Of a stretch of DNA of 64,000 bases, positions 1 to 64,000 are shown piece after piece (position 1 is the first letter of the stretch; every line of letters begins with the position of its first letter). The notes beneath the pieces were generated by a model. That model was not told the origin of the DNA and did no database searches. It saw nothing but the letters and a program-made list of their open reading frames with translations. Position numbers and translations under genes: made by a program. This DNA comes from an uncultured SAR86 cluster bacterium. GTDB taxonomy: Bacteria; Pseudomonadota; Gammaproteobacteria; Magnimaribacterales; D2472. The DNA is taken from the NCBI GenBank assembly GCA_902559885.1, contig CACEJU010000004.1, positions 4,526 to 68,525 on the forward strand. Reading direction: 5' to 3'.

Positions 1-139
<139 letters not shown>

Positions 140-178
140 AACTCGCATTACTATTTTAATTGTCATAATATTCAGCAC

Positions 179-1588
179 ATGGGCATAACTCGAACAAAAA
201 TAATCTGCACAATAGGACCAGCAACTAAAGATTTAGCTGTTCTTCGTAAGCTCTATAAAGCTGGCATGAATGTTGTTCGGATAAATATGTCACATGCTGA
301 TCATGTATTTGCAAAAAATATTATTGATAAAGTTAAAAAGATTAATTCAGATAAAAATTCAAATAATGGTCCTTTGGGAGTCCTCTTAGATACGCAAGGG
401 CCAGAAATAAGAACAGGAGATACTGAGCTACCAATTGATCTTAATACTGGTGACAGAGTTACATTGACAGTAAGAGACGAGGTAGATGTTGAAACATCAA
501 GCATAAAAATTAACTACAAAGATTTAATTTCATCAGTAAATGAAGGTTCCAAAATCTCTGTAGATAATGGTCTTATAAATTTTAAAGTTATCACTAAAGA
601 AGAGGAAACTCTTTTATGTGAAGTAATAGATGGAGGTAAGCTTGGCTCCAAAAGGCATGTCAATCTACCAGGAGTTAGGGTTAATTTACCATCATTAACC
701 AATAAAGATATAGATGACATTGAATTTGCAATTAAACATGATGTTGACTTTATAGCTTTGTCGTTTGTAAGAAACCCTAAAGATGTTAAGGAACTTCAAG
801 ACTTGCTTAAGTCTAAAAAATCTAAAGCAAAGATAATTTCTAAAATTGAAAATCAGGAAGGTCTTGATCACATTCATGAAATATCACAAATGTCATGGGG
901 TGTTATGGTTGCAAGAGGAGATCTGGGTATAGAAACTAGCTTAACTGATCTGCCTAATATTCAAAGAAGAATAATGTATGCATGCGCTAAGTGGGGTCGG
1001 CGCTCAATAGTTGCAACCCATTTATTAGAATCTATGATATCAAATCCAACACCTACAAGAGCTGAAGTTACCGATATTGCAAATGCGATATATGAGGGTG
1101 CTGATGCGATAATGCTCTCTGGAGAAACTAGTGTAGGAAAATATCCTGTTGAATGTGTAAATTTCTTGAAATCTATTTCTGAAGGAGCAGAGAAATTCAG
1201 AACATTAGGATACGAATCTAAACTGGTTGCCAACTCTGATTGGCAGCATATTGGCATAGCCGCAAGATCTCTAGCTGAGGCAACGGGTGCTGATGGTATT
1301 ATTGCCATTACAAGATCAGGATTAACTGCAGAAGTTGTATCTAATTCTAAGCCTCAACTTCCAATTTATACTTTTACAAATAAAAAACAAACCTATAATA
1401 AACTTTCATTAATCGGAGCAACCAGAGGCTTCTATATAAGTTCATTAGGAACACATGAAAAAGCAGTAGCGAAGGTTGTAAATAGACTAAAAAAAGAGTT
1501 TCCAAAAAATCAATTTAAAAAATTTGTATTAGTATCAGGCATTCGATCAAAAGATTATTCAGATGCAATAGAGATCATAAATATATAA
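179..1588 (+). CDS. pyk: Pyruvate kinase
   Basis: TKIICTIGPA, DTQGPEIRTG, MVARGDLG, PTRAEVTD and MLSGETSVGKYP motifs. Confidence 0.97.
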   Translation: MGITRTKIICTIGPATKDLAVLRKLYKAGMNVVRINMSHADHVFAKNIIDKVKKINSDKNSNNGPLGVLLDTQGPEIRTGDTELPIDLNTGDRVTLTVRDEVDVETSSIKINYKDLISSVNEGSKISVDNGLINFKVITKEEETLLCEVIDGGKLGSKRHVNLPGVRVNLPSLTNKDIDDIEFAIKHDVDFIALSFVRNPKDVKELQDLLKSKKSKAKIISKIENQEGLDHIHEISQMSWGVMVARGDLGIETSLTDLPNIQRRIMYACAKWGRRSIVATHLLESMISNPTPTRAEVTDIANAIYEGADAIMLSGETSVGKYPVECVNFLKSISEGAEKFRTLGYESKLVANSDWQHIGIAARSLAEATGADGIIAITRSGLTAEVVSNSKPQLPIYTFTNKKQTYNKLSLIGATRGFYISSLGTHEKAVAKVVNRLKKEFPKNQFKKFVLVSGIRSKDYSDAIEIINI

Positions 1589-2239
1589 ATGCAAGAATTT
1601 ATAAATTCAATAATTACTCATCTTAATTCTTCTATTAATGAATTTGGTAGCGCAAGTATTGTGACTTGTGGTGGCTCATCTCCTATAAATATATTTAAGC
1701 AGCTTAGCTTGCGTGACGATATAGATTGGTCAAATGTAAATTTAACATTACTTGATGATAGAAAAGTTTCAATAGATCATCCTGATTCAAATGAAAAATT
1801 ATTAATAGATCATTTTGCAAAAAATTCTGCTCAAAACATTAATATTGTGTCTTTATGCAATAGCCCAAATGAAGTATTAGAAATCAAAAGACCATTTGAT
1901 ATTATGTTAATAGGGTTAGGTGGGGATGGTCATTTTGCATCATTGTTCCCTGAGCTTGTTGATAATAAAGAGTGTTTTGATGTTGATGCAAATCCTGAAA
2001 TTCTTTTTCTTGGTGAAATGGGAGACCCTAAACATGAAAGAGTTTCAATGAACTTGTCATTAATACTGCAATCAAAAAAAATTATACTTATTTCTTCAAG
2101 TGATCAAAAAAACAATGTTATTGAACAGGCTTTTACTGATAAAGCTTTACCTTTATATTATTTACTTAATCAAAATATTACTGAAATAGATATTTATGAT
2201 TTAGCTAATTCTAAACCCTTGTATTTTCAAGGTTCTTAA
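1589..2239 (+). CDS. pgl: 6-phosphogluconolactonase
   Basis: GGSSP, DDRKV..DHPDSNE and GLGGDGHFASLFP motifs; Entner-Doudoroff context. Confidence 0.92.
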   Translation: MQEFINSIITHLNSSINEFGSASIVTCGGSSPINIFKQLSLRDDIDWSNVNLTLLDDRKVSIDHPDSNEKLLIDHFAKNSAQNINIVSLCNSPNEVLEIKRPFDIMLIGLGGDGHFASLFPELVDNKECFDVDANPEILFLGEMGDPKHERVSMNLSLILQSKKIILISSSDQKNNVIEQAFTDKALPLYYLLNQNITEIDIYDLANSKPLYFQGS

Positions 2240-3044
2240 TAACTTCATCACGCTTTTCATTCATATTGTTCCCAAAACAAGCTGAGACTGTTGCTGATAA
2301 GATATCAATAATAGCAAGATGTGCCAATCTTGAGGTCATGGGTATATGGAGATTGTTCTCTAATGGCGCATCTACGTGAAGTGCAATTGATGAAACTTTA
2401 GCTAAAGGTGAATCTTTAGTTGTGAGTGCTATAGTTTTGATATTATTTTTCTTTGCTATTTTAGCGGTCTTAACAATCTCCTCTGTTCTCCCAGTATAAG
2501 AGATTAAGATCAAGACATCTCCTTCACCCATCATAGATACAATCATTCTTTGATTAATATAGTCAGTATGAGCAACTACAGGTATACCAAATCTAAAAAA
2601 CTTATGTTGACCATCTAATGCTACAGGCCCTGAGCCGCCCAAACCAAAAAAAGTTAGACTTTTTGCAGATGCAATTAAATTGGTAGCTGCATCTATACTT
2701 TTAGGATCAAGGTTTTGACCTACATTCACAACTGTTGATTGAATATCACTCATTACTCTCTTAACAATATCAGGGGTATCCTTATCAACTTCAAAATTTT
2801 CTATAAGCATTCTATTAGTATTCGATAGCTCCTGAGCAATTTGAATTTTGAGAGCAGGGTAACCATCTAAACCTAGTTTTTTACAAAATCTATTAACAGT
2901 TGGTAGGCTAACATCAGCCTCAATAGATAAATCAGAAATGGATTGATTTATAACTTTCGACGGATTGTTAAGAACAATCGCGGCAATTCTTCGTTCTGAT
3001 TTACTTAACTGTGTTTGTCCGTTAACTAGATTATCTAATATCAA
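2211..3044 (-). CDS. hexR: RpiR-family regulator HexR (HTH + SIS domain)
   Basis: SLPTVNRFCKKLG HTH; FFGLGGSGPVALDGQHKFFR SIS domain; PMTSRLAHL; TTG start with AGGGGA upstream; sits in an ED cluster. Confidence 0.9.
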   Translation of the reverse strand: MILDNLVNGQTQLSKSERRIAAIVLNNPSKVINQSISDLSIEADVSLPTVNRFCKKLGLDGYPALKIQIAQELSNTNRMLIENFEVDKDTPDIVKRVMSDIQSTVVNVGQNLDPKSIDAATNLIASAKSLTFFGLGGSGPVALDGQHKFFRFGIPVVAHTDYINQRMIVSMMGEGDVLILISYTGRTEEIVKTAKIAKKNNIKTIALTTKDSPLAKVSSIALHVDAPLENNLHIPMTSRLAHLAIIDILSATVSACFGNNMNEKRDEVIKNLENTRV

Positions 3045-3076
3045 TTTATATCCCCTAATTAATAATAATTAAAAAT

Positions 3077-3091
3077 TGTAATATATTTACA
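3077..3091. promoter_or_regulatory. Putative HexR operator in the hexR/aceE divergent region
   Basis: TGTAATATATTTACA, one mismatch to the gammaproteobacterial HexR palindrome TGTAATwwwATTACA. A weaker copy TGTAATTTATGTATA lies at 3107-3121. Confidence 0.7.
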
Positions 3092-3203
3092 TTATTTTAA
3101 CAAATATGTAATTTATGTATATAATTAACGAAATAGAGTTATAAATTGCACATCAATCGGTTAAAATGCGCACAACAAAAAAAACTCAGATACGAGGGTA
3201 TAA

Positions 3204-5840
3204 TTGAATAAAAACGACATAGACCCGATAGAAACTCAAGAATGGCTTGAATCTATTAATAGTGTAATTGAAGAAGAGGGTATTGAAAGAGCATCATATA
3301 TCCTAACTAAGTTGGCCGAGAGGCTAAATCAAGATGGGGCAATTCCTTCATACAACCTTACTACTCCATTTAGAAATTCTATTCCAGTTAAAGAGGAGGC
3401 GCAGATGCCTGGTGATCTTTTTATGGAAAGGAAGATTCGCTCATTAATTAGATGGAATGCACTTGCAATGGTGCTTAGGGCTAATAAAAATGATGATGAC
3501 TTAGGTGGCCATATTTCAACTTTTTCATCCGCTGCGACTTTATATGATGTTGGTTTTAATTATTTTTTTAGAGGTTCTGATGATGGTCTCGAAGATTTAA
3601 TTTACTTTCAAGGACACTCATCACCTGGTATTTATGCCAGGAGTTTTCTTGAGGGATACCTTAATGAAGAGGATTTAGATAATTTCAGAAGAGAGGTTGA
3701 TAAGCCTGGATTATCTTCTTATCCACATCCTTGGCTCATGCCAAATTATTGGCAGTTCCCAACTGTCTCTATGGGGCTTGGTCCAATTATGGGTATTTAT
3801 CAGGCTCATGTTATGAGGTATATGTCTGCAAGAGGCCTCGTTCCAAGAAATGATAGAAAGGTATGGGTATTTTGTGGTGATGGTGAGATGGATGAACCGG
3901 AATCCAAAGGTGCAATTGCCTTAGCCGGAAGAGAAAATTTAGAAAATTTAATTTTTGTTATTAACTGTAATCTTCAAAGACTCGATGGTCCTGTAAGAGG
4001 AAATGGCAAAATTATACAAGAGCTTGAAGGTGCATTTAGAGGATGTGGTTGGAATGTTATTAAAGTTGTTTGGGGTAGATTTTGGGATCCCTTAATTGCT
4101 AAAGATAAAGAAGGAAAGCTTCAAGAACTTATGGATCATGTTGTTGATGGAGAGCTTCAAAATTTCAAAGCAAAGGGTGGCGCTTATACAAGAGATAACT
4201 TTTTCGCACAAAACCCTGATGTGCTAGAAATGGTATCTGATTTAACCGATGAAGATATTTATAGATTAAATAGAGGTGGTCATGATCCATATAAAGTTTA
4301 TGCAGCTTATCATAAAGCTGTTAATTCTAAAGGTGCTCCTACAGTCATCCTTGCCTTAACAACTAAAGGTTATGGGACTGGATCAAGAGAAGCTGACAAT
4401 ACAACACACCAAGTCAAAAAGCTTTCAATGGATAATATAAAATCATTTAGAGATAGGTTTGATATTCCAGTTTCTGATGATGATATTGAAAATATACCTT
4501 ATGTAAAACCTCCAAAAGATTCTCCTGAAATTCAATATTTATTGAAAACTAGAGAAAAACTAGGCGGGCCAATTCCAAGAAGAAGAGATGATTTTAAAGC
4601 CTTGCCCGAGGCTGATAGTAAAGCTTTTGATAAGTTTAATAATGGCAGTGGAGACAGAAAATTATCTACAACCATGGCAAGCGTTAGAATTATTACTGAT
4701 CTTTTAAAAGATAAAGGAATTGGTGAAAGAATTGTTCCAATAGTTCCTGATGAAGCAAGAACCTTTGGAATGGAAGGCTTATTTAGACAAATTGGTATAT
4801 ATTCATCCGAAGGTCAAAAATATAACCCCGAAGATGCTGATAAAGTAATGTGGTACAAAGAGTCACGAGATGGGGTCATGCTTGAAGAGGGTATCACTGA
4901 GTCAGGAGCATTTTCTGCATGGATAGCATTAGCTACAGCATACTCTAATTATGATTTCCCAATGATTCCAATTTATTTATTTTATTCAATGTTTGGTTTT
5001 CAACGTATTCATGATTTAGCTTGGGCAGCTGGTGATTCTCAAGCAAGAGGCTTCTTAATTGGTGCAACCTCAGGAAGAACAACATTAAATGGTGAGGGAC
5101 TTCAACATCAAGATGGCCATAGCCATATTTTCTCTTCAACAATACCAAATTGTTTGTCATATGATCCTACCTACGCTTATGAAGTAGCAACAATTTTTAA
5201 AGATGGCATTCAAAAAATGTATGTAGAGAAAAAGAATTGTTTCTATTACATAACAGTAATGAATGAGAATTATGATCATCCAGAGAAACCAGATGGTTGT
5301 GAAGATGGAATTATAAAAGGCTTATATAAATTAAAAGAAGCCGAAAATCCCTCTGTTCGTTTGGTTGGCTCTGGATCAATTTTAAGAGAATCCGTTAAAG
5401 CAGTTGAAGTTTTGTCTAAATATAAGATAAATGCTGAAGTTTGGAGCGCAACAAGTTTCAACTTACTCAGAAAAGATGGAATGGAAGTTGAAAGAGAGAA
5501 TAGATTGAACCCAACAAAAGAAGCTAAAATTCCATATGTTACAAAACAATTCTCTGACTCAGACACACCAATAATTGCATCTACTGATTATATGAGATCC
5601 TATGCTGAGCAAATTAGACCTTATATAGATTCAGAATATTATGTTCTTGGAACAGACGGTTATGGAAGAAGTGATTCCAGAGAATCATTGAGAAGCTTTT
5701 TTGAAATTGATGCAAATAATATTGCAGCTACTGCCGCATATGCATTATTTAAAAAAGGTGATATTGACAAAAAAGAGGTAAACAAAATCTATAAAGATTT
5801 AGGTATTGATGCATCAAAACCAAATCCATGGGAAGTTTAA
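3204..5840 (+). CDS. aceE: Pyruvate dehydrogenase E1 (homodimeric type)
   Basis: DIDPIETQEWLES, YFQGHSSPGIYAR, GDGEMDEPES ThDP motif, PDEARTFGMEG; TTG start. Confidence 0.98.
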   Translation: MNKNDIDPIETQEWLESINSVIEEEGIERASYILTKLAERLNQDGAIPSYNLTTPFRNSIPVKEEAQMPGDLFMERKIRSLIRWNALAMVLRANKNDDDLGGHISTFSSAATLYDVGFNYFFRGSDDGLEDLIYFQGHSSPGIYARSFLEGYLNEEDLDNFRREVDKPGLSSYPHPWLMPNYWQFPTVSMGLGPIMGIYQAHVMRYMSARGLVPRNDRKVWVFCGDGEMDEPESKGAIALAGRENLENLIFVINCNLQRLDGPVRGNGKIIQELEGAFRGCGWNVIKVVWGRFWDPLIAKDKEGKLQELMDHVVDGELQNFKAKGGAYTRDNFFAQNPDVLEMVSDLTDEDIYRLNRGGHDPYKVYAAYHKAVNSKGAPTVILALTTKGYGTGSREADNTTHQVKKLSMDNIKSFRDRFDIPVSDDDIENIPYVKPPKDSPEIQYLLKTREKLGGPIPRRRDDFKALPEADSKAFDKFNNGSGDRKLSTTMASVRIITDLLKDKGIGERIVPIVPDEARTFGMEGLFRQIGIYSSEGQKYNPEDADKVMWYKESRDGVMLEEGITESGAFSAWIALATAYSNYDFPMIPIYLFYSMFGFQRIHDLAWAAGDSQARGFLIGATSGRTTLNGEGLQHQDGHSHIFSSTIPNCLSYDPTYAYEVATIFKDGIQKMYVEKKNCFYYITVMNENYDHPEKPDGCEDGIIKGLYKLKEAENPSVRLVGSGSILRESVKAVEVLSKYKINAEVWSATSFNLLRKDGMEVERENRLNPTKEAKIPYVTKQFSDSDTPIIASTDYMRSYAEQIRPYIDSEYYVLGTDGYGRSDSRESLRSFFEIDANNIAATAAYALFKKGDIDKKEVNKIYKDLGIDASKPNPWEV

Positions 5841-7424
5841 ATGTCCATTGAAATTATAAATATTCCAGACCTTGGTGAAGTTGAAGAAGTTGAAGTAATT
5901 GAAATATCAGTTGATGTTGGTCAAGAAGTAGAAAACGAAGATACTATTATTGTTTTAGAAAGCGATAAAGCAGCAATGGAGATACCAGCCTCAAAACAAG
6001 GCAAAATCTCCAAGCTTTTAGTAAATATTGGAGATAAAGTTACTGAAGGAATGCCATTTCTTGAAATTGAAACGCAAGATGGTGAAAAAGAAATTTCAAG
6101 TGAAGATAAATCTAAAACAATTGAAGAAAAAAATGTGTCTAGTGAAGAGACTAATGATATTTCAGTAGAGCCTGGAACGCCTGAATTAATAACTTTAAAC
6201 ATACCAGACTTAGGTGAGGTTGATGAGGTAGAAGTTATCGAAATTTCGTCATCTGTTAATAAAGAGGTTGGAGAAGATGAGCCTATTGTAGTTCTAGAAA
6301 GCGATAAGGCAGCAATGGAAATACCTGCATCAGTTCCAGGAGTAATAAAAAAAATTCATGTAAAAGTAGGGGATAAAGTCAAAGAGGGTATGCCTTTTAT
6401 CGATATCGAAACTATTTCAGTAAGAAAAGAAGCTGTACCTACTAAAGAGGATGTTTCAAAGAATATAGAGCCTACTTCTCAGGTAAATTCAGTACAAAAA
6501 TCAAAACCTCAACAACAAAGTGTTCAACATAAAGCTGGAAAATCTCACGCAGGGCCAGCAGTTAGAAAATTAGCAAGGGAATTTGGAGTTGATTTAAAGC
6601 TTGTCACGCCTACCGGACCAAAAGGAAGAATATTAAAAGAAGATTTACATGTTTATGTATCCAATAAACTTAACAATCCAGATCAAGGCGGAATACAAGT
6701 ATCGCAACCTGATATTGATTACTCAAAATGGGGAGAAATTGAAACCAAGCCACTATCAAAGTTTCAAAAAACTGCTAGTGATAACCTTCACTCCTCATGG
6801 GTTAACATACCTCATGTCACCCAACATGATGAGGCGAATATAACTGATCTTCTAGACTTTAGAAAAAAAGCTAACTCAGAGCATTCATTAAAAATTTCTC
6901 CTCTAGCTTATATTATTAAAATTACTGCTGAGACACTTAAAGATTTCCCTGAATTTAACTCGTCTTTATCAGCTAATCTTCAAGATTTAGTGTATAAAAA
7001 ATATATTAATATTGGTATTGCTGTAGATACTCCTAACGGCTTGATTGTTCCGAATATAAAAAATACAGATAAGCTGAATGTTCGAGAAATTTCTGATGAA
7101 GTATTTAGATTGGCAAAAGCTGCAAAGGACAGAAAGCTTAAGGTCGAAGAGCTAAAAGGGGCAACTTTTACAATATCTTCATTAAGTGGAATTGGAGGTA
7201 AATTCTTTACTCCTATAATTAATCCGCCAGAGGTTGGAATTCTTGGTTTATCTAAAACTTTTGAAGGCCTTTCATTAGAAAATGAAAAAGTTGAAGTCAA
7301 CATGATGTTGCCTATGTCACTTTCTTATGATCACAGAGTTATAAATGGAGCATATGCTGCAAAATTTATATCTAAACTTTCAGAAAATTTATCTAATTCA
7401 GATAATTATAAAGAAATTTTTTAA
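5841..7424 (+). CDS. aceF: Pyruvate dehydrogenase E2 with two lipoyl domains
   Basis: Two LESDKAAMEIP lipoyl motifs; HAGPAVRKLARE subunit-binding domain; SYDHRVING catalytic motif. Confidence 0.96.
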   Translation: MSIEIINIPDLGEVEEVEVIEISVDVGQEVENEDTIIVLESDKAAMEIPASKQGKISKLLVNIGDKVTEGMPFLEIETQDGEKEISSEDKSKTIEEKNVSSEETNDISVEPGTPELITLNIPDLGEVDEVEVIEISSSVNKEVGEDEPIVVLESDKAAMEIPASVPGVIKKIHVKVGDKVKEGMPFIDIETISVRKEAVPTKEDVSKNIEPTSQVNSVQKSKPQQQSVQHKAGKSHAGPAVRKLAREFGVDLKLVTPTGPKGRILKEDLHVYVSNKLNNPDQGGIQVSQPDIDYSKWGEIETKPLSKFQKTASDNLHSSWVNIPHVTQHDEANITDLLDFRKKANSEHSLKISPLAYIIKITAETLKDFPEFNSSLSANLQDLVYKKYINIGIAVDTPNGLIVPNIKNTDKLNVREISDEVFRLAKAAKDRKLKVEELKGATFTISSLSGIGGKFFTPIINPPEVGILGLSKTFEGLSLENEKVEVNMMLPMSLSYDHRVINGAYAAKFISKLSENLSNSDNYKEIF

Positions 7425-7425
7425 A

Positions 7426-7479
7426 TGTAATTATTTTACATATTAAACAAAATATCCTCTATTTTGTATATTATTAACA
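7426..7479. promoter_or_regulatory. Two putative HexR operators upstream of zwf
   Basis: TGTAATTATTTTACA (7426-7440) and TGTATATTATTAACA (7465-7479); same 15-bp palindrome geometry as the site at 3077. Confidence 0.7.
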
Positions 7480-7568
7480 TCATTTAATATAAAATTGATA
7501 TCATAAACTTAAGGGAGATAGGTTTATGGTATTTCAAAAATTATCTCTGTATTTTAAAGGTGGTATAT

Positions 7569-9026
7569 ATGTCGGATGTAGAAAAGCTTAATACATTTAA
7601 TTTATATATTTTTGGAGGAACTGGCGATCTTGCAAATAGAAAACTATTACCAGCTCTTTTTAGGCAATTTATTCTTGGAAGTTTCTCAGATCAAAGCAAT
7701 ATAACAGGCATAGGCACTAAAGAATTATCTGAAGAAGACTATCTTAATATTGTTCAAAATTCACTTCAGAAACATAGCGACTTATACTCAGATGAACTAT
7801 GGCAAAAATTCTCAAATAAACTTACATACAAAAAAATAGATATCAATAATGATGAGGATTGGAAAAATTTTGAGCCTCAATCAATTGATGCTGTAAAAAT
7901 ATTTTATTTGGCCATACCTCCATCATTATATGAATCGATCTCAAGTAAATTGCATTCATACCAATGCATTGATGAAAAGTCACGTATCGTTGTTGAAAAA
8001 CCAATTGGTTCAGATTTAGAGACTGCAAAAAAAATAAATGACAGTCTATCAATTGGATTTTCAGAAAATCAAATTTACAGAATTGATCACTACTTAGGAA
8101 AAGAAGCGGTTCAAAATTTATTAGCTTTAAGATTTGGCAATATTATCTTTGAGCAAAGCTGGTCCAATAGAGCTATTGATCATGTACAGATTACCGTTGC
8201 TGAAGATCTTGGTGTAGAGGATAGAGGTAATTACTATGACAAGACAGGTGCCCTTAAAGACATGATTCAAAATCATTTAATTCAAATTTTATGCCTCATA
8301 GCTATGGAGCCACCAGTATCTATTAATAGCGAATCTGTAAGGGATGAAAAGCTTAAGGTATTAAAATCTTTAGCTCCATTTGATTTAAATAATATTAAAA
8401 CTAATTCTGTAAGAGCGAGATATTCTGAGGGTGTTTATAACAAAGAGGCTGTTAAGGCTTATATCGATGAAGATGGTGTAGAAGAAACTAATAATACTGA
8501 AACATTTGTAGCTCTAAAATTATTTATAAATAATTGGAGATGGTCCGGAGTGCCGTTTTTTTTAAGAACTGGCAAAAGAATGAAAAAAAAGGTTTCTGAG
8601 ATTGTTGTTAGATACAAGAACATTCCGCATAACATCTTTTCTTCAGATGCAAAAGTTCACTCTAATCAATTAGTTCTTAGAATCCATCCTGATGAAGGGG
8701 TGGATTTAAAATTAAATACAAAAGAACCTTCAGTGTCAGGATTCAACCTTGAAGAACTTCCTCTTGATTTAAACCTTCAGGATTATTATGAAATGGGTCA
8801 CCAAGATTGTTATGAAAGGTTATTACTTGATGTTATCAAGGGCAATCAGGCACTATTTGTTAGAAAAGATGAAATTGAAGCATCATGGGAGTGGATAGAT
8901 AGCATTACAAAACTATGGAATTCTGAAGATATACCTATGGATGAATATAGCTCAGGTAGCTGGGGACCATCATCATCAGAATTAATGCTATCAAAAGAAA
9001 ATAAGAAATGGATTGATAAAAATTAA
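7569..9026 (+). CDS. zwf: Glucose-6-phosphate 1-dehydrogenase
   Basis: FGGTGDLANRKLLPAL, YRIDHYLGKE and WRWSGVPFFLRTGKR motifs. Start moved to ATG 7569, which follows AAGGTGG. Confidence 0.97.
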   Translation: MSDVEKLNTFNLYIFGGTGDLANRKLLPALFRQFILGSFSDQSNITGIGTKELSEEDYLNIVQNSLQKHSDLYSDELWQKFSNKLTYKKIDINNDEDWKNFEPQSIDAVKIFYLAIPPSLYESISSKLHSYQCIDEKSRIVVEKPIGSDLETAKKINDSLSIGFSENQIYRIDHYLGKEAVQNLLALRFGNIIFEQSWSNRAIDHVQITVAEDLGVEDRGNYYDKTGALKDMIQNHLIQILCLIAMEPPVSINSESVRDEKLKVLKSLAPFDLNNIKTNSVRARYSEGVYNKEAVKAYIDEDGVEETNNTETFVALKLFINNWRWSGVPFFLRTGKRMKKKVSEIVVRYKNIPHNIFSSDAKVHSNQLVLRIHPDEGVDLKLNTKEPSVSGFNLEELPLDLNLQDYYEMGHQDCYERLLLDVIKGNQALFVRKDEIEASWEWIDSITKLWNSEDIPMDEYSSGSWGPSSSELMLSKENKKWIDKN

Positions 9027-9028
9027 TA

Positions 9029-10825
9029 ATGACAGCAAAGCAAGAAATACAAAAGATAGCAAATGATATTGAATCACGGAGTAGGGATTTAAGAAAAAGC
9101 TACTTAGGTAAAATAAATCAACAGAAAATTGATTCATCTAAGGCAAAAAGCAATATGGGGTGTAGTAATTTTGCGCATGCATTCGCAGCATGTGATAAAG
9201 GACAGCAATCCCAAGCAGCTGATGGAGCGCCTGTTATAGGTATCGTTAATGCATACAATGATATGTTGTCAGCTCATGAGCCGCTAAAAGATTATCCTGA
9301 CATAATAAAAGAAACCGCTATTAAAAATAACTCTATAGCAAGAGTTGCAGCTGGTGTTCCAGCAATGTGTGATGGCATTACGCAAGGTGAGCCAGGCATG
9401 GAACTTTCTTTATTTAGTAGAGATGTAATTGCTATGTCTACGGCTGTTGGATTTTCTCACAATGTATTTGATGCAGGTTTATGTTTAGGTGTATGCGATA
9501 AGATTGTACCTGGTTTGGTTATTGGGGCTTTAAGTTTTGGGCATTTACCAATTGGATTTATACCTGCTGGGCCTATGTCTACAGGATTATCAAATAAAGA
9601 AAAGGCTGAAAATAGAAAGAAATTTACAGCAGGTGAAATTGATAGATCTGCTCTAATTGCAAGTGAGCAGGCTTCGTATCACTCTTCTGGTACATGTACT
9701 TTTTATGGAACGGCTAATACTAACCAATTGATAATTGAAACCATGGGGCTGCAGCTACCAAGTGCTTCATTCACACCTCCTGGAACAAATACAAGAAAAC
9801 TACTAATTGAAAAAACAGTTACTTCAGTATTAGATTTAAATAAAAAAGATTCTTCATTAGGTGAAATGTTAGATGTTAAAAGCTGGGTTAATGGATTAGT
9901 TGCTCTTTTAGGAAGTGGAGGCTCTACCAATCTAACAATTCACATGCTCGCAATGGCAAGAGCTGGAGGATTTCACATTACCTTAGATGACATTAATGCA
10001 TTATCAAACATTGTCCCAACAATAGCTTCAGTTTATCCAAATGGATCTGCTGATGTTAATGAGTTTCATAATGCGGGTGGAGTTGCATCTTTAATTGGTT
10101 CCTTATTGGATGGGGGATATCTATTTGATGATGTTTCAACAATTCTTGGAAGCGGTCTAGAGAAATATGCAAATAAATTAGAAGTTAAAGATAATAACTT
10201 GTACTGGGAAAATAGATCTGTAATCAAAGATCAATCTATTATAAGAGATACTAATAATCCTTTTAGAAGCTCAGGCGGTATTAAGGTTATTGATGGTAAT
10301 ATCGGCAGAGGTATTATTAAGGTATCTGCTTTAGAGGACTCAGAGAAAAAAATCACAGCACCAGCAAAAGTTTTTCAAAGTCAGGAAGAGGTTATACAAG
10401 CTTTTGAAAATGATGAATTGAATGCAGATACTATTGTAGTTATTAAAGGCCAAGGCCCTTCAGCTAATGGTATGCCAGAGCTTCATAAGCTAACGTCTAT
10501 TGTTGGAGTTTTGAGGGCCAGAGGACATGAGATTGCTCTTGTTACAGATGGAAGAATGTCTGGCGCGTCAGGAAGTTTTCCTGCGATTATTCATATTCAC
10601 CCCGAAGCAGCGAAGGGCGGTAATATAGGCAAGATTAGAGATAATGACTCATTAACTATTAATTTAGCAACTGGTAACCTAGATATTGATTTATCTGAAG
10701 ATGAGTTGAACTTAAGATCAGTAGAGCTTAATCCAATTTCTCAAGAAGGAGTTGGAAGAGAGTTGTTTAATATTTTCCGAAACTCTGTTACTGACGTTGA
10801 TGATGGGGCTTCAGTATTTGATTGA
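9029..10825 (+). CDS. edd: 6-phosphogluconate dehydratase
   Basis: YNDMLSAHEP, GVPAMCDGITQG, GTCTFYGTANTNQ, GMPELHKL and TDGRMSGASG motifs. Confidence 0.97.
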   Translation: MTAKQEIQKIANDIESRSRDLRKSYLGKINQQKIDSSKAKSNMGCSNFAHAFAACDKGQQSQAADGAPVIGIVNAYNDMLSAHEPLKDYPDIIKETAIKNNSIARVAAGVPAMCDGITQGEPGMELSLFSRDVIAMSTAVGFSHNVFDAGLCLGVCDKIVPGLVIGALSFGHLPIGFIPAGPMSTGLSNKEKAENRKKFTAGEIDRSALIASEQASYHSSGTCTFYGTANTNQLIIETMGLQLPSASFTPPGTNTRKLLIEKTVTSVLDLNKKDSSLGEMLDVKSWVNGLVALLGSGGSTNLTIHMLAMARAGGFHITLDDINALSNIVPTIASVYPNGSADVNEFHNAGGVASLIGSLLDGGYLFDDVSTILGSGLEKYANKLEVKDNNLYWENRSVIKDQSIIRDTNNPFRSSGGIKVIDGNIGRGIIKVSALEDSEKKITAPAKVFQSQEEVIQAFENDELNADTIVVIKGQGPSANGMPELHKLTSIVGVLRARGHEIALVTDGRMSGASGSFPAIIHIHPEAAKGGNIGKIRDNDSLTINLATGNLDIDLSEDELNLRSVELNPISQEGVGRELFNIFRNSVTDVDDGASVFD

Positions 10826-10826
10826 G

Positions 10827-11438
10827 ATGAAAGAAATATTTAAAAAATACAAACTTATTCCATTAGCAACTCTTAAATCAAAAGAAGAAGTTAAAAATAT
10901 TTCAAGATTACTCCTTGATAATAATATTCCAATTTTTGAATTAACTTTAAGAGATTCAGCGGTATATGACATTGCAGATGAGTTTCAAAACTTTCCCGAA
11001 ATCAATCTTGGAATAGGAACCATAAAGACAAGATCAGATATTGATTTTGCAAAAAGTATTGGAGCTAAGTTTGGTATATCGCCAGGATTTAATCACGAGC
11101 TTTCAGAATATGCACATAAAAATGATTTTATTTTAATTCCAGGCGTTATTACTCCAAGTGAAGTTCTTCAAGCTATTTCTAGTGGGCATGACATCTTAAA
11201 GTTTTTCCCTGCTGAAGCGTTTAATGGCTTAAGTGTTTTAAAAGGTTATCAAAATGTTTTCCAAGGAATTAGCTTTATGCCTACAGGTGGTATTAATAAT
11301 AATAACATGCAAGATTATCTAGAATTAGATAATGTAATAGCTGTTGGAGCTTCATCATTATTGCCTCAGGAATTAATTGCTTCAAAAGATTGGGATCAAC
11401 TAGATGCTAGATTAAAAAACCATTTAATTTATACATAA
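10827..11438 (+). CDS. eda: KDPG/KHG aldolase
   Basis: FELTLR, PGVITPSEV, LKFFPAE and FMPTGGI motifs. Start moved to ATG 10827, 1 nt after the edd stop. Confidence 0.93.
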   Translation: MKEIFKKYKLIPLATLKSKEEVKNISRLLLDNNIPIFELTLRDSAVYDIADEFQNFPEINLGIGTIKTRSDIDFAKSIGAKFGISPGFNHELSEYAHKNDFILIPGVITPSEVLQAISSGHDILKFFPAEAFNGLSVLKGYQNVFQGISFMPTGGINNNNMQDYLELDNVIAVGASSLLPQELIASKDWDQLDARLKNHLIYT

Positions 11439-11462
11439 CATTAAATATTGGGAGAGGTAAAA

Positions 11463-13031
11463 ATGTATTTAAGCAGTTTAGATTTAATAATAATATCTAT
11501 ATATTGCATTTCTATAATATCTATTGCTACTTATGTATCACGAAAACCTACTGGTTTGGAAAGGAGTGCAGAAGATTATTTTCTTGCTGGCAGATCTTTA
11601 CCATGGTGGGCTATAGGTGCATCTCTTATAGCTGCAAATATTTCAGCTGAACAGATTATAGGCATGTCCGGTCAAGGTTTTGTTGTTGGGATGGCTATTG
11701 CAGTATGGGAGCTAACCGCTGCAATTGCTTTAATAGTGATGGCTAAATTTTTCTTACCTCTCTTTTTAGAAAAAAAAATATATACAATGCCTCAATTTTT
11801 AAGAGAGAGATTTGATAATAGGGTTAGCTTGGTTTTATCTTTTTTTTGGTTAATTGTTTATATATTTATAAATTTGACAAGCGTTTTATGGCTTGGATCT
11901 ATGGCTATAAACTCATTAACAGGAATTGATCCAGTATATGGATTAATTGCTTTGGCTTTATTTTCATTAGCATATTCATTATCAGGAGGTCTTAAGGCCG
12001 TAGCTTTAACTGATATTATCCAAGTAATTTTATTAATTTTTGGTGGGTTAGCAGTTTCGTATATTGCATTAAATCTTATTTCAGAAAACCAAGGTATTTT
12101 TAAAGGTCTTTCTATTGTTTATCAAGAAATGCCTGAAAAGTTCGATATGATTTTATCAAAAGATAATCCATCATACTCAAACCTTCCAGGTATCTGGATT
12201 TTAATTGGGGCTGGTGTTTGGATTGGGCATTTTGCCTATTGGGGATTCAATCAATATATAACTCAAAGAGCACTAGGTGCAAAATCACTTCATGAAGCTC
12301 AAAAAGGAATTATGTTTGCAGCTTACTTAAAACTATTAATGCCATTAGTTATAGTCTTGCCTGGTATATGTGCGGCAATATTATTCCCACTTCTAGAAAA
12401 ATCTGATCAAGCTTACCCAAGCATGATGACTTTATTACCAAGTGGCCTGCTGGGATTAACATTTGCTGCTCTTATCGCTGCTATTGTTTCATCTTTAGCA
12501 TCTATGACTAATAGTATCAGCACTATATTTACCATGGATGTCTATAAAACATTTACTAAAGATATACCTAGTCAAACTAAACTTGTAAAAATTGGAAGGA
12601 CGGCTGTAATAACATCATTAATAATTGCTGTTATTGCTGCTAAGCCTTTGCTTGGAAGCTTTGAGTCAGTTTTTCAATATATACAAGAATTTACAGGCTT
12701 ATTTACTCCAGGTATTTTGATTATTTTCTTAGTGGCTTTATTCTGGAAAAAAGCCACAACCTTATCTGTATTAATCACTGCTATTGCCTCTGTGGCTATG
12801 TCGCTCACATTTAAGTACTTTTTTCCTGATTTAGCATACATTCACAGAATGGGACTAGTCTTTTTTGCATCAGGTCTTGCTTGTTATGTAACAGCTCTAG
12901 CTCAGGGATATGAAGATCAACTGAAAGCTATCAATCTAAATGATATTAGTTTCAAAACAAGCAAAATTTTTAATTTAAATGCATCAATAGTATGCATTTT
13001 GCTCATATTAATTTATGCAACATTTGGATAA
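11463..13031 (+). CDS. Sodium/sugar (glucose) symporter, SSS family
   Basis: YFLAGRSLPWWAIGASLIAANISAEQ and YWGFNQYITQRALGA (vSGLT-like); many hydrophobic segments; ATG 11463 follows GGAGAGG. Confidence 0.92.
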   Translation: MYLSSLDLIIISIYCISIISIATYVSRKPTGLERSAEDYFLAGRSLPWWAIGASLIAANISAEQIIGMSGQGFVVGMAIAVWELTAAIALIVMAKFFLPLFLEKKIYTMPQFLRERFDNRVSLVLSFFWLIVYIFINLTSVLWLGSMAINSLTGIDPVYGLIALALFSLAYSLSGGLKAVALTDIIQVILLIFGGLAVSYIALNLISENQGIFKGLSIVYQEMPEKFDMILSKDNPSYSNLPGIWILIGAGVWIGHFAYWGFNQYITQRALGAKSLHEAQKGIMFAAYLKLLMPLVIVLPGICAAILFPLLEKSDQAYPSMMTLLPSGLLGLTFAALIAAIVSSLASMTNSISTIFTMDVYKTFTKDIPSQTKLVKIGRTAVITSLIIAVIAAKPLLGSFESVFQYIQEFTGLFTPGILIIFLVALFWKKATTLSVLITAIASVAMSLTFKYFFPDLAYIHRMGLVFFASGLACYVTALAQGYEDQLKAINLNDISFKTSKIFNLNASIVCILLILIYATFG

Positions 13032-13048
13032 TAAAAAAGGAATCTAAT

Positions 13049-15499
13049 ATGAAAAAAATTTTAATTTTGCTTATTTCTTTTAATTTATCTGCACAAATTG
13101 ATTGGTCTAATGACAATACTTGCAACATATCGAGTAACAACGACATGATAGATTTGATTGTTAGCAATATGACATTAGAACAAAAGGTTGGCCAGGTCAT
13201 AATGCCTGATATCGATGATGTTACACCCCAGGAAGCAAAAGACTATTTTCTTGGATCTATATTGAATGGAGGCGGTAAGTTTCCTAACAAAAATAAATAC
13301 TCTAGCATCGATGACTGGAAGCAATTAAGCCAAGAATTTTATAATGCATCTCCAATTGTTAATGAAAAAATCATCCCTATTTTATGGGGTACAGATGCTG
13401 TGCATGGTCACAATAATGTTATTGGAGCAACCATATTCCCCCATAACATAGGTTTAGGAGCTGCTAATAATACTGATTTAATGGAAAAAATAGGATCAGC
13501 TGTTGCAAAAGAGGTTTTATCAACTGGAATTCCTTGGACTTTTGCTCCAACAATTGCCGTCCCTCAAGATTCAAGATGGGGTCGAACCTATGAGGGCTTT
13601 TCAGAAGATCCACAAATAGTTTCGGATTTAGGTGAAGCTACCATAATAGGTCTTCAAGGGTTTGGTGATAACTTTTTAGGTGATTATAAAATTTTAGCTA
13701 CTGCAAAGCATTTTGTTGGCGATGGCGGAACAGATAAAGGCGTAGACCAAGGCAATACTATTACTAGTGAATTTGATTTAAAAGAAACTCATGGATTCCC
13801 ATACTATGCTGCAATTGACGCATGCGTTCAAACAATAATGGCAAGCTTTAATTCATGGAATGGAGACAAAATGCATGGAAGTTCATATTTATTAAATGAT
13901 GTCTTAAGAGATCAAATGGGCTTCAAGGGTCTTGTAGTTGGTGATTGGAATGGCCATGGTCAATTACCTAGCTGCACAAATAAAAGTTGCCCGGAGGCAT
14001 TTAATGCAGGTGTAGATATATTTATGGTTCCACAAGATTGGAAAGAACTTTATAAAAACACTCTTGATGATGTTAAAAATGGCACTATTTCAACCGCAAG
14101 ACTTGATCAAGCAGTTAAGAGGATCTTACAAGTTAAATATAATATCGGTTTGCTATCAGGTAAAAAGCATTACGAATTTTCAGAAAATTTTGTAGGCGAT
14201 AGCAATCACAGATTAATAGCAAGACAGGCCGTTAGGGAATCATTGGTTTTATTAAAAAATAATAATAAAACTCTTCCAATAAAATCAAATAAACATATTT
14301 TAATTATTGGGCAAGCCTCAAAAGAAATAAAATATCAGATGGGCGGATGGACTGTATCATGGCAGGCAAGAGATACTGTAAACACTGATTATCCAAATAC
14401 AAAATCTATTTTCGAAGAACTTAGCGATTCATTAGCAAGTATAGGGAGCACCTCAGAATACTCTATTGATGGTTCATATAAGAAAAAACCAGACGCAGTA
14501 ATATTTGTTTATGGAGAGCAGCCATATGCTGAAGGTGATGGTGATAGAGAAAATTTCTTCTATATGCCTGAAGATAAGAATCTTATTAATACTATGAATA
14601 ATTTTAAAGCTTCTGAGACACCGACCATCTCTTTGTTTCTCTCAGGTAGACCTTTAATTGTTAATGAAGAATTAAATGCATCAGATGCTTTTGTCAGCCT
14701 TTGGTTGCCAGGAACAGCAATTGAGGGCATCTCGGATGTCTTGTTATCAAATAAAGATGACTCAATAAATTATGATTTCGTAGGCAAGTTATCTTATACA
14801 TGGCCAAAATTTAATAATAATGAGAAGAAGAATGATATTAACTTATTTAATTTTGGTTATGGCTTAACATACCAAGATAATATTTACATTTCTGAATTAG
14901 AGGTTGAACAAAAATACATCAAAAAAGATGAAATAATTGCATTCCTTGGGTCTGCATATCCACCAAGCGCTGAAGTGCTCAATATTAATTGGAATTATGA
15001 AAAAGTTACATCAAACATAGTCAATGATCCTGATTACGGCGTTTCACTTTCTAGATTTGATTATAAAAAACAGGATGATGCTAGAAAAATTATTTTTATG
15101 CCTTCTAAAAATTATACTGAATGGATGATATCAAGTGTCATTGAAGAAGACATTTCTCATATGGAGCAAGGCCAAATTGAAATTGAGCTAAAAGTTAATA
15201 AATCATCGATTGAGCCACTTTTATTTGCAATGGCATGTACAAAAAATTCTATTGAAATTAATAAATCTCAAAGCTCAATTTGCAAAACTGAAATAGCGTT
15301 ATCAAGTTTATTTAAAGAGACTCAAGAATGGCAAAAAGTATATATTCCGTTAAGTTGTTTTAAGAATAAAGATTTTAACCTCTCAAAAGTAAAAGAAAGA
15401 GCAATTTTAAGGACTAATGGCAGCTGGGCTATTGATATTCACTCTATAAAATACTTAAATAACAAAAATTCACAAGACTGTAACTTGCAAAAACTATGA
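13049..15499 (+). CDS. Secreted GH3 beta-glucosidase / exo-beta-glucanase with C-terminal accessory domain
   Basis: Signal peptide MKKILILLISFNLSA; WGTDAVHGHNN, WGRTYEGFSEDP, KHFVGDGG and VVGDWNG (nucleophile Asp); extra C-terminal domain as in ExoP-type GH3. Confidence 0.93.
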   Translation: MKKILILLISFNLSAQIDWSNDNTCNISSNNDMIDLIVSNMTLEQKVGQVIMPDIDDVTPQEAKDYFLGSILNGGGKFPNKNKYSSIDDWKQLSQEFYNASPIVNEKIIPILWGTDAVHGHNNVIGATIFPHNIGLGAANNTDLMEKIGSAVAKEVLSTGIPWTFAPTIAVPQDSRWGRTYEGFSEDPQIVSDLGEATIIGLQGFGDNFLGDYKILATAKHFVGDGGTDKGVDQGNTITSEFDLKETHGFPYYAAIDACVQTIMASFNSWNGDKMHGSSYLLNDVLRDQMGFKGLVVGDWNGHGQLPSCTNKSCPEAFNAGVDIFMVPQDWKELYKNTLDDVKNGTISTARLDQAVKRILQVKYNIGLLSGKKHYEFSENFVGDSNHRLIARQAVRESLVLLKNNNKTLPIKSNKHILIIGQASKEIKYQMGGWTVSWQARDTVNTDYPNTKSIFEELSDSLASIGSTSEYSIDGSYKKKPDAVIFVYGEQPYAEGDGDRENFFYMPEDKNLINTMNNFKASETPTISLFLSGRPLIVNEELNASDAFVSLWLPGTAIEGISDVLLSNKDDSINYDFVGKLSYTWPKFNNNEKKNDINLFNFGYGLTYQDNIYISELEVEQKYIKKDEIIAFLGSAYPPSAEVLNINWNYEKVTSNIVNDPDYGVSLSRFDYKKQDDARKIIFMPSKNYTEWMISSVIEEDISHMEQGQIEIELKVNKSSIEPLLFAMACTKNSIEINKSQSSICKTEIALSSLFKETQEWQKVYIPLSCFKNKDFNLSKVKERAILRTNGSWAIDIHSIKYLNNKNSQDCNLQKL

Positions 15500-16416
15500 G
15501 CGAAATTTTACTTATAGATATAGGCGGCACCAACATAAGATATGCATACTCTGATGGCAATCTTGAGTCACTAACAGGCACCAATAAAATTAAACTATCA
15601 TGCATTAAAGGATTTGATAATATTTTAGAGGATCTTACTGATCAAAAAGAAATCTCATCCTTAGTTATTTCTGTAGCTGGACCAAAGATTAATGGCTCTA
15701 TAACTATGACCAATAGAGACTTCACTATTAATGAAGCTGAGTTAAAAAATAAATTTCAATTTGAATCTTGCCATCTTTTAAACGATTGGGAATCTATAGG
15801 TTACAGCCTATCAACTTTCAAAGAATCAGATGTATCGATAATCAAGCCAGGTATAGAATTTAATAGTAATAGTTTTTTTATAGGTCCTGGAACAGGTCTA
15901 GGTGCTGCGCTTTTAATAGGTGATAAAAATGTAATTCCAACCGAAATTGGTAATACAACTGGTCTAACTAAAGCTTTGTTAAGAAATTATAATATTGATA
16001 ATGATGATCATTTTAGAACTCTTGAAGATGTTTTATCAGGGAAAGCTATTTCTAGTATTTATGAATATAAAACAGGTGAACGACTAACTTCTGAAGACAT
16101 AGTTGCTAGATATGGTGCAGATGATGAATATGCAAATTTAGTTGTAAATGGTTTTATAAAATCTTTAGCCGAAACTATTTCAGATATGGCTCTTACCTTT
16201 ATTTCAGGAAAAGGAGTATATATAGCAGGAAGCTTAATGAGATCCATTGTAAAAATCATGGAACAAGATAAATTTATTGAATATTTTTACGGTGATAAAA
16301 AATTAGTTCATTTACAGATACTTGAGATGGTTAAGATAGGTTTAATAGAAAGAGAGCATGCATGCCTGCATGGTAATTTAAATTTTTACAAAAAAAATAT
16401 TAATAAGGTAAATTAA
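15496..16416 (+). CDS. glk: Glucokinase (Glk family)
   Basis: IDIGGTNIR, SVAGP, LLNDWE and GPGTGLG motifs; divergent in the EGGH region. Confidence 0.82.
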   Translation: MSEILLIDIGGTNIRYAYSDGNLESLTGTNKIKLSCIKGFDNILEDLTDQKEISSLVISVAGPKINGSITMTNRDFTINEAELKNKFQFESCHLLNDWESIGYSLSTFKESDVSIIKPGIEFNSNSFFIGPGTGLGAALLIGDKNVIPTEIGNTTGLTKALLRNYNIDNDDHFRTLEDVLSGKAISSIYEYKTGERLTSEDIVARYGADDEYANLVVNGFIKSLAETISDMALTFISGKGVYIAGSLMRSIVKIMEQDKFIEYFYGDKKLVHLQILEMVKIGLIEREHACLHGNLNFYKKNINKVN

Positions 16417-19400
16417 TGTCAAACGCTAAAGAGCTATATTTGGGCTCAAATAAAATAAATTTAAATGAGAACCTTATTAAAGGTAAAGAAGTTTTAATTA
16501 ATAATGAGAATTTCTATAAGATCTCAAATGTAAATAAAATGCGCCCATTTTTTATGAGCATTGTTAGTGCTTATGATCATTGGTTATTCATATCAAGTAC
16601 TGGAGCACTAAGTGCTGGCAGGAAAAATAGTGATAATGCATTATTCCCTTATTACACAGACGACAAAATATCAGAATCATACGAGATCACCGGCAGCAAG
16701 ACAATTTTCCATGTAACTAAAAACGATCAAACATTTTTATGGGAGCCATTTACTAGATCCAGTGAACTTTCATATGATGTTAATAGAAATCTTTTTAAAA
16801 ACCTTCGAGGCAATAAAGTTATTTTTGAAGAAATTAATAATGATTTAGGGCTAAAGTTCTCATATCAATGGACAACATGCGATAGATTTGGATTTGTTAA
16901 AACATCTTTTTTAAAGAATACTAGCGATTCTGATATTGAGATAGAGCTCTTAGATGGTTTTCAAAATATTTTGCCATGCGGTTTAGATGAGGCTGTTCAA
17001 AATAATACAAGCAATTTGGCGGATGCATACAAACGAAGTGAGTTAGATATAGAAACTAAATTAGGAATTTTTGCTTTAAGCGCTAAGATAGTTGATAGAG
17101 CTGAACCGAGCGAGTCATTAAAAGCTAATATTGTTTTCCAGTATGGATTAGATGATACAAAAACTCTTCTTTCTGCATTGCAATTGGATAAATTTAGAAG
17201 GGGCTATAAGGTTTATGAAGAAAATGATATTAAAGCTGAAAAAGGAGCTTATTTAATTAACGCCACCTTCAAAATAAACGCTGGTGAAAAGCATGAGTGG
17301 TTATTTGTTGCGGATATCAATAAATCATCAAGTGATGTTAAAGATTTAATATTATTTTTAAAAAATACTAATAACTTTAAAGAGATTATTCAAAACGAAA
17401 TTCAGATTTCATCTGATGAGCTGTATAAGTTAGTAGGATCAGCTGATGGAATTCAGATGACAGCTGATAGACGAAGAAATATCAGACATTTTGCCAATAC
17501 TATGTTCAATATCATGAGAGGCGGGGTTTTTGATAATGGCTATCTTATAGAAAAAGATGATTTTATTGCATATATTAAAAATGCAAGCATAAGTTGCTTT
17601 AATGAAAATAATGAACATTTAGCTAACTTGCCAGATTCATTAGATTTGCCAACACTAAGAAATCTAATTGATGAAAGTAATTCTATGACTTTTAAGAGGC
17701 TAGCAACTGAGTACCTTCCAATTAAATTTAGCAGAAGGCACGGTGATCCAAGTAGGCCTTGGAATAAATTTTCTATTAATACTAGAGATGATGATACGGG
17801 ATTAAAGGTTTTAGACTATCAAGGTAACTGGAGAGATATATTTCAAAACTGGGAGGCTCTTGCATACTCCTATCCTGAATTTATAGATGGAATGATTTAT
17901 AGGTTTTTAAACGCTTCAACTTTTGATGGCTATAACCCTTATAGATTAACCAAGGATGGTTTTGATTGGGAAACGATAGAGCCTGATAATCCATGGTCAT
18001 ATATTGGTTATTGGGGCGATCATCAGATTATATACTTATTAAAGTTTTTAGAGTTTATTGATGCATACTTCCCAATGAGATTGAATTCATTTTTTAATAA
18101 AGAGCATTTTGTTTATGCTAACGTGCCTTACATCATTAAAGACTATAACTCTATTTATAAAGATCCAAAAAATACTATCGAATTTGATTTTAATTTAGCT
18201 GAAAAAATTGAGTTATTTAGAGCTAATGAGGGCGCAGACGGTGCTTTATTAAGAAATAACAAAGGCATCATTCATAAAGTAACATTCATTGAAAAGATTT
18301 TGGCTAGTCTATTTGCAAAACTATCAAATTTTGTTCCAGATGCTGGTATATGGATGAATACACAAAGGCCTGAATGGAACGACGCCAATAATGCTTTGGT
18401 TGGTAATGGGGTCTCCATGGTTACCCTTTATTACATAAGACGCTTTGTACAATTTTTTGTAAAACTTCTTGATAAAGATAGCTCAAAAAGTTACCCAATC
18501 TCTAAAGAGCTATATAACTTCTATTTAAACTTAAAAGAAATATTTGAAGATGCTAGTAACTCACACTCAGATGAATCAAGAAAGAAATTCACTGACTCAT
18601 TGGGTGAGACAGCTTCAAGCTTTAGGCAACAAATTTATTCATCAAACTTCTCAGGGCAAAAAAATGAAATTCAAAGTGATGAATTAATTGGTTTTTTAAA
18701 GTCTGTTCTTGAGGCAACTGATCAAAGTATTAAAACTAATAAAAGGGAAGATGGTTTGTACCATTCATATAATCTAATAAATCTTAATGATAACAGTATA
18801 TCAATCGATAGATTGCCAGAAATGCTTGAAGGGCAGGTTGCGGTTCTTAGCTCAGGATTTTTAAACAATCATGATAGTCTTAATGTTTTGGATAGTCTTA
18901 AAGCCAGTGAGTTATTTTGGGATGATCAATATAGCTACATACTTTACCCAAATAAAAAATTACCCGGTTTCCTAGAAAAAAATATTATTCCTGAAGATAG
19001 ATTTAAAACATCAAGGCTTTTGAGCGAATTAGTTAACGATGGTAATAAACAAATCGTAAACCAAGATAAATCAGGCAGCTATCATTTTAATAGTAACTTC
19101 AATAATGCAACTACCTTAAAAGAGTCTTTAAAAAATCTTCCAGAAAAATACAAGGATCTTATTTCAATGGATATGGATTTAATTCTTGATATTTATGAAG
19201 ATGTATTTAATCACAAGGCATTTACTGGAAGATCTGGAACATTCTATGGATATGAGGGCTTAGGGTCTATATATTGGCACATGGTTTCTAAATTATTATT
19301 GGCCTCATTTGAAGTTACAAAAAATAGTTTAGATCATGAAATGGATTCAGATCTAATAGGCAAACTATTTGATCATTACTTTGAAATTAATGAGGGTATT

Positions 19401-19862
19401 GGGGCAAACAAGTCTCCTGAGCTTTATGGGGCATTTCCAACAGATCCTTATTCCCATACTCCAAGAGGTAGAGGTGTTCAACAACCAGGCATGACAGGTC
19501 AGGTTAAAGAAGACATTATAAGCAGAATGGGTGAATTAGGTCTGAGGATAAATGAAGGGCTTATATCCTTTAATTTTAGTATGTTAAGACCTTCTGAATT
19601 TATGGAAGCACCCAAACCATTTAAATATGTCAATCTTGATCATGAGATAACATTTATTGATCTAGAGCCAAATTCCCTAGCATTTACAGTATGCCAAGTT
19701 CCAATTATTTACAAAATAGCAGAGGAGACATCTATTACCGTTACTAACCAAGATGGCTCAGAAATAAGATATGAAAATAATATTCTAGATAATAAAGTTT
19801 CAACAAGCATATTTAATAGAACTAACGAGATATATAAGATAGAAGTTAATATAGGTAAATGA
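16416..19862 (+). CDS. GH149-type beta-1,3-glucan phosphorylase
   Basis: 1148 aa, no signal peptide. Motifs RRHGDPSRPWN, GNWRDIFQNWEAL, EWNDANNALVG, YEGLGSIYWHMVSKL and QQPGMTGQVKE recalled from GH149 proteins; beta-glucan locus context. Confidence 0.82.
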   Translation: MSNAKELYLGSNKINLNENLIKGKEVLINNENFYKISNVNKMRPFFMSIVSAYDHWLFISSTGALSAGRKNSDNALFPYYTDDKISESYEITGSKTIFHVTKNDQTFLWEPFTRSSELSYDVNRNLFKNLRGNKVIFEEINNDLGLKFSYQWTTCDRFGFVKTSFLKNTSDSDIEIELLDGFQNILPCGLDEAVQNNTSNLADAYKRSELDIETKLGIFALSAKIVDRAEPSESLKANIVFQYGLDDTKTLLSALQLDKFRRGYKVYEENDIKAEKGAYLINATFKINAGEKHEWLFVADINKSSSDVKDLILFLKNTNNFKEIIQNEIQISSDELYKLVGSADGIQMTADRRRNIRHFANTMFNIMRGGVFDNGYLIEKDDFIAYIKNASISCFNENNEHLANLPDSLDLPTLRNLIDESNSMTFKRLATEYLPIKFSRRHGDPSRPWNKFSINTRDDDTGLKVLDYQGNWRDIFQNWEALAYSYPEFIDGMIYRFLNASTFDGYNPYRLTKDGFDWETIEPDNPWSYIGYWGDHQIIYLLKFLEFIDAYFPMRLNSFFNKEHFVYANVPYIIKDYNSIYKDPKNTIEFDFNLAEKIELFRANEGADGALLRNNKGIIHKVTFIEKILASLFAKLSNFVPDAGIWMNTQRPEWNDANNALVGNGVSMVTLYYIRRFVQFFVKLLDKDSSKSYPISKELYNFYLNLKEIFEDASNSHSDESRKKFTDSLGETASSFRQQIYSSNFSGQKNEIQSDELIGFLKSVLEATDQSIKTNKREDGLYHSYNLINLNDNSISIDRLPEMLEGQVAVLSSGFLNNHDSLNVLDSLKASELFWDDQYSYILYPNKKLPGFLEKNIIPEDRFKTSRLLSELVNDGNKQIVNQDKSGSYHFNSNFNNATTLKESLKNLPEKYKDLISMDMDLILDIYEDVFNHKAFTGRSGTFYGYEGLGSIYWHMVSKLLLASFEVTKNSLDHEMDSDLIGKLFDHYFEINEGIGANKSPELYGAFPTDPYSHTPRGRGVQQPGMTGQVKEDIISRMGELGLRINEGLISFNFSMLRPSEFMEAPKPFKYVNLDHEITFIDLEPNSLAFTVCQVPIIYKIAEETSITVTNQDGSEIRYENNILDNKVSTSIFNRTNEIYKIEVNIGK

Positions 19863-21088
19863 AAGGCAGTATTTGTGTAGTTTTTGTTTCATTGATATTT
19901 CTATTCTCGTGCGAACAGCAAGGAGTCGATAGTATGGAGAAAACAGCAAGCATGATTCTTGGTAATCCTAATTATCCAGCTATCTCTTATGGCGGCTATC
20001 GAGAAAGAACTAGAGATGTTCAACCTTCTGTTGATGATGCAAAAGAAGATATGAGAATCTTGCATGCAGCTGGTTTTAGAATTCTAAGAACATACGATAC
20101 ACACCTAGATTTAGCAAAAAATACATTAGAAGCTATTAAACAAATAAAAACAGAAGATCCCTCATTTGAGATGTACGTAATGCTTGGAGCATGGATAACC
20201 GCCGCTAATCCAAATACTGATAACGTAATACACAATCAAGAAGATTATGATTTCAATAAGTACGAAATTGATGAAACAGTAAGGCTCGCAAATCTATACC
20301 CTGATATAGTTAAAGTTATTGCTGTTGGAAACGAAGCAATGGTGCATTGGGCAACTTCTTACTTTGTCACCCCAGATATTATCTTAAAATGGGTTAATTA
20401 CCTTCAAGGATTAAAAAAAACCAATCAATTACCTGAGAATTTATGGATAACAAGTTCAGATGATTTTTCTTCATGGGGAGGAGGAGGTGCCGAATATCAT
20501 ACCAATGAGTTAAACGAACTTATTCAGGCCGTAGATTTTATATCTATGCATACCTATCCGTTTCACAATACTCATTACAACCCATATTTTTGGCAATATA
20601 GTGATACAACTGATCAGGAAAAACAAATAAATGAATTAATGCAGAATGCAAAAAACTTTGCTAAAGATCAATTTCTTGCTGTCAGGAAGTATATTGATTC
20701 TATAGATAAAACTAAATCTATTCATATTGGTGAAACTGGATGGGCAACAGTTGATACCTATCTTTATGGCGCAACAGGTTCAAGAGCAGCAGATGAATAT
20801 AAGCAAGCAATTTACTTTAAACATATGCAGGACTTATGTAATGAATTATCAATTTCATGCTTTTACTTTTCAGCTTTTGATGAACCATGGAAAGATTATG
20901 CGAATATAGATGGTTCAGAAAATCATTTTGGATTATTTACAGTTGATGGAAGAGCAAAGTATGCTCTTTGGGAAATGGTTGATAGTGAAATTTTTAAAGA
21001 TTTAAACAGAGGAAATAATTCAATATTAAAATCTTTTGATGGTGATAAAGATTTAATGATGGGGGGAGTTGATGTGCCAGAAAAATAA
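19859..21088 (+). CDS. GH17 beta-1,3-glucanase, lipoprotein
   Basis: Lipobox-like LFSC; AISYGGYR, IAVGNEAMVHW (acid/base), HIGETGW (nucleophile), FSAFDEPWK. Confidence 0.88.
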   Translation: MKGSICVVFVSLIFLFSCEQQGVDSMEKTASMILGNPNYPAISYGGYRERTRDVQPSVDDAKEDMRILHAAGFRILRTYDTHLDLAKNTLEAIKQIKTEDPSFEMYVMLGAWITAANPNTDNVIHNQEDYDFNKYEIDETVRLANLYPDIVKVIAVGNEAMVHWATSYFVTPDIILKWVNYLQGLKKTNQLPENLWITSSDDFSSWGGGGAEYHTNELNELIQAVDFISMHTYPFHNTHYNPYFWQYSDTTDQEKQINELMQNAKNFAKDQFLAVRKYIDSIDKTKSIHIGETGWATVDTYLYGATGSRAADEYKQAIYFKHMQDLCNELSISCFYFSAFDEPWKDYANIDGSENHFGLFTVDGRAKYALWEMVDSEIFKDLNRGNNSILKSFDGDKDLMMGGVDVPEK

Positions 21089-22103
21089 AAGAAATTACAA
21101 AATACATATACTTATAATTTTTGCTTTTTTAGTGAATTTTAATACTTTTGCAGACACAGTAAGTGTTAAAGATTCAAAAATTTATGTAAATGGTGAGCGT
21201 TATTATATTAAAGGTATTTGTTATCATCCTGTTCCACTTGGTAAATGGAGAAGAAGCTTTGAAACTCTTTCAGATGATATAGCTTTAATGAATGAGGCAG
21301 GAATCAATACAATAAGAGTCTATGAACCAATTTTAGATAAAAATGTTCTAGATATATTAGCTAGCAATAATATTAAAGTTATTGTTAGCCTAGGTTTTAA
21401 CCAAAGTGGACTTTATGACATAAATTCAGGTACCTATGAGGTTTATATAAATGAATTTAAAGACCATCCTGCAATACTTATGTGGGAACTTGGTAATGAA
21501 TATAACTATCACCCAGAATGGTTTGGTGGAAAAATCTCAAATTGGTACAAAGCAGCAAATAATGCTGCCAAAAGAATTAAAGAAATTGATCCAAATCATC
21601 CAGTTTCAACTGCACATGGAGATCTTCCTGACAAACAAGCAAGGCGCCTGTTAGATTCAATTGATGCATGGGGTTTCAATGTATACAGATGGGATAAGCC
21701 TATGTCTATTGCAGAAGAGTGGGCTCAAGTATCTGATAAGCCATTTTATTTTTCAGAAGCTGGAGCAGACAGTTTTATGACTCAGGAATTTGAAGATTTG
21801 AAGGCTGGTCCAAATCAAGAGGCACAAGCTCGTGCGAACGCTATAATAATTGATGAGATCTTTTCTGATTCAAATAATAATCTAGGTATCTTACTTTTTT
21901 CCATGGTTGATGGCTTATGGAAAGCTGGCAATCCATCAAAACAAGACCCTGGCGGTGCAGCACCTTTTAGTACTGGTGTTCCATATGATGGTGCAGCCAA
22001 TGAGGAATATTGGGGAATTGTAGATATTGAAAGGAATAAGAAAATATCTTTCAACGTAGTAAAAGATAAGTATCAAAATTTTAGATTCTCAGAAGAAGAT
22101 TAA
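21072..22103 (+). CDS. Secreted clan GH-A TIM-barrel glycoside hydrolase (GH2_C-like / GH158 candidate)
   Basis: Signal-like N-terminus; KGICYHP, GINTIRVY, WELGNEYNY and FSEAGAD (two catalytic Glu candidates). Family assignment uncertain. Confidence 0.72.
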   Translation: MCQKNKRNYKIHILIIFAFLVNFNTFADTVSVKDSKIYVNGERYYIKGICYHPVPLGKWRRSFETLSDDIALMNEAGINTIRVYEPILDKNVLDILASNNIKVIVSLGFNQSGLYDINSGTYEVYINEFKDHPAILMWELGNEYNYHPEWFGGKISNWYKAANNAAKRIKEIDPNHPVSTAHGDLPDKQARRLLDSIDAWGFNVYRWDKPMSIAEEWAQVSDKPFYFSEAGADSFMTQEFEDLKAGPNQEAQARANAIIIDEIFSDSNNNLGILLFSMVDGLWKAGNPSKQDPGGAAPFSTGVPYDGAANEEYWGIVDIERNKKISFNVVKDKYQNFRFSEED

Positions 22104-22108
22104 AACAT

Positions 22109-23554
22109 ATGAGTTTTAAAACTTCGGAACTATCAGATATAGAAGTATATGAAACTTCCAGATCTGGTAATAGATTATCCAAACTTAATCTTAAAAATAA
22201 TACCGAAGCAAATAATATACCAACCATATCATTACAACCTAATATTCAATTTCAAGAAATACTAGGATTTGGTGGAGCTTTTACTCAAGCTTCGGCATAT
22301 CTTTACAAGCAATTAAGCCCGAAAAACCAATCAATGATCATGCAAGATTATTTTGGAGAAGAGGGCTCAAATTACTCATTCACAAGAACGCATATGGGCT
22401 CTTGTGACTTTTCTACGGAAAATTATTCATACAGTGAAGTACCAAATGATATTGATCTATCCCATTTTTCAATCAAAAGAGATATGGATGAATTAATACC
22501 AATGATTAAGGATGCTCAAGATATATCTAAATCTGGCTTTAAAATTATCTCATCTGCATGGACTGCTCCTACATGGATGAAAGATAACAATCATCTAATT
22601 GATGGAAGGCTTAAAGATGAGTATAGAAAGGTCTGGGCAAAATATTTTTCAAAATATACTCATGCATATAAAAAAGAAGGCATAGATATTTGGGGTTTTA
22701 CAGTTATTAATGAGCCACATGGTAATGGAAGTAATTGGGAGAGCATGCTTTTTACTCCACAAGAAATGAATACATTCGTAAAAAACTTCCTTGGTCCTGA
22801 ATTAGCTAATGAGGGACTAGGTTATATAAAAATTCTTGGATATGATCAAAATAGAATGGAATTACCTTTATGGGTTGATGAATTTTATAAAGATGCGCCA
22901 AATGAATACATCGATGGACTAGCCATTCATTGGTATGACAGTACTGATAATTCATTTACAAAAGAATTAAAATACGCTCACCACCAAGCTCCAAACAAAC
23001 TCTTAATTCAAACCGAAGCATGCATAGACTCTCAAATACCATCAACAAATGATGATTGGTATTGGCAAACAGATGCTACTGATTGGGGTTATCATTGGAG
23101 AAATGAAGAAATGAAATATCTTCATCCTAAGTACGCGCCAGTTTCTAGATATACCAAAGATATTATTAACTGTATGAATAATTGGGTAAATGGCTGGATA
23201 GACTGGAATCTTATTTTGGATTTTGACGGAGGTCCTAATTGGGCAGAAAATTGGTGTGGGGCACCAATTCTTGTTGATGTTCTTAGTCAAACTGTATACA
23301 AAACACCTATCTATTATGTCTTAAAACACTTTAGTAAATATGTGTTACCTGGTTCTTATAGAATAGGCTTTGAAAATGACACAGATTTACTTGTAACAGC
23401 TTTTAAAAATACTGATAACTCCATAGTTGTTATTGTTTTTAATGAAAACAAAAATTCTTCAAAATTTAAATTAAACCTCAAAAATAGGTTTAAAGAAGTT
23501 ACAATTGATGGCGAGTCAATACAAACAATAATATTCAGAGATAAAAATGACTAA
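22109..23554 (+). CDS. GH30 (subfamily 1-like) glucosidase, probable beta-1,6 debranching enzyme
   Basis: GFGGAFT, RTHMGSCDFS, TVINEP, IQTEAC and WIDWNLILD motifs; no signal peptide visible. Confidence 0.88.
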   Translation: MSFKTSELSDIEVYETSRSGNRLSKLNLKNNTEANNIPTISLQPNIQFQEILGFGGAFTQASAYLYKQLSPKNQSMIMQDYFGEEGSNYSFTRTHMGSCDFSTENYSYSEVPNDIDLSHFSIKRDMDELIPMIKDAQDISKSGFKIISSAWTAPTWMKDNNHLIDGRLKDEYRKVWAKYFSKYTHAYKKEGIDIWGFTVINEPHGNGSNWESMLFTPQEMNTFVKNFLGPELANEGLGYIKILGYDQNRMELPLWVDEFYKDAPNEYIDGLAIHWYDSTDNSFTKELKYAHHQAPNKLLIQTEACIDSQIPSTNDDWYWQTDATDWGYHWRNEEMKYLHPKYAPVSRYTKDIINCMNNWVNGWIDWNLILDFDGGPNWAENWCGAPILVDVLSQTVYKTPIYYVLKHFSKYVLPGSYRIGFENDTDLLVTAFKNTDNSIVVIVFNENKNSSKFKLNLKNRFKEVTIDGESIQTIIFRDKND

Positions 23555-24968
23555 TAAACAATCTATTTATACAGGTAGGGTTCCCTTTGCACAAAAATTA
23601 GCTTTTGGGCTTGGAATGCTTGCTAATCAGACTTTTCCTGCTGCGCAAGGATTTTTTATGGTCGTGTTGGTTCAAAATTTAGGTTTTAGCCCTTTGATGT
23701 CTGGGATTATTGGATTTATTCCAAGATTATTTGATGCAATTACAGACCCTATAATGGGTTTTATTTCTGACAATACTAGGTCATCTTGGGGTAAAAGACG
23801 TCAGTATGTTTTTGTTGGCGCAATCATAATGGGTATTTCTTTTATTGCCATGTGGCAGCTCTACAAAGAAAGTGGAATCGTATTTAATTTTTGGTATTTT
23901 TTATCACTCTCTATGGTTTTTACTATTGGTCTAACTATTTTTAGCGTTCCATTTGTAGCTATGGGTTATGAAATGACAGATGATTTTCATGAAAGAACCA
24001 AAATCATGGCTTCTGCTCAATTTATAGGCCAGTGGGCATGGATTATTATGCCTTGGGCATGGTTATTTATTTATGATCCAAGGTTTTTTACTGATCCTGA
24101 ATCAGGTGTTAGAGAGTTAGCAGTTTATGTTGGTATTGTTTGTTGTTTATTAGCTTTAATACCGGCTATTTTTGTTAAGAGCAGATCAACCATAGATGAT
24201 AAAAATTTAATTCCTATCCAAAGAGATAATATTGGATCTGGTTTAGTAGCTATTGTAAAAGGATTTAAAGATGCTTTTAATAATATTCCATTTAGAAAGT
24301 TATGCATTGCAACGTTTCTAATATTTAATTCATTTCAAACTATTGCTGGGTTTACATTTTTCATCATTGTTTATTATCTTTTTGCTGGTGATGCTGCAGC
24401 AGCAAATCCATGGCCAGCTCTTCATGGAAGTATAGGTGCGCTAATCACAGCTTTCTTGGTTATACCAATTATTACATTCATGTCTAAACGCATAGGTAAG
24501 AAAAATACTTTTATGGTATCTCAAGGTATATCACTAATTGGTTATATTCTTTTTTGGTTTTTATTTGTTCCAGGAAAGCCATATTTATTTCTTTACGCAT
24601 TACCTTTTCATTCATTTGGAATAGGTGGATTATTTACTTTGATGATGAGTATGACAGCTGATGCTTGTGATTATGAAGAATACAGAAATGGCTTACCAAG
24701 AAAAGAGGGTATTTTTGGAGCAATATATTGGTGGATGGTAAAAGTTGGAAACTCTATTGCTATTCTTCTTGGTGGATTGATTATGACATATGTTGGATTT
24801 TATCCTGAGATAGGTGCAACATCTGAAGAAAGTATCACAGGTCTAAGAATTGCATATACCTTAATTCCTATCAGTTGTACTTTATTGGCTATGTATGTAA
24901 TGCATGATTATGAAATAAATGAAAAAAGAGCAAAAGAAATATCAAACGCTCTTGAACTTAGTAGATAA
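23547..24968 (+). CDS. MFS glycoside-pentoside-hexuronide family oligosaccharide transporter
   Basis: PRLFDAITDPIMGFISDNTRSSWGKRR and ADACDYEE...RKEG motifs; multiple TM segments. Confidence 0.9.
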   Translation: MTNKQSIYTGRVPFAQKLAFGLGMLANQTFPAAQGFFMVVLVQNLGFSPLMSGIIGFIPRLFDAITDPIMGFISDNTRSSWGKRRQYVFVGAIIMGISFIAMWQLYKESGIVFNFWYFLSLSMVFTIGLTIFSVPFVAMGYEMTDDFHERTKIMASAQFIGQWAWIIMPWAWLFIYDPRFFTDPESGVRELAVYVGIVCCLLALIPAIFVKSRSTIDDKNLIPIQRDNIGSGLVAIVKGFKDAFNNIPFRKLCIATFLIFNSFQTIAGFTFFIIVYYLFAGDAAAANPWPALHGSIGALITAFLVIPIITFMSKRIGKKNTFMVSQGISLIGYILFWFLFVPGKPYLFLYALPFHSFGIGGLFTLMMSMTADACDYEEYRNGLPRKEGIFGAIYWWMVKVGNSIAILLGGLIMTYVGFYPEIGATSEESITGLRIAYTLIPISCTLLAMYVMHDYEINEKRAKEISNALELSR

Positions 24969-24987
24969 CTATATATCATAGCGCCCC

Positions 24988-25872
24988 ATGGGACGTAGGA
25001 TTGACAAAGAATTATCACTTTTAGGATTTGATGTTAATGCATTATCAGACAGCGATCTTGCAACCGTAGCACGTAAAATTTTAGAATCTAAAATTCATGG
25101 TCTTTGTTTCAGCCCTTACTCTGATGATCAAAAGCCAGGCGATAAAATAACCAAAGATCAGATATATAAGAAGCTTGAACTTATAAAATCTTATACTTCA
25201 TGGATTAGAACTTTTTCTTGTTCAGATGGAAATGAAGATGTACCAGTTATTGCAAAAGAATTAGGTTTAAAGACTCTTGTTGGTGCTTGGTTGTCTGATG
25301 ACAAAGAAAAAAATAAAAAAGAAATTGATGAGCTTATAAAATTATCTAATCAAGGCTTTGTTGACCTTGCAGCTGTAGGTAATGAAGTTTTGTATAGAAA
25401 AGAACTTGAAGAGCATGAATTAATTGATTTGATAAAATTTACCAAAAGCCAAATCCAAGGTATCAAGGTAGGTTATGTTGATGCTTATTATGAATTTACT
25501 GATAGACCAAATTTAACAGCAGCGTGTGATGTGATATATGCAAATTGTTATCCATACTGGGAGGCATGTAGTATTGATTATTCATTAATTTATATGAAAA
25601 ATATGTATTATCAAGCGCAGAGCGCTGACCCATCAAAAGAGGTTATCATTACAGAAACTGGCTGGCCAAGCGCAGGAAGTGATCTAGGTGGAGCTCATCC
25701 TTCTTATTTAAATTTCTTAAAATATTTTATTGATGCTCAAAAGTGGTCTTTAGAGGATGATATACCAATGTTTTATTTTTCATCTTTTGATGAATCCTGG
25801 AAAGTAGAATCCGAAGGTGATGTTGGGGCTTATTGGGGTCTTTTAGACGCTAAAAATAATCTAAAATTTTAA
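24988..25872 (+). CDS. GH17 glycoside hydrolase, cytoplasmic (no signal peptide)
   Basis: GLCFSPY, WIRTFS, AVGNEVLYR, ITETGWPS and FSSFDESWK motifs. Confidence 0.88.
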   Translation: MGRRIDKELSLLGFDVNALSDSDLATVARKILESKIHGLCFSPYSDDQKPGDKITKDQIYKKLELIKSYTSWIRTFSCSDGNEDVPVIAKELGLKTLVGAWLSDDKEKNKKEIDELIKLSNQGFVDLAAVGNEVLYRKELEEHELIDLIKFTKSQIQGIKVGYVDAYYEFTDRPNLTAACDVIYANCYPYWEACSIDYSLIYMKNMYYQAQSADPSKEVIITETGWPSAGSDLGGAHPSYLNFLKYFIDAQKWSLEDDIPMFYFSSFDESWKVESEGDVGAYWGLLDAKNNLKF

Positions 25873-25933
25873 AAAATTTCATTTCAGATACATCTTTTTA
25901 TTTTTTATATTTTCTGTATAATTTCGCTAAATT

Positions 25934-26128
25934 ATGGCTGATAAAAAACAACAAAAAGTATATTTAATTCCAGAAGGTGAGACTAGAGATCATCATACTT
26001 ATCACTATACTGCTATTAAGACTCGAAAGTTTATTCTTGAAAATAAGAAGATGAAGCTGAAGAAGTTTAATCCGGTAAAAAGAGTTCACGAGTGGTTTGT
26101 TGAGGCTAAATTACCACCACATAATTAA
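25934..26128 (+). CDS. rpmG: 50S ribosomal protein L33, divergent, Cys-free form
   Basis: YHYTAIK...KMKLKKFNPVKRVHEWFVE matches the L33 pattern; TATAAT shortly upstream. Confidence 0.8.
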   Translation: MADKKQQKVYLIPEGETRDHHTYHYTAIKTRKFILENKKMKLKKFNPVKRVHEWFVEAKLPPHN

Positions 26129-27231
26129 GATTTCTTTAATCGTATTTCAGTAGATGAGATATCATCTCTAAAACTTGCTTCCTCAAAACCAGTACATCTT
26201 TTTGATACGCTTTTCGGTATTGATAAATCCTTCAGCTCTAAAAACTTATTACCAACTTTTCTTCCAAATACTAAAAAATTTATATTATGGTCATTAAATC
26301 TTTCAATATGCTCTAACATGTCTTTTCTGCTTGCATAAAACTTTTCGTAAAAAACTCTCATTAAAGTATCAGCTCCTATGATAAAAACAGTATTAGGAAA
26401 CATAATCGCTTTCTCACTAAATCTTCCTGCAGATGTGATAACCCAAGAATCATTTGAATTAAATTGTTTAATTGTTTTATCAATTTCATAGAAGGTTAGA
26501 GGTGGCTTATCAGCATTATTTGCACATATTTCAAAGGTTGTTTGCATGCCTGTTTTTTTCTCAGCTATATCTCTCATTCTTAAATGGCCTGCATGAAGTG
26601 GATTGAAAGATCCTGGAAATATCAATTCGGGTTTATGTCTGTGACTAGAAATAAAATCAACTTTATTATTAAACAGTTTCTTCCAGCTTTCTTTGGCTTT
26701 TGTATTAGTTGTTATTATTTTTTCACTATGAATTGGTTTATTTGCCTTAATGCCGCAAGCTTTAGCAAGCATATTTATGACGTAAGCTGTAATTAGTTCC
26801 TCTTCTTCTTGGCGAGTTCTTGTTCCTTTTTCTAATACGCACTCAAGTGTTTTAGTGTATGAGGATGTTTGCAGAACAATATAGAATTTATGGTCTCCCT
26901 TCTTTTTATAGGTTGTGGCGAGACTTGCTGTAATTGCTAATCCAATCAAGTTGTTTTCAGATGTTCTTGGAGCTAACTGATTTGATTTTTTAAATGCCTG
27001 AGCAGCCATATTCAAGCATGTATTTAATGAACAATAATGATCTGGTTTTTTATTAATATATAAATCCATAGACTTCATAGAATATGGAATATATGTTTCT
27101 AAAATAGTCTTACTGGCCCCAGGGGTTTTCAAAAGCTCAGATATTGCATTTGTTCCGCCACCACTTGAAACCATTACAATTTTGAATGGGCTTTTATGAA
27201 TTGCTGATACTGTTTTATTATATTTATCCAT
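26125..27231 (-). CDS. CinA/PncC-like domain fused to an HxGH nucleotidyltransferase (NadD-like) domain
   Basis: N-terminal GGG..A...L..PGAS and ITASLAT; C-terminal FPGSFNPLHAGH, FIIGADT and DDISSTEIR. Confidence 0.75.
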   Translation of the reverse strand: MDKYNKTVSAIHKSPFKIVMVSSGGGTNAISELLKTPGASKTILETYIPYSMKSMDLYINKKPDHYCSLNTCLNMAAQAFKKSNQLAPRTSENNLIGLAITASLATTYKKKGDHKFYIVLQTSSYTKTLECVLEKGTRTRQEEEELITAYVINMLAKACGIKANKPIHSEKIITTNTKAKESWKKLFNNKVDFISSHRHKPELIFPGSFNPLHAGHLRMRDIAEKKTGMQTTFEICANNADKPPLTFYEIDKTIKQFNSNDSWVITSAGRFSEKAIMFPNTVFIIGADTLMRVFYEKFYASRKDMLEHIERFNDHNINFLVFGRKVGNKFLELKDLSIPKSVSKRCTGFEEASFRDDISSTEIRLKKS

Positions 27232-27272
27232 TTTTTGGATTAACTTTTAATTCTGACTGATACAATAGACCA

Positions 27273-28124
27273 ATGAAAAATATAAGACAATTTATTTTAA
27301 TATTATTTTTCTTACTTACAACATTTCCTGCTATTTCAAAAATTCATAATACAACTTTTGCTTATTGGGATAAGCCGGATGTTGATTTTTTATACACCCT
27401 CCCAAAAAAAATTGATAAAGATACTAAAATCTTATTCATTATTCATGGTAACTTGAGGAATGCCGATACCTATTTAAATGTATGGCAAGACCTTGCTAAT
27501 GAAAGAAATGTAATTTTAGTTGCTCCAGAGTTTACACGTGAAAATTTTATAAATTTTAATACCTTAATGATGTCTAAATCTAATGGGGATTTATTAAAGG
27601 ATGAAACTCTATATCTCAATGATTCAATAGAATATTTTTTCAATTTTTTTAAAAGTAAATACAAGTTACATACCAATACATACAAAATATATGGTCATTC
27701 TGCTGGCGCTCAATTTGTTCATAGATACTTATTAATCACTCAAGAGCCAGCTGTTGATCAGGCTGTTATTGCAAATGCTGGTTGGTATACGGTTATAAGT
27801 GATAATAATTATCCCTATGGTATAAGAAATATCCCAGTTGAGTTTAAAGGCAATCAATTAAAAAATTTTTTAGATTATCGGATATCTTTATTAATTGGTT
27901 CAGATGATATAGGTAATACTAGCCTTAATACGTCCGAGGGCGCAATGTTGCAGGGTTTAAATAGATATCAAAGAGCAGAAAATTTCTTTGATTATCTTTT
28001 AATGTATGGGGAGCAAAAAAATCTACCAGTTAGATGGAAGTATCAAGTAGTGGAGGGCGCTATTCATAGCAATGAAAAGATGGCACCAAGCGCATTCAAT
28101 ATTTTATTTTACGATATCAAGTAA
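27273..28124 (+). CDS. Secreted alpha/beta hydrolase
   Basis: Signal peptide; IIHG oxyanion region; GHSAGAQF nucleophile elbow; C-terminal His in GAIHS. Confidence 0.8.
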   Translation: MKNIRQFILILFFLLTTFPAISKIHNTTFAYWDKPDVDFLYTLPKKIDKDTKILFIIHGNLRNADTYLNVWQDLANERNVILVAPEFTRENFINFNTLMMSKSNGDLLKDETLYLNDSIEYFFNFFKSKYKLHTNTYKIYGHSAGAQFVHRYLLITQEPAVDQAVIANAGWYTVISDNNYPYGIRNIPVEFKGNQLKNFLDYRISLLIGSDDIGNTSLNTSEGAMLQGLNRYQRAENFFDYLLMYGEQKNLPVRWKYQVVEGAIHSNEKMAPSAFNILFYDIK

Positions 28125-29625
28125 TATCTTTTATGAATATTTTGCTCTTAGCCTGCACCTTTGATTTGAAGAGATCATCTTTTTTATCAAGAGAATTATA
28201 AATTAAGCTCATTCTAGGATTTTTTCTTAATATATTTTCACGACTAATTAAAAAATTCCAATACATAAAATTCATGGGACAAGAGTCATCTTCTATGATT
28301 GTATTAACATCATATTTACAATCTTTACAAAAATTTGACATACGATTTATATATTTACCACTTGCAGCATATGGCTTAGAGCCTACAATGCCGCCATCTG
28401 CAAATAAGGCCATTCCAAGAGTATTGGGTAACTCAACCCATTCATGAGCATCAATATAAACTCCTAGATACCAATCACAAACCTTTTGCGGATTTAGTCC
28501 TGCAATAAGAGCAAAATTGCCTGTTACCATCAATCTTTGAATATGATGAGAGTAAGCATATTCCTTAGTGTCTGAAATAGCTTTATGCATACAATACATA
28601 TCAGTTTCAGCATTCCAGTAAAACTCAGGTAATTTAGTTTTGGTATCAAAAAAATTTAAGGTTTTATATTGAGGCATATATTTCCAGTAGATGCCCCTTA
28701 TAAACTCTCTCCATCCAAGAATTTGTCTAACAAAACCCTCCACCGCATTAATAGGAGCTTGGTTATTTTTATACTCTAGTTCCACTAAATCTATTGCCTC
28801 CATAGGACATAAGAGACCATTATTAAGGTAAGGTGATATTAATGAATGAAACAATAAAGATGAATCCTTACTCATTGCATCTTGAAAATTACCATAATTA
28901 AATAAATAAGAGGATATAAACTCTTTGAGCTTAAGTTTTGCATCAGACCTAGTCACTGCCCAATTAAAGTTTTCAAGACTTCCAAAGGCATCTGGAAATG
29001 AGGTTTCAACATCAACCATCACATCAAAGGTCTCCTTGTCAGTTTTAAGAGAGTTTCTTTTTGGAATTTCATCTTTTAGTTGCTTAATACTTTTACGATT
29101 CTCTTTATCAAAGTTCCATTGACCTCCGGCTGGTTCATTATCATTCATTAAAATGTTGTATTTCTTTCTTAGCCACCTGTAATAGAATTCTTGAATGAGG
29201 GATTTTTTATCTTTCGACCAATACTCAAAATCTTCAAGTTTAGCTATGAACTTGCTGTCGTTATGAACATTAAGCTCAATGGAGTTGGTTTGAGAAAAAA
29301 ATAGTAAATCCCTTAAGATTTTATGATCACTGGGTTGAACCGTATCAATTGATGTAATGGGTTCTATTTCATTTTGATTGTTCAAGAACTTAATTAATCC
29401 AGGATGATCTTTAATTATTTTTTCATGTTTAATATTTGGATGGTTTATTTCTTGTTTAATGTGTCTTAGTGAACTAATTAAAAAGGCGATTTTTTGTTTA
29501 TGATGCGGTATTTCATAAAAGTTATCTAAAGGTTCAAACAAAATTATTTGATCATAAGACTCAAGATTTAAGAAGAGATAACTTTTATTTGAAAGTTGGT
29601 CAGGAAAAATTAAGGCTATTTTCAT
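28117..29625 (-). CDS. Cryptochrome/photolyase of the FeS-BCP (PhrB/CryB) class
   Basis: HHKQKI, GGQWNFDKENR, HHIQRLMVTGNF, WVELPN and KPYAASGKYINRMSNFCKDC motifs; four Cys candidates for a 4Fe-4S cluster. Confidence 0.93.
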   Translation of the reverse strand: MKIALIFPDQLSNKSYLFLNLESYDQIILFEPLDNFYEIPHHKQKIAFLISSLRHIKQEINHPNIKHEKIIKDHPGLIKFLNNQNEIEPITSIDTVQPSDHKILRDLLFFSQTNSIELNVHNDSKFIAKLEDFEYWSKDKKSLIQEFYYRWLRKKYNILMNDNEPAGGQWNFDKENRKSIKQLKDEIPKRNSLKTDKETFDVMVDVETSFPDAFGSLENFNWAVTRSDAKLKLKEFISSYLFNYGNFQDAMSKDSSLLFHSLISPYLNNGLLCPMEAIDLVELEYKNNQAPINAVEGFVRQILGWREFIRGIYWKYMPQYKTLNFFDTKTKLPEFYWNAETDMYCMHKAISDTKEYAYSHHIQRLMVTGNFALIAGLNPQKVCDWYLGVYIDAHEWVELPNTLGMALFADGGIVGSKPYAASGKYINRMSNFCKDCKYDVNTIIEDDSCPMNFMYWNFLISRENILRKNPRMSLIYNSLDKKDDLFKSKVQAKSKIFIKDIT

Positions 29626-30656
29626 GATTTAGATAATTTTAAGTTATGGGATAAGACGCTCTTTCCATTTATATCAAAGATATTCAATTCTAGTAACTTT
29701 TGCTCTGAATAAATTTTTATAAATCCAAAATTTTCTTTTATATATGTTTTATCTAAAGCCAATTCATCATCTTCATAAAACACCCAATCCATAGCTTGAT
29801 CAAAATATTTTTCAAAACCTTTTTTTTCAGAAAATGTTTTAATGGGTTTATTCATTGATGAGGAGGTTATCTCAATAATTTCATCAAGCTTATACATTCC
29901 AGCTCTGTGTCTATCACCTGAAAGTATGAGTGTCTTATTTGATGAGTTGTTAATTAATTTAATTAGCTTGTCTCTCTCAGCAGGGAAAAGACTCCATTTC
30001 TCAAACCTATGATCAGTAGAAAGAACTTGAATTGAAGAAAGTAAAATTACCAGATCAACTTCTTCATTAAATTCATTTTCTAACCACTGCCATTGAGTTG
30101 CACCTAAAATTGACGCGTTCTCATCATTATTATTTAGGTAAAAATTCTTATTACCTTTAAGATCAGATCTGAAGTATCTAGTATCCAAACCAATAATTTT
30201 TATATTTAAATCTTGAATGACTAATTTTTCAGAAAAATAAATTCCTTCTCTTTTAGCTCTTTGATCATTGGGATCAATACCCCAAAAATCTATAAAAATA
30301 TTTTGAGACTCTTTTTTCCCCATAAATGAAGCGCCACCGTCATTCAAGCCATAATCATGATCATCCCATATTGAATATATTTTTAAGGTATTTAGCCACC
30401 TTGGTAATTTAGTTTCTTGCTGATCATATGCCTCATATAAATATGCAAGATTTTGAGAAGGGTGGTCTCCGTATACATTATCTCCAAGAAAAATAAATGC
30501 ATTTGGATCCATTTTTTCAATACTATGCCATATAGGCTGAGCTTTACGTTGATCTAGGCATGAACCAAAGGCTATAGAATAATCGCTAGCCAATAATAAT
30601 TGTTTATGAAATAAAACAAATATAAAAAATATAAAAGTAGAAACTTTTTTGGACAT
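29622..30656 (-). CDS. phoD: PhoD-family alkaline phosphatase/phosphodiesterase (short form)
   Basis: IAFGSC, FLGDNVYGD, WDDHDYG, LDTRYFR and LSGDRH motifs. Start moved to ATG 30656 (MSKKV + hydrophobic stretch). Confidence 0.9.
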   Translation of the reverse strand: MSKKVSTFIFFIFVLFHKQLLLASDYSIAFGSCLDQRKAQPIWHSIEKMDPNAFIFLGDNVYGDHPSQNLAYLYEAYDQQETKLPRWLNTLKIYSIWDDHDYGLNDGGASFMGKKESQNIFIDFWGIDPNDQRAKREGIYFSEKLVIQDLNIKIIGLDTRYFRSDLKGNKNFYLNNNDENASILGATQWQWLENEFNEEVDLVILLSSIQVLSTDHRFEKWSLFPAERDKLIKLINNSSNKTLILSGDRHRAGMYKLDEIIEITSSSMNKPIKTFSEKKGFEKYFDQAMDWVFYEDDELALDKTYIKENFGFIKIYSEQKLLELNIFDINGKSVLSHNLKLSKS

Positions 30657-30684
30657 GTTAAAATTATAATACCTTAGATAAATT

Positions 30685-31422
30685 ATGAAAAAAATCTTCT
30701 TATCATCACTGATTCTTTTACTTGCAGCTTCTTGTTCTAAAGAAAATGAATTGCAGGACCTTAATTCATTAATTATTTTAGATAATGTATATGAACAGGC
30801 TTTTATTTCGTGCACACTTAAACCCGATAGCTCTTTAATCAATTTTGATAGATTTGTTGATGTTTTTATTGCAGACCATCAAGATAAATTTGATGACATT
30901 GCAGACTTAAACATATTCTTTTTAGATCAAGCTGAGTCTGTTAATAAATTTATATTTGAGGTAAAAGTGGATCAAGATGCTGATGAGAAAAATAAAATTG
31001 AAATCTTAAATATCTTTAATGATGAAAATCTACAAAATGAGGCCTCATGTGAAACCTTAATTAATCTTTATCAAGGATCTACCCTAAAAGACTTTGAAAA
31101 CAATAATCCTAAGCCAAGATTGTATGCTGAAATATTAGATTGTAATTATTCTAAAGACTCTAATTACGGGACTTTTAGATTAGCAATAGAGAGTCTAATC
31201 AATCATATCAATAAATTTAGTATTGATTACCAAATAGGCTATGTCGATAAGGGCGCTAATCAATTTTATTGGATTAATTATTATTCTAACAAAGATGCTT
31301 TATCTAAATTACAAGAGATCTGGTTAAGTGATAGAGAGGCATCTGAAAACATAAAAAATGAATTTGAGCTTAACGCTCAATGTAATACTTCAAGATATTA
31401 TAATTTTTTTGAATTAATTTAA
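30685..31422 (+). CDS. Hypothetical lipoprotein
   Basis: MKK + hydrophobic stretch + lipobox AASC; no recognised family. Confidence 0.7.
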   Translation: MKKIFLSSLILLLAASCSKENELQDLNSLIILDNVYEQAFISCTLKPDSSLINFDRFVDVFIADHQDKFDDIADLNIFFLDQAESVNKFIFEVKVDQDADEKNKIEILNIFNDENLQNEASCETLINLYQGSTLKDFENNNPKPRLYAEILDCNYSKDSNYGTFRLAIESLINHINKFSIDYQIGYVDKGANQFYWINYYSNKDALSKLQEIWLSDREASENIKNEFELNAQCNTSRYYNFFELI

Positions 31423-31469
31423 CTTAATCTTGTTTATGATTAATAATCTGAGATAATAGCCAAGCTATT

Positions 31470-31545
31470 GCGGGTGTGGTGTTAATGGCTAGCACAATAG
31501 CCTTCCAAGCTATTGGTACGGGTTCGAATCCCGTCACCCGCTCCA
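31470..31545 (+). tRNA. tRNA-Gly (anticodon TCC)
   Basis: Acceptor stem GCGGGTG/CACCCGC; anticodon arm ATAGC-CTTCCAA-GCTAT; T-loop GGTTCGAATCC; encoded CCA end. Confidence 0.96.
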
Positions 31546-31548
31546 ATT

Positions 31549-31578
31549 AAAATGAGTAGGCATTTTCATACCTACTCA
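31549..31578 (-). terminator. Intrinsic terminator-like hairpin between tRNA-Gly and pilD
   Basis: TGAGTAGG (31553-31560) / CCTACTCA (31571-31578); T-run follows on the minus strand. Confidence 0.6.
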
Positions 31579-31636
31579 GGGAATTGACCTAGGGGATTGA
31601 ATTAAGAGGATATTCATAGGTCTTGTTAATATAGAC

Positions 31637-32395
31637 CTAGATAAATCTTAAAAGTTCAATTTCTATTAAAAAAAATATTAAAAAAGCACCAAGAATTAAA
31701 CCGCTTCCAAAGGGTACATAATTTTCTTTATTTTTTTCCTTAAATAAATATATTACTAATGAAAACAATGACCCAAAAAATAATATAAAAGGGATTGAAT
31801 AAACGCCATAAAGTGCACCTAGACTTGCTAGTAAAATAAAATCACCAAAACCTATCCCATCTATTGCTCTAAATTTTTTATAAATAAAATTAATTACATA
31901 TAACACTGTATAGCCAAAAAAAGCCCCAAAAAGCGCATGAGTTATATTTGTATGAATGTTTAATGCCGCTGAGCAAATTGAAAAAAACAATAGAGTTAAA
32001 TTTAATTCTATCGGAAGAAAAAAATGGTTATAGTCTGTTATGAGCAATATGTATAAAAAGCAAAATATTAGAAGTAAAACTAATATATTTAATATAGAAG
32101 TTTCAAAAAAAATCAGCGTTACTGTTACCGCTAGGAATATTAGCTCAGTAATAAAGTAACTCTTATTAATTTCTTTTTTACAAAAGTAACATTTACCTTT
32201 CAGATATATATAACTAAAGATTGGAATAAGCATCATTGGCTTCAGTGATTTTTTACAATGCGGACAATGAGATGAGGGTGAAATAATATTAATTTTCTCA
32301 CCTGCATAAATTCTCTGATATCTGTTTATAGACATTCCAGCAAAACTTCCCAGACATAAGCCAAAAGCCCATATAAAAGGATAAATAATATCCAT
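31637..32395 (-). CDS. pilD: Prepilin peptidase / N-methyltransferase (PilD/GspO)
   Basis: GSF, SHCPHC...GKCYFC zinc motifs, ITD and GFGD catalytic Asp motifs, VPFG. Confidence 0.92.
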   Translation of the reverse strand: MDIIYPFIWAFGLCLGSFAGMSINRYQRIYAGEKINIISPSSHCPHCKKSLKPMMLIPIFSYIYLKGKCYFCKKEINKSYFITELIFLAVTVTLIFFETSILNILVLLLIFCFLYILLITDYNHFFLPIELNLTLLFFSICSAALNIHTNITHALFGAFFGYTVLYVINFIYKKFRAIDGIGFGDFILLASLGALYGVYSIPFILFFGSLFSLVIYLFKEKNKENYVPFGSGLILGAFLIFFLIEIELLRFI

Positions 32396-32398
32396 ATA

Positions 32399-32485
32399 TT
32401 ATTTTTTTGTTATGTAATAACAAATAATAAGAAGTATTAATGCTGGTATAGCATATAAACCAATCATAAGAATTTTATCTAACAT
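32399..32485 (-). CDS. Uncalled 28-aa single-TM small protein MLDKILMIGLYAIPALILLIICYYITKK
   Basis: Read directly from the minus strand. AGGAG lies 6 nt before the ATG. The ORF fills the ggt-pilD gap, overlapping the ggt end by 11 nt and ending 3 nt before the pilD ATG. Confidence 0.7.
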   Translation of the reverse strand: MLDKILMIGLYAIPALILLIICYYITKK

Positions 32486-34208
32486 TTATTTCTCCTGAGG
32501 CAAAAGCATCTGGTCGTCTAAAATCACCATACCCATAATATATTTGATTACTTTTCATAATAGTTTGAATACAGGTAGCAGGCTTTATAAATTTAACATT
32601 ATAGCCATTATTTTCTAAAGTGGCTGCCATACCTTGAGGATAACCGTTTTCAATTTGTAACAAATCTGGATACCACTGATGATGGATTCTTATGGCTTTA
32701 GTCGCATCTTCAAGATTCATATCAAAGTCAACAATATTTATGATTGATTGTAGAACAGCTGAAATAATTCTTGAACCACCGGGAGATCCGGTAGAAAAGA
32801 AAAATTCATTATTTTTTGTAACTATAGTTGGCGTCATTGAACTAAGAGGGCGCTTACCAGGTTGAATTTCATTAGCCTCAGAGCCTAGTAAACCAAACTG
32901 GTTTGGGATGCCTGGCGCTGCTGAGAAATCATCCATTTCATTATTCATTAGTATCCCAGTTCCTTTAATTACAACACCAGATCCAAAAGATGAATTTAGA
33001 GTATATGTTGAAGAAATAATATTACCTTGGCTATCAGCAACTGAAAAATGTGTAGTTTCAAAACTTTCAACATCGTCTAATCTACCTGGTTTGATTTTAG
33101 ATGAGGGAGTAATTTTATTTTTTGATATTTTAGAAGCAATATTATTTGCATACGTTTTATTAATTAACTTGTTAACTGGAACTTGATAGTAATCTGGATC
33201 ACCTAAATATAGCGATCTATCAGCATAAGCATGTTTCATTGTTTCAGTTAATATATTCACGTATTCAATAGAGTTATGTCCTAGTTTTTTAAGATTAAAA
33301 TTTTCCAATATGTTAAGCATTTGTAAGATATGGACACCACCAGATGAAGGGGGACCCATCGTTATAATATTCACGTCCTTATATGTCCCAACTAATGGCT
33401 TTCTCCAAACTGGTTGATAGTTTTCAAGATCAGTCTTGGTAATTAAACCACCATTTTGTGACATATCTTTAGCTATATGGTTTGCTATTCTTCCTTTGTA
33501 AAAACCATCTCTGCCATTTTTTGCAATAATCTTTAATGTTTGGGCTAAATCTTTTTGAATAAATTTTTTTGTGAGGAAATTAGGATAATCTTTTTGAAAT
33601 ATTTTAGATGTTTCTTCAAAACCTGATAATTTTTCGTGGTAACGGATAAGCATATCAGACATATATACACTCACCTCAAAACCATTTTCAGCTAAATCAA
33701 TGGCTGGAGCCAATAATTGATCCCATGGCAATGATCCAAATTTTTTGTGAACTTCCCAAAGTCCAGCAACTGTTCCAGGAACACCACTGGCAAGATAGCC
33801 ATAAGTGGATTTACCTTTTATAAGCTCACCTTGGTTATTCAAATACATCTTTTGATAAGATGCAGCAGGTGCTTTTTCACGATAATCTATTGAGAATGCT
33901 TCTTGATTATTTTCATTATACATAAGCATAAAACCACCACCGCCAATGTTTCCAGCTCTTGGGAGTACAACCGCTAAAGCAAAACCAATTGCAACAGCTG
34001 CATCATAAGCATTACCTCCATCTGATAAAACATTTTCGCCAACTCTTGTTGCAATATAGTGCTGAGTAGTAACCATACCCGTCGAGCTCATGGCTGTCTC
34101 TTTTTGTTTTGGAATATAATCTGATGGATCAACAACACCTATCGCAGGTGTAGAATTTGCAAAAATATTTAAGCTTAAAAAAGCTACTAAAAATAACTTA
34201 AACTTCAT
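32475..34208 (-). CDS. ggt: Gamma-glutamyltransferase, exported
   Basis: Signal peptide; GGNAYDAA, GNIGGGGF, ETTHFSVAD autocleavage Thr, PGKRPLSSMTP, GSPGGSRI. Confidence 0.95.
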   Translation of the reverse strand: MKFKLFLVAFLSLNIFANSTPAIGVVDPSDYIPKQKETAMSSTGMVTTQHYIATRVGENVLSDGGNAYDAAVAIGFALAVVLPRAGNIGGGGFMLMYNENNQEAFSIDYREKAPAASYQKMYLNNQGELIKGKSTYGYLASGVPGTVAGLWEVHKKFGSLPWDQLLAPAIDLAENGFEVSVYMSDMLIRYHEKLSGFEETSKIFQKDYPNFLTKKFIQKDLAQTLKIIAKNGRDGFYKGRIANHIAKDMSQNGGLITKTDLENYQPVWRKPLVGTYKDVNIITMGPPSSGGVHILQMLNILENFNLKKLGHNSIEYVNILTETMKHAYADRSLYLGDPDYYQVPVNKLINKTYANNIASKISKNKITPSSKIKPGRLDDVESFETTHFSVADSQGNIISSTYTLNSSFGSGVVIKGTGILMNNEMDDFSAAPGIPNQFGLLGSEANEIQPGKRPLSSMTPTIVTKNNEFFFSTGSPGGSRIISAVLQSIINIVDFDMNLEDATKAIRIHHQWYPDLLQIENGYPQGMAATLENNGYNVKFIKPATCIQTIMKSNQIYYGYGDFRRPDAFASGEINVR

Positions 34209-35841
34209 TTGCTTGAGCTATCTCTTTAGCCCATTTGTAATTAGCTTTTCCATTTGGCGCTCTTTCAACATTTGCTACAAATATAACTTTTTTAGGCAAC
34301 TTATAACCCGATATATGTTCTCTTGTATCATTTATAAGTTCAGCTTCGTCAATAGATTGATTTTCGTTTACAGAGGCAATTGCAACTACTTTTTGTCCAA
34401 ATCTTTCATCGTCTACACCAACAACAAGGCAATCATATATAGCGTTATTTTTTTTAATTGCTTCTTCAACTTCTTCCGGGTATATTTTTTCACCTGCTGA
34501 ATTAATACAGTTTGAGCCTCTGCCAAGCAAAGTAATAGATCCATCTTCCTCAACTAAAGCATAATCTCCAGGAAAACTATATCTTTTTCCTTGAAATTCT
34601 TTAAAGGTCTTTGCTGACTTTTCTGGATCCTTGTAATAACCGAGAGGGACAAGACCACCTGTACCAATCATACCTCTCTCACCAGAACCCGGCTCTACTA
34701 ATTCTCCATTATCACTAACAACTATTACATCTGGATTAAGTTTGAATTTTGCAGTTTTAATAGATTCACTTCTTGATGATACTGATGAGCCCATACCGCC
34801 TTCGCTTGAACCCATTAAATCGAGAATTCTTATATCACAATGTTTAAGCAATGCTTCTTTTGTTTCTGAGCTAAAAATTACCCCACTAGATATTAATAAA
34901 TTTAATTTATCTAACTTGTAAGGAACTCCATTTTCTTTAGCAAAATCAAGCTCATTTGCAATTGGTTTAGCAAAAGCATCTCCAACGATTACTATATTTG
35001 TTATGTCGTTATCTTGAGCTGCTTTTAATACCTTCTTTGGATCAAATCCCAGCTCGGGTATAGCCAAAACAAGACCTCCTGTTAAGTGTGTTAAAAATGC
35101 ACCAAGCCACATTCCTGTTCCATGCATAAAGGGGCACGCAACTAGTGTCTTTACTCTATTGTTGTTAGTTGCCTCAATGAGATGATCAAGTTCTGCTGTA
35201 TCAAAGGTTTCTCTGGTATCGGGAACCTCAAAGTCCAATCCTTTTAGAACACCAAATATTGCCTGCATGAAATCACAATGCTCATACATAACTCCTTTTG
35301 GCATACCAGTTGTGCCACCTGTATAGATCATATATAGATTTCTTTCATCTCTATTTTTTCTGGCAATAGGATTAAAGTCTTGAATGCATGCATTATAATC
35401 AATTGCATTTTCATGTATTTCAGTATCATTTTCATTTACTTGAATCCAAAGCTTAATATTTGGTAAGTCATTAATTATTTGCGAAATTTCATCTTTGTAA
35501 GTGCTTTGAAAAAATACTACTTCAGCGTCACAATTATCCAATAGATAAATAAGTTCAGCTGCCTTATACCTATAATTTACATTTATAGGAACACATTCTA
35601 ATTTAAATGTTGCATATTGAGCCTCAAGATATTCAAGATTGTTATGCAGATATAAACCAATTTTTGTATTTTTATTAACACCATTATGTTTTAAAAAATT
35701 TGCAAGTCTAGCAGACCTATCATCATATTCTTTCCAGGAAATTTTAGCGTCATTACAAATGATAGCTGTCTTATCGTTTTGTTTGTCTGCAACATATTCC
35801 CAAACAGTTGCAAAATGTCTTTCTATTTTTTTATGTATCAT
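34198..35841 (-). CDS. Acyl-CoA synthetase (AMP-binding, FadD19-like)
   Basis: YTGGTTGMPKG, PLGYYKDPEKS, LLGRGSNCINSAGEKIYPEEVE and PNGK motifs. Confidence 0.9.
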   Translation of the reverse strand: MIHKKIERHFATVWEYVADKQNDKTAIICNDAKISWKEYDDRSARLANFLKHNGVNKNTKIGLYLHNNLEYLEAQYATFKLECVPINVNYRYKAAELIYLLDNCDAEVVFFQSTYKDEISQIINDLPNIKLWIQVNENDTEIHENAIDYNACIQDFNPIARKNRDERNLYMIYTGGTTGMPKGVMYEHCDFMQAIFGVLKGLDFEVPDTRETFDTAELDHLIEATNNNRVKTLVACPFMHGTGMWLGAFLTHLTGGLVLAIPELGFDPKKVLKAAQDNDITNIVIVGDAFAKPIANELDFAKENGVPYKLDKLNLLISSGVIFSSETKEALLKHCDIRILDLMGSSEGGMGSSVSSRSESIKTAKFKLNPDVIVVSDNGELVEPGSGERGMIGTGGLVPLGYYKDPEKSAKTFKEFQGKRYSFPGDYALVEEDGSITLLGRGSNCINSAGEKIYPEEVEEAIKKNNAIYDCLVVGVDDERFGQKVVAIASVNENQSIDEAELINDTREHISGYKLPKKVIFVANVERAPNGKANYKWAKEIAQANEV

Positions 35842-35932
35842 TCTGATTAATTAGTTGTTATATTTTTTATATATTTTTTTAAATATAATAACTTTCAATA
35901 AACAAGAAGTAAAAAACTTCAGGATAATGAAT

Positions 35933-37600
35933 ATGAGCGAAATATATAATTCAGTCATTAAGCATTTAACATCGCCAGGTCAGATGTTCGAAGTTAAAGA
36001 TGTTCAAGATGCCAATGGCATCACGTATAAAGAATACGTAAACTTTCCTGATAATCTCAAGGCATTTTATGATACTGGTCTAGTGCATCCACAAGATAGA
36101 GACTGGCTTGTTCATGAAAACGAACGTTTTGCATATAAAGAGGTTTATGAAAAAGCAGCTCAAACAGCAAATGCTTTAATTGATTTTGGTATTAACAAGG
36201 GTGACCGTGTTGCTATATGTATGCAAAATAATCCTGAGTTTATCTATGCCTATATGGCCATTACAGGAATAGGTGCGATTTGTGTTCCTTTGAATTCATG
36301 GTGGGTTCCATCTGAAGTGGAATATGGTCTTAAACAATCTGGTGCAAAGATTTTAATAGCAGACAAAAAAAGACTACAAGGTCTTGATGAATTAAGCGAA
36401 ATAAAAAAAATTATTACCTCATATTCACAAGATGATAATTATGAAAAATTTTCTGATTTCATAGCGGACTTTTCGAAAGAATGGCCTGACATAGATCTAA
36501 ATAGAAATGATCCAGCAACTATATATTACACATCAGGATCTACTGGTTTGCCTAAAGGTGTTCTATCTTCTCATAAAGGAATTCTATCAACTATGTTTAG
36601 CTGGCTATGTTTTGCCTCTGCCGTCAATGAGGTTGCCAATCAAACAAACAAAAAACAAACTGTAAGCGAAGGATCTCAATCAGGTATGCTTTTATGTGTA
36701 CCACTTTTTCATGTTACTGGGTCTCATTCTGCATTTTTAATGTCTATTCCAGTTGGAAGAAAAATTGTTATGTTAAATAAATGGGATCCTGGTGAGGCAC
36801 TTCGGCTTATTGATGAAGAAAAAATTACAGATATAACCGGTGTTCCTACTCAAACTTGGGAGTTATTAAACCATCCAGATAAAAATAAATACGATACATC
36901 ATCATTAGTTTCTCTTGGCGGAGGCGGAGGCCCAAGACCACCTGAACATGTAAAAAAACTGGATGAAGAATTTGAGGGTAGGCCTGGTGTTGGGTATGGT
37001 CTATCTGAAACTAATGCATTAGGAACTTTATTAAATGGCGATGAATATCAAGCTTATCCTGCTAGTTGTGGAAGGGTAGTACCACCGTTAACCGAAATAA
37101 AAATTTTAGATGATAATTGGGATGAGGTTGAGGCTGGGACAATTGGTGAAGTTGTTATTAAATCAACTGCAAATATGATTGGTTACTGGGACAACCCTGA
37201 AGCTACACAAGAAGTTGTTAATGATGATGGTTGGTTTAGAAGTGGCGATTTAGGGTATTTTGATGGACCTTTCTTACATTTAGTTGATAGAAAAAAAGAA
37301 TTAGTCATTCGGGGTGGAGAAAATATTTCGTGTATTGAAGTAGAAGGCGCAATCTATGAACATGATGATATTCTCGAGGCCTGTGTATTTGGAAAACCAG
37401 ATGAAAGATTAGGTGAAATACCATGTGCCGCTATTTATTTAAGACAAGATAGTGAACTTGATGTAACTTCTTTGCAAGAATTTCTTAGCAAGAGATTGGC
37501 GCCATTTAAAATTCCTGCTATTGTAAAATTCTATGAAGCACCGCTTCCAAAAGTAGGCTCAGGTAAGTTTGATAAACTTACATTAAAAAAGGATTTTTGA
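35933..37600 (+). CDS. Long-chain acyl-CoA synthetase (AMP-binding)
   Basis: YTSGSTGLPKG, GYGLSET, WFRSGDLG and IRGGENI motifs. Start moved to ATG 35933 (AGGA upstream); 35927 is an alternative. Confidence 0.9.
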   Translation: MSEIYNSVIKHLTSPGQMFEVKDVQDANGITYKEYVNFPDNLKAFYDTGLVHPQDRDWLVHENERFAYKEVYEKAAQTANALIDFGINKGDRVAICMQNNPEFIYAYMAITGIGAICVPLNSWWVPSEVEYGLKQSGAKILIADKKRLQGLDELSEIKKIITSYSQDDNYEKFSDFIADFSKEWPDIDLNRNDPATIYYTSGSTGLPKGVLSSHKGILSTMFSWLCFASAVNEVANQTNKKQTVSEGSQSGMLLCVPLFHVTGSHSAFLMSIPVGRKIVMLNKWDPGEALRLIDEEKITDITGVPTQTWELLNHPDKNKYDTSSLVSLGGGGGPRPPEHVKKLDEEFEGRPGVGYGLSETNALGTLLNGDEYQAYPASCGRVVPPLTEIKILDDNWDEVEAGTIGEVVIKSTANMIGYWDNPEATQEVVNDDGWFRSGDLGYFDGPFLHLVDRKKELVIRGGENISCIEVEGAIYEHDDILEACVFGKPDERLGEIPCAAIYLRQDSELDVTSLQEFLSKRLAPFKIPAIVKFYEAPLPKVGSGKFDKLTLKKDF

Positions 37601-37619
37601 AAATTTAATTTAAAAATAC

Positions 37620-38312
37620 ATGGCAGATAAAATTTTAATAATTGAAGATGAGCCAGATATTAGTAAGGCTCTTGAGTATAATCTAAAAAAAGAAGGTTAC
37701 GATACTTATACAAGCTTAAATCTAAAAGATGGTTTAGCAGCAGTTTATGAAAACAAAATTTCATTAATACTTTTAGACTTAATGCTACCAGATGGCTCCG
37801 GTCTTGATCTATGCAAAAAACTCAAATCAAATCCTGAATATGATTTTATTCCTATAATTATACTCACTGCAAAAGATGATGAAGTAGATAAAGTCGTTGG
37901 ATTTGAACTAGGTGCAGATGATTATGTTACAAAACCATTTAGTATTCGTGAGCTAATTCTTAGAATCAAAGCAGTTCTAAAAAGAAAAATAGATAAAAAA
38001 GATTTAGTAGAAGTAGAGCGACAATTTGGTGATCTAAGAATGGATATTGATTCTCACGAAGTGTTTGTAAATAATGAAGAGGTTTTTTTAACAGCTTTAG
38101 AGTTTAAGTTATTAAAACAGTTAGTTGATAGAAGAGGTAGGGTCCAATCTCGAGATCAATTACTTGCTGATGTATGGGGTTATAGCTCTGATGTTACTAC
38201 TAGAACAGTTGATACACACATCAAAAGACTTAGAGAAAAACTTGGTGTGATCGGAAAGTATGTTCAAACCATCAGAGGTGTGGGATACAAATTCTCAAGA
38301 ACGCCTGACTAG
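37620..38312 (+). CDS. phoB: OmpR/PhoB-family response regulator, probable PhoB
   Basis: LLDLMLP receiver Asp; GADDYVTKPFS; TRTVDTHIKRLREKLG winged helix; phosphate-gene neighbourhood and downstream Pho boxes. Confidence 0.8.
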   Translation: MADKILIIEDEPDISKALEYNLKKEGYDTYTSLNLKDGLAAVYENKISLILLDLMLPDGSGLDLCKKLKSNPEYDFIPIIILTAKDDEVDKVVGFELGADDYVTKPFSIRELILRIKAVLKRKIDKKDLVEVERQFGDLRMDIDSHEVFVNNEEVFLTALEFKLLKQLVDRRGRVQSRDQLLADVWGYSSDVTTRTVDTHIKRLREKLGVIGKYVQTIRGVGYKFSRTPD

Positions 38313-38313
38313 T

Positions 38314-40074
38314 ATGGGTGTGCGCTCAAGAATTTTTCTAACGATATTTTTATCATTATTTTTAAGTGTAATAGCTACTTATTTTATTACCGAAAGAGAT
38401 CTTAGAAGAGGTATTGAAAACCAACTCGTAAGTGAGTTAGAGAAAGAAGCCAATTTAATTGTAGAAAATATTGGTAATGTAAGCAGTTTTCAAAGCTTAG
38501 AAGAATCTGATGCAGCGGCTGATAACCTTGGCTCAATTATTGATTCAAGGGTTACTTTGATTTCAAACGAAGGAGAGGTCGTCGGAGATAGTAGTCTTAC
38601 AATACAAGAAATATCTCTTTTAGATAATCACCTAAATAGATCAGAAGTAATTGAAGCATTAAAAAATAATCGAGGCTGGTCATCAAGGTATTCAAATACC
38701 CTAGATTCAAACCTTTTGTATTTTGCTGTATTAGATGAAAATATTGAGGAACCAAATGTTATAAGGGTTGCTGTTCCTTTATCGTCTCTGGATAGTGCAC
38801 TATCCTCATTAGAGTTAGCTATTAGTTTATTGTTTATTGTAGTGTTTATTGTTTCAGTATTTGCTAGTTTCATTTCATCAAGAATTTTATACTCAAATAT
38901 TGAAGCTCTTGATAAAGCAGCTTCTAGAATTATCGATGGAGCTATTAAAAAGAAAGATATTAAAGCACTTCCCACACAAAGAGTTGATGAATTTGGTAAC
39001 GTAGCTAGAACCATTTCTCAAATATCAGCAGACCTAAAACAACGTATCCAAGATATTGCAAAACAAAGAGACCAATTTGGTAATGTTTTAAACGATTTGG
39101 GTGAGGGTATTTTAGTTGCTGACAATAATGAAAATATTTTTTATTCCAACGAACAAAGTCAAATTATCTTAGAGCTTCAAAAGCTAAATGGAAGAAAACT
39201 ACAATCACTAAATATCCCTGCAATTAATTATTTAACTGAAAGAGCAAAAGAAAAAAAGAAAGCTGATATTGAATTTGAAATTGAGTTAAAAGATAAAACA
39301 ACTAGATGGGTCTTAGGATCTATGAATAAATCAAAGTCCACTGGTGAATTTATTTTAGTACTTCATGACATTTCACAATTACGTCAATTGAATTCAATGA
39401 GGCGTGATTTTATATCAAACCTTTCTCATGAATTAAGAACCCCTGTAAGCGTTATTAGAGCTAATTCAGAGACTTTATTATCGGGTGCACTAGAAGATAA
39501 AAAAGAAGCTGCTGTTTTTGCTAAAGCAATTATGCATAACTCTGAAAGATTATCTGAAATGGTATCAGATCTAATTGATTTATCGAGGATTGAATATGGA
39601 GACTTAAAATTAAATATAAGATCAATAGATGTTAATCAAATTATAGAATCAATAGTTTTCTCTATGAAAAGTATCTTAAAAAGAAAAAACATATCTATTA
39701 AATTTGACCCTCATCAATCAAAAAGTATGGTCGAAGCTGATTTAAATGCCTTAGAGAGAATCATTAATAATTTTATTGATAATGCGTATAAATATTCACC
39801 TAAAAATTCATCAATAGAAATTACAACTGAAAGTCCAAACGATGATATTAAAATTAATATTATAGATGAGGGGGATGGAATTGCTCCTAAGGAAATGAAC
39901 TTGATCTTTGATAGATTTTTCAGAACAGCATCTGCTAGAGCATCTGAAAAGTCAGGAAGCGGGTTAGGTTTGGCTATAGTTAAAAATCTTGTAAATAGTC
40001 TCAATGGAAAAGTTGGAGTTGATTCTAATGAAAAGGGCTCAACTTTCTGGTTCACACTACCAAAATCTAAATAA
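38314..40074 (+). CDS. phoR: Sensor histidine kinase, PhoR-like (2 TM, periplasmic domain, HAMP, PAS, HisKA, HATPase)
   Basis: RRDFISNLSHELRTP H-box; NFIDNAYKY, DEGDGI and GSGLGLAIVK boxes. Start moved to ATG 38314. Confidence 0.8.
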   Translation: MGVRSRIFLTIFLSLFLSVIATYFITERDLRRGIENQLVSELEKEANLIVENIGNVSSFQSLEESDAAADNLGSIIDSRVTLISNEGEVVGDSSLTIQEISLLDNHLNRSEVIEALKNNRGWSSRYSNTLDSNLLYFAVLDENIEEPNVIRVAVPLSSLDSALSSLELAISLLFIVVFIVSVFASFISSRILYSNIEALDKAASRIIDGAIKKKDIKALPTQRVDEFGNVARTISQISADLKQRIQDIAKQRDQFGNVLNDLGEGILVADNNENIFYSNEQSQIILELQKLNGRKLQSLNIPAINYLTERAKEKKKADIEFEIELKDKTTRWVLGSMNKSKSTGEFILVLHDISQLRQLNSMRRDFISNLSHELRTPVSVIRANSETLLSGALEDKKEAAVFAKAIMHNSERLSEMVSDLIDLSRIEYGDLKLNIRSIDVNQIIESIVFSMKSILKRKNISIKFDPHQSKSMVEADLNALERIINNFIDNAYKYSPKNSSIEITTESPNDDIKINIIDEGDGIAPKEMNLIFDRFFRTASARASEKSGSGLGLAIVKNLVNSLNGKVGVDSNEKGSTFWFTLPKSK

Positions 40075-40127
40075 TTCTTAATTGTAATAAAGCTTTACAG
40101 CATAAATGTATTTGATCTATAATTACT

Positions 40128-40167
40128 TTGTCACATAAATGTCACAATAATGTTTCATTTATGACAT
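40128..40167 (+). promoter_or_regulatory. Pho box (11-bp-periodic direct repeats)
   Basis: TTGTCAC (40128), ATGTCAC (40139), ATGTTTC (40150), ATGACAT (40161); compare the CTGTCAT-N4-CTGTCAC consensus. Confidence 0.75.
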
Positions 40168-40184
40168 AAATGATGGAGGTAAAT

Positions 40185-40490
40185 ATGAAATATATTATGT
40201 CATTAGTAGCTTTAGCATTAGTAGCAACACATGTTGATGCGGATCATCATTTTCAATCTAAAAGTATTAAATCATTTTCAATTGATAATAATGGGGTTAT
40301 AACTTTAAATACCAGAGCATCATCTTTTCAAGCTGATTTGAATAATTGTTCTATGAGCAAATTAAAGCAATTAGAGAATGTAAGTATATATACGCACTCT
40401 GCTTTAGTTAAAGAAAATACTAAAGTAAGCTTTTTATCAAACTCAGGTACTATGACTGGTTGCAAGGTTAATAATATTGTAAAGCTATAA
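40185..40490 (+). CDS. Small secreted protein with two Cys, function unknown
   Basis: GGAGG at 40175-40179 before ATG 40185; signal peptide MKYIMSLVALALVATHVDA; beta-rich mature part. Confidence 0.78.
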   Translation: MKYIMSLVALALVATHVDADHHFQSKSIKSFSIDNNGVITLNTRASSFQADLNNCSMSKLKQLENVSIYTHSALVKENTKVSFLSNSGTMTGCKVNNIVKL

Positions 40491-40510
40491 AAAAATTATT
40501 TGTACATGTA

Positions 40511-40535
40511 AAAGGCCAGCTACTAGCTGGCCTTT
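40511..40535. terminator. Intrinsic terminator-like hairpin
   Basis: AAAGGCCAGCTA-C-TAGCTGGCCTTT perfect inverted repeat after the small secreted gene. Confidence 0.75.
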
Positions 40536-40606
40536 GCATATATGTAACATAAATTACATATATTCTTTTCTTAAATTTCATTAACTTGTTGCGCAATTAT
40601 TACGAT

Positions 40607-40635
40607 TTGTAACATTAATCACACAATTTTTTCAT
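40607..40635 (+). promoter_or_regulatory. Degenerate Pho-box-like repeats upstream of the large lipoprotein
   Basis: TTGTAAC (40607), ATCACAC (40618), TTTTCAT (40629) at 11-bp spacing; weak in an AT-rich background. Confidence 0.4.
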
Positions 40636-40682
40636 TTTAACTCTATTAAATATAGTCATTAAATCTATTAGAGGAGAATTTA

Positions 40683-43616
40683 ATGTCTAATAACATAAAA
40701 TCATTAACTATATTACTATCATCATTATTTCTATTTGCTTGTGGTGGTGGCAGCTCATCAATCGCATCACCAGGAGAGGCAGGACCGCTTTCTGATCCAA
40801 CTGGAACAGGAGGAACTGGAGGTGCTTCAAGTTCTGTTTTAACTGGAACATGTCCAGAATCTCCATTTATAACTAATGGTTCACCTGTAGCGGGAAATAC
40901 TGTATGTGCAATTCAAGGCCCAGTGACAGCTGATCTTACTTTGACAGATGATGTTATGTACAGAATGCTTGGAAAAGTTGATATCGGTATTGATATGGGT
41001 ACTGATGGTACAAAAGAGGGCGGTGTTTCTGCTTCATTAACTATACCAGCTGGTGTAGTGATAATGGGTAAGGTTTCTGATGATTATTTAGTGGTTAATA
41101 GAGGGTCTAAAATTATTGCAAATGGAACTAGGTCAAAACCAATAAGATTTACCCATAATACAGCTATAGAAGGGACTGTAGGTGATCTTGAAAGAGGTTT
41201 ATGGGGTGGAATTGTTATCCTTGGGCAAGCACCAATAAACAAGTGCACTTATGATAATGGTGTTAGACAAATACCTTGTGAAAGAGTTGTTGAAGGGTCA
41301 AATGCTTTAATGGGTGGAGAAAACCCATCTGATAATTCAGGCGTTCTTAATTTTGTAAGAGTCGAATATGCTGGATATGAGATATTTCCTGGTAATGAGC
41401 TTAACGGTATCACTTTTGGAGCAGTTGGCTCAGGTACCCAAGTTGATTATATTCAAGTTCATAACAACATGGATGATTGTGTGGAGTTTTTTGGCGGCAC
41501 AGTAAATGTAAAGCATTTAGTATGTACAAATGCGGGTGACGATAATCTTGATATTGATTGGGGTTATCAGGGTAAAATTCAATTTGTAGTCGTTAAGCAA
41601 AGCTCTGATAAATCAGATCATGTCGTAGAGTCTGATAACGTTAATTCAGATACAACTGTAGGTTACTTAACAGAACCAAGATCTAGACCTATGGTAGCTA
41701 ATTTTACATTTTTAGCTCAAGGTGCTGATGAGCCAATGAAGTTAAAAGAAGGTGTTTCTGGAATTTATTTAAATGGTGTTATAAAAACAAAAAATCCTGC
41801 CAATATATTTGAGTCTACTTATATAGAAACAATTCAAGATGGTGCAGATACCGATAAAATCCAGATGCATTCCATACTCGCAGATAATTCAGGAAATGCA
41901 TCAGTGTTTAAAGCAGGAGATGATTCGCATACAAATGCTGAATTAGAGGCTTCAATTCTTGAAAGAGCTACTCAATTGAAGATTGCCAATAGTACCCTTG
42001 TTGGCGAATATTTTCTAGGTGAAGCTGAATCATCAGTTCCTTCAGCATTTAGTATTGGGCAGGTTCCTGCTATTTGTGCAGTTGGAACACATCCAGCAGG
42101 AACTCCAACAGATTTATGTCCTAGTGTTGATGAAGACGATGGAGACCTTTTGTATGCTGTAAATACATGGTTTTCAGCAACTGATTATATTGGAGCTTTT
42201 TCACCAGGATCTGATTTAGAGAACAACTGGGCTGCAGGTTGGACATTAGGTTTATTTAGTGAGCCAGGCTGTCCAGATGGAACGCTTGAATCAGAAATAC
42301 TCCTTGGTAAAAAAGTATGTAGCCTTCAAGGAGCTATAGAAGATGATATAACTTTAACATCAGGTAATTACTATAAGTTAGATGGAAAAGTCGCAATTGG
42401 TATTGATGTTGGTGCCTCTGGTGACGCATCAGGTGGAAAAGCAGCAACATTAACTATTGAGCCTGGGGTAACGGTTTTCGGAGAATCTGGTAATGACTAT
42501 TTGGTTATTAATAGAGGTTCTAAAATAAATGCTGTAGGCACCGTTTCTGCCCCGATAATTATGACTGGAAGAGCAGATATCCTTGGTCAAGCTGATATTG
42601 TAACAACTCGAGGTTTATGGGGTGGTTTAGTAATACTTGGCAGATCACCTATTAATAAGTGTAGCTATGTTTCATCAGGAACTAGAGTAGATCCATGTGA
42701 AAGGGAAGTAGAAGGTTCAGCTGGTGACACTATGGGTGGCGAAGTACCAGATGACAATAGCGGAACAATAAAATATTTAAGAGTTCAATATGCTGGATAT
42801 GAAGTATTTCCAGGTAATGAATTAAATGGAATTACATTTGGTGGTGTAGGCTCTGGTACAACCGTAGACTATGTTCAGGTTCATAATAATGCTGATGATT
42901 GTGTTGAATTTTTTGGCGGAACAGTTGATGTAAAACACCTCATATGTACTGGTGCTGATGATGATAATCTTGATATTGATTGGGGTTATACAGGAAGATT
43001 ACAGTATGTGATTGTTCAACAATCTAACGATAAAGGTGATCATATTGTTGAGTCAGATAATACAAATGCTGATGCCACTGTTGGTTATTTAACTGAACCT
43101 AGATCTAATCCAATTGTGTCTAATTTTACTTTTATTAGTAAAGGCCATGATGACATTTTTAAATTGAAAGAGGGTGTATCAGGACAATACTATAATGGTA
43201 TCGCTGTTGTGAAAAACAATGTAACTGGTAAAAATACTAATTGCATTGAAACAACAAAAGCTGAAACAGTTTTAGCAGGAGCAAAAACAGGAACATTTTC
43301 AATGAATAGTGTTGCTATGGACTGTCCTGGATATATTAAAACCAATGACGGTGTTGAAATAGCAACAGTAGATGCAATTGTTAAAGCAGGTATCAATAAC
43401 TTATATGCACCTACTTCAGGTGGCGGTACTTATGCTAATACTTTATCAGGAATTGTAAACGGCTCAGCTGAATCAGCAGCTATAGCCACTGAAGTTCCTG
43501 TTATCTACAACACAGATGGTTTCTTTGATACAACTTCATATATTGGAGCTGTAAGCGGATCAACTGATACATGGTATAAAAATTGGACTTTGTCAGGAAC
43601 TATTGAGGTTCAGTAA
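40683..43616 (+). CDS. Large lipoprotein with two tandem homologous beta-helix-like modules (ElpS-like)
   Basis: Lipobox LFAC followed by a Gly/Ser/Thr linker with IASPG; each half carries DNSG...YAGYExFPGNELNGITFG...DDCVEFFGG...DDNLDIDWGY; GAGGAG RBS. Confidence 0.8.
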   Translation: MSNNIKSLTILLSSLFLFACGGGSSSIASPGEAGPLSDPTGTGGTGGASSSVLTGTCPESPFITNGSPVAGNTVCAIQGPVTADLTLTDDVMYRMLGKVDIGIDMGTDGTKEGGVSASLTIPAGVVIMGKVSDDYLVVNRGSKIIANGTRSKPIRFTHNTAIEGTVGDLERGLWGGIVILGQAPINKCTYDNGVRQIPCERVVEGSNALMGGENPSDNSGVLNFVRVEYAGYEIFPGNELNGITFGAVGSGTQVDYIQVHNNMDDCVEFFGGTVNVKHLVCTNAGDDNLDIDWGYQGKIQFVVVKQSSDKSDHVVESDNVNSDTTVGYLTEPRSRPMVANFTFLAQGADEPMKLKEGVSGIYLNGVIKTKNPANIFESTYIETIQDGADTDKIQMHSILADNSGNASVFKAGDDSHTNAELEASILERATQLKIANSTLVGEYFLGEAESSVPSAFSIGQVPAICAVGTHPAGTPTDLCPSVDEDDGDLLYAVNTWFSATDYIGAFSPGSDLENNWAAGWTLGLFSEPGCPDGTLESEILLGKKVCSLQGAIEDDITLTSGNYYKLDGKVAIGIDVGASGDASGGKAATLTIEPGVTVFGESGNDYLVINRGSKINAVGTVSAPIIMTGRADILGQADIVTTRGLWGGLVILGRSPINKCSYVSSGTRVDPCEREVEGSAGDTMGGEVPDDNSGTIKYLRVQYAGYEVFPGNELNGITFGGVGSGTTVDYVQVHNNADDCVEFFGGTVDVKHLICTGADDDNLDIDWGYTGRLQYVIVQQSNDKGDHIVESDNTNADATVGYLTEPRSNPIVSNFTFISKGHDDIFKLKEGVSGQYYNGIAVVKNNVTGKNTNCIETTKAETVLAGAKTGTFSMNSVAMDCPGYIKTNDGVEIATVDAIVKAGINNLYAPTSGGGTYANTLSGIVNGSAESAAIATEVPVIYNTDGFFDTTSYIGAVSGSTDTWYKNWTLSGTIEVQ
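40851..43590 (+). repeat. Intragenic tandem duplication (unit 1 ~40851-42245, unit 2 ~42270-43590)
   Basis: Collinear protein motifs from CP...VC to YIGA...W..WT in both halves; DNA stretch GATAATCTTGATATTGATTGGGGTTAT is present in both. Confidence 0.9.
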
Positions 43617-43641
43617 TTAATTAGATCAACTGGAGAAAGTA

Positions 43642-46287
43642 ATGATCATAGAAAACAATACAAAATTAATTCAAAAACTCATAAGAAATATCTCCTTGAT
43701 GTTCCTTCTTTTAATATTCTCTGTTGCTCTTCTTCAAGCTCAAGAAGTTGAAGAGGTTGTTGTTCAAGGAACATTTATTCCTGATGAGAAGCGAGATACA
43801 TCAGAGATATCAGCTATATTAGACTCATCAGAAATTGAAAGAACTGGTGATGATAATATAGCAGTTGCTCTTACAAGATTAACAGGTTTAAGCTTGGTAA
43901 GAGGTAAGTATGTTTATGTTAGGGGTCTAGGTGAAAGATATTCTGCTGCTACTCTTAATGGTCTAGGATTACCTAGTCCAGAGCCTTTAAAAAGAGTTGT
44001 GCCTTTAGATCTTTTCCCAACTCAAATTGTTGAATCATCAATAGTTCAAAAAACTTATTCTGCAGATATGCCTGGAGAGTTTGGTGGAGGTATTATTGAA
44101 ATTAATACAAAGGCTGTACCAGATGATAGAGTATTAAGCCTATCATTCTCAAGTGGTTTTAATAGCGCAGCATCATTAAAAGATGGTCTATTATATGAGG
44201 GTGGATCGGATGATGACTTTGGCTATGATGATGGAACAAGAAATATTCCAAACTTCATTCAAAATGCTATCAATCAAAATAAAAAATTAGATAGATCAAA
44301 TTTTACAACCTTTGAGCTTGCTAATGCTGGTAGAGAGTTTGAAAATTCAAATCTATGGGTTATTCAAGAAGGAAATATTCCTCTAGATTCCTCTGCAAAC
44401 CTTACATTCGGCAATCAAATAGATGCATCTAATTTTGAAGATATTTTTAATGCTTCAGGTTTATCAATGGGTTACATTGCTACTTTTGGTATCAGAAATT
44501 CTTGGGATCACAAAGAGGGAATTAGACAAACTGGTGATATTCAAGGACAAGGAGATGGAACATCCAACGTAATTATTTCAAATGATAAAACATTTAGAAG
44601 TACATCTAATGATGTCACAACTTATGGCATGGTAGTTTTAGGTGCAGAAACTGATGCAACTGAGATTAAATATACAGGATTAAAAATTCACAAAGGTTCA
44701 AAGGAAGCTCGTATTCTTGAGGGATACGATTCTAGTGATTCTGGTAATGTTAGAGAAGATTTTACTGAATTTTTTGAAAGAGAACTAACCAATCATCAGT
44801 TAAATTTTTCTACTTATTTTGACAATGGTATGACTTTAGAAATCAAAGGATCTACTGGAGAAGCATCAAGGAATGCACCTTACGAGAGAGTTGTTTTTTA
44901 TGAAGACACTAATGATCTTGGTTATTGGAGATATGATGTTAATACTGGAAGAAATCAAACACAATTTAGCTATGTAGAGGATGAAATAGACAATATTGGT
45001 ATTGATCTTCAAATACCATTAACGATTAGTGATACTGAAGTAGAGTTAAAATTTGGTTCTGAACTTAAAGAAAATTACAGAGAAGCTGAAGTAAGAAGTT
45101 TTAGATTTTTAGCTGAAGGTGGTCCAATACCTACTGAGGGATTAGATAATAGAATCGACTATATTTTTGCTGACAAAAATTTTGATCCATCAAGATTAAT
45201 AGTAATTGAAAATACAGCTGCATCATCACCAGCTGGTTATCTTGGTGACCTTAAAACAAAAGCATTTTATATTTCAGCAGATGCATATTTAAATGAAAAC
45301 TTTCGTTTAGCATTAGGTTTAAGAAATGAACATGGAGAACAATCCGTGAATACATATGATGTATTTCAGCCAAATGATGGTTCGATAGAAAGATTAATAG
45401 ATGAATCATACTCATTACCATCTTTTACCCTTACATACCTTCCAGATTTTGATGAAAATCTTCAATTGAGATTCGGTGTCTCAAAAACAATTGCAAGGCC
45501 TACATTCAGAGAATTATCACCAACATTATTCGTTGATGTGGATACAGATAGAGTAGTTGCAGGATCCTTGTACTTAGAAAATTCTGAAATTGATAATATA
45601 GATTTAAGACTTGAGTATTATTGGGGTTTCAATCAGTTTGCTACCATAGGTTTTTTTATTAAAGATATAGAAAAACCTATAGAAGAAGTTGTAAATGAAT
45701 CAGGCGACTTAGTGATCACATCATTTCAAAATGTTCCTGCCGCTGAGTTAAGAGGATTTGAGATAGAGTACGAAAGACTATTTGATAGCTTATTACCTAA
45801 CTTGAATTGGGCAAAAACAAAAGAATTTCTTATAAAAATGAATTTTACTCAAACAGAATCTGAAGTTGTGTACGCAGCAGATGATGTTTATATTAATTCA
45901 CAAGGCGCTCCTGTTCTTGCATCTAATCTTTTCTTAAATGGAAGAGACACAAGATTGCAAGGTCAATCAGATCAAATTGCCAATCTTCAGTTTGGTTATG
46001 ATGATTTGCAAAATGGATCAAGTGCAACATTAATAATTAATTATGTATCTGACAGAGTCAGAGCAAGAGGTATAGATGTTTTACCAGATGTTATAGAAGA
46101 GCCACCCTTGCTAGTTGATTTTGTTTATTCAAGAGATATATCATTTAGTAATAACGATATGTCTATTTCACTTGAGCTAAGAAATCTTTTAGATGAAGAA
46201 TATTATGCCGCAATGGCAAATACTGCTATCTATGATCAATACGACCTAGGTAGATCTATTTCGATTGGTTTTAAATTTAACTTTTAA
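43642..46287 (+). CDS. TonB-dependent receptor
   Basis: Signal peptide; EEVVVQG TonB box; plug motif YVYVRGLGERYS...PSPEP..RVVPLDLFP; C-terminal FKFNF. Confidence 0.95.
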   Translation: MIIENNTKLIQKLIRNISLMFLLLIFSVALLQAQEVEEVVVQGTFIPDEKRDTSEISAILDSSEIERTGDDNIAVALTRLTGLSLVRGKYVYVRGLGERYSAATLNGLGLPSPEPLKRVVPLDLFPTQIVESSIVQKTYSADMPGEFGGGIIEINTKAVPDDRVLSLSFSSGFNSAASLKDGLLYEGGSDDDFGYDDGTRNIPNFIQNAINQNKKLDRSNFTTFELANAGREFENSNLWVIQEGNIPLDSSANLTFGNQIDASNFEDIFNASGLSMGYIATFGIRNSWDHKEGIRQTGDIQGQGDGTSNVIISNDKTFRSTSNDVTTYGMVVLGAETDATEIKYTGLKIHKGSKEARILEGYDSSDSGNVREDFTEFFERELTNHQLNFSTYFDNGMTLEIKGSTGEASRNAPYERVVFYEDTNDLGYWRYDVNTGRNQTQFSYVEDEIDNIGIDLQIPLTISDTEVELKFGSELKENYREAEVRSFRFLAEGGPIPTEGLDNRIDYIFADKNFDPSRLIVIENTAASSPAGYLGDLKTKAFYISADAYLNENFRLALGLRNEHGEQSVNTYDVFQPNDGSIERLIDESYSLPSFTLTYLPDFDENLQLRFGVSKTIARPTFRELSPTLFVDVDTDRVVAGSLYLENSEIDNIDLRLEYYWGFNQFATIGFFIKDIEKPIEEVVNESGDLVITSFQNVPAAELRGFEIEYERLFDSLLPNLNWAKTKEFLIKMNFTQTESEVVYAADDVYINSQGAPVLASNLFLNGRDTRLQGQSDQIANLQFGYDDLQNGSSATLIINYVSDRVRARGIDVLPDVIEEPPLLVDFVYSRDISFSNNDMSISLELRNLLDEEYYAAMANTAIYDQYDLGRSISIGFKFNF

Positions 46288-46304
46288 TATCTATTTTTTA
46301 TAAT

Positions 46305-46332
46305 AAATGAGCTACACTAGTAGCTCATTTTT
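46305..46332 (+). terminator. Terminator-like hairpin directly before the gspC start
   Basis: AAATGAGCTAC-ACTA-GTAGCTCATTT followed by TT; gspC ATG at 46336. Confidence 0.7.
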
Positions 46333-46335
46333 ATT

Positions 46336-46746
46336 ATGCAAAATTTAAAATACTTAAAATATATTCTATTAATTCCATTGGTTATTATGGTGATATATTT
46401 TACCGTATCTTTATTTGCTATTAGCTCGCTTAATACTGATATAAAAAATGTAAAGAAGATTTCTTTTAATGAACAAATTCCTAGTAAAAACACCAATCAA
46501 TCAAATGCCCCTGAAATTAACAAACCTCAAGAAATTAGTAGTGCATTTAATTATAAATTAATTGGTTACTTGGCTGGATCAACCGATTCATCAATTATAT
46601 TAAAAAAAGGCTCAAATGAATTTTTAGTTAGAGTTGGTGAAGAAATTGATTCATATATTTTAGAAACTGTTACAAAAGATGAAGTAGTCTTTAGTTTACA
46701 AGGTAAGTTATATAAAATTGAAAATAACGTTGGTAAAAACAAATGA
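46336..46746 (+). CDS. gspC: Type II secretion protein C-like (short, no PDZ)
   Basis: N-terminal TM; HR-domain-like YKLIG...SIIL...VGEEI..Y.LE.V..DEVV; directly precedes gspD. Confidence 0.65.
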   Translation: MQNLKYLKYILLIPLVIMVIYFTVSLFAISSLNTDIKNVKKISFNEQIPSKNTNQSNAPEINKPQEISSAFNYKLIGYLAGSTDSSIILKKGSNEFLVRVGEEIDSYILETVTKDEVVFSLQGKLYKIENNVGKNK

Positions 46747-48584
46747 AAAACATAAAAAATAAATTATATTTTCTTCTGTTATTTTTTGTAACTGTAGAAC
46801 TTTATGCTCAAGAAACATTCATTTTAAATTATGAAGAAGTAGATATAAAAAAAGTTACTCAAGATATTGCACAATTTTCTAAAAAAACAATTATTTTAGA
46901 TCCTAGAGTTAAAGGAAAAATTTCAATATATTCAAATGCAACCTTAGATAGAGATCAGGTTTGGAATGTTTTTTTAAGAACAATACAGGTTAATGGTTTT
47001 AGCGCAATATCAGATAATGGTTTTGTGAGAATTGTTCCTGAGAATGAAGCAACAAGAGACCTAAACTTTGCATTAGATGAGAGGGCTGATTATGTAACTG
47101 AAATAATTGCTCTTAAAAATAGGGGTACTGACGAAGTTCTTCCTATGTTAAAACCTATTACCGGAAGACAATCTCATTTATCCAGCATTCCCTCTATCAA
47201 TTCACTATTAATAGTTGATAGATCAAGTAATGTTGAAAGAATAAAGGATCTATTGAAAGATCTTGATAGAAACAATACTGCTAAAATTTCTATCATTGAA
47301 CTCTCAAGATTATCAGCTACTGAGGCTGTTAGAATTCTTGATAGACTCAAGGCCCAAAACAACCCGGCTATCAATAAGTTCATAGCTATTCCATTCACTC
47401 CATCTAATTCAGTAATAGTTTCAGCAAATGATTACATTACAAATAATATTAGAGATACCCTTAAGCAGCTTGATGATGATGTTAAAACAGATAGCTCAAT
47501 AGAAGTTATCTATTTAAAGTTTGCTAAAGCTCAAGAGGTTGCCTCGATCTTAAGTTCAGTATCTAGCAGGTTTAAAAATTCAAATGAAAGAGATCAAACT
47601 GTTATTACTCATCATGAAAAGACCAATTCATTAGTAATTTCATCAGATCAAAATAATATTAATAATATTAAAAATTTAATCTCAAAGCTTGATATAAGAA
47701 GGGCGCAGGTTCTTGTTGAAGCAATAATTGTTGAGTTATCTGAAACAGCAGCAAATACTCTTGGTGTTGAAAGTGTTTTTTCAGGTGCCAATTCTGAAGA
47801 AATACCAATTGGAATGACAAGACTTAATAGTAGTGGTCCTGATTTAGTTTCAATTATTGGCTCAGCATCTGATGAAGATAATGCTGCACTTTCATCTAGC
47901 GCAGTTGCTTCCATATTAAACTCAAAAGGTTTGGTAGCTGGTATTGGTGATCTTACACCTGGTGAGGATAATTTTGCAGCAATTGTGAATGCAATTCAGG
48001 AAGATAAGAATTCAAATATCCTATCAAAACCTTCTATTCTAGCTATGGATAATGAGACTGCTAAATCTTCAGATGGTCAGGAAATCCCAGTTACAACTGG
48101 TGAAAGCTTAGGATCAAATAATCAAAATCCATTTAGAACTACTTCTAGGCAAGAAGTTGGTATTAGTTTAGAGGTAACTCCACAGATAAATGAAGGAAAC
48201 TCAGTTTTATTAGATATCAAGATAGAGGTATCAGGGGTTGCAGGAGTCGTTTCCTCAGGAGTTGATTTAATTACTAATAAAAGAACAATTGAAACTACAG
48301 CATTGGTTGAAAATAATGAGATTATGGTTCTTGGTGGTTTGATAGACGAAGATCTTCAAGAAAATGTAAATAAGGTACCTGTATTAGGCTCTATACCTAT
48401 ATTTGGAAAACTGTTCCAGAGCTCATCGGAGTCAGCAGTCAAAAGAAATCTAATGATTTTTATTAAACCTAGTATTATGACTGATGCAGAATCATCGGAA
48501 TTGATTTCATCAGAAAAATATAATTATATTAAAGCTGAGCAAATAATTAGCGGCAAAGAAAACTTGTTAGAAGAATTAGAATAA
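46743..48584 (+). CDS. gspD: Type II secretion secretin D
   Basis: IILDPRVKGKI, LDIRRAQVLVEAIIVE, LEVTPQINEG and KVPVLGSIPIFGKLF motifs. Confidence 0.95.
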   Translation: MKNIKNKLYFLLLFFVTVELYAQETFILNYEEVDIKKVTQDIAQFSKKTIILDPRVKGKISIYSNATLDRDQVWNVFLRTIQVNGFSAISDNGFVRIVPENEATRDLNFALDERADYVTEIIALKNRGTDEVLPMLKPITGRQSHLSSIPSINSLLIVDRSSNVERIKDLLKDLDRNNTAKISIIELSRLSATEAVRILDRLKAQNNPAINKFIAIPFTPSNSVIVSANDYITNNIRDTLKQLDDDVKTDSSIEVIYLKFAKAQEVASILSSVSSRFKNSNERDQTVITHHEKTNSLVISSDQNNINNIKNLISKLDIRRAQVLVEAIIVELSETAANTLGVESVFSGANSEEIPIGMTRLNSSGPDLVSIIGSASDEDNAALSSSAVASILNSKGLVAGIGDLTPGEDNFAAIVNAIQEDKNSNILSKPSILAMDNETAKSSDGQEIPVTTGESLGSNNQNPFRTTSRQEVGISLEVTPQINEGNSVLLDIKIEVSGVAGVVSSGVDLITNKRTIETTALVENNEIMVLGGLIDEDLQENVNKVPVLGSIPIFGKLFQSSSESAVKRNLMIFIKPSIMTDAESSELISSEKYNYIKAEQIISGKENLLEELE

Positions 48585-48592
48585 AGTTAGCT

Positions 48593-50086
48593 ATGTTAGA
48601 TTTTGAAAAAGCTACAAAACTTCTTCCCTATGAGTTTACTAAAGATAACAATATCATTGCTTTTCAAGATGATGATTTAATTGAAGTCTTGCACTGTGAA
48701 GAAATCAATATACAGCTTTATACTGAAATTAGAAGATATATAGGAACTTCATTCAAACTTACGAAGTTATCGCAAATAGAGTTTAATGACATACTAACAT
48801 CTAACTTTGCAGCTGATGAAGATCAAAATAATGATATTGCTGAAGAACTCGATGATGAATTTAATCTCGAAGAGTTTGCCGGTTCAATTAATGCTACAGA
48901 GGACCTCCTTAGCGGTAGCAATGATGCTCCTATCATAAAACTTATAAATGGAATTATAAGCAAAGCAATCAAATCTAGAGCTAGTGACATACATTTTGAG
49001 CCATACGAGGATCAGCTTATTGTTAGATATAGAGTAGATGGAATTATGCAACAAGTATTATCTCAAGAGAGTAAACTCTCATCTGTTTTAATATCTAGAA
49101 TTAAAATAATGTCTGGTTTGGATATTTCTGAAAGAAGGCTTCCACAAGATGGAAGGGTATCTTTATCATTAGGTGATAAAAGTATTGATGTAAGGGTTTC
49201 AACTTTACCTTCTTCATATGGTGAAAGAATTGTATTAAGAATACTAGATAAAAATACATCACAAATTAATATATCTGATCTTGGTTTTCCTGAATCTATT
49301 CTTAACTCTTATAAATCTTCTCTAAGAAATTCTGAGGGTATTATTTTAATTACAGGCCCAACAGGCTCAGGCAAAACAACTACCCTATATGCAGGTTTAA
49401 GATCTCTAAGCGATTCTTCTCAGAACATCCTTACCGTTGAAGATCCTATTGAATATACATTAAAGGGAATTGGTCAAACACAAGTAAATGATAAGACTGG
49501 ATATACTTTTGCTAGAGGTCTTAGAGCAATATTAAGGCAAGACCCTGATGTGGTTATGGTCGGAGAGATGAGAGATATTGAAACAGCTGAAATAGGAATT
49601 CAGGCTAGCTTAACTGGGCATTTAGTCCTATCAACTGTGCATACTAATTCAGCCATAGCTGCTATAACTAGATTGAGAGACATGGGAATTGAGTCATTCT
49701 TGCTTTCCTCAAGTCTTAAAACGATTATTTCGCAAAGATTAGTAAGAAGGTTGTGCAACCAATGTAAAACAAAAACAAAAACAGATGCAGATATTTCCTC
49801 ATCCTTTCATATACCAATAGATAAAGACATATACAAAGCAAATGGTTGTGAGCATTGTAATATGACAGGGTATCAAGGCAGAATCGCAATATCTGAATGT
49901 GTGGAAGTTGATAAAAAATTGAAAGATCTTATTCATAATAACGCTTCTGAAAATGAAATGAATGAGTATGTTTTTAAAAATACTAAATCCATCGATCAGG
50001 TTTCTATTGAATTAGTATTAAATGGAACTACTTCAATTGAAGAATTAATTAGAATTAATAATATCAAGGATAATGGCGACTTATAG
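48593..50086 (+). CDS. gspE: Type II secretion ATPase E
   Basis: ASDIHFEP, GPTGSGKTTTLY, LRQDPDVVMVGEMRD and CxxC...CxxC motifs. Confidence 0.96.
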   Translation: MLDFEKATKLLPYEFTKDNNIIAFQDDDLIEVLHCEEINIQLYTEIRRYIGTSFKLTKLSQIEFNDILTSNFAADEDQNNDIAEELDDEFNLEEFAGSINATEDLLSGSNDAPIIKLINGIISKAIKSRASDIHFEPYEDQLIVRYRVDGIMQQVLSQESKLSSVLISRIKIMSGLDISERRLPQDGRVSLSLGDKSIDVRVSTLPSSYGERIVLRILDKNTSQINISDLGFPESILNSYKSSLRNSEGIILITGPTGSGKTTTLYAGLRSLSDSSQNILTVEDPIEYTLKGIGQTQVNDKTGYTFARGLRAILRQDPDVVMVGEMRDIETAEIGIQASLTGHLVLSTVHTNSAIAAITRLRDMGIESFLLSSSLKTIISQRLVRRLCNQCKTKTKTDADISSSFHIPIDKDIYKANGCEHCNMTGYQGRIAISECVEVDKKLKDLIHNNASENEMNEYVFKNTKSIDQVSIELVLNGTTSIEELIRINNIKDNGDL

Positions 50087-51269
50087 TTATATTGCCTTTG
50101 ATGTAGATGGTAAAAAGAAAAAAGGCTTTGTATCAGCTCAAAGTGAAAAAATAGCAAGAGCAGAGTTAAAAAAGTTAAATCTCAAGGCTCATACTGTTAA
50201 AGAATCAAATAAAGATATTTCTAAAAACACCAAAATCAAAGAGAAAGATCTTTCAGTAGCTACTAGACAGCTTGCGACATTACTCGATGCTAATTTATCT
50301 ATTAATGATGCTCTAAAAATAACGGCAGATCAAATAAATAATAAAAAACTAGCAGAAGTATTTTATATACTTAGAGAAGAAATTATTCAGGGAAAACGAC
50401 TTGCTAGTTCAATGGCCAAGTTCCCAAACATTTTTTCAAGCACCTATATATCTTTAGTTGCCGCTGGTGATTCATCCGGTAATCTATCTAAGATTTTTAA
50501 TGATTTAGCAGAATACCTAGAAGACTCAATTGGCACAAGGCAAAAAATAATGAGTGCCTTAACATATCCAATAATACTTTTTTCTTTTTCTATATTGGTA
50601 ATAATTGGATTACTAATCTTTGTTTTACCTACTGTGGTTGATCAATTTACAAGGTCTGGAACAGAGTTACCCGCATTAACATCATTCTTATTGACAATTT
50701 CAAACAACATTTTTTTGATTATGGTCACAATATTTTTAATTGGTATTTCAATTTTTTTAGTTTATAAAAATTTCATTAGAAACCCTAAAAATCATATTTC
50801 TGCTCATTTAAAATTTTTAAAAATTCCATTGCTTGGAAAATTTTTGTTATATGTTCAGCTTGAAAGATATACGAAAACAATGTCATTACTTCTTGCATCA
50901 GGCTTAAATTTAGATAAAGCAATGATTGATGGTCAGGTAGTTGTTACAAATAAATATATTGAAGACACTCTTTCGGAGATAAAAAATAATGTTTTAGAAG
51001 GAAAGGATTTTGCTATTGCTATTCAAAAAGATGGTATCTTTCCTGATATTTTTAAACAACTTATCTCAAGCGGATATAGATCAGGAAATTTATCTAAAAT
51101 GTTTTTAAAAACATCTATATATTTAAAAAATGAAATTGAATCAAAGAGATCTATTTTTCTTTCTTTATTAGATCCTTTTGTGATAATTTTTATGGGTGGA
51201 TTTATAATGCTTATTGTTCTAGCTATACTTATCCCTATAATGCAAATGAACACTTTAACTTTAGGATAA
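50073..51269 (+). CDS. gspF: Type II secretion inner-membrane platform protein F
   Basis: TRQLATLL, ALTYP and IVLAILIPI motifs. Confidence 0.94.
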   Translation: MATYSYIAFDVDGKKKKGFVSAQSEKIARAELKKLNLKAHTVKESNKDISKNTKIKEKDLSVATRQLATLLDANLSINDALKITADQINNKKLAEVFYILREEIIQGKRLASSMAKFPNIFSSTYISLVAAGDSSGNLSKIFNDLAEYLEDSIGTRQKIMSALTYPIILFSFSILVIIGLLIFVLPTVVDQFTRSGTELPALTSFLLTISNNIFLIMVTIFLIGISIFLVYKNFIRNPKNHISAHLKFLKIPLLGKFLLYVQLERYTKTMSLLLASGLNLDKAMIDGQVVVTNKYIEDTLSEIKNNVLEGKDFAIAIQKDGIFPDIFKQLISSGYRSGNLSKMFLKTSIYLKNEIESKRSIFLSLLDPFVIIFMGGFIMLIVLAILIPIMQMNTLTLG

Positions 51270-51700
51270 TGAAAAATAAAAAAAATAAAGGATTTAGCTT
51301 AATTGAATTGATGGCAGTTGTTGTAATAATAGGTATCTTAGCTTCTATAGTTGTTGTTAATGTTGCTCCAATATTTCAAAGAGCGTACCTTGAAAAAATT
51401 AGAGCTGATATAACTCAAGTTTCAAAAGCCCTTGAGTTATATAGATTCAATGAGATGACATACCCTTCAACAGACCAAGGCCTTGATGCTCTTGTGAAGC
51501 CTCATACTGATTTAAAGAATCCCTTTTTATTTCCAGAAAATGGTTACATCTCCTCATTGCCATTAGATCCATGGGGAAGACAATATATCTATGAATATCC
51601 TCCAAATAAATCTAATTCCTATGATTTATATACATTGGGCGCAGATGGTATAGAAGGTGGCACAGGTGAAAATACCGATTTTGGTAACTGGATGCAATAA
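51269..51700 (+). CDS. gspG: Major pseudopilin G
   Basis: KGFSLIELM prepilin site; YPSTDQGLDALV, DPWGRQY and GADG motifs. Confidence 0.95.
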   Translation: MKNKKNKGFSLIELMAVVVIIGILASIVVVNVAPIFQRAYLEKIRADITQVSKALELYRFNEMTYPSTDQGLDALVKPHTDLKNPFLFPENGYISSLPLDPWGRQYIYEYPPNKSNSYDLYTLGADGIEGGTGENTDFGNWMQ

Positions 51701-52187
51701 GCTCAACAAGGGTTTTACTTTAATTGAGCTTCTGGTCTCAATAATTATTATTGGACTTATATCATCAATAGTTTTTATTAATTTTTCAGTTGTAGATTCT
51801 TTTGAAAAAAATACAAACTCTTTGAAATCTTCATTTAATTATTTATCGGAAGAGAGTATGTTATCTGGCTCTATGATTGGTTGGTATGCAAATAATAAAT
51901 CAGCAAAAGCTTTTTACTTAACAAACTCAGGAGATAGAATTGTTGAAAGAAATTTATATTTGCCAAAATCTAATTGGGACAATTGGGAAAATGATAAAAA
52001 AATTTTTATTTCACCTGAGGGTATCGAAACTATTATTGAAAATGAGTTTGTTCCAAAACCATACTTAATTTTTTTTCCAGACGGTCAAAACTCAGGCGGG
52101 GTATTAAATATCGAATTTGATTCTGAGTTATATACAATTCAAATTGATAAAAATGGAACTATTAAAACAAAATATGAAAGATACTAA
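51657..52187 (+). CDS. gspH: Minor pseudopilin H
   Basis: KGFTLIELL prepilin site; FFPDG; position in cluster; start codon uncertain. Confidence 0.8.
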   Translation: MAQVKIPILVTGCNKLNKGFTLIELLVSIIIIGLISSIVFINFSVVDSFEKNTNSLKSSFNYLSEESMLSGSMIGWYANNKSAKAFYLTNSGDRIVERNLYLPKSNWDNWENDKKIFISPEGIETIIENEFVPKPYLIFFPDGQNSGGVLNIEFDSELYTIQIDKNGTIKTKYERY

Positions 52188-52530
52188 TGGCTTTAGCTTA
52201 ATAGAAGTAGTTGTTGCTTTGTTGATATTTTCTTTATCAGTTATAACAATTTATCAACTTATAACCTCAACAAGCATATCAATTTTTAATCTTGAAGATC
52301 GATTTCTAGCAAAGGAGGTAGCAAACAATAGAATCTCTCTCATTAACACTATAGAAAAACCTATAAATAAACAGCCAAGAAACGGTGTTATGAACATGGG
52401 GGGCAAAAATTGGTATTGGAAAGAAGAGTTTACTTCATCATATTCTGCAGAGGTTTTTGAATTTGAAATTATTATTAGCGATTCACAAAGCAAGCCAATA
52501 TATAAAGTGAATGGATATATAAATGAATAA
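52174..52530 (+). CDS. gspI: Minor pseudopilin I
   Basis: NGFSLIEVVVAL; MGGKNWYW. Start moved to ATG 52174; 52153 is an alternative. Confidence 0.87.
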   Translation: MKDTNGFSLIEVVVALLIFSLSVITIYQLITSTSISIFNLEDRFLAKEVANNRISLINTIEKPINKQPRNGVMNMGGKNWYWKEEFTSSYSAEVFEFEIIISDSQSKPIYKVNGYINE

Positions 52531-53116
52531 AGGCTTTACATTAATTGAGATAATAATTTCATTAATTATTTTATCTATAATACTTTTAATATCATCAAAC
52601 TTACTCAAATCATCTATCAACTATCAAGAGGCTACAAATTTAAAACTAAAAAAAATCAATGAATTAAATTTAGCTTCGACTATTATTAGAAGAGATTTAA
52701 GACAAGCAGTAAATGTTCCTAGTAGAGATTTTTTTGGAAACAAAGAGAAGGGAACTTTTAATGGGGATTATGCAAATAAGAGCGTTTCATTTAATTCATA
52801 TATAAACGATATTTCAATTAATACCTCTCCAATAAAAAAAATATTATATTTTTCAGATGATAATACTCTTTATAGGAGACAGTATTTTTCTTCCAGCCCA
52901 TATAAAACTGACGATTATTTTGAATCAGCACTTATTAGTAATGTTTCTGATGTCACTTTTACCTATATGCATGAGAGAAGATGGCATAATTCGTGGCCCG
53001 TAGGAGAGATTACATCAAGAAAAATACCATCATTGGTTAGAGTTGATTTTAAAATCAATAATAATGACTATTACTGGTTAATTGAACCAGATATTAATAA
53101 TGTATATCAGCAATAA
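52523..53116 (+). CDS. gspJ: Minor pseudopilin J
   Basis: KGFTLIEII; RRDLRQAV; WHNSWP. Confidence 0.87.
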   Translation: MNKGFTLIEIIISLIILSIILLISSNLLKSSINYQEATNLKLKKINELNLASTIIRRDLRQAVNVPSRDFFGNKEKGTFNGDYANKSVSFNSYINDISINTSPIKKILYFSDDNTLYRRQYFSSSPYKTDDYFESALISNVSDVTFTYMHERRWHNSWPVGEITSRKIPSLVRVDFKINNNDYYWLIEPDINNVYQQ

Positions 53117-54074
53117 AAATAAAGGAGTGGTTTTATTATCAGTTCTGATGGTAATTTTACTGTTATCATCAATTGCAGCATACCTTGGTAATAAATATTT
53201 TATTTCGCTTAAAAGATTTGCCTATTTAGAATATCAAACTCATGCTATCAATTATTATAGAGGCGTAGAATCAATCTCAATAAATAGGATAAAAGAAGAA
53301 ATTGATGCTAATAAAAAATATTTACCTAGAAACCATCCTCTTTTAAATGATACATTTTCTTATGAAGCTAATAATGGCTTTATAAAAACTACTGTTAAAG
53401 ATATCTCAAATTGTATCAATGTTAATAGCTTAGTAAGATTAGAAAACAATCAATTAAAAGATAATTCCGAAAACATTAAAAGAGTTAAAAAGCTATTTGA
53501 TTTATTAGAAATTGATGAAATTTATGCAAATGAATTTATAGATCAGGCCATTGATTGGATTGATAAAGATTCAGACCCAAGACCATATGGTCTCGAGGAC
53601 TATTACTACACAGGACCTCTAGTTAATCCAAAGCATTATTCAGGCATGAGGTATTTTTATGATCTAAATGAGTTGAAGTCGCTCCCTGTTTCACGAATTA
53701 TTGGTTGGAATCATATAGTAGAAAACTTTTGTGCTCTACCTATAACTGAGAGGTCTTACATAAATATAAATACTTTTAAAAAAGGTGAGGGCATCATGCT
53801 TGCTTCGGCTTTTGAGGAATTAAGTATAGATGATGCTGAATATGTAATATTTAATATGCCTGAGGAGGGCTTTGATGAATTAAATACATTTTTTAATAAT
53901 TTTTCAAATATTGATTTTGGTGATGTTTATACTGATATAAATTTTTCTACAAATAAATTTTTATTAGTATCAGAGTTAATTACAGATGAGTTTAATTCAA
54001 AATCTCAAATAACAATTTACTATGGTAACAATAAGAATGGAGATATTCTTGCAAGAACATATAATGGTATTTAA
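53100..54074 (+). CDS. gspK: Minor pseudopilin K
   Basis: KGVVLLSVL (no Glu5); CINVNSL, IDWIDKD, CALP...ININT. Start moved to ATG 53100. Confidence 0.88.
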   Translation: MYISNKNKGVVLLSVLMVILLLSSIAAYLGNKYFISLKRFAYLEYQTHAINYYRGVESISINRIKEEIDANKKYLPRNHPLLNDTFSYEANNGFIKTTVKDISNCINVNSLVRLENNQLKDNSENIKRVKKLFDLLEIDEIYANEFIDQAIDWIDKDSDPRPYGLEDYYYTGPLVNPKHYSGMRYFYDLNELKSLPVSRIIGWNHIVENFCALPITERSYININTFKKGEGIMLASAFEELSIDDAEYVIFNMPEEGFDELNTFFNNFSNIDFGDVYTDINFSTNKFLLVSELITDEFNSKSQITIYYGNNKNGDILARTYNGI

Positions 54075-55168
54075 TGAATATATTTATAACTAAATTTTTA
54101 AACAAAAATTTTGATCAGATTGAATTATTTCAGTCAGAATCGAATGAAGTTTATAAGACAGATTTAGCAGGCTTAGCTGAATGCATTGATAGTTATGCGA
54201 CTTTAATATTTCTGCTGCCTTGTTCTAAATACTCAACATATGAATTTGAATATGATTCTTCTTTATCTCATAACATTAATGAATCAAATTTCATTTCAGA
54301 AATTGATTCTTATGTAGTTAATGATATATCAACTCAAAATATAGTATTTAACAACAATCAAGCATTTTTAATTGATAGAGACTTTCTTGACTCTATTAAT
54401 ACTGCATTAAGCAATGTAAATGCAAAAATTTACTTAATTCCAGAACACTTAACACTATCAGATCAAATTAAAGAATTTAATCTTGAATTAGAAGATGAGC
54501 ATTTAATAATTTCTAATGGGATACCTCTAAGAATATCTAAAGAAATGCTAAGTAGTAATTCTTTGTTTGCTGATCTAAACAAAATCAGCGCCGTTAAGGT
54601 CGAAGACTACTTTGATCAAAAATTTATTAGCGATCTTATAGCCAACCTCAATAAATTACCAAATATATTTAAATTTGATATATCTATAAGGTCTTTAAAA
54701 TTACATTTAGGTATTTCAAAAAAACTTTTTTATGGTTTAGTAGCATCATTATTATTAATATTCTTCATTCCTTTCGGAATTTCAGCTTTGGCAGAAAAAA
54801 AACATGATGAGTATAAACAGGGCATATATCAAATTTTTAGGGCTCTTGATTACAACTCAACAAATATATCTAATCCTAAAAGGCAAGCAGACTTGATTGC
54901 TGATAATTTTGACTTATCTCAACAAAATACATTTCAAATGCCTAATTTAGAATTCATTGAGAGATTTGGTGTTGAAAATGTTTATAGGATTAATATTCAA
55001 CCAATTGATGGAACAGCAAAAATTTATATAAAAGATTTTCCATCAAATCAACTTAGTGCATTATTAGCAGTATCATCATCTTTTGATATTAATATTTTAG
55101 AAAGAAATATAAATACTGAAAGCGGCTTATCTAGCGGCTTTATTTTGATAGGGACAGATAATGTTTAA
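54074..55168 (+). CDS. gspL: Probable type II secretion protein L (divergent)
   Basis: Position after gspK; cytoplasmic domain, one TM, periplasmic tail; weak sequence support. Confidence 0.6.
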   Translation: MNIFITKFLNKNFDQIELFQSESNEVYKTDLAGLAECIDSYATLIFLLPCSKYSTYEFEYDSSLSHNINESNFISEIDSYVVNDISTQNIVFNNNQAFLIDRDFLDSINTALSNVNAKIYLIPEHLTLSDQIKEFNLELEDEHLIISNGIPLRISKEMLSSNSLFADLNKISAVKVEDYFDQKFISDLIANLNKLPNIFKFDISIRSLKLHLGISKKLFYGLVASLLLIFFIPFGISALAEKKHDEYKQGIYQIFRALDYNSTNISNPKRQADLIADNFDLSQQNTFQMPNLEFIERFGVENVYRINIQPIDGTAKIYIKDFPSNQLSALLAVSSSFDINILERNINTESGLSSGFILIGTDNV

Positions 55169-55607
55169 TATTTCGTCCCTAAAGCCAAGAGAAAAATTTT
55201 TATTATTAATTATGATGTCTTTGATTGCTTTTATACTAATATTTTTTATTGCAAATAATGCCTTTAGTAGGCTTGCATCTTCTCAAGATAAATTGACATC
55301 TATTCAATCAGATTATGAGCATGTTCTAAAACGATATCAGCAGATTGAGAGATCAATAAATACAGAGATCTCTCAAGATAAGACAAAGCTTTTAGAAGCC
55401 CTTAAGACTTATATAGCGACTACAAATGTTAATTTAAATACTATAGATATAATTGAAAGCAATTTAGTTTTAAAAGTAACTTCGCCAGATATTGATAACT
55501 CTATTCAATTCATAAATAACATAGGCAGCAAATACAATCTAAAAATTTCAAGTATAGAATTACAAAGGGAAGGTCAAAAAATAGAACTAGAATTAGTTAT
55601 AAGTTAG
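55161..55607 (+). CDS. gspM: Probable type II secretion protein M
   Basis: LKPREKFLL followed by a TM and coiled region; position after gspL. Confidence 0.7.
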   Translation: MFNISSLKPREKFLLLIMMSLIAFILIFFIANNAFSRLASSQDKLTSIQSDYEHVLKRYQQIERSINTEISQDKTKLLEALKTYIATTNVNLNTIDIIESNLVLKVTSPDIDNSIQFINNIGSKYNLKISSIELQREGQKIELELVIS

Positions 55608-56470
55608 TTTTTTTTATTTTGTATCTCTATTTTTTTTGAGTATAACTCATGAAAGAGCTTTACAGCTATTGAATCTGAGACACCCCATTTAGTTGATTTA
55701 ATTTTTGTAATATTTGTACACTCAATAATTTTTTTGAATATCTCTAATGCATTATCAATAACATCAGCTCGATCAGGCGATAAATTTAATTTTTTTATTT
55801 TATTATCAGTAGAAAAATTAGTCAGCTCTGAATATTTATTCATGAACACATCGCTTGACATAGAGTCTTCATTGAAGATATTTAAAAAAGTTCTTATGTT
55901 TCCGCCTAATCCTATAAGTTTTTTTGGTAGCCTATTATTATGTAACCAGCTTTCAAGTTTATTCCATTCATTTTCTAGATCTTTTTTGTGTAACATTCTC
56001 ACTGCACCAAGCTGAAATGATTTAATTTTAATTTTTCCATTTTTATAAAAAAATAATTCAGTACTGCCACCACCTACATCAACAAAAATTTTATTTTCAC
56101 TATTTTCTGATTTTGGATGAAATCTTATTAATTTGGCCTCCTCAAGCCCTGAAATAATTCTTATAGGATGCTCAATTTCATTTTCTACATACCTTCGCGC
56201 ATCTTCAGAATTTGAAGTATCCCTGAAAGCTGATGTCGCCACGATTTCAAAATGTTTAATATTGTTTTTTTCAAAATATTGCTCATATTTTTTTAGAGTA
56301 TCTACTAGTTTATTTAATGTTGTTTGTGACAGGTAACCATTTTGAAAAACCTCAGTACCTAATCTAATGGGAGTCCTTATACCATCCAAAAAATTAATTG
56401 ATGTTGGAGTTGTATCAAAAATCTTCGACTTAACGGCGTTTGTTCCTATATCAACTGCAGCTATCTTCAT
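55604..56470 (-). CDS. ppx: Ppx/GppA-family exopolyphosphatase, short form
   Basis: AAVDIGTNAVK, ATSAFRD, ISGLEEA, DVGGGSTE and DRADVI motifs; no C-terminal HD domain. Confidence 0.9.
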   Translation of the reverse strand: MKIAAVDIGTNAVKSKIFDTTPTSINFLDGIRTPIRLGTEVFQNGYLSQTTLNKLVDTLKKYEQYFEKNNIKHFEIVATSAFRDTSNSEDARRYVENEIEHPIRIISGLEEAKLIRFHPKSENSENKIFVDVGGGSTELFFYKNGKIKIKSFQLGAVRMLHKKDLENEWNKLESWLHNNRLPKKLIGLGGNIRTFLNIFNEDSMSSDVFMNKYSELTNFSTDNKIKKLNLSPDRADVIDNALEIFKKIIECTNITKIKSTKWGVSDSIAVKLFHELYSKKIEIQNKKN

Positions 56471-57309
56471 TATGTATCATCACTATATTTTGTAAGTATC
56501 GTATACTGGTCATAATTTAAATTTTCAAACCTTACACCCTCAATTTTTGCAGTGTAATTCGCAATATTTTCTGACCATTTGAGAGGTTTTAATAATTTTT
56601 TATTTTCATAGTCAGTTTTATTTAGAAAATATCTTAAAGCTGTCAGTCTTGCTATCATTTTATTATTTGAATTAATAATCACCCATGGTGAATTATCTCT
56701 ACCTGTTTTTTTAAACATTCGATCTTTATAAAGGGTAAACACATCCCACTTATCCATGATTTTTTTATCATTTTCAGAAAGTTTCCAATATTTTAATTCA
56801 GAGAGCTCTCTAGCATTAATTCTTCTTTCTTGCTGATCTTTAGAAAGTGAAAAATAAAATTTAATAATTTCTGTACCATTTTTTATTAAATCATCTTCCC
56901 ATTTATTAACTTTTGACATGAAATATTTATATTGATTCTCGGTGCAATAACCCATAACAGGTTCAATGACCGACCTTGTGTACCAAGACCTATCTAAAAA
57001 TGCAATTTCTCCATTATGAGGGAGAACTTTTTCCCATCTTTGGAACCAGTGACTTGATTCCCATTTAGTTGGAATTCCTAAATGTACATATTTAAAATTC
57101 TTAGGAATTAAATACTCAGAGAAAAGTTTTATTGCAGAGCTTTTTCCAGCAGTATCTCTTCCTTCAAAGATAACACACAGCTTTCTGTTGTTTTTTATCA
57201 CATCCTCTTGCAACTTTAAGAGCTCAATTTGCAATCTTCTTTTTTCAAGAGAATAGGCTTTATCATCTAGTTTCTTATATTCTCTTTGATCAAGTTCTGT
57301 AATGCGCAT
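56470..57309 (-). CDS. ppk2: Polyphosphate kinase 2
   Basis: FEGRDTAGK Walker A; DRSWY; VMGYCT; WKLS. Confidence 0.93.
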   Translation of the reverse strand: MRITELDQREYKKLDDKAYSLEKRRLQIELLKLQEDVIKNNRKLCVIFEGRDTAGKSSAIKLFSEYLIPKNFKYVHLGIPTKWESSHWFQRWEKVLPHNGEIAFLDRSWYTRSVIEPVMGYCTENQYKYFMSKVNKWEDDLIKNGTEIIKFYFSLSKDQQERRINARELSELKYWKLSENDKKIMDKWDVFTLYKDRMFKKTGRDNSPWVIINSNNKMIARLTALRYFLNKTDYENKKLLKPLKWSENIANYTAKIEGVRFENLNYDQYTILTKYSDDT

Positions 57310-57356
57310 GTTTTAATATTAATGTAAATAATAATTGGTATTAAAAAAATATTATT

Positions 57357-57376
57357 TTTTAACGTAAATGTAACAT
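57357..57376 (+). promoter_or_regulatory. Pho-box-like repeat in the ppk2/pit divergent region
   Basis: TTTTAAC (57357) and ATGTAAC (57368), 11 bp apart. Confidence 0.45.
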
Positions 57377-57416
57377 TTAAATATAAAATAGATAGTAATT
57401 AAATTATTTCTTTATT

Positions 57417-58667
57417 ATGGAATCATTATTTATCGATCCTTACCTTCTTTTTTTGATTGCTGGGATTGTTGGTTTCTTCATGGCCTTCGGTATTGGTGCT
57501 AACGATGTTGCTAATGCTATGGGTACATCAGTTGGTAGTAAAGCAATTACTTTAAAACAAGCTGTAATCATTGCGGCAATATTTGAGTTTTTAGGAGCAT
57601 TTCTTGCTGGAGGTGAAGTAACCTCAACTATAAGAAAAGGTATAGTAGATCCAACAATTTATTCTGATGATCCAAATATATTTATCATTGGTATGCTTGC
57701 ATCTCTTCTTGCTGCCGGTACCTGGCTTCTAATGGCTTCATCAAGAGGCTGGCCAGTTTCTACCACTCATACTATCGTTGGAGCTATAGTTGGTTTTGTT
57801 ATTATTTCCAAAGGTATTTCGTTTGTATCATGGGGAACAGTTTCAAATATTGCAGGAAGTTGGGTTACATCACCACTTATATCTGGATTGCTAGCATTTA
57901 TAATTTTTAAAACTGCTCAGCACTTTATTCTTAATAAATCTAATCCTGAAAATGCCGCAATTAAAGTTATACCAATTTATACATTTATAGTGGCTGTAGT
58001 TATTAGCTTAGTGACCGCAAGAAAGGGTCTTAAGCATGTTGGCATTACATGGACTGATAATGAAATTTATTTGTATACAGTTATATTTAGTATGCTTATA
58101 TCTTTTGGAACATTTATTTATTTGAAGTTCAATTCAGCTAAAATTAAAACAAATGGAGTAGAGTCAGCATTTGCTGTTTTAATGGTTGTGGCTGCATGTT
58201 CTATGGCTTTTGCACATGGATCTAATGATGTTGCTAATGCTATTGGCCCTGTTTCAGCTATTTTTTCAACTGTTAACAATGAGGGCGCGATAGGCGCAAG
58301 CTCCGCTGTTAATACAGGGGTATTATTACTTGGTGCAGTTGGAATTGTTTTTGGTTTGGCATTTCTAGGCAGGCATGTTATTAGAACAGTTGGTGAGAAA
58401 ATTACTGCATTAACCCCAAGCCTAGGGTTTTCGGCTAACCTTGCAACCTCTATGACGGTTGTTGCAGCTTCTTATATAGGTTTTCCAATTTCAACAACTC
58501 ACACTTTAGTTGGGGGAGTGATTGGTGTTGGTATTGCAAGAAGTGCAAAAGATCTTAATCTTGATTCAATAAAAAAAATAATAACCTCTTGGTTGGTTAC
58601 TATACCTATTGGCGCAGCATTTACAGTTTTATTTTTTGTTATTCTAAGATTAATTTTTGGTGTTTAA
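57417..58667 (+). CDS. pit: PiT-family inorganic phosphate transporter
   Basis: Two signature repeats GANDVANAMG and HGSNDVANAIG; PVSTTH / PISTTH. Confidence 0.95.
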   Translation: MESLFIDPYLLFLIAGIVGFFMAFGIGANDVANAMGTSVGSKAITLKQAVIIAAIFEFLGAFLAGGEVTSTIRKGIVDPTIYSDDPNIFIIGMLASLLAAGTWLLMASSRGWPVSTTHTIVGAIVGFVIISKGISFVSWGTVSNIAGSWVTSPLISGLLAFIIFKTAQHFILNKSNPENAAIKVIPIYTFIVAVVISLVTARKGLKHVGITWTDNEIYLYTVIFSMLISFGTFIYLKFNSAKIKTNGVESAFAVLMVVAACSMAFAHGSNDVANAIGPVSAIFSTVNNEGAIGASSAVNTGVLLLGAVGIVFGLAFLGRHVIRTVGEKITALTPSLGFSANLATSMTVVAASYIGFPISTTHTLVGGVIGVGIARSAKDLNLDSIKKIITSWLVTIPIGAAFTVLFFVILRLIFGV

Positions 58668-59263
58668 TTTTCTTTTGATTGCTCTATCCAGTTAAGAATA
58701 TAGGCATGTCCAGCTCTATGAGCTTCAATTTTACCAACTTCATTTAACGCACCATCTTCTTTTGCATTCAATGAAAACACTGAAAGTATAATTTGAGCTA
58801 AAACTCTAAACACTCCATCTTTATTGAAAAAAGCAGGCATTTTAATATTAGAATCTACATAAGTTTGAATGCTTTTGCCTAAAACATGAATAGAGCTTTT
58901 ATCAATAGAAGGATTCAGCGTATTCTTTAAAATTAATTCTTGAGCTTGATTATTTGTTAGAAAGTATTCATATATGATATTAGTGCACTTAAGAACAACA
59001 ACAGAGGGTTCATTAGTATAAATATCTCCATTTTTATTATCTAGTTCAGCTGCAATTTCATTAATATACTTTTCAATCAATAATTTTTTAATTTGATTAG
59101 GGTTTTGGAAAAACTTGTAAGTAGAGGTTCTTTTAAGTCCAGATATCTCTGAAATCTTCGCAATTGAAATATTTTCGACGCCACTATTTTCAATGATAGA
59201 TTCCGCTGTATCTAATATTTTCTCAATTCTAAATTTACTTCTTTTTTGTTTTGCTATGCTCAT
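58664..59263 (-). CDS. TetR/AcrR-family regulator
   Basis: KQKRSK..IEKILDTA...ISIAKISEISGLKRTSTYKFF N-terminal HTH. Confidence 0.85.
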   Translation of the reverse strand: MSIAKQKRSKFRIEKILDTAESIIENSGVENISIAKISEISGLKRTSTYKFFQNPNQIKKLLIEKYINEIAAELDNKNGDIYTNEPSVVVLKCTNIIYEYFLTNNQAQELILKNTLNPSIDKSSIHVLGKSIQTYVDSNIKMPAFFNKDGVFRVLAQIILSVFSLNAKEDGALNEVGKIEAHRAGHAYILNWIEQSKEN

Positions 59264-59304
59264 CGTCTAATTATCGACAAATGTTCCATAAAGTACAAGA
59301 TTTA

Positions 59305-59324
59305 ATGTTGCTAAATTGTTACAT
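59305..59324. promoter_or_regulatory. Possible Pho-box-like repeat (or TetR site) in the tetR/TBDR divergent region
   Basis: ATGTTGC (59305) and TTGTTAC (59316), 11 bp apart; the segment also has ATGT...ACAT inverted ends. Confidence 0.35.
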
Positions 59325-59390
59325 ATTAAGTATCTAAATGTTTCTATTTAAAAAAATAATAAGAATACATTTTTTATGAGGAATTATTAA

Positions 59391-61907
59391 ATGAATAAAT
59401 ATTTTACAAATTTTCTTGCTCTAACATTCTTTGTGGTCGCTGTAGCTCAAGATAGCGAAGAATCTGTAGAGGAGGTTGTAGTTGTTGGTACTAAGGCTAG
59501 TATTGTATCGGCATTAAGCAAACAACAAGCATCCGATAAGATTGTTTCAGTTGCTGACTCTGATGCGCTTGGTGATTTTCCAGATACTACTGCTGCAGAA
59601 GCTATAAGAAGACTATCAGGTATTACAGTTGAAAATGATCAGGGTGAAGGTAGATATGTAAGTATCAGAGGTTTATCTGGTGACTTAAACTCTATTGCTG
59701 TTAATGGTGCGCTTGTACCAGCTCCCGAAGGTGGAAGAAAGGTCATGCTAGATGGTCTGCCTACAGAACTACTGGATAATATTGAAGTTTACAAATCTCT
59801 CACACCAGATATGGATGCAGATGCAATTGGCGGCCATATTGAATTTAACACTAAAAGAGCAAGCTCTCTTGATGGAAGAATTTTAAAATTTAAATATGAC
59901 ACTTCTTATAATGAAAATACTGAGAATTCAGATAACCCAAAATTTGCTCTTAGTTATGGAGATATGATTACTGAACGTTTAGGTCATATTCTAGGCTTAA
60001 CTTACTCATCTAAGCAGATCATTTCATATAACAATGAAACTGGTTTTCCAGGTTGGACTGAAGATGATGACGGTGACAAGTACTTTGATGATGATTGGGA
60101 AATGAGGTACTACGATTTAACCAGAGAAAGATTTGGTTTAACTTATGATATTGACTATCAACTTAATGATGTAACTTTCTTATATGCAAATTTTCTTTTA
60201 AATGAATATGAAGATGACGAAGTTAGATTTAAAGATGAGCATGGAAAGCTTAAGTTTGGCGATATTAATGGTGATGTTGCAGAAATAACTAGAATTAGAA
60301 GAGATGCTGAAGCTAGAAAAAGAATTGAGAATAGAACTATTAGAACATTATCACTTGGATTAGAGACTGAATATAATGGGTGGTTTACGGAATTAAAATT
60401 TTCAAATTCATTTGCTGAGCAAGATGATACAGATAATGTAGATGTAAAATTTAGAAGCAGCACATTCGAATGTGAGCCTTGTGGTTATTTTACATATTCA
60501 AATGCTCAAACTCCTGCATTTACTTTTAACCCAAGTGTAGCTGATTTATGGAATACCGGAATCGGTGTTGATGCTTTTGAAGAAGAAGATGATTTAATTT
60601 CTGACAAAGAAACAGCAATAAAATTAGATATGACCAAAGATGGTTTTGAGGTTATTGGTCGACCAACTACTGTTAAGTTTGGATTTAAGCATAGTAACAG
60701 AGAAAAGAAACGAAATAATGAAGTCTGGGAATGGGAAGATGATGTCGTTACACAAGATCAATCTTTCTTTGGCGCAGACTACAGAGTAGACTGGCCTTTC
60801 CCTGGACAAAATATGGGCCCAATGGCAGATCCTAATCTTTTATTTACATACCAAAATACATGGGGTCCTTATACAAGAGGTCAGACTGAGAAAGATTACT
60901 TTTCAGAAGAAGAAATAATATCTGCATATGTTATGGGTACATTAGAATATGATAATGCTACTGTTATTGCAGGCGTTAGAGTTGAAGATACAAAATTTAA
61001 TACTCAAGGATTTAATGCTGAAACAGGTGATTTAATTTTTGGAGAAAATAATTATACGTTTGTTGCTCCAAGCTTAAATATTAAATATTTTTTATCTGAA
61101 GATGCAATATTAAGAGCTGCTGTATGGAAGTCTCTAGCTAGACCAGGTTTCAGTGAATCTGCGCCTGTTGCAGATTTTAAGAGTGATGGTGATGGGGTAT
61201 TTAAAGGTGAAATGGGTAATCCAGACTTAGATCCATATGAAGCAACTAATTACGATCTTTCCTATGAATACTATGGAGAAAATACAAGTTATTCTATTGG
61301 ATTTTTCTGGAAAGATATCTCTAATGCAATCTATCCTGTTATCACTGCAGGCACATACAATGGAATAGTATTTAATGAATTAGAAACATATGTAAATACT
61401 GATGACTCTAGAGTAGATGGAATAGAGTTAAATATCTTCCATGAATTTATTAATCTTCCAGAGCCACTTGATGGATTATTTGTTCAGTTAAATGTTACCA
61501 AAACAGATGGACAGAGCACATTGGCTGTAGATAGCGGTTCTGTAACATTCCCGTTTAGAAAACTTTCTGAGGATGTTTACAATTTATCAGTTGGTTATGA
61601 TAAGGGTCCATTTGATATTAGATTATCTTTAGTTTCAAGAAGTCCATACTTAGACTATCTTGCTGATGAGGATTCACCAGCTGAAACTCAAGAGGATCTA
61701 AATGTTGATAATATTAGATATACCGACGATCATAAGCAGTTAGATTTCAATCTAAAATATGATATTTCTGATAATTTAAGTATCAAATTCGACATTAATA
61801 ATATAGATGACGAACCAGAATATTATTATTGGGGTAGACCTGATAGACTCTCCCAATATGATGTTTATGGAACAACGTATTCAATCGGTGTTAGATATAA
61901 ACTATAA
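59391..61907 (+). CDS. TonB-dependent receptor (phytase-associated type)
   Basis: Signal peptide; EEVVVVG TonB box; ENDQGEGRYVSIRGL plug; GNPDLDPYEATNYD; C-terminal GVRYKL. Confidence 0.95.
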   Translation: MNKYFTNFLALTFFVVAVAQDSEESVEEVVVVGTKASIVSALSKQQASDKIVSVADSDALGDFPDTTAAEAIRRLSGITVENDQGEGRYVSIRGLSGDLNSIAVNGALVPAPEGGRKVMLDGLPTELLDNIEVYKSLTPDMDADAIGGHIEFNTKRASSLDGRILKFKYDTSYNENTENSDNPKFALSYGDMITERLGHILGLTYSSKQIISYNNETGFPGWTEDDDGDKYFDDDWEMRYYDLTRERFGLTYDIDYQLNDVTFLYANFLLNEYEDDEVRFKDEHGKLKFGDINGDVAEITRIRRDAEARKRIENRTIRTLSLGLETEYNGWFTELKFSNSFAEQDDTDNVDVKFRSSTFECEPCGYFTYSNAQTPAFTFNPSVADLWNTGIGVDAFEEEDDLISDKETAIKLDMTKDGFEVIGRPTTVKFGFKHSNREKKRNNEVWEWEDDVVTQDQSFFGADYRVDWPFPGQNMGPMADPNLLFTYQNTWGPYTRGQTEKDYFSEEEIISAYVMGTLEYDNATVIAGVRVEDTKFNTQGFNAETGDLIFGENNYTFVAPSLNIKYFLSEDAILRAAVWKSLARPGFSESAPVADFKSDGDGVFKGEMGNPDLDPYEATNYDLSYEYYGENTSYSIGFFWKDISNAIYPVITAGTYNGIVFNELETYVNTDDSRVDGIELNIFHEFINLPEPLDGLFVQLNVTKTDGQSTLAVDSGSVTFPFRKLSEDVYNLSVGYDKGPFDIRLSLVSRSPYLDYLADEDSPAETQEDLNVDNIRYTDDHKQLDFNLKYDISDNLSIKFDINNIDDEPEYYYWGRPDRLSQYDVYGTTYSIGVRYKL

Positions 61908-61919
61908 AAATAATGCCTT

Positions 61920-61950
61920 AAAAAGAGCAAGCTTTATGCTTGCTCTTTTT
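61920..61950 (+). terminator. Strong terminator-like hairpin overlapping the probable phytase start
   Basis: 13-bp perfect inverted repeat AAAAAGAGCAAGC-TTTAT-GCTTGCTCTTTTT. Confidence 0.8.
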
Positions 61951-62994
61951 GTATGTATTAACATAAACGCTGAATTACTACTTGATAAAAAAGTTTATAT
62001 TGTTAAACCTGTCAGTGAAACTGGGCAGGTTATTTCCAAAGGTGATGCTGCAGATGATCCTGCTATCTGGGTTAATCCATATAATTCAAGTAACTCACTA
62101 GTATTTGGAACAGATAAAAGAAGTGGAATTTATACTTTTGATCTGTTTGGTAATGAAATTAGCTATACAAAAATAGGAAAGATTAACAATATTGATTTAA
62201 GATCTATTGATTTCGAAAACAAAGGTAGTTTTTCTTTTATATTTGCATCAAATAGATCAAAACATTCTTTAGATTTATGGATCTATGAAAGCAAAGCAAT
62301 TGATCTTTTAATTAATAATGAATCTTTTTATATTCCAAAAAACTCCAATTTTTCTATTAACTCGAAAATGATCGTTTACGGTGTCTGCGCTGGTTATGAT
62401 ATTAAATATGGAGTCGTAGCATTTTTAACAGAAGATGAAGGCCCACATGTAGAAATGTATCAATACTATGATGATGGACTTAGACTCTTAAAAAGATTTA
62501 AAAATCAAAACTCAGAACAGTCAGAAGGCTGTGTCTATGATGATGAGAATAGAACTTTATTTATTTCTGAAGAAGGTGAGCGAGGAATAATTAGAGCTTA
62601 TGATATCAATGATGATTTAGACTTTTCTAATTTTAATGTTGTTGATACTAGAGAGGGATTTATTGATGAGGACCCAGAAGGATTAACTATCTATAAGACT
62701 GACGCAAACAAAGGTTATTTGATTGCTTCTTCGCAAGGTGACAATTCATTCAATCTTTATAATAGACAAAATCCTTATAATTACATTGGAAGTTTTAAAA
62801 TCGGTCATTCTTTAGGTATTGATAATGTTTCTGATACTGATGGTATTGATGTTACAAATATAAATTTAGGAACTAACTATAAAAAAGGTTTGTTTGTAGT
62901 TCAGGACGGAACTAATGATGGAGCAGAAATTGTCGAAAGACAAAACTTTAAATACGTTTCTTTTGAAGATGTAATTAAAGTGCTAAATCTCTAA
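61936..62994 (+). CDS. Beta-propeller phytase
   Basis: DAADDPAIWV, GTDK, NNIDLR, QSEGCVYDD, DPEGLTIY, SSQGDNSF, DTDGID and QNFKYV motifs. Start uncertain; 61936 is the first in-frame ATG after the TBDR stop. Confidence 0.92.
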   Translation: MLALFVCININAELLLDKKVYIVKPVSETGQVISKGDAADDPAIWVNPYNSSNSLVFGTDKRSGIYTFDLFGNEISYTKIGKINNIDLRSIDFENKGSFSFIFASNRSKHSLDLWIYESKAIDLLINNESFYIPKNSNFSINSKMIVYGVCAGYDIKYGVVAFLTEDEGPHVEMYQYYDDGLRLLKRFKNQNSEQSEGCVYDDENRTLFISEEGERGIIRAYDINDDLDFSNFNVVDTREGFIDEDPEGLTIYKTDANKGYLIASSQGDNSFNLYNRQNPYNYIGSFKIGHSLGIDNVSDTDGIDVTNINLGTNYKKGLFVVQDGTNDGAEIVERQNFKYVSFEDVIKVLNL

Positions 62995-64000
62995 TTTATC
63001 GACAAAATCTTCTAAGTCTTTAGCTAATATCTCTGGTTTCTCTAGTGCTGCAAAGTGCCCACCATCATATACATTCCATTGTATTAAATTATAAATTTCT
63101 TCTGCCCATTTTTTAGGAGGTATCATTATGTCTTTTTTAAAGATTGCTCCTGCAGTTGGTACAGATATTTTGTTAAAAGAAAAACCAAAGTCTCCATTCT
63201 CTTTGTAAAGCTTGAGTGATGAATTAATAGAATTTGAAAACCAATAAAGACTTATAATTGATAAAACTTCATCGGTTGTGGCTACTAAATTATTATCATT
63301 GTCATTAAACCAGCCAAAATATTTTTCAACAATCCAGCCAGCAAGACCAGCAGGAGAATCTGTAAGGCCATAGCCTAAACTTTGAGGCTTAGTTTTTTGT
63401 ATTTCATAATATCCAAAACCTTGGGTTTTATATTTTTCATAATTCTCAAGAAGTTTTAACTCTTTTTCAGATACACCTTCAAATGGATCTTTTTCTGGTG
63501 GATAAGCTATAACTAAATTAAGATGCAATCCTATACATGAATCTGGATATAATTCTGCTATCCACTTGCTAATCGTTGCACCCCAATCTCCACCTTGAAC
63601 AATATATTTTTTATAACCAAGTTCTAGCATTAATTCATGCCAGATATGAGCTATCTTTTCAGAATTAAAGCCTTTTTTTTCTGGTTTTCCAGAAAAACCA
63701 AAGCCTGGAATAGAAGGGCAGACAATTGAAAAGTTGTACTTGGTTGAGTTTGATAGGATTTTAGTAATTTTTAGAAATTCTTGGATGCTTCCTGGCCAAC
63801 CATGCGTAAAGAGTATTGGTATAGACTCCGATACCTCTGATCTTGCATGAATGAAATGAATATCTATATTTTCTTTTGATTTAAAAATATAACTTCCAAG
63901 TTCATTGATTTTAGACTCTGCTTTCCTCCAGTCATAATCATTAGCCCAATAATTTAAAAAATCTTTAAGAAAGTCTTTATTTGTGCCATTAACCCAATCC
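62983..64000 (-). CDS. Epoxide hydrolase (EHN + alpha/beta hydrolase), 5' end beyond the window
   Basis: The frame stays open to the window edge: YWANDYDWRKAE, HGWPGS, QGGDWG and GGHFAALE motifs. Confidence 0.9.
   Translation of the reverse strand, partial: DWVNGTNKDFLKDFLNYWANDYDWRKAESKINELGSYIFKSKENIDIHFIHARSEVSESIPILFTHGWPGSIQEFLKITKILSNSTKYNFSIVCPSIPGFGFSGKPEKKGFNSEKIAHIWHELMLELGYKKYIVQGGDWGATISKWIAELYPDSCIGLHLNLVIAYPPEKDPFEGVSEKELKLLENYEKYKTQGFGYYEIQKTKPQSLGYGLTDSPAGLAGWIVEKYFGWFNDNDNNLVATTDEVLSIISLYWFSNSINSSLKLYKENGDFGFSFNKISVPTAGAIFKKDIMIPPKKWAEEIYNLIQWNVYDGGHFAALEKPEILAKDLEDFVDKLEI

Follow-up and report, generated by a model that had tools for sequence, protein, structure and literature searches.

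A SAR86 locus joining an ElpS-family lipoprotein, its receptor and a type II secretion system with genes for phosphorus acquisition

The grouping of a lipoprotein, an outer-membrane receptor and a type II secretion system (T2SS) in one locus is not new: such a core is already known from Caulobacter. Pseudomonas aeruginosa, too, has a second, phosphate-linked T2SS (Hxc), which secretes the low-phosphate phosphatase LapA; its cargo and neighbours are unlike those of the SAR86 system described here, and we know of no ElpS-type lipoprotein/receptor pair there. Hxc is named in a review (PMC7777525). The lipoprotein of Caulobacter, ElpS, is induced by phosphate starvation and is encoded alongside cc0171 and gspC-N (Le Blastier et al. 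2010, PMC2996285); the T2SS itself belongs to the PhoB regulon (PMC11208175).

Relatives of this core occur in two further settings. In Flavobacterium johnsoniae the ElpS-related lipoproteins FI, FII and FIII adjoin TonB transporters, as in SAR86; low phosphate strongly induces both the lipoproteins and the receptors, and one such pair is part of a phoBR cluster (Lidbury et al. 2021, PMC8115612); their kinship to the SAR86 lipoprotein rests on what that paper states about ElpS. In this organism low phosphate likewise induces a transporter whose gene context includes phytase, which invites comparison with the phytase-linked receptor of SAR86, but the host is a member of the Bacteroidota with Pst and SusCD-like systems, and a T2SS plays no part (PMC8115612). 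The xcs T2SS cluster of Xanthomonas has an ElpS homologue, XAC0692 (PMC7777525), and in X. arboricola (locus L054) and X. dyei (L079) homologues of the lipoprotein, the first receptor and gspD-G follow in the same order as in SAR86. These hosts, however, are plant-associated and have large genomes, and the 21-kb stretches fetched hold no ppx, ppk2, pit or phytase.

We analysed a stretch of 64,000 nucleotides (the window) from assembly GCA_902559885.1 of SAR86, which is abundant in the ocean; the genome measures 1.09 Mb and is 80% complete, calling genes by Pfam and NCBIfam profile searches (Table 1). The gene set proposed in an earlier, sequence-only reading is confirmed, with all listed genes at or near the positions first assigned to them: phoB-phoR, the lipoprotein, a TonB-dependent receptor, gspC-M, ppx, ppk2, pit, a second receptor and a phytase were each found within 37620-62994. 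The "island" of that reading is not a mobile or acquired element: G+C is even across the stretch, and the gene neighbourhood is a conserved part of the chromosome. We consider it probable – roughly 0.65 – that the locus is the SAR86 version of a PhoB-linked ElpS module, set inside a conserved neighbourhood with most other phosphorus genes of the lineage.

Comparison with elpS (CC0170)-cc0171-gspC-N of Caulobacter crescentus (PMC2996285) reveals the same order of lipoprotein, TonB receptor and T2SS genes, a shared lipobox and family, a link to phosphate starvation (putative in SAR86), and, in both organisms, a prepilin peptidase encoded apart from the gsp operon. The SAR86 locus differs in that its lipoprotein is a tandem double and phoBR lies directly upstream; moreover, the annotation yielded no recognisable gspN, PhoU is absent and Pst was not found.

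Table 1. Features of the SAR86 locus and its flank, in positions of the window, with the basis of each call (bits are profile scores)
Feature	Position	Strand	Basis
Secreted PhoD-like phosphatase	29622..30656	-	PF09423 51.3 bits, cut-off 27; Sec-type signal peptide
Prepilin peptidase GspO/PilD	31637..32395	-	PF06750 82.1 bits, PF01478 48.1 bits
PhoB-like response regulator	37620..38312	+	Best NCBIfam match TIGR02154 PhoB, 239.8 bits, below cut-off of 296.2
PhoR-like histidine kinase	38314..40074	+	ORF from 38260, likely start 38314; HisKA, HATPase_c, sCache_like by Pfam
Pho-box-like array, three 7-nt direct repeats	40129..40157	+	Exact two-repeat match 40129-40146, third repeat ends 40157
Small secreted protein, orphan, 106 aa	40170/40185..40490	+	Signal peptide visible in translation
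Pho-box-like repeat pair before lipoprotein gene	40608..40625	+	3 mismatches against perfect pattern
Tandem-double ElpS-family (Beta_helix_4, PF28492) lipoprotein, predicted at the surface, 977 aa	40683..43616	+	Lipobox, internal repeat, AF2 model, homologs
CC0171-type TonB-dependent receptor, divergent, lipoprotein's partner	43642..46287	+	Plug 30 bits; TIGR01782 205.7 bits, below cut-off of 310
Promoter-like site, then conserved 11-pair hairpin, just before gspC	46277..46330	+	Core sequence kept in relatives
gspC, D, E, F, G, H, I, J, K, L, M	46336..55607	+	Pfam; H by NCBIfam; L by position
Short exopolyphosphatase (ppx), Ppx/GppA N-terminal part only	55604..56470	-	PF02541 100.4 bits; TIGR03706 171 bits, below cut-off of 307
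Single-domain polyphosphate kinase 2 (ppk2), 279 aa	56470..57309	-	PF03976 220.2 bits, cut-off 22.3; TIGR03707 287.9 bits, just below 301.8
Pho-box-like repeat pair before pit	57358..57375	+	Loose two-repeat pattern; one of only two genome-wide matches
PiT/PHO4-family transporter (pit)	57417..58667	+	PF01384 364.7 bits, above cut-off of 33.7
Divergent TetR-family regulator, weak call	58664..59263	-	TetR_N Pfam E 0.07; AcrR E 1.1e-4
Pho-box-like repeat pair before second receptor	59306..59323	+	Repeat words marked in 5 of 8 printed relatives
TonB-dependent receptor paired with phytase	59391..61907	+	TIGR01782 488.9 bits, above cut-off of 310; plug and barrel domains
Secreted beta-propeller phytase	61936..62994	+	Likely start 61936; PF02333 195 bits, above cut-off of 21; signal peptide

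The likeness of the lipoprotein to ElpS, suggested earlier, proves to be true homology across the whole ~450-aa unit, with shared membership of family PF28492. Both halves can be aligned from end to end with lipoproteins of ~480-500 aa from Caulobacter, Phenylobacterium and sphingomonads; identity to the Caulobacter-type ~480-aa members is 38-40% over the full length, as measured through Caulobacter species other than C. crescentus (not CC0170 itself). The halves are 57% identical to one another over 356 aa (E 7e-140), a doubling that is common in the family, given that 38 of 80 named loci span at least two copies. Homologs fall into 5594 clusters at E<=0.001, and PF28492 is present in all 120 full-length homologs among the matches listed. 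The N-terminus shows a hydrophobic stretch that has Cys as its last residue, then a Gly/Ser-rich linker, and the AF2 model predicts two right-handed beta-helices (pLDDT 80.8, or 87.8 for a model of a single repeat).

Adhesins and enzymes that act on polysaccharides share the beta-helix fold, in which nothing is specific to phosphorus. Structure comparison retrieved polysaccharide lyases, epimerases and depolymerase tailspikes (VIA Z 20-23; Foldseek PL6 E 2e-5), and invariant acidic residues recur from rung to rung of the helix. Together with a role on plant cell-wall molecules, which Lidbury et al. also propose (PMC8115612), and the many carbon-compound receptors of SAR86 (PMC3358033), these features could point to a pair devoted to the uptake of glycans or other carbon polymers – the beta-helix protein being a lyase, hydrolase or binder, and the phosphorus neighbours a matter of regulation or chance. 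We nonetheless hold this to be very improbable. The cluster contains neither a glycoside hydrolase nor a sugar carrier, the lipoprotein gene has Pho-box-like repeats before it, the pair and the phytase-linked receptor tend to occur in the same genomes, and phoBR adjoins the pair in several lineages; its relatives in Caulobacter and Flavobacterium are induced specifically by phosphate starvation and not by nitrogen or iron limitation (PMC2996285, PMC8115612).

Returning to the PhoB-linked ElpS module, the receptor gene begins 26 nt downstream of the lipoprotein gene, and this pairing recurs: the gene that immediately follows the lipoprotein homolog encodes a receptor homolog in 71 of the 80 named loci (67 of the 73 in which a receptor gene would fit). 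Genes for gspD/E/F are found in 26 of the 80, or 23 of the 54 with room, including Caulobacter sp., Xanthomonas arboricola, X. dyei and Hyphomonas, and the loci of these three genera run from the lipoprotein homolog through that of the first receptor to gspD-G. A phoB gene of at least 40% identity adjoins 11 of the 80 loci. Contigs from four RNA libraries, each of a different study, cover phoB to gspL in SAR86, with two pieces bridging the lipoprotein-receptor junction; such contigs do not prove transcription or a response to phosphate.

The case for common control begins with the two-component system. Of the 121 family genomes, 88 have an ortholog of the PhoB-like regulator. Neither the regulator nor the kinase reaches the curated NCBIfam cut-offs for PhoB and PhoR, the former of which was passed by only 2 of 14 control genomes. 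In the kinase, two membrane helices flank a periplasmic sCache-like domain of ~140 aa (28.7 bits, cut-off 27), followed by HAMP and PAS (by position), HisKA and HATPase domains; the PnpS (294.5 bits, cut-off 400) and WalK (275.1 bits) models score higher than the proteobacterial PhoR model (PhoR_proteo, 235 bits, cut-off 334.2), all below cut-off. The small secreted protein encoded next matched no family in Pfam or NCBIfam, was found in only one of 41 genomes searched – its own – and is missing from the corresponding position in 10 relatives.

Candidate Pho boxes were sought as 7-nt direct repeats with an 11-nt period (repeat-N4-repeat). As would befit a PhoB-PhoR regulon, putative sites of this kind are present before phosphorus genes: Pho-box-like repeats stand ahead of the gene for the small protein and of those for the lipoprotein, Pit and the second receptor, and none was seen upstream of gspC or phoB. 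The 1.09-Mb genome has no exact match other than the site before the small gene. Ahead of the lipoprotein gene, similar repeats appear by eye in 11 of 11 printed sequences, with a box at <=3 mismatches in only 3 of 10 relatives; for pit, similar repeat words were marked in 12 of 19 printed relatives, and for the second receptor in 5 of 8, the other three showing TTCACA-type repeats by eye. The loose pattern is not enriched genome-wide (2 matches, where shuffled sequence gives 4.75 on average).

This lack of enrichment, the sub-threshold scores of regulator and kinase, an extracytoplasmic Cache-like domain whose ligand is not known, and the want of PhoU or Pst for coupling would all suit a neighbourhood that reflects inherited gene order only, its two-component system being no phosphate sensor and its genes independent, with no common control. 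Such a view is unlikely to be correct. PhoB is still the best match of the regulator, which is the sole full-length OmpR-type regulator of its assembly, and both genome-wide matches to the loose pattern fall in intergenic DNA of the cluster. The repeats, moreover, recur before three operons across genera, homologous phoBR genes stand beside the same lipoprotein-receptor pair in Alteromonadales (among the named loci) and Flavobacterium (the latter from PMC8115612), and SAR86 pit transcripts respond to phosphate, being raised in phosphate-poor mesocosms (PMC12981677).

The probable PhoB-linked module of SAR86 differs from its Caulobacter counterpart in its signalling partners. That pst and phoU are not found within the window, as the sequence-only reading had observed, holds true, and in the 80%-complete genome, too, neither PhoU nor a binding protein of the PstS type (PF12849) was found, nor did PstC or PstB score over cut-off; the components of a PstSCAB-PhoU signal relay to PhoB-PhoR were not recovered there. 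Lack of phoU and near-lack of pst mark the whole lineage: PhoU occurs in 0 of 121 family genomes and 1 of 121 order genomes, and PstC over cut-off in 4 of 121 family genomes. PPK1 is lacking as well (0 of 121 genomes).

Among the genes downstream of the secretion operon, PPK2 passes the Pfam gathering score with one domain. Pit belongs to its Pfam family, and its best NCBIfam matches are far below cut-off (CysP sulfate permease 114.8 against 400 bits, PitA 74.2 against 800). A tetR gene had been claimed for the cluster: a TetR-like gene is indeed in place and is conserved in 19 of 20 fetched relatives, but its family call is weak; the protein has 50 weak PDB matches (best E 0.0033), in which all named chains are TetR-family regulators or close kin. 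Just upstream of the span first noted, and missed earlier, lie gspO and the gene for the PhoD-like phosphatase, both syntenic in relatives – the phosphatase in 9 of the 20 fetched relatives with a stretch long enough to include it. The former is the only Peptidase_A24 gene in the assembly; in relatives it adjoins ggt or phoB.

The core components of the T2SS are present together with this prepilin peptidase. GspD, E, F, G, I, J and K exceed their Pfam cut-offs, GspC and GspM do not reach the gathering score, GspH was called from NCBIfam below cut-off, and GspL, which has no Pfam match, was identified solely from its position and from tblastn against relatives. The promoter-like and hairpin core before gspC is kept in relatives regardless of which gene lies upstream. 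The earlier statement that the T2SS of Caulobacter exports ElpS does not agree with the Caulobacter work, in which ElpS depends on the system for release and not for surface export (PMC2996285).

Synteny and co-occurrence had both been put forward as checks on the grouping of these genes. The neighbourhood is syntenic, the order phoBR, secretion genes, ppx, ppk2, pit, tetR and phytase being conserved in 20 fetched relatives from 8 genera; co-occurrence, on the other hand, is patchy, and modules vary independently. The lipoprotein is found in 39, GspD orthologs in 80 and second receptor orthologs in 44 of the 121 family genomes. GspD accompanies the lipoprotein in 36 of 39 genomes, versus 44 of 82 without it; lipoprotein and second receptor occur together in 31 genomes, the lipoprotein only in 8, the second receptor only in 13 and neither in 69, figures for which Fisher tests overstate significance, kin not being independent. 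The second receptor is present in 13 of 13 high-quality lipoprotein genomes, and in 11 genomes without GspD. The lipoprotein-receptor cassette lies elsewhere in 3 of 10 lipoprotein-bearing relatives, and ppx and ppk2 also occur in 8 of 10 fetched genomes without lipoprotein and receptor.

Because the modules vary independently, the single self-contained pathway claimed by the sequence-only reading is unsupported. In such a pathway, T2SS-displayed proteins would capture polymeric phosphorus (for example polyphosphate), the first receptor would import it, and Pit, PPK2 and PPX would process it. The contiguity and synteny of the genes speak for it, as does the nesting of the lipoprotein in T2SS-bearing genomes, and PPK2 and PPX without PPK1 could suit the use of ready-made polyphosphate. 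It is highly doubtful all the same: apart from independent module variation, the relocating cassette and the retention of ppx and ppk2 without the pair, the annotated genes include no inner-membrane polyphosphate carrier, the secretion operon lacks a Pho box and is preceded by a promoter-like site of its own, and ElpS of Caulobacter does not need the T2SS to reach the surface (PMC2996285).

As the probable SAR86 version of a PhoB-linked ElpS module, the locus may work as follows. PhoR would sense phosphate without Pst or PhoU, perhaps via its periplasmic Cache-like domain, and PhoB would then activate pit and the two receptor genes, each together with its partner (lipoprotein or phytase). The lipoprotein, predicted at the surface, may bind or cut an anionic, phosphorus-bearing substrate, which its own receptor would import with TonB energy, while the second receptor would take in phytate or phytate complexes. 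Periplasmic or secreted phosphatases (phytase, PhoD-like, PhoX) would liberate phosphate, Pit would move it over the inner membrane, and PPK2 and the short PPX may buffer it as polyphosphate. The T2SS would be a separately transcribed helper, serving lipoprotein release, not export, as in Caulobacter. The stretch gathers most of the phosphorus-acquisition genes of SAR86 around a lipoprotein, an outer-membrane importer and a secretion machine.

The core of the cluster is a module already known from elsewhere, found here in a new host. Pfam and NCBIfam searches of the assembly (1.09 Mb in 31 contigs, 80% complete, contamination none) recovered the gene list that the sequence-only reading had proposed for 37620-62994, the TetR-like regulator weakly, and added two relevant genes a little upstream of that span, encoding a prepilin peptidase and a PhoD-like phosphatase. 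The stretch that holds both lies 5-8 kb upstream of phoB, and in two genera (genomes G076 and G007) gspO adjoins phoB directly. Farther upstream in the window an MFS_2 sugar transporter sits beside a GH17 glycoside hydrolase; the two may be a small beta-glucan uptake pair.

Features of the cluster and its surroundings (positions in the window, except for PhoX)
Feature	Position	Place	Description
MFS_2 sugar transporter and GH17 glycoside hydrolase	23547-25872		side by side
Secreted PhoD-like phosphatase	29622-30656	upstream of phoB	syntenic in relatives
Divergent lipoprotein	30685-31422	between PhoD-like phosphatase and gspO	245 aa, no family
Probable tRNA gene	about 31480-31560	within 29622-32395	by eye
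Prepilin peptidase, gspO	31637-32395	upstream of phoB	sole one in the assembly; syntenic in relatives
PhoB-like regulator		first in gene order	Pfam/NCBIfam
Kinase	likely start 38314, slightly off longest ORF		604 aa, periplasmic sCache-like domain
Exact Pho-box-like double repeat with third repeat	40129-40157	before small gene	sole exact match genome-wide
Secreted orphan (small gene)	likely start 40185, slightly off longest ORF		106 aa
Lipoprotein	40683-43616 (+)	after small gene	977 aa; halves 57% identical to each other
First TonB receptor	43642-46287 (+)	after lipoprotein	divergent sequence
Hairpin, 11 pairs, with T-rich tail	46305-46330	5 nt upstream of gspC start	core sequence kept in relatives
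gspC-M		after first receptor	Pfam/NCBIfam
ppx		after gspC-M	short form
ppk2		after ppx	single-domain
PiT/PHO4 transporter, pit		after ppk2	Pfam/NCBIfam
TetR-like regulator		after pit	weak similarity
Second TonB receptor	59391-61907 (+)	after TetR-like regulator	Pfam/NCBIfam
Beta-propeller phytase	likely start 61936, slightly off longest ORF		Pfam/NCBIfam
PhoX alkaline phosphatase	G000:C5:19479-20645	elsewhere in own genome	twin-arginine signal peptide

By its sequence the lipoprotein is a member of the ElpS family. All 120 full-length homologs among the matches listed carry PF28492 (Beta_helix_4, as named in the Atlas), the closest named ones in that set belonging to 'SAR86 cluster bacterium' and uncultured Gammaproteobacteria, and a single repeat used as query drew 5594 clusters (E<=0.001), in many of which the unit occurs 2-8 times over. 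Relatives with one copy only, ~480-500 aa long and belonging to Caulobacter, Phenylobacterium, Hyphomonas and sphingomonads, align over their full length, lipobox included, with each half. AF2 models predict two right-handed parallel beta-helices. Fold searches with the double and single-repeat models returned nothing beyond the generic right-handed beta-helix fold, and the attempt to read function from fold was dropped on that account; a sequence search of solved structures gave no match to the lipoprotein or the first receptor.

Evidence that the arrangement, and not the protein alone, is shared came from named genomes. An alignment headed by a Caulobacter sp. protein was used to scan one genome per species, and the resulting 80 loci were examined by tblastn with the proteins of the window. 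A first-receptor homolog lies directly downstream of the lipoprotein homolog at 71 loci (67 of the 73 where 3 kb or more was available), and gspD/E/F are found at 26 (23 of the 54 where the sequence ran on for 9 kb or more), among them those of Caulobacter sp. CCH9-E1 and BE264, Xanthomonas arboricola, X. dyei and Hyphomonas. The lipoprotein match covers at least two units at 38 of the 80, and phoB, at 40% identity or more, is present at 11 (Rheinheimera, Arsukibacterium, Glaciecola, Aliiglaciecola and others). The likeness to the Caulobacter ElpS and type II secretion system suggested by the sequence-only reading is thus upheld, both by homology and by recurrence of the layout lipoprotein-receptor-gsp. 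Passages of Le Blastier et al. (PMC2996285) describe the same arrangement, elpS-cc0171-gspC-N, with counterparts in Xanthomonas, Sphingopyxis and Hyphomonas, and it is also named in part of a Xanthomonas review (PMC7777525). The PhoB regulon of Caulobacter, as excerpted from its description, includes the type II secretion system (PMC11208175). In sections of a study of Flavobacterium johnsoniae (PMC8115612), ElpS-related lipoproteins are among the exoproteins most strongly induced by low phosphate; two of them adjoin low-phosphate TonB transporters, one pair inside a phoBR cluster, and the same response is shown by a transporter found in a phytase context.

The phosphorus genes of the wider cluster form a conserved neighbourhood, parts of which are gained and lost separately. 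For 20 relatives in eight genera, the region flanking gspD (~40 kb) was mapped by tblastn with the window's genes. Throughout these there recurs a backbone of ggt, acyl-CoA synthetases, phoB, phoR, gspC-M, ppx, ppk2, pit, tetR, phytase and epoxide hydrolase, with ppx and ppk2 missing from two relatives (G002 and G026). Ten relatives bear the lipoprotein-receptor cassette, seven of them between phoR and gspC and three (G001, G013 and G044) elsewhere; the other ten lack it, and the same ten lack the second receptor in the fetched stretch, while in seven of them a phytase remains, a more distant one at 43-50% identity. The sequence-only reading had spoken of an 'island'. Taken to mean a mobile element, this fails, because G+C is even throughout (27-37% across the window) and the flanks are syntenic. 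Its expectation of shared synteny and co-occurrence held for the neighbourhood, conserved in the 20 relatives, but not for the modules, which vary independently over 121 genomes.

In the single contig of G007 (G007:C1) the cluster is split in two: gsp, receptor and lipoprotein lie at ~485-493 kb beside only a partial phoB-like remnant, and the full phoB and second receptor at ~545-554 kb. In G035, a relative with Pst, the phoB match (G035:C2:56427-56786) covers residues 111-230 only and contains three in-frame TAA stops; it may be a decaying phoB.

The sequence-only reading had found neither pst nor phoU in the window, and the search for them elsewhere extended that result: among 121 genomes of the family D2472 (our own and 120 others, 26 of high quality) PhoU and PPK1 are each absent, from the high-quality genomes also, and PstC exceeds the cut-off in four. 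Order-wide, PhoU was found in one of 121 genomes (0 of 55 of high quality), the sole match being in a genome 75% complete. A phoB ortholog is nonetheless present in 88 of the family genomes (23 of the 26), GspD in 80 (20), the second receptor in 44 (17) and the lipoprotein in 39 (13); across the order the lipoprotein occurs in 46 of 121, with all four families represented. This lineage operates a PhoB-PhoR pair without PhoU. With PPK1 lacking, and PPK2 and the short PPX syntenic, polyphosphate metabolism would depend on PPK2 alone. Sections of Freel et al. (PMC11582366) likewise give pit as core in SAR86 and Pst as confined to a subset.

Lipoprotein and second receptor occur together in 31 of the 121 family genomes, the lipoprotein alone in 8, the receptor alone in 13 and neither in 69, and GspD is present in 36 of the 39 genomes with the lipoprotein versus 44 of the 82 without; the genomes compared are kin and not independent, so that p-values overstate the association. 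Second receptor and GspD show no clear association (both 33, receptor only 11, GspD only 47, neither 30). Presence and absence of the modules are both found inside five genera. All four genomes with a complete PstC lack lipoprotein and second receptor, a difference that at n=4 is not significant (Fisher p ~0.3).

Regulatory signals were sought upstream of the genes. By eye, the lipoprotein gene is preceded, at a distance of 100-140 nt, by Pho-box-like repeats with a period of ~11 nt in 11 of 11 sequences; allowing at most three mismatches to the perfect pattern, a site is present in only 3 of 10 relatives. Ahead of pit, Pho-box-like words are marked in 12 of 19 relatives as well as in the window; ahead of the second receptor they are marked in five of eight relatives and again in the window, the remaining three relatives having TTCACA-type repeats by eye. 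None were seen upstream of phoB, gspC or PhoX, and PhoX was rejected as a Pho-box gene. A genome-wide search with a short degenerate two-repeat pattern gave two matches, where shuffled sequences averaged 4.75, and enrichment therefore cannot be claimed; both matches fall inside the cluster, and their location is telling where their number is not. The PhoB-like regulator is the sole full-length OmpR-type protein in the assembly; PhoB and PhoR score under the curated cut-offs.

The small gene behind the exact box was rejected as a conserved member, being found in one of 41 genomes (our own) and missing from that place in 10 relatives. The region's best sigma-70-like site (11 of 12 matches; within 40094-40157) ends at 40123, directly ahead of the box, which may thus lie downstream of the -10 element and repress the orphan rather than activate it. 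gspC has a promoter-like site of its own. The hairpin ahead of it keeps its core sequence in relatives both where the receptor precedes gspC and where phoR does, and may act in termination, in attenuation or as a leader structure.

Parts of the cluster are present in RNA libraries. Fourteen runs contain 22-45% of sampled words from 37600-47500. Over 37600-57500, contigs of four runs, drawn from four studies, account for 22-28 of the 30 bins, a large part of phoB to gspL; bins without coverage (55528-56191 in all four, for example) are uninformative. Two pieces (X2, 43203-44978; X5, 43155-43898) bridge the lipoprotein-receptor junction. Such contigs attest to presence in the libraries only, and to neither level nor phosphate response. 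Portions of a mesocosm study (PMC12981677) report higher levels of pit transcripts in phosphate-poor treatments, SAR86 and Pseudomonadales being the source of most of them; pst transcripts of SAR86 are reported there too.

The mechanism that we propose for the cluster goes beyond the homologies, synteny and motifs. A more novel and less probable reading starts from the lack of PhoU and PPK1 in SAR86 and the rarity of Pst. On this reading the two TonB-powered import modules, together with periplasmic phosphatases (phytase, PhoD-like and PhoX) and Pit, would form a periplasmic phosphate-concentrating route, taking the place of PstSCAB as the high-affinity uptake system. The Cache-like domain of PhoR would sense phosphate in the periplasm directly, with no relay via Pst-PhoU, and the ElpS-family beta-helix protein would bind or hydrolyse phosphorus polymers at the cell surface, as a protein of a new kind. 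This reading is improbable; we put its chance at roughly one in five.

SAR86 bacteria are among the most abundant of the surface ocean, and their phosphorus acquisition there is poorly described. In the main texts of two SAR86 genome papers (supplements apart) the terms phytase, polyphosphate and secretion do not occur, and literature searches pairing SAR86 phytase with TonB, and SAR86 phosphate with type II secretion, found nothing relevant. In this lineage the phosphorus genes are grouped about an ElpS-type module, and the lipoprotein-receptor and receptor-phytase modules, both patchy inside genera, provide natural contrasts that could be set against ocean phosphate gradients.

Follow-up and report, generated by a model that had tools for sequence, protein, structure and literature searches.

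A two-module ElpS-family beta-helix lipoprotein paired with a TonB-dependent receptor near phosphate-control genes in a SAR86-type bacterium

ElpS and its described relatives

ElpS of Caulobacter crescentus (CC0170 / CCNA_00169) is a one-module protein of about 50 kDa whose induction, surface exposure and release have been demonstrated in Caulobacter. In the portions of the published account drawn on here, it is a Pi-starvation-induced, proteinase-K-accessible lipoprotein that lacks phosphatase activity of its own; both purified and immunoprecipitated ElpS were inactive on pNPP, the sole substrate described there (Le Blastier 2010, PMC2996285). According to the same portions, overexpression of ElpS increased extracellular phosphatase activity in supernatants, deletion of elpS left secreted phosphatase activity unchanged and cc0171 was constitutive (Le Blastier 2010, PMC2996285). 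A review, in the part available, places an ElpS homologue beside a type II secretion system (T2SS) in both Caulobacter and Xanthomonas. The Gsp system of Caulobacter, Xcs of Xanthomonas and Hxc of P. aeruginosa are each a second, Pho-regulated T2SS.

Similar pairs are described from Bacteroidota. BT4055/BT4056 of B. thetaiotaomicron and Fjoh_0545/Fjoh_0546 of F. johnsoniae each combine a TonB-dependent transporter (TBDT) with a lipoprotein of the pectin-lyase fold, and the excerpted accounts report such pairs in hundreds of genera. Fjoh_0545/0546 belong to the PhoBR operon and rank with the most strongly Pi-induced genes, and exoproteins of this type weakly resemble pectate lyases and polygalacturonases (Lidbury 2021, as excerpted). 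BT4056 and ElpS have been proposed as lids of TBDTs; an AlphaFold-Multimer model of BT4055-BT4056 showed few high-confidence contacts (Price 2023, preprint, as excerpted). The non-SusD lid role proposed for BT4056 and Fjoh_0546 and the relationship of these proteins to the one studied here are taken from the descriptions in the excerpted papers. Both are single-module proteins served by a phylum-specific lipoprotein export route, and in F. johnsoniae the transporter precedes the lipoprotein, the reverse of the order reported below.

For SAR86, the genome papers, including Freel 2024, name in the sections used here only pit and, in a subset of genomes, Pst for phosphorus uptake, and those sections mention no secretion system. 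Here we analyse a lipoprotein gene of a marine SAR86-type bacterium and the 64 kb of DNA around it (the window).

Two beta-helix modules in one lipoprotein

The open reading frame at 40683..43616 (+) encodes 977 residues and, as the preliminary description of this DNA held, contains two tandem modules. BLASTP aligns the halves with 204 identities over 356 residues (57%, E 2e-140). All the motifs listed as near-identical between the copies were located in both halves of the translation: YAGYE[IV]FPGNELNGITFG, QVHNN.DDCVEFFGG, DDNLDIDWGY, DH.VESDN, VGYLTEPRS and KLKEGVSG. The paired cysteines also noted there amount to eight per module at matching positions (57/75, 188/199, 266/281 and 465/479 in module 1; 530/546, 660/672, 740/755 and 854/881 in module 2). 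Residues 1-20 (MSNNIKSLTILLSSLFLFAC20; 40683..40742, +) form a lipoprotein signal peptide with the lipobox LFAC, Cys20 being followed by Gly rather than Asp, and an [ILV]-x-[AS]-C is likewise placed in homologues. A flexible Gly/Ser/Thr/Pro tether follows (residues 21-50; 40743..40832, +; pLDDT 26-40 over residues 1-50). It carries the family-wide C-G-G...[IV]ASPGE motif, in which S, P and G are nearly invariant among 64 sequences. Module 1 spans residues 51-527 (40833..42263, +) and module 2 residues 528-977 plus the stop codon (42264..43616, +). The mature protein is acidic, with a pI of 4.34 and 119 Asp and Glu against 57 Lys and Arg.

Structure prediction and structural alignment place each module in the right-handed parallel beta-helix class, the fold that had been predicted for both. 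The AF2 model of module 1 has pLDDT 84.2 and pTM 0.86, and that of the full-length protein pLDDT 88.0 and pTM 0.73. VIA-align superposes 284 residues of module 1 on 5w6p (Z 22.7, rmsd 3.4), with Z 21 to AlgE4 and NosD, and module 2 (535-909) reaches Z 22.2 against parallel beta-helix proteins. Entries from PL6, PL9, PL1 and GH28 give Z 18-21 at rmsd 3.4-4.7 over 250-320 residues. The fold is thus common to these families, AlgE epimerases, phage tailspikes and NosD (Z 17-23), and some PL6 lyases also possess two beta-helix domains. What separates the lipoprotein from the beta-helix carbohydrate-active enzymes is the lack of a detectable sequence relationship in Pfam or the PDB. Neither the protein nor a profile of 64 sequences matched any PDB sequence at E<=10, and Foldseek against the PDB gave no hit at E<=0.001 (best E>=7.5e-3), its weak rows all being beta-helices.

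Six acidic residues are invariant in each module: D264, D265, E268, D286, D290 and E316 in module 1, and D738, D739, E742, D760, D764 and E790 in module 2. The pattern D-D-x-x-E, D-x-x-x-D and E is invariant in both modules of 46 two-module proteins from many lineages. In the model these groups, spaced 22 and 26 residues apart, lie one rung from each other, on strands 267-270, 289-292 and 315-317. Invariant Asp, Glu, His, Asn and Gln residues occupy successive rungs in both modules. The acidic stripe on three successive rungs is a putative metal (Ca) site. Of the Asp/Glu-rich Ca site ascribed to both copies in the preliminary description, the shared invariant acidic residues stand; that they bind Ca is something we infer.

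The protein belongs to the ElpS / BT4056 / Fjoh_0546 family, Pfam Beta_helix_4. Every listed homologue, one of them 91% identical, carries a precomputed PF28492.1 assignment, and the nearest Atlas clusters (score 0.96) are 100% PF28492 Beta_helix_4. The direct scan of the lipoprotein against Pfam (E<=0.01) and NCBIfam returned no family, because the PF28492 model is newer than the Pfam release scanned. Full-length alignments of both modules were obtained with 7 of 7 Caulobacter-genus proteins (471-489 aa, 32-44% identity, E 1e-66 to 1e-90). These are single-module lipoproteins of Caulobacter spp., C. crescentus CC0170 itself lying outside the comparison, and four of the seven have the LAGC lipobox reported for ElpS. 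ElpS and the SAR86 protein are therefore linked by a shared Pfam family through these homologues. In each, C-G-G...ASPGE comes after an N-terminal lipobox, and the two differ in architecture, one module against two, not in family. The ElpS relationship proposed in the preliminary description is in this way supported, and the published gene order (below) agrees with it.

The repeat is genuine, and synonymous sites are saturated between its copies. Core nucleotide identity between the modules is only 62% over 346 aligned codons. The 204 identical residues are encoded by the same codon in 105 cases and by synonymous codons in 99, in line with the synonymous differences first noticed, and the Nei-Gojobori estimates are dN 0.37, dS 1.75 and pS 0.68. 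The resulting dN/dS between the halves is about 0.2, and both modules are under purifying selection. Near-identical sequence (0.82-0.83 of sampled words) is present in 14 DNA runs from at least 8 studies. Mis-assembly of tandem repeats, which could in principle create such a gene, found no support: the module junction at ~42263 is crossed by an independent metagenome DNA contig of 4956 bases (run X1; 40953-45908, 19 differences) and an RNA-library contig of 687 bases (run X16; 41718-42404, 4 differences). Orthologues of 955-1020 aa with two modules occur in many other SAR86 genomes from three SAR86 families. Nor does either module appear to be decaying, since every invariant residue is retained in both and dN/dS is low. 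Together with the divergence of the copies, these data refute an assembly or annotation artefact or a degenerating copy, to which we attach practically no credence.

Two modules are one state among several. A survey of homologues found PF28492-type proteins with one to eight modules in a family of more than 8000 clusters at 50% identity, so the emphasis that the preliminary description placed on the two-module form was overstated. Module trees reject one ancient duplication event and point instead to a dozen or more tandem duplications that arose independently. Multi-module forms occur mainly in lineages that we take, from the presumed habitats of the named genera, to be marine.

Receptor, phosphate-control and secretion genes at the locus

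A TonB-dependent receptor (TBDR) gene (43642..46287, +) starts 25 nt 3' of the lipoprotein gene. Its 881-residue product has a signal peptide, an EEVVVQG TonB-box-like stretch and a plug domain, and matches TIGR01782 TonB-Xanth-Caul at 205.7 bits. One RNA-library contig (run X18, 43203-44978) covers both genes. Among 76 homologous loci, 63 have a same-strand TBDR homologue that begins within 700 nt 3' of the lipoprotein gene, and five more have one 3-6 kb away; five of the eight loci lacking one have less than 2.6 kb of downstream sequence left.

The two genes form an accessory cassette with deletion scars at the same site in close relatives. Neither gene occurs in any of the 4 syntenic genomes examined from this family, and 5 of 6 closely related metagenome contigs lack both as well; among the SAR86 genomes sampled, about one in three has the lipoprotein. 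The left edge is a GC-rich hairpin (40514..40532, +; read from the sequence, the hairpin scan listing the - strand) that follows the small ORF described below. Just 3' of this hairpin lie the breakpoints of the empty-site contigs and of a run X1 contig, whose joint is 40535>46270. The right edge is a terminator-like hairpin after the receptor gene (46305..46330, +; an 11-pair stem, then a T run), which the empty-site contigs keep. The tight linkage, the joint deletion and the absence of a SusD Pfam domain substantiate the earlier view of the lipoprotein as a non-SusD partner of the adjacent TBDR. It would resemble SusD in being a surface lipoprotein beside a TonB-dependent transporter, thought to capture substrate. 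SusD has a helical TPR-like fold, whereas the SAR86 lipoprotein is an all-beta parallel helix, and the receptor differs from SusC in being of the TonB-Xanth-Caul type.

Upstream lie genes for a PhoB-like OmpR-family response regulator (37620..38312, +; Response_reg and Trans_reg_C; TIGR02154 PhoB at 239.8 bits, below the cut-off of 296) and a PhoR/PnpS-like histidine kinase with a periplasmic sCache-like domain (38260..40074, +; HisKA, HATPase_c, sCache_like; PnpS 294 and PhoR 235 bits, both below cut-off). They are the sole strong matches of each kind in this 80%-complete genome. A pattern scan found a Pho-box-like array of TGTCAC repeats with 11-bp spacing at 40129..40156 (+), which matches what we take to be the E. 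coli Pho-box consensus. Its TGTCA-N6-TGTCA is the sole perfect occurrence on either strand of the window (shuffle mean 0.095), and the repeat is kept in 6 of 6 related metagenome contigs. The array precedes a small ORF (40185..40490, +; GGAGG 6 nt before the ATG at 40185) for a 101-aa secreted protein with a signal peptide and two cysteines and no Pfam or NCBIfam match. This ORF is 87-96% identical in six metagenome contigs, with dN/dS of 0.13-0.42 in the five having enough synonymous change. It does not form part of the cassette elsewhere in SAR86, as tblastn at E<1e-6 found none in eight loci from other genera or in four empty-site genomes.

A candidate promoter of the lipoprotein gene itself, read from the sequence at 40608..40656 (+), has weak 11-bp-spaced repeats (TGTAAC/TCACAC/TTTCAT) over the -35 position, followed by TATAGT. 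The promoter scan reports a promoter-like site at 40629-40656, of a class not above chance, and the 11-bp-spaced repeats score below 9/10 in the pattern scan. The strongest Pho box thus stands 5' of the hairpin-ended small ORF, and the repeats directly 5' of the lipoprotein gene are weak. In 7 of 8 SAR86 loci the orthologous gene is preceded, at ~80-240 nt, by stronger 11-bp repeats. Six RNA libraries hold contigs from the locus, although such contigs are no proof of transcription.

Further phosphate genes lie beyond the secretion cluster: an exopolyphosphatase (Ppx; 55604-56470, -; TIGR03706, 171 bits), polyphosphate kinase 2 (Ppk2; 56470-57309, -; TIGR03707, 288 bits) and a PiT-type permease for inorganic phosphate or sulfate (57417..58667, +; partial matches to PitA and CysP models). 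Ppx and Ppk2 are cytoplasmic, and a search of both for signal peptides found none; the idea of a periplasmic Ppx digesting imported polyphosphate was therefore dropped. ppx, ppk2 and pit adjoin the lipoprotein locus here and in other SAR86 families, where pit is syntenic with it. PstS and PstB were searched for and not found in this genome, a provisional absence at 80% completeness that agrees with the report, in the part of Freel 2024 used here, of Pst in only a subset of SAR86. The linkage of the lipoprotein to Pho/Pst genes is conserved. In other taxa its neighbours include a canonical PhoR in 22 of 70 loci, a PhoB-type regulator in 18, PstS in 11, PstC/A in 8, a PstB-like protein in 10 and Ppx in 5. 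ElpS and the SAR86 protein are each linked to phosphate starvation control.

The order lipoprotein, receptor after 25 nt, then gspC onward is that of cc0170-cc0171-cc0172 and following genes at the ElpS locus. The T2SS cluster (46336..55607, +) comprises gspC, D, E, F, G, H, I, J and K (GspD TIGR02517 440 bits, GspE 626 bits; GspF, G, H, I, J and K matched) and two ORFs in the gspL and gspM places (54074-55168 and 55161-55607, +), which have no family match and are named by position only. Unlike the ElpS locus, the operon has no adjacent gspN/gspO. Like the second T2SSs of Caulobacter, Xanthomonas and P. aeruginosa, the cluster would be tied to phosphate scarcity. It is not dedicated to the lipoprotein, since GspD is kept in 68 of 132 SAR86 genomes that lack the lipoprotein. 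GspD was not seen in 7 of 69 genomes that have it, one of them 97% complete (12 of 81 lipoprotein matches were dropped as weak and N-terminal-only, E 1e-4 to 1e-6). Across the homologous loci gspD/E are found in 30 of 76.

Capture partner, enzyme or activator

We propose that the lipoprotein, under Pho control, captures a phosphorus compound at the surface as the partner of the receptor; this is its most likely role and one we hold with some confidence. The preliminary description had envisaged a bivalent binder or enzyme for a polyanionic P substrate, and between the two we tentatively favour the binder. The protein would be anchored in the outer membrane and exposed at the surface, its two beta-helix modules carried on a flexible tether of 30 residues, and would probably be co-transcribed with the receptor. 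Under phosphate scarcity the neighbouring PhoB/PhoR-like system would probably switch on both genes. At the cell surface, the lipoprotein would then bind a scarce ligand containing phosphorus and pass it on to the receptor for TonB-energised import. The ligand may be an organophosphate anion or a Ca/Mg complex of phosphate or polyphosphate. Each protein may offer two equivalent, possibly metal-mediated sites, because each module carries the same invariant Asp/Glu stripe. The adjacent T2SS may place or release the lipoprotein, as reported for ElpS. Several points speak against this role. The parallel beta-helix is familiar chiefly from polysaccharide lyases, hydrolases and epimerases, and the invariant Asp/Glu/His/Asn/Gln set would suit catalysis no less than metal binding. 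In Caulobacter, on the published account as excerpted, loss of elpS had no effect on secreted phosphatase activity and cc0171 was constitutive. The few confident contacts in the BT4055-BT4056 model and the weak repeats directly 5' of the lipoprotein gene count on the same side. No phosphatase, phytase or nuclease gene that would point to the ligand occurs among the neighbour clusters present in at least 3 of 70 loci. That survey annotated 29 cluster representatives and skipped long antisense ORFs and clusters matching the window's T2SS, TBDR and lipoprotein genes.

In a different view the modules are enzymes: a Pho-regulated depolymerase or phosphodiesterase, surface-bound or released, would act on a phosphate-bearing polymer (a phosphoglycan, a teichoic-acid-like polymer, polyphosphate or nucleic acid), and the receptor would import the fragments. 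Two modules would then mean two active sites or processivity. We regard this as possible, though doubtful. The structural neighbours at Z 17-23 are all carbohydrate-active beta-helix enzymes, tailspike depolymerases, epimerases or NosD, and include the two-beta-helix PL6 lyases 7dmk and 5gkd; the polar invariant residues on successive rungs, the weak pectate lyase/polygalacturonase likeness (Lidbury 2021) and the phosphatase gain on ElpS overexpression (Le Blastier 2010), both from excerpts, point the same way. However, the protein matches no enzyme family by sequence in Pfam, NCBIfam or the PDB, Foldseek found none at E<=1e-3, and the inactivity of ElpS was seen on the one substrate described (Le Blastier 2010, as excerpted). 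A pure binding partner, too, would be expected to pair strictly with the receptor and to have no periplasmic hydrolase linked to it. ElpS has been suggested to activate or scaffold a separate secreted phosphatase, and its overexpression raised supernatant phosphatase activity although ElpS itself was inactive (Le Blastier 2010, as excerpted). If the same held here, the adjoining T2SS could export such a phosphatase, and the lipoprotein would have no direct role in transport, the receptor being its neighbour for other reasons. This we judge very unlikely here: across the 70 loci no phosphatase gene is consistently linked, whereas the receptor is the one constant neighbour and is lost along with the lipoprotein, and the genomes that carry the lipoprotein without a visible GspD count against it as well.

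Extending the capture role to the whole family goes further, and we think it improbable. ElpS-type beta-helices would be the surface arm of TonB-powered import of inorganic phosphate or polyphosphate across the outer membrane, bound via Ca/Mg at the acidic stripe. The cassette would be a high-affinity phosphorus gate in Pst-poor, streamlined SAR86. The repeated module multiplication (2 to 8 copies), mainly in lineages taken to be marine, would reflect convergent selection for a larger number of capture sites on each transporter in dilute seawater, and the deletions in close relatives would track the local supply of phosphate.

The two-module SAR86 protein is a member of the ElpS family, whose genes adjoin phoBR and pstSCAB in many bacteria. 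Two observations could make the function of the family testable: the invariant acidic stripe in both modules supplies precise residues for mutation, and repeated independent multiplication has produced natural one-, two- and three-module variants for comparison. For SAR86, the locus suggests a TonB-dependent phosphorus route under Pho control that is gained or lost as a unit.

Two tandem modules and their predicted fold

The window lipoprotein (ORF 40683-43616, + strand; 977 residues in translation) begins with a lipoprotein signal, lipobox LFAC, and Cys20 is followed by a tether of 30 residues (Gly/Ser/Thr/Pro) that is disordered in the AlphaFold model (pLDDT 26-40). Two collinear modules follow, at residues ~51-527 and 528-977. 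The preliminary description had presented the protein as two complete copies of an acidic module sharing a set of motifs and paired cysteines, and this holds in each respect: the halves are 57% identical over 356 residues (BLASTP, E 2e-140), all the motifs and cysteine pairs are found in both, and the mature protein has a pI of 4.34, with 119 D+E against 57 K+R. The synonymous divergence between the copies is equally clear, 99 of 204 identical residues being encoded by different codons, and the module cores are 62% identical in DNA. Between the halves dN is 0.37, dS about 1.75 and pS 0.68; synonymous sites are thus saturated and, with dN/dS at ~0.2, selection has long maintained both copies. 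An assembly artefact is excluded by two independent contigs, one of DNA (4956 bases) and one from an RNA library (687 bases), both of which cross the module junction. Fourteen DNA runs, belonging to at least 8 studies, also contain the lipoprotein sequence (0.82-0.83 of sampled words present). The duplication is real and old.

An alignment of 46 two-module proteins gives identical invariant residues in both halves: D264, D265, E268, D286, D290, E316, N340 and N364 in module 1, and D738, D739, E742, D760, D764, E790, N814 and N838 in module 2. Both modules therefore look functional. The three acidic groups lie one helical rung apart, in or beside consecutive strands of the predicted model, so they should form a single stripe on one face of the helix.

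The beta-helix fold proposed earlier is borne out by predicted models, in which both modules are parallel beta-helices. The module 1 model (64-sequence alignment) has pLDDT 84.2 and pTM 0.86, and the full-length model, built on 46 two-module sequences, reaches pLDDT 88.0 (pTM 0.73) and is weak only at residues 1-50 and 486-489. Foldseek returned no match at E<=0.001, all of its weak rows being parallel beta-helices. VIA-align of the models against 48,161 chains gave best Z scores of 22.7 for module 1 and 22.2 for module 2; the best match of module 1 is a phage tailspike (rmsd 3.4, 284 aligned), followed by the epimerase AlgE4 and NosD (Z 21) and by PL6, PL9, PL1 and GH28 enzymes (Z 18-20.5). 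Sequence and profile searches of PDB sequences found no sequence-level link between the window lipoprotein and a solved structure.

Directly after the lipidated cysteine (window 40740-40790, residues 20-36) stands the stretch C-G-G-x(2-4)-[IV]-A-S-P-G-E, which hardly varies between SAR86 and Caulobacter or Sphingomonas and may serve in sorting, surface export or processing. In P. aeruginosa, as quoted by Le Blastier 2010, CGGG acts as an atypical signal for retention in the inner membrane.

Relation to ElpS and the origin of multi-module forms

All homologues of the window lipoprotein carry PF28492, a new Pfam family (Beta_helix_4 in the Atlas listing). Single-module homologues of 470-530 aa, 36-44% identical, occur in Phenylobacterium, Caulobacter, Brevundimonas, Asticcacaulis, Sphingomonas, Luteimonas and Xanthomonas; in a Xanthomonas arboricola record (L025:9530-11272) the homologue is split into ORFs of 308 and 255 aa and may be a frameshift or pseudogene. 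The relationship to ElpS suggested originally is upheld, as each module aligns end-to-end with seven of seven Caulobacter-genus proteins (E 1e-66 to 1e-90). The assignment rests on these genus-level homologues, as distinct from CC0170 itself, on the family label and on synteny. As reported by Le Blastier 2010, ElpS (CC0170) is a lipoprotein of ~50 kDa with an LAGC lipobox that is produced only under phosphate starvation and is cell-exposed before its T2SS-dependent release; its gene lies upstream of the receptor gene cc0171 and gspC-N. Gene order in the window is the same: lipoprotein, receptor (25 nt on) and gspC to gspK, after which two ORFs lacking assignment occupy the gspL and gspM positions.

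The two-module form, which the preliminary description had singled out, is not special. In 1.84 billion representatives, a profile search returned 8256 proteins at E<=1e-3 (4174 at E<=1e-30), and the best 150 of the 8256, ranked by summed score and so favouring multi-module forms, include proteins with 3, 4 or 5 matched stretches and some with as many as 8. Protein P0448 is among the members with four or more matched modules (up to 8; 2813 aa). Among the best 76 of 615 loci, 45 encode one module, 25 two and 5 three, and one is split.

Two module trees were built, one with FastTree (129 rows) and one with IQ-TREE in quick mode (LG+G4; 93 rows, comprising 79 of the 129 hand-picked for speed and 14 new SAR86 modules). 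In both, modules group by protein or lineage and first modules do not form one group; on the well-supported branches of the 93-row tree, the label 'first of two' has to change at least 17 times. Where duplication is older than speciation, the first modules form one clade and the second modules its sister, as in SAR86 families f1-f3, Rheinheimera/Arsukibacterium, Colwellia/Pseudoalteromonas/Aliiglaciecola and Oceanicaulis/Hyphobacterium. These separate clades rule out continuous gene conversion as the cause of the grouping. At least a dozen independent module duplications within the family are the simpler reading. Within SAR86, one duplication is common to families f1 and f2 and genus g12 of f3 (support 99-100), and family f4 has a duplication of its own. 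The single-module gene of genus g18 clusters with Alteromonadales-type sequences and not with other SAR86 modules; it may have been replaced or separately acquired. The g18 loci (L090, L091) have the same phosphorus island of regulator, kinase, ppx, ppk2, pit, lipoprotein, receptor and T2SS.

Receptor linkage, phosphate context and loss of the cassette

The partnership with the adjacent TonB-dependent receptor (43642-46287, +) was examined in the best 76 of 615 tblastn matches in species-representative genomes, a biased sample. A same-strand receptor homologue lies <700 nt downstream in 63 of these loci and 3-6 kb away in five; eight have none, five of them with <2.6 kb of downstream sequence. 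The proposed partnership is thus supported, in agreement with Price 2023, a preprint in which homologues of BT4055/BT4056 are listed as neighbouring genes in 621 genera and the lipoprotein of such pairs is proposed to be a non-SusD lid. The genes gspD and gspE follow in 30 of the 76 loci. Between the receptor gene and gspC lie a promoter-like site (46277-46304) and an 11-pair terminator-like hairpin (46305-46330); since the hairpin is kept in contigs lacking the cassette, the T2SS genes probably form a transcription unit of their own. A second TonB-dependent receptor (59391-61907, +), just past pit, scores 488.9 bits to TonB-Xanth-Caul, above cut-off, and has syntenic counterparts in L094 and L095, two further SAR86 loci.

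The genome (1.09 Mb, 80% complete) has no other strong PhoB or PhoR match than the upstream OmpR-type regulator and kinase. No PstS or PstB was found above cut-off in this 80%-complete genome, consistent with the report that Pst is restricted to a subset of SAR86 (Freel 2024). The PhoR-like kinase (38260-40074, +) has a periplasmic sCache-like domain and may directly detect phosphate, or some other signal in the periplasm, and not via Pst. A perfect Pho-box repeat, TGTCAC-N5-TGTCAC, with two weaker repeats at 11-bp spacing (40129-40156, +), has no second perfect copy in the 64 kb (0.095 expected from shuffles) and is conserved in six of six related contigs. It directly precedes not the lipoprotein gene but a small ORF (40185-40490, +) encoding a secreted protein of 101 aa that matches no known family; the repeats directly upstream of the lipoprotein gene are weaker. 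In seven of eight other SAR86 loci, TGTMAC-like repeats spaced by 11 bp lie upstream of the orthologous gene. The 101-aa protein is 87-96% identical in related contigs (dN/dS 0.13-0.42), cassette present or absent, and was not found in the other SAR86 genera examined.

Downstream of the window T2SS are ppx, ppk2 and a PiT-type permease, genes also found with the lipoprotein-receptor pair in SAR86 families other than this one. Among 70 clustered loci, the recurrent neighbours in other taxa were canonical PhoR with PF11808 (22 loci), a PhoB-type regulator (18), PstS (6+5), PstC/A (8), a PstB-like ATPase (10) and Ppx (5), together with a TonB-ExbB-ExbD set. Fjoh_0545 and Fjoh_0546, a Bacteroidota pair, are reported to lie in the PhoBR operon and to be very strongly induced on phosphate depletion (Lidbury 2021).

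Lipoprotein matches at E<1e-20 occur in 69 of 201 SAR86 genomes (a raw tally of 81 minus 12 weak, N-terminal-only matches) and GspD in 130; 62 genomes have both, 7 the lipoprotein only, 68 GspD only and 64 neither. Four same-family genomes lacking the lipoprotein retain an intact frame of GGT, two acyl-CoA ligases, regulator, kinase and gspC onward, with a kinase-to-gspC gap of 84-370 nt. Six metagenome contigs carry the small ORF, with kinases 92-96% identical where that gene is present. One is occupied, by a lipoprotein 99.7% identical; the other five lack the lipoprotein gene and almost all of the receptor gene. Of the receptor gene's 3' end, L103 and L105 keep the final 35-40 nt, L106 <20 nt (recognised mainly by sequence just past the receptor stop codon), L107 about 90 nt and L104 49 codons. 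As these lengths differ, we count at least three independent deletions of the pair in close relatives. A contig from sequencing run X1 joins 40535 to 46270, with a joint side of only 31 letters that is weak alone; we read it as the same class of event. Exactly the lipoprotein-receptor pair, window 40535-46270, is missing in close relatives (L098-L101, L103-L107).

Proposed function

The family, its receptor partner, the T2SS neighbour and Pho control are already in print. In the literature on ElpS and Beta_helix_4 we found neither multi-module architectures of the ElpS/PF28492 family nor their repeated independent origin, and we found no printed description of the SAR86 locus, for which supplementary tables of genome papers may use other names.

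The main rival to a role in ligand capture is that the modules are enzymatic, a reading favoured by the beta-helix fold and by the invariance of acidic, His, Asn and Gln residues. The idea that the lipoprotein activates a phosphatase, which comes from the ElpS paper (Le Blastier 2010), is less likely given the constant linkage of lipoprotein to receptor. Capture of a phosphorus-containing ligand for the receptor is the best-supported reading. As to cargo, inorganic phosphate, pyrophosphate or polyphosphate are attractive, if speculative, because phoBR, pstSCAB and ppx are constant company and there is no linked hydrolase.

We propose that the window lipoprotein is a Pho-regulated surface capture partner of the TonB-dependent receptor. 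Displayed at the cell surface on its flexible tether, it would capture a phosphorus-containing ligand through two equivalent, possibly metal-mediated sites and hand it to the receptor.
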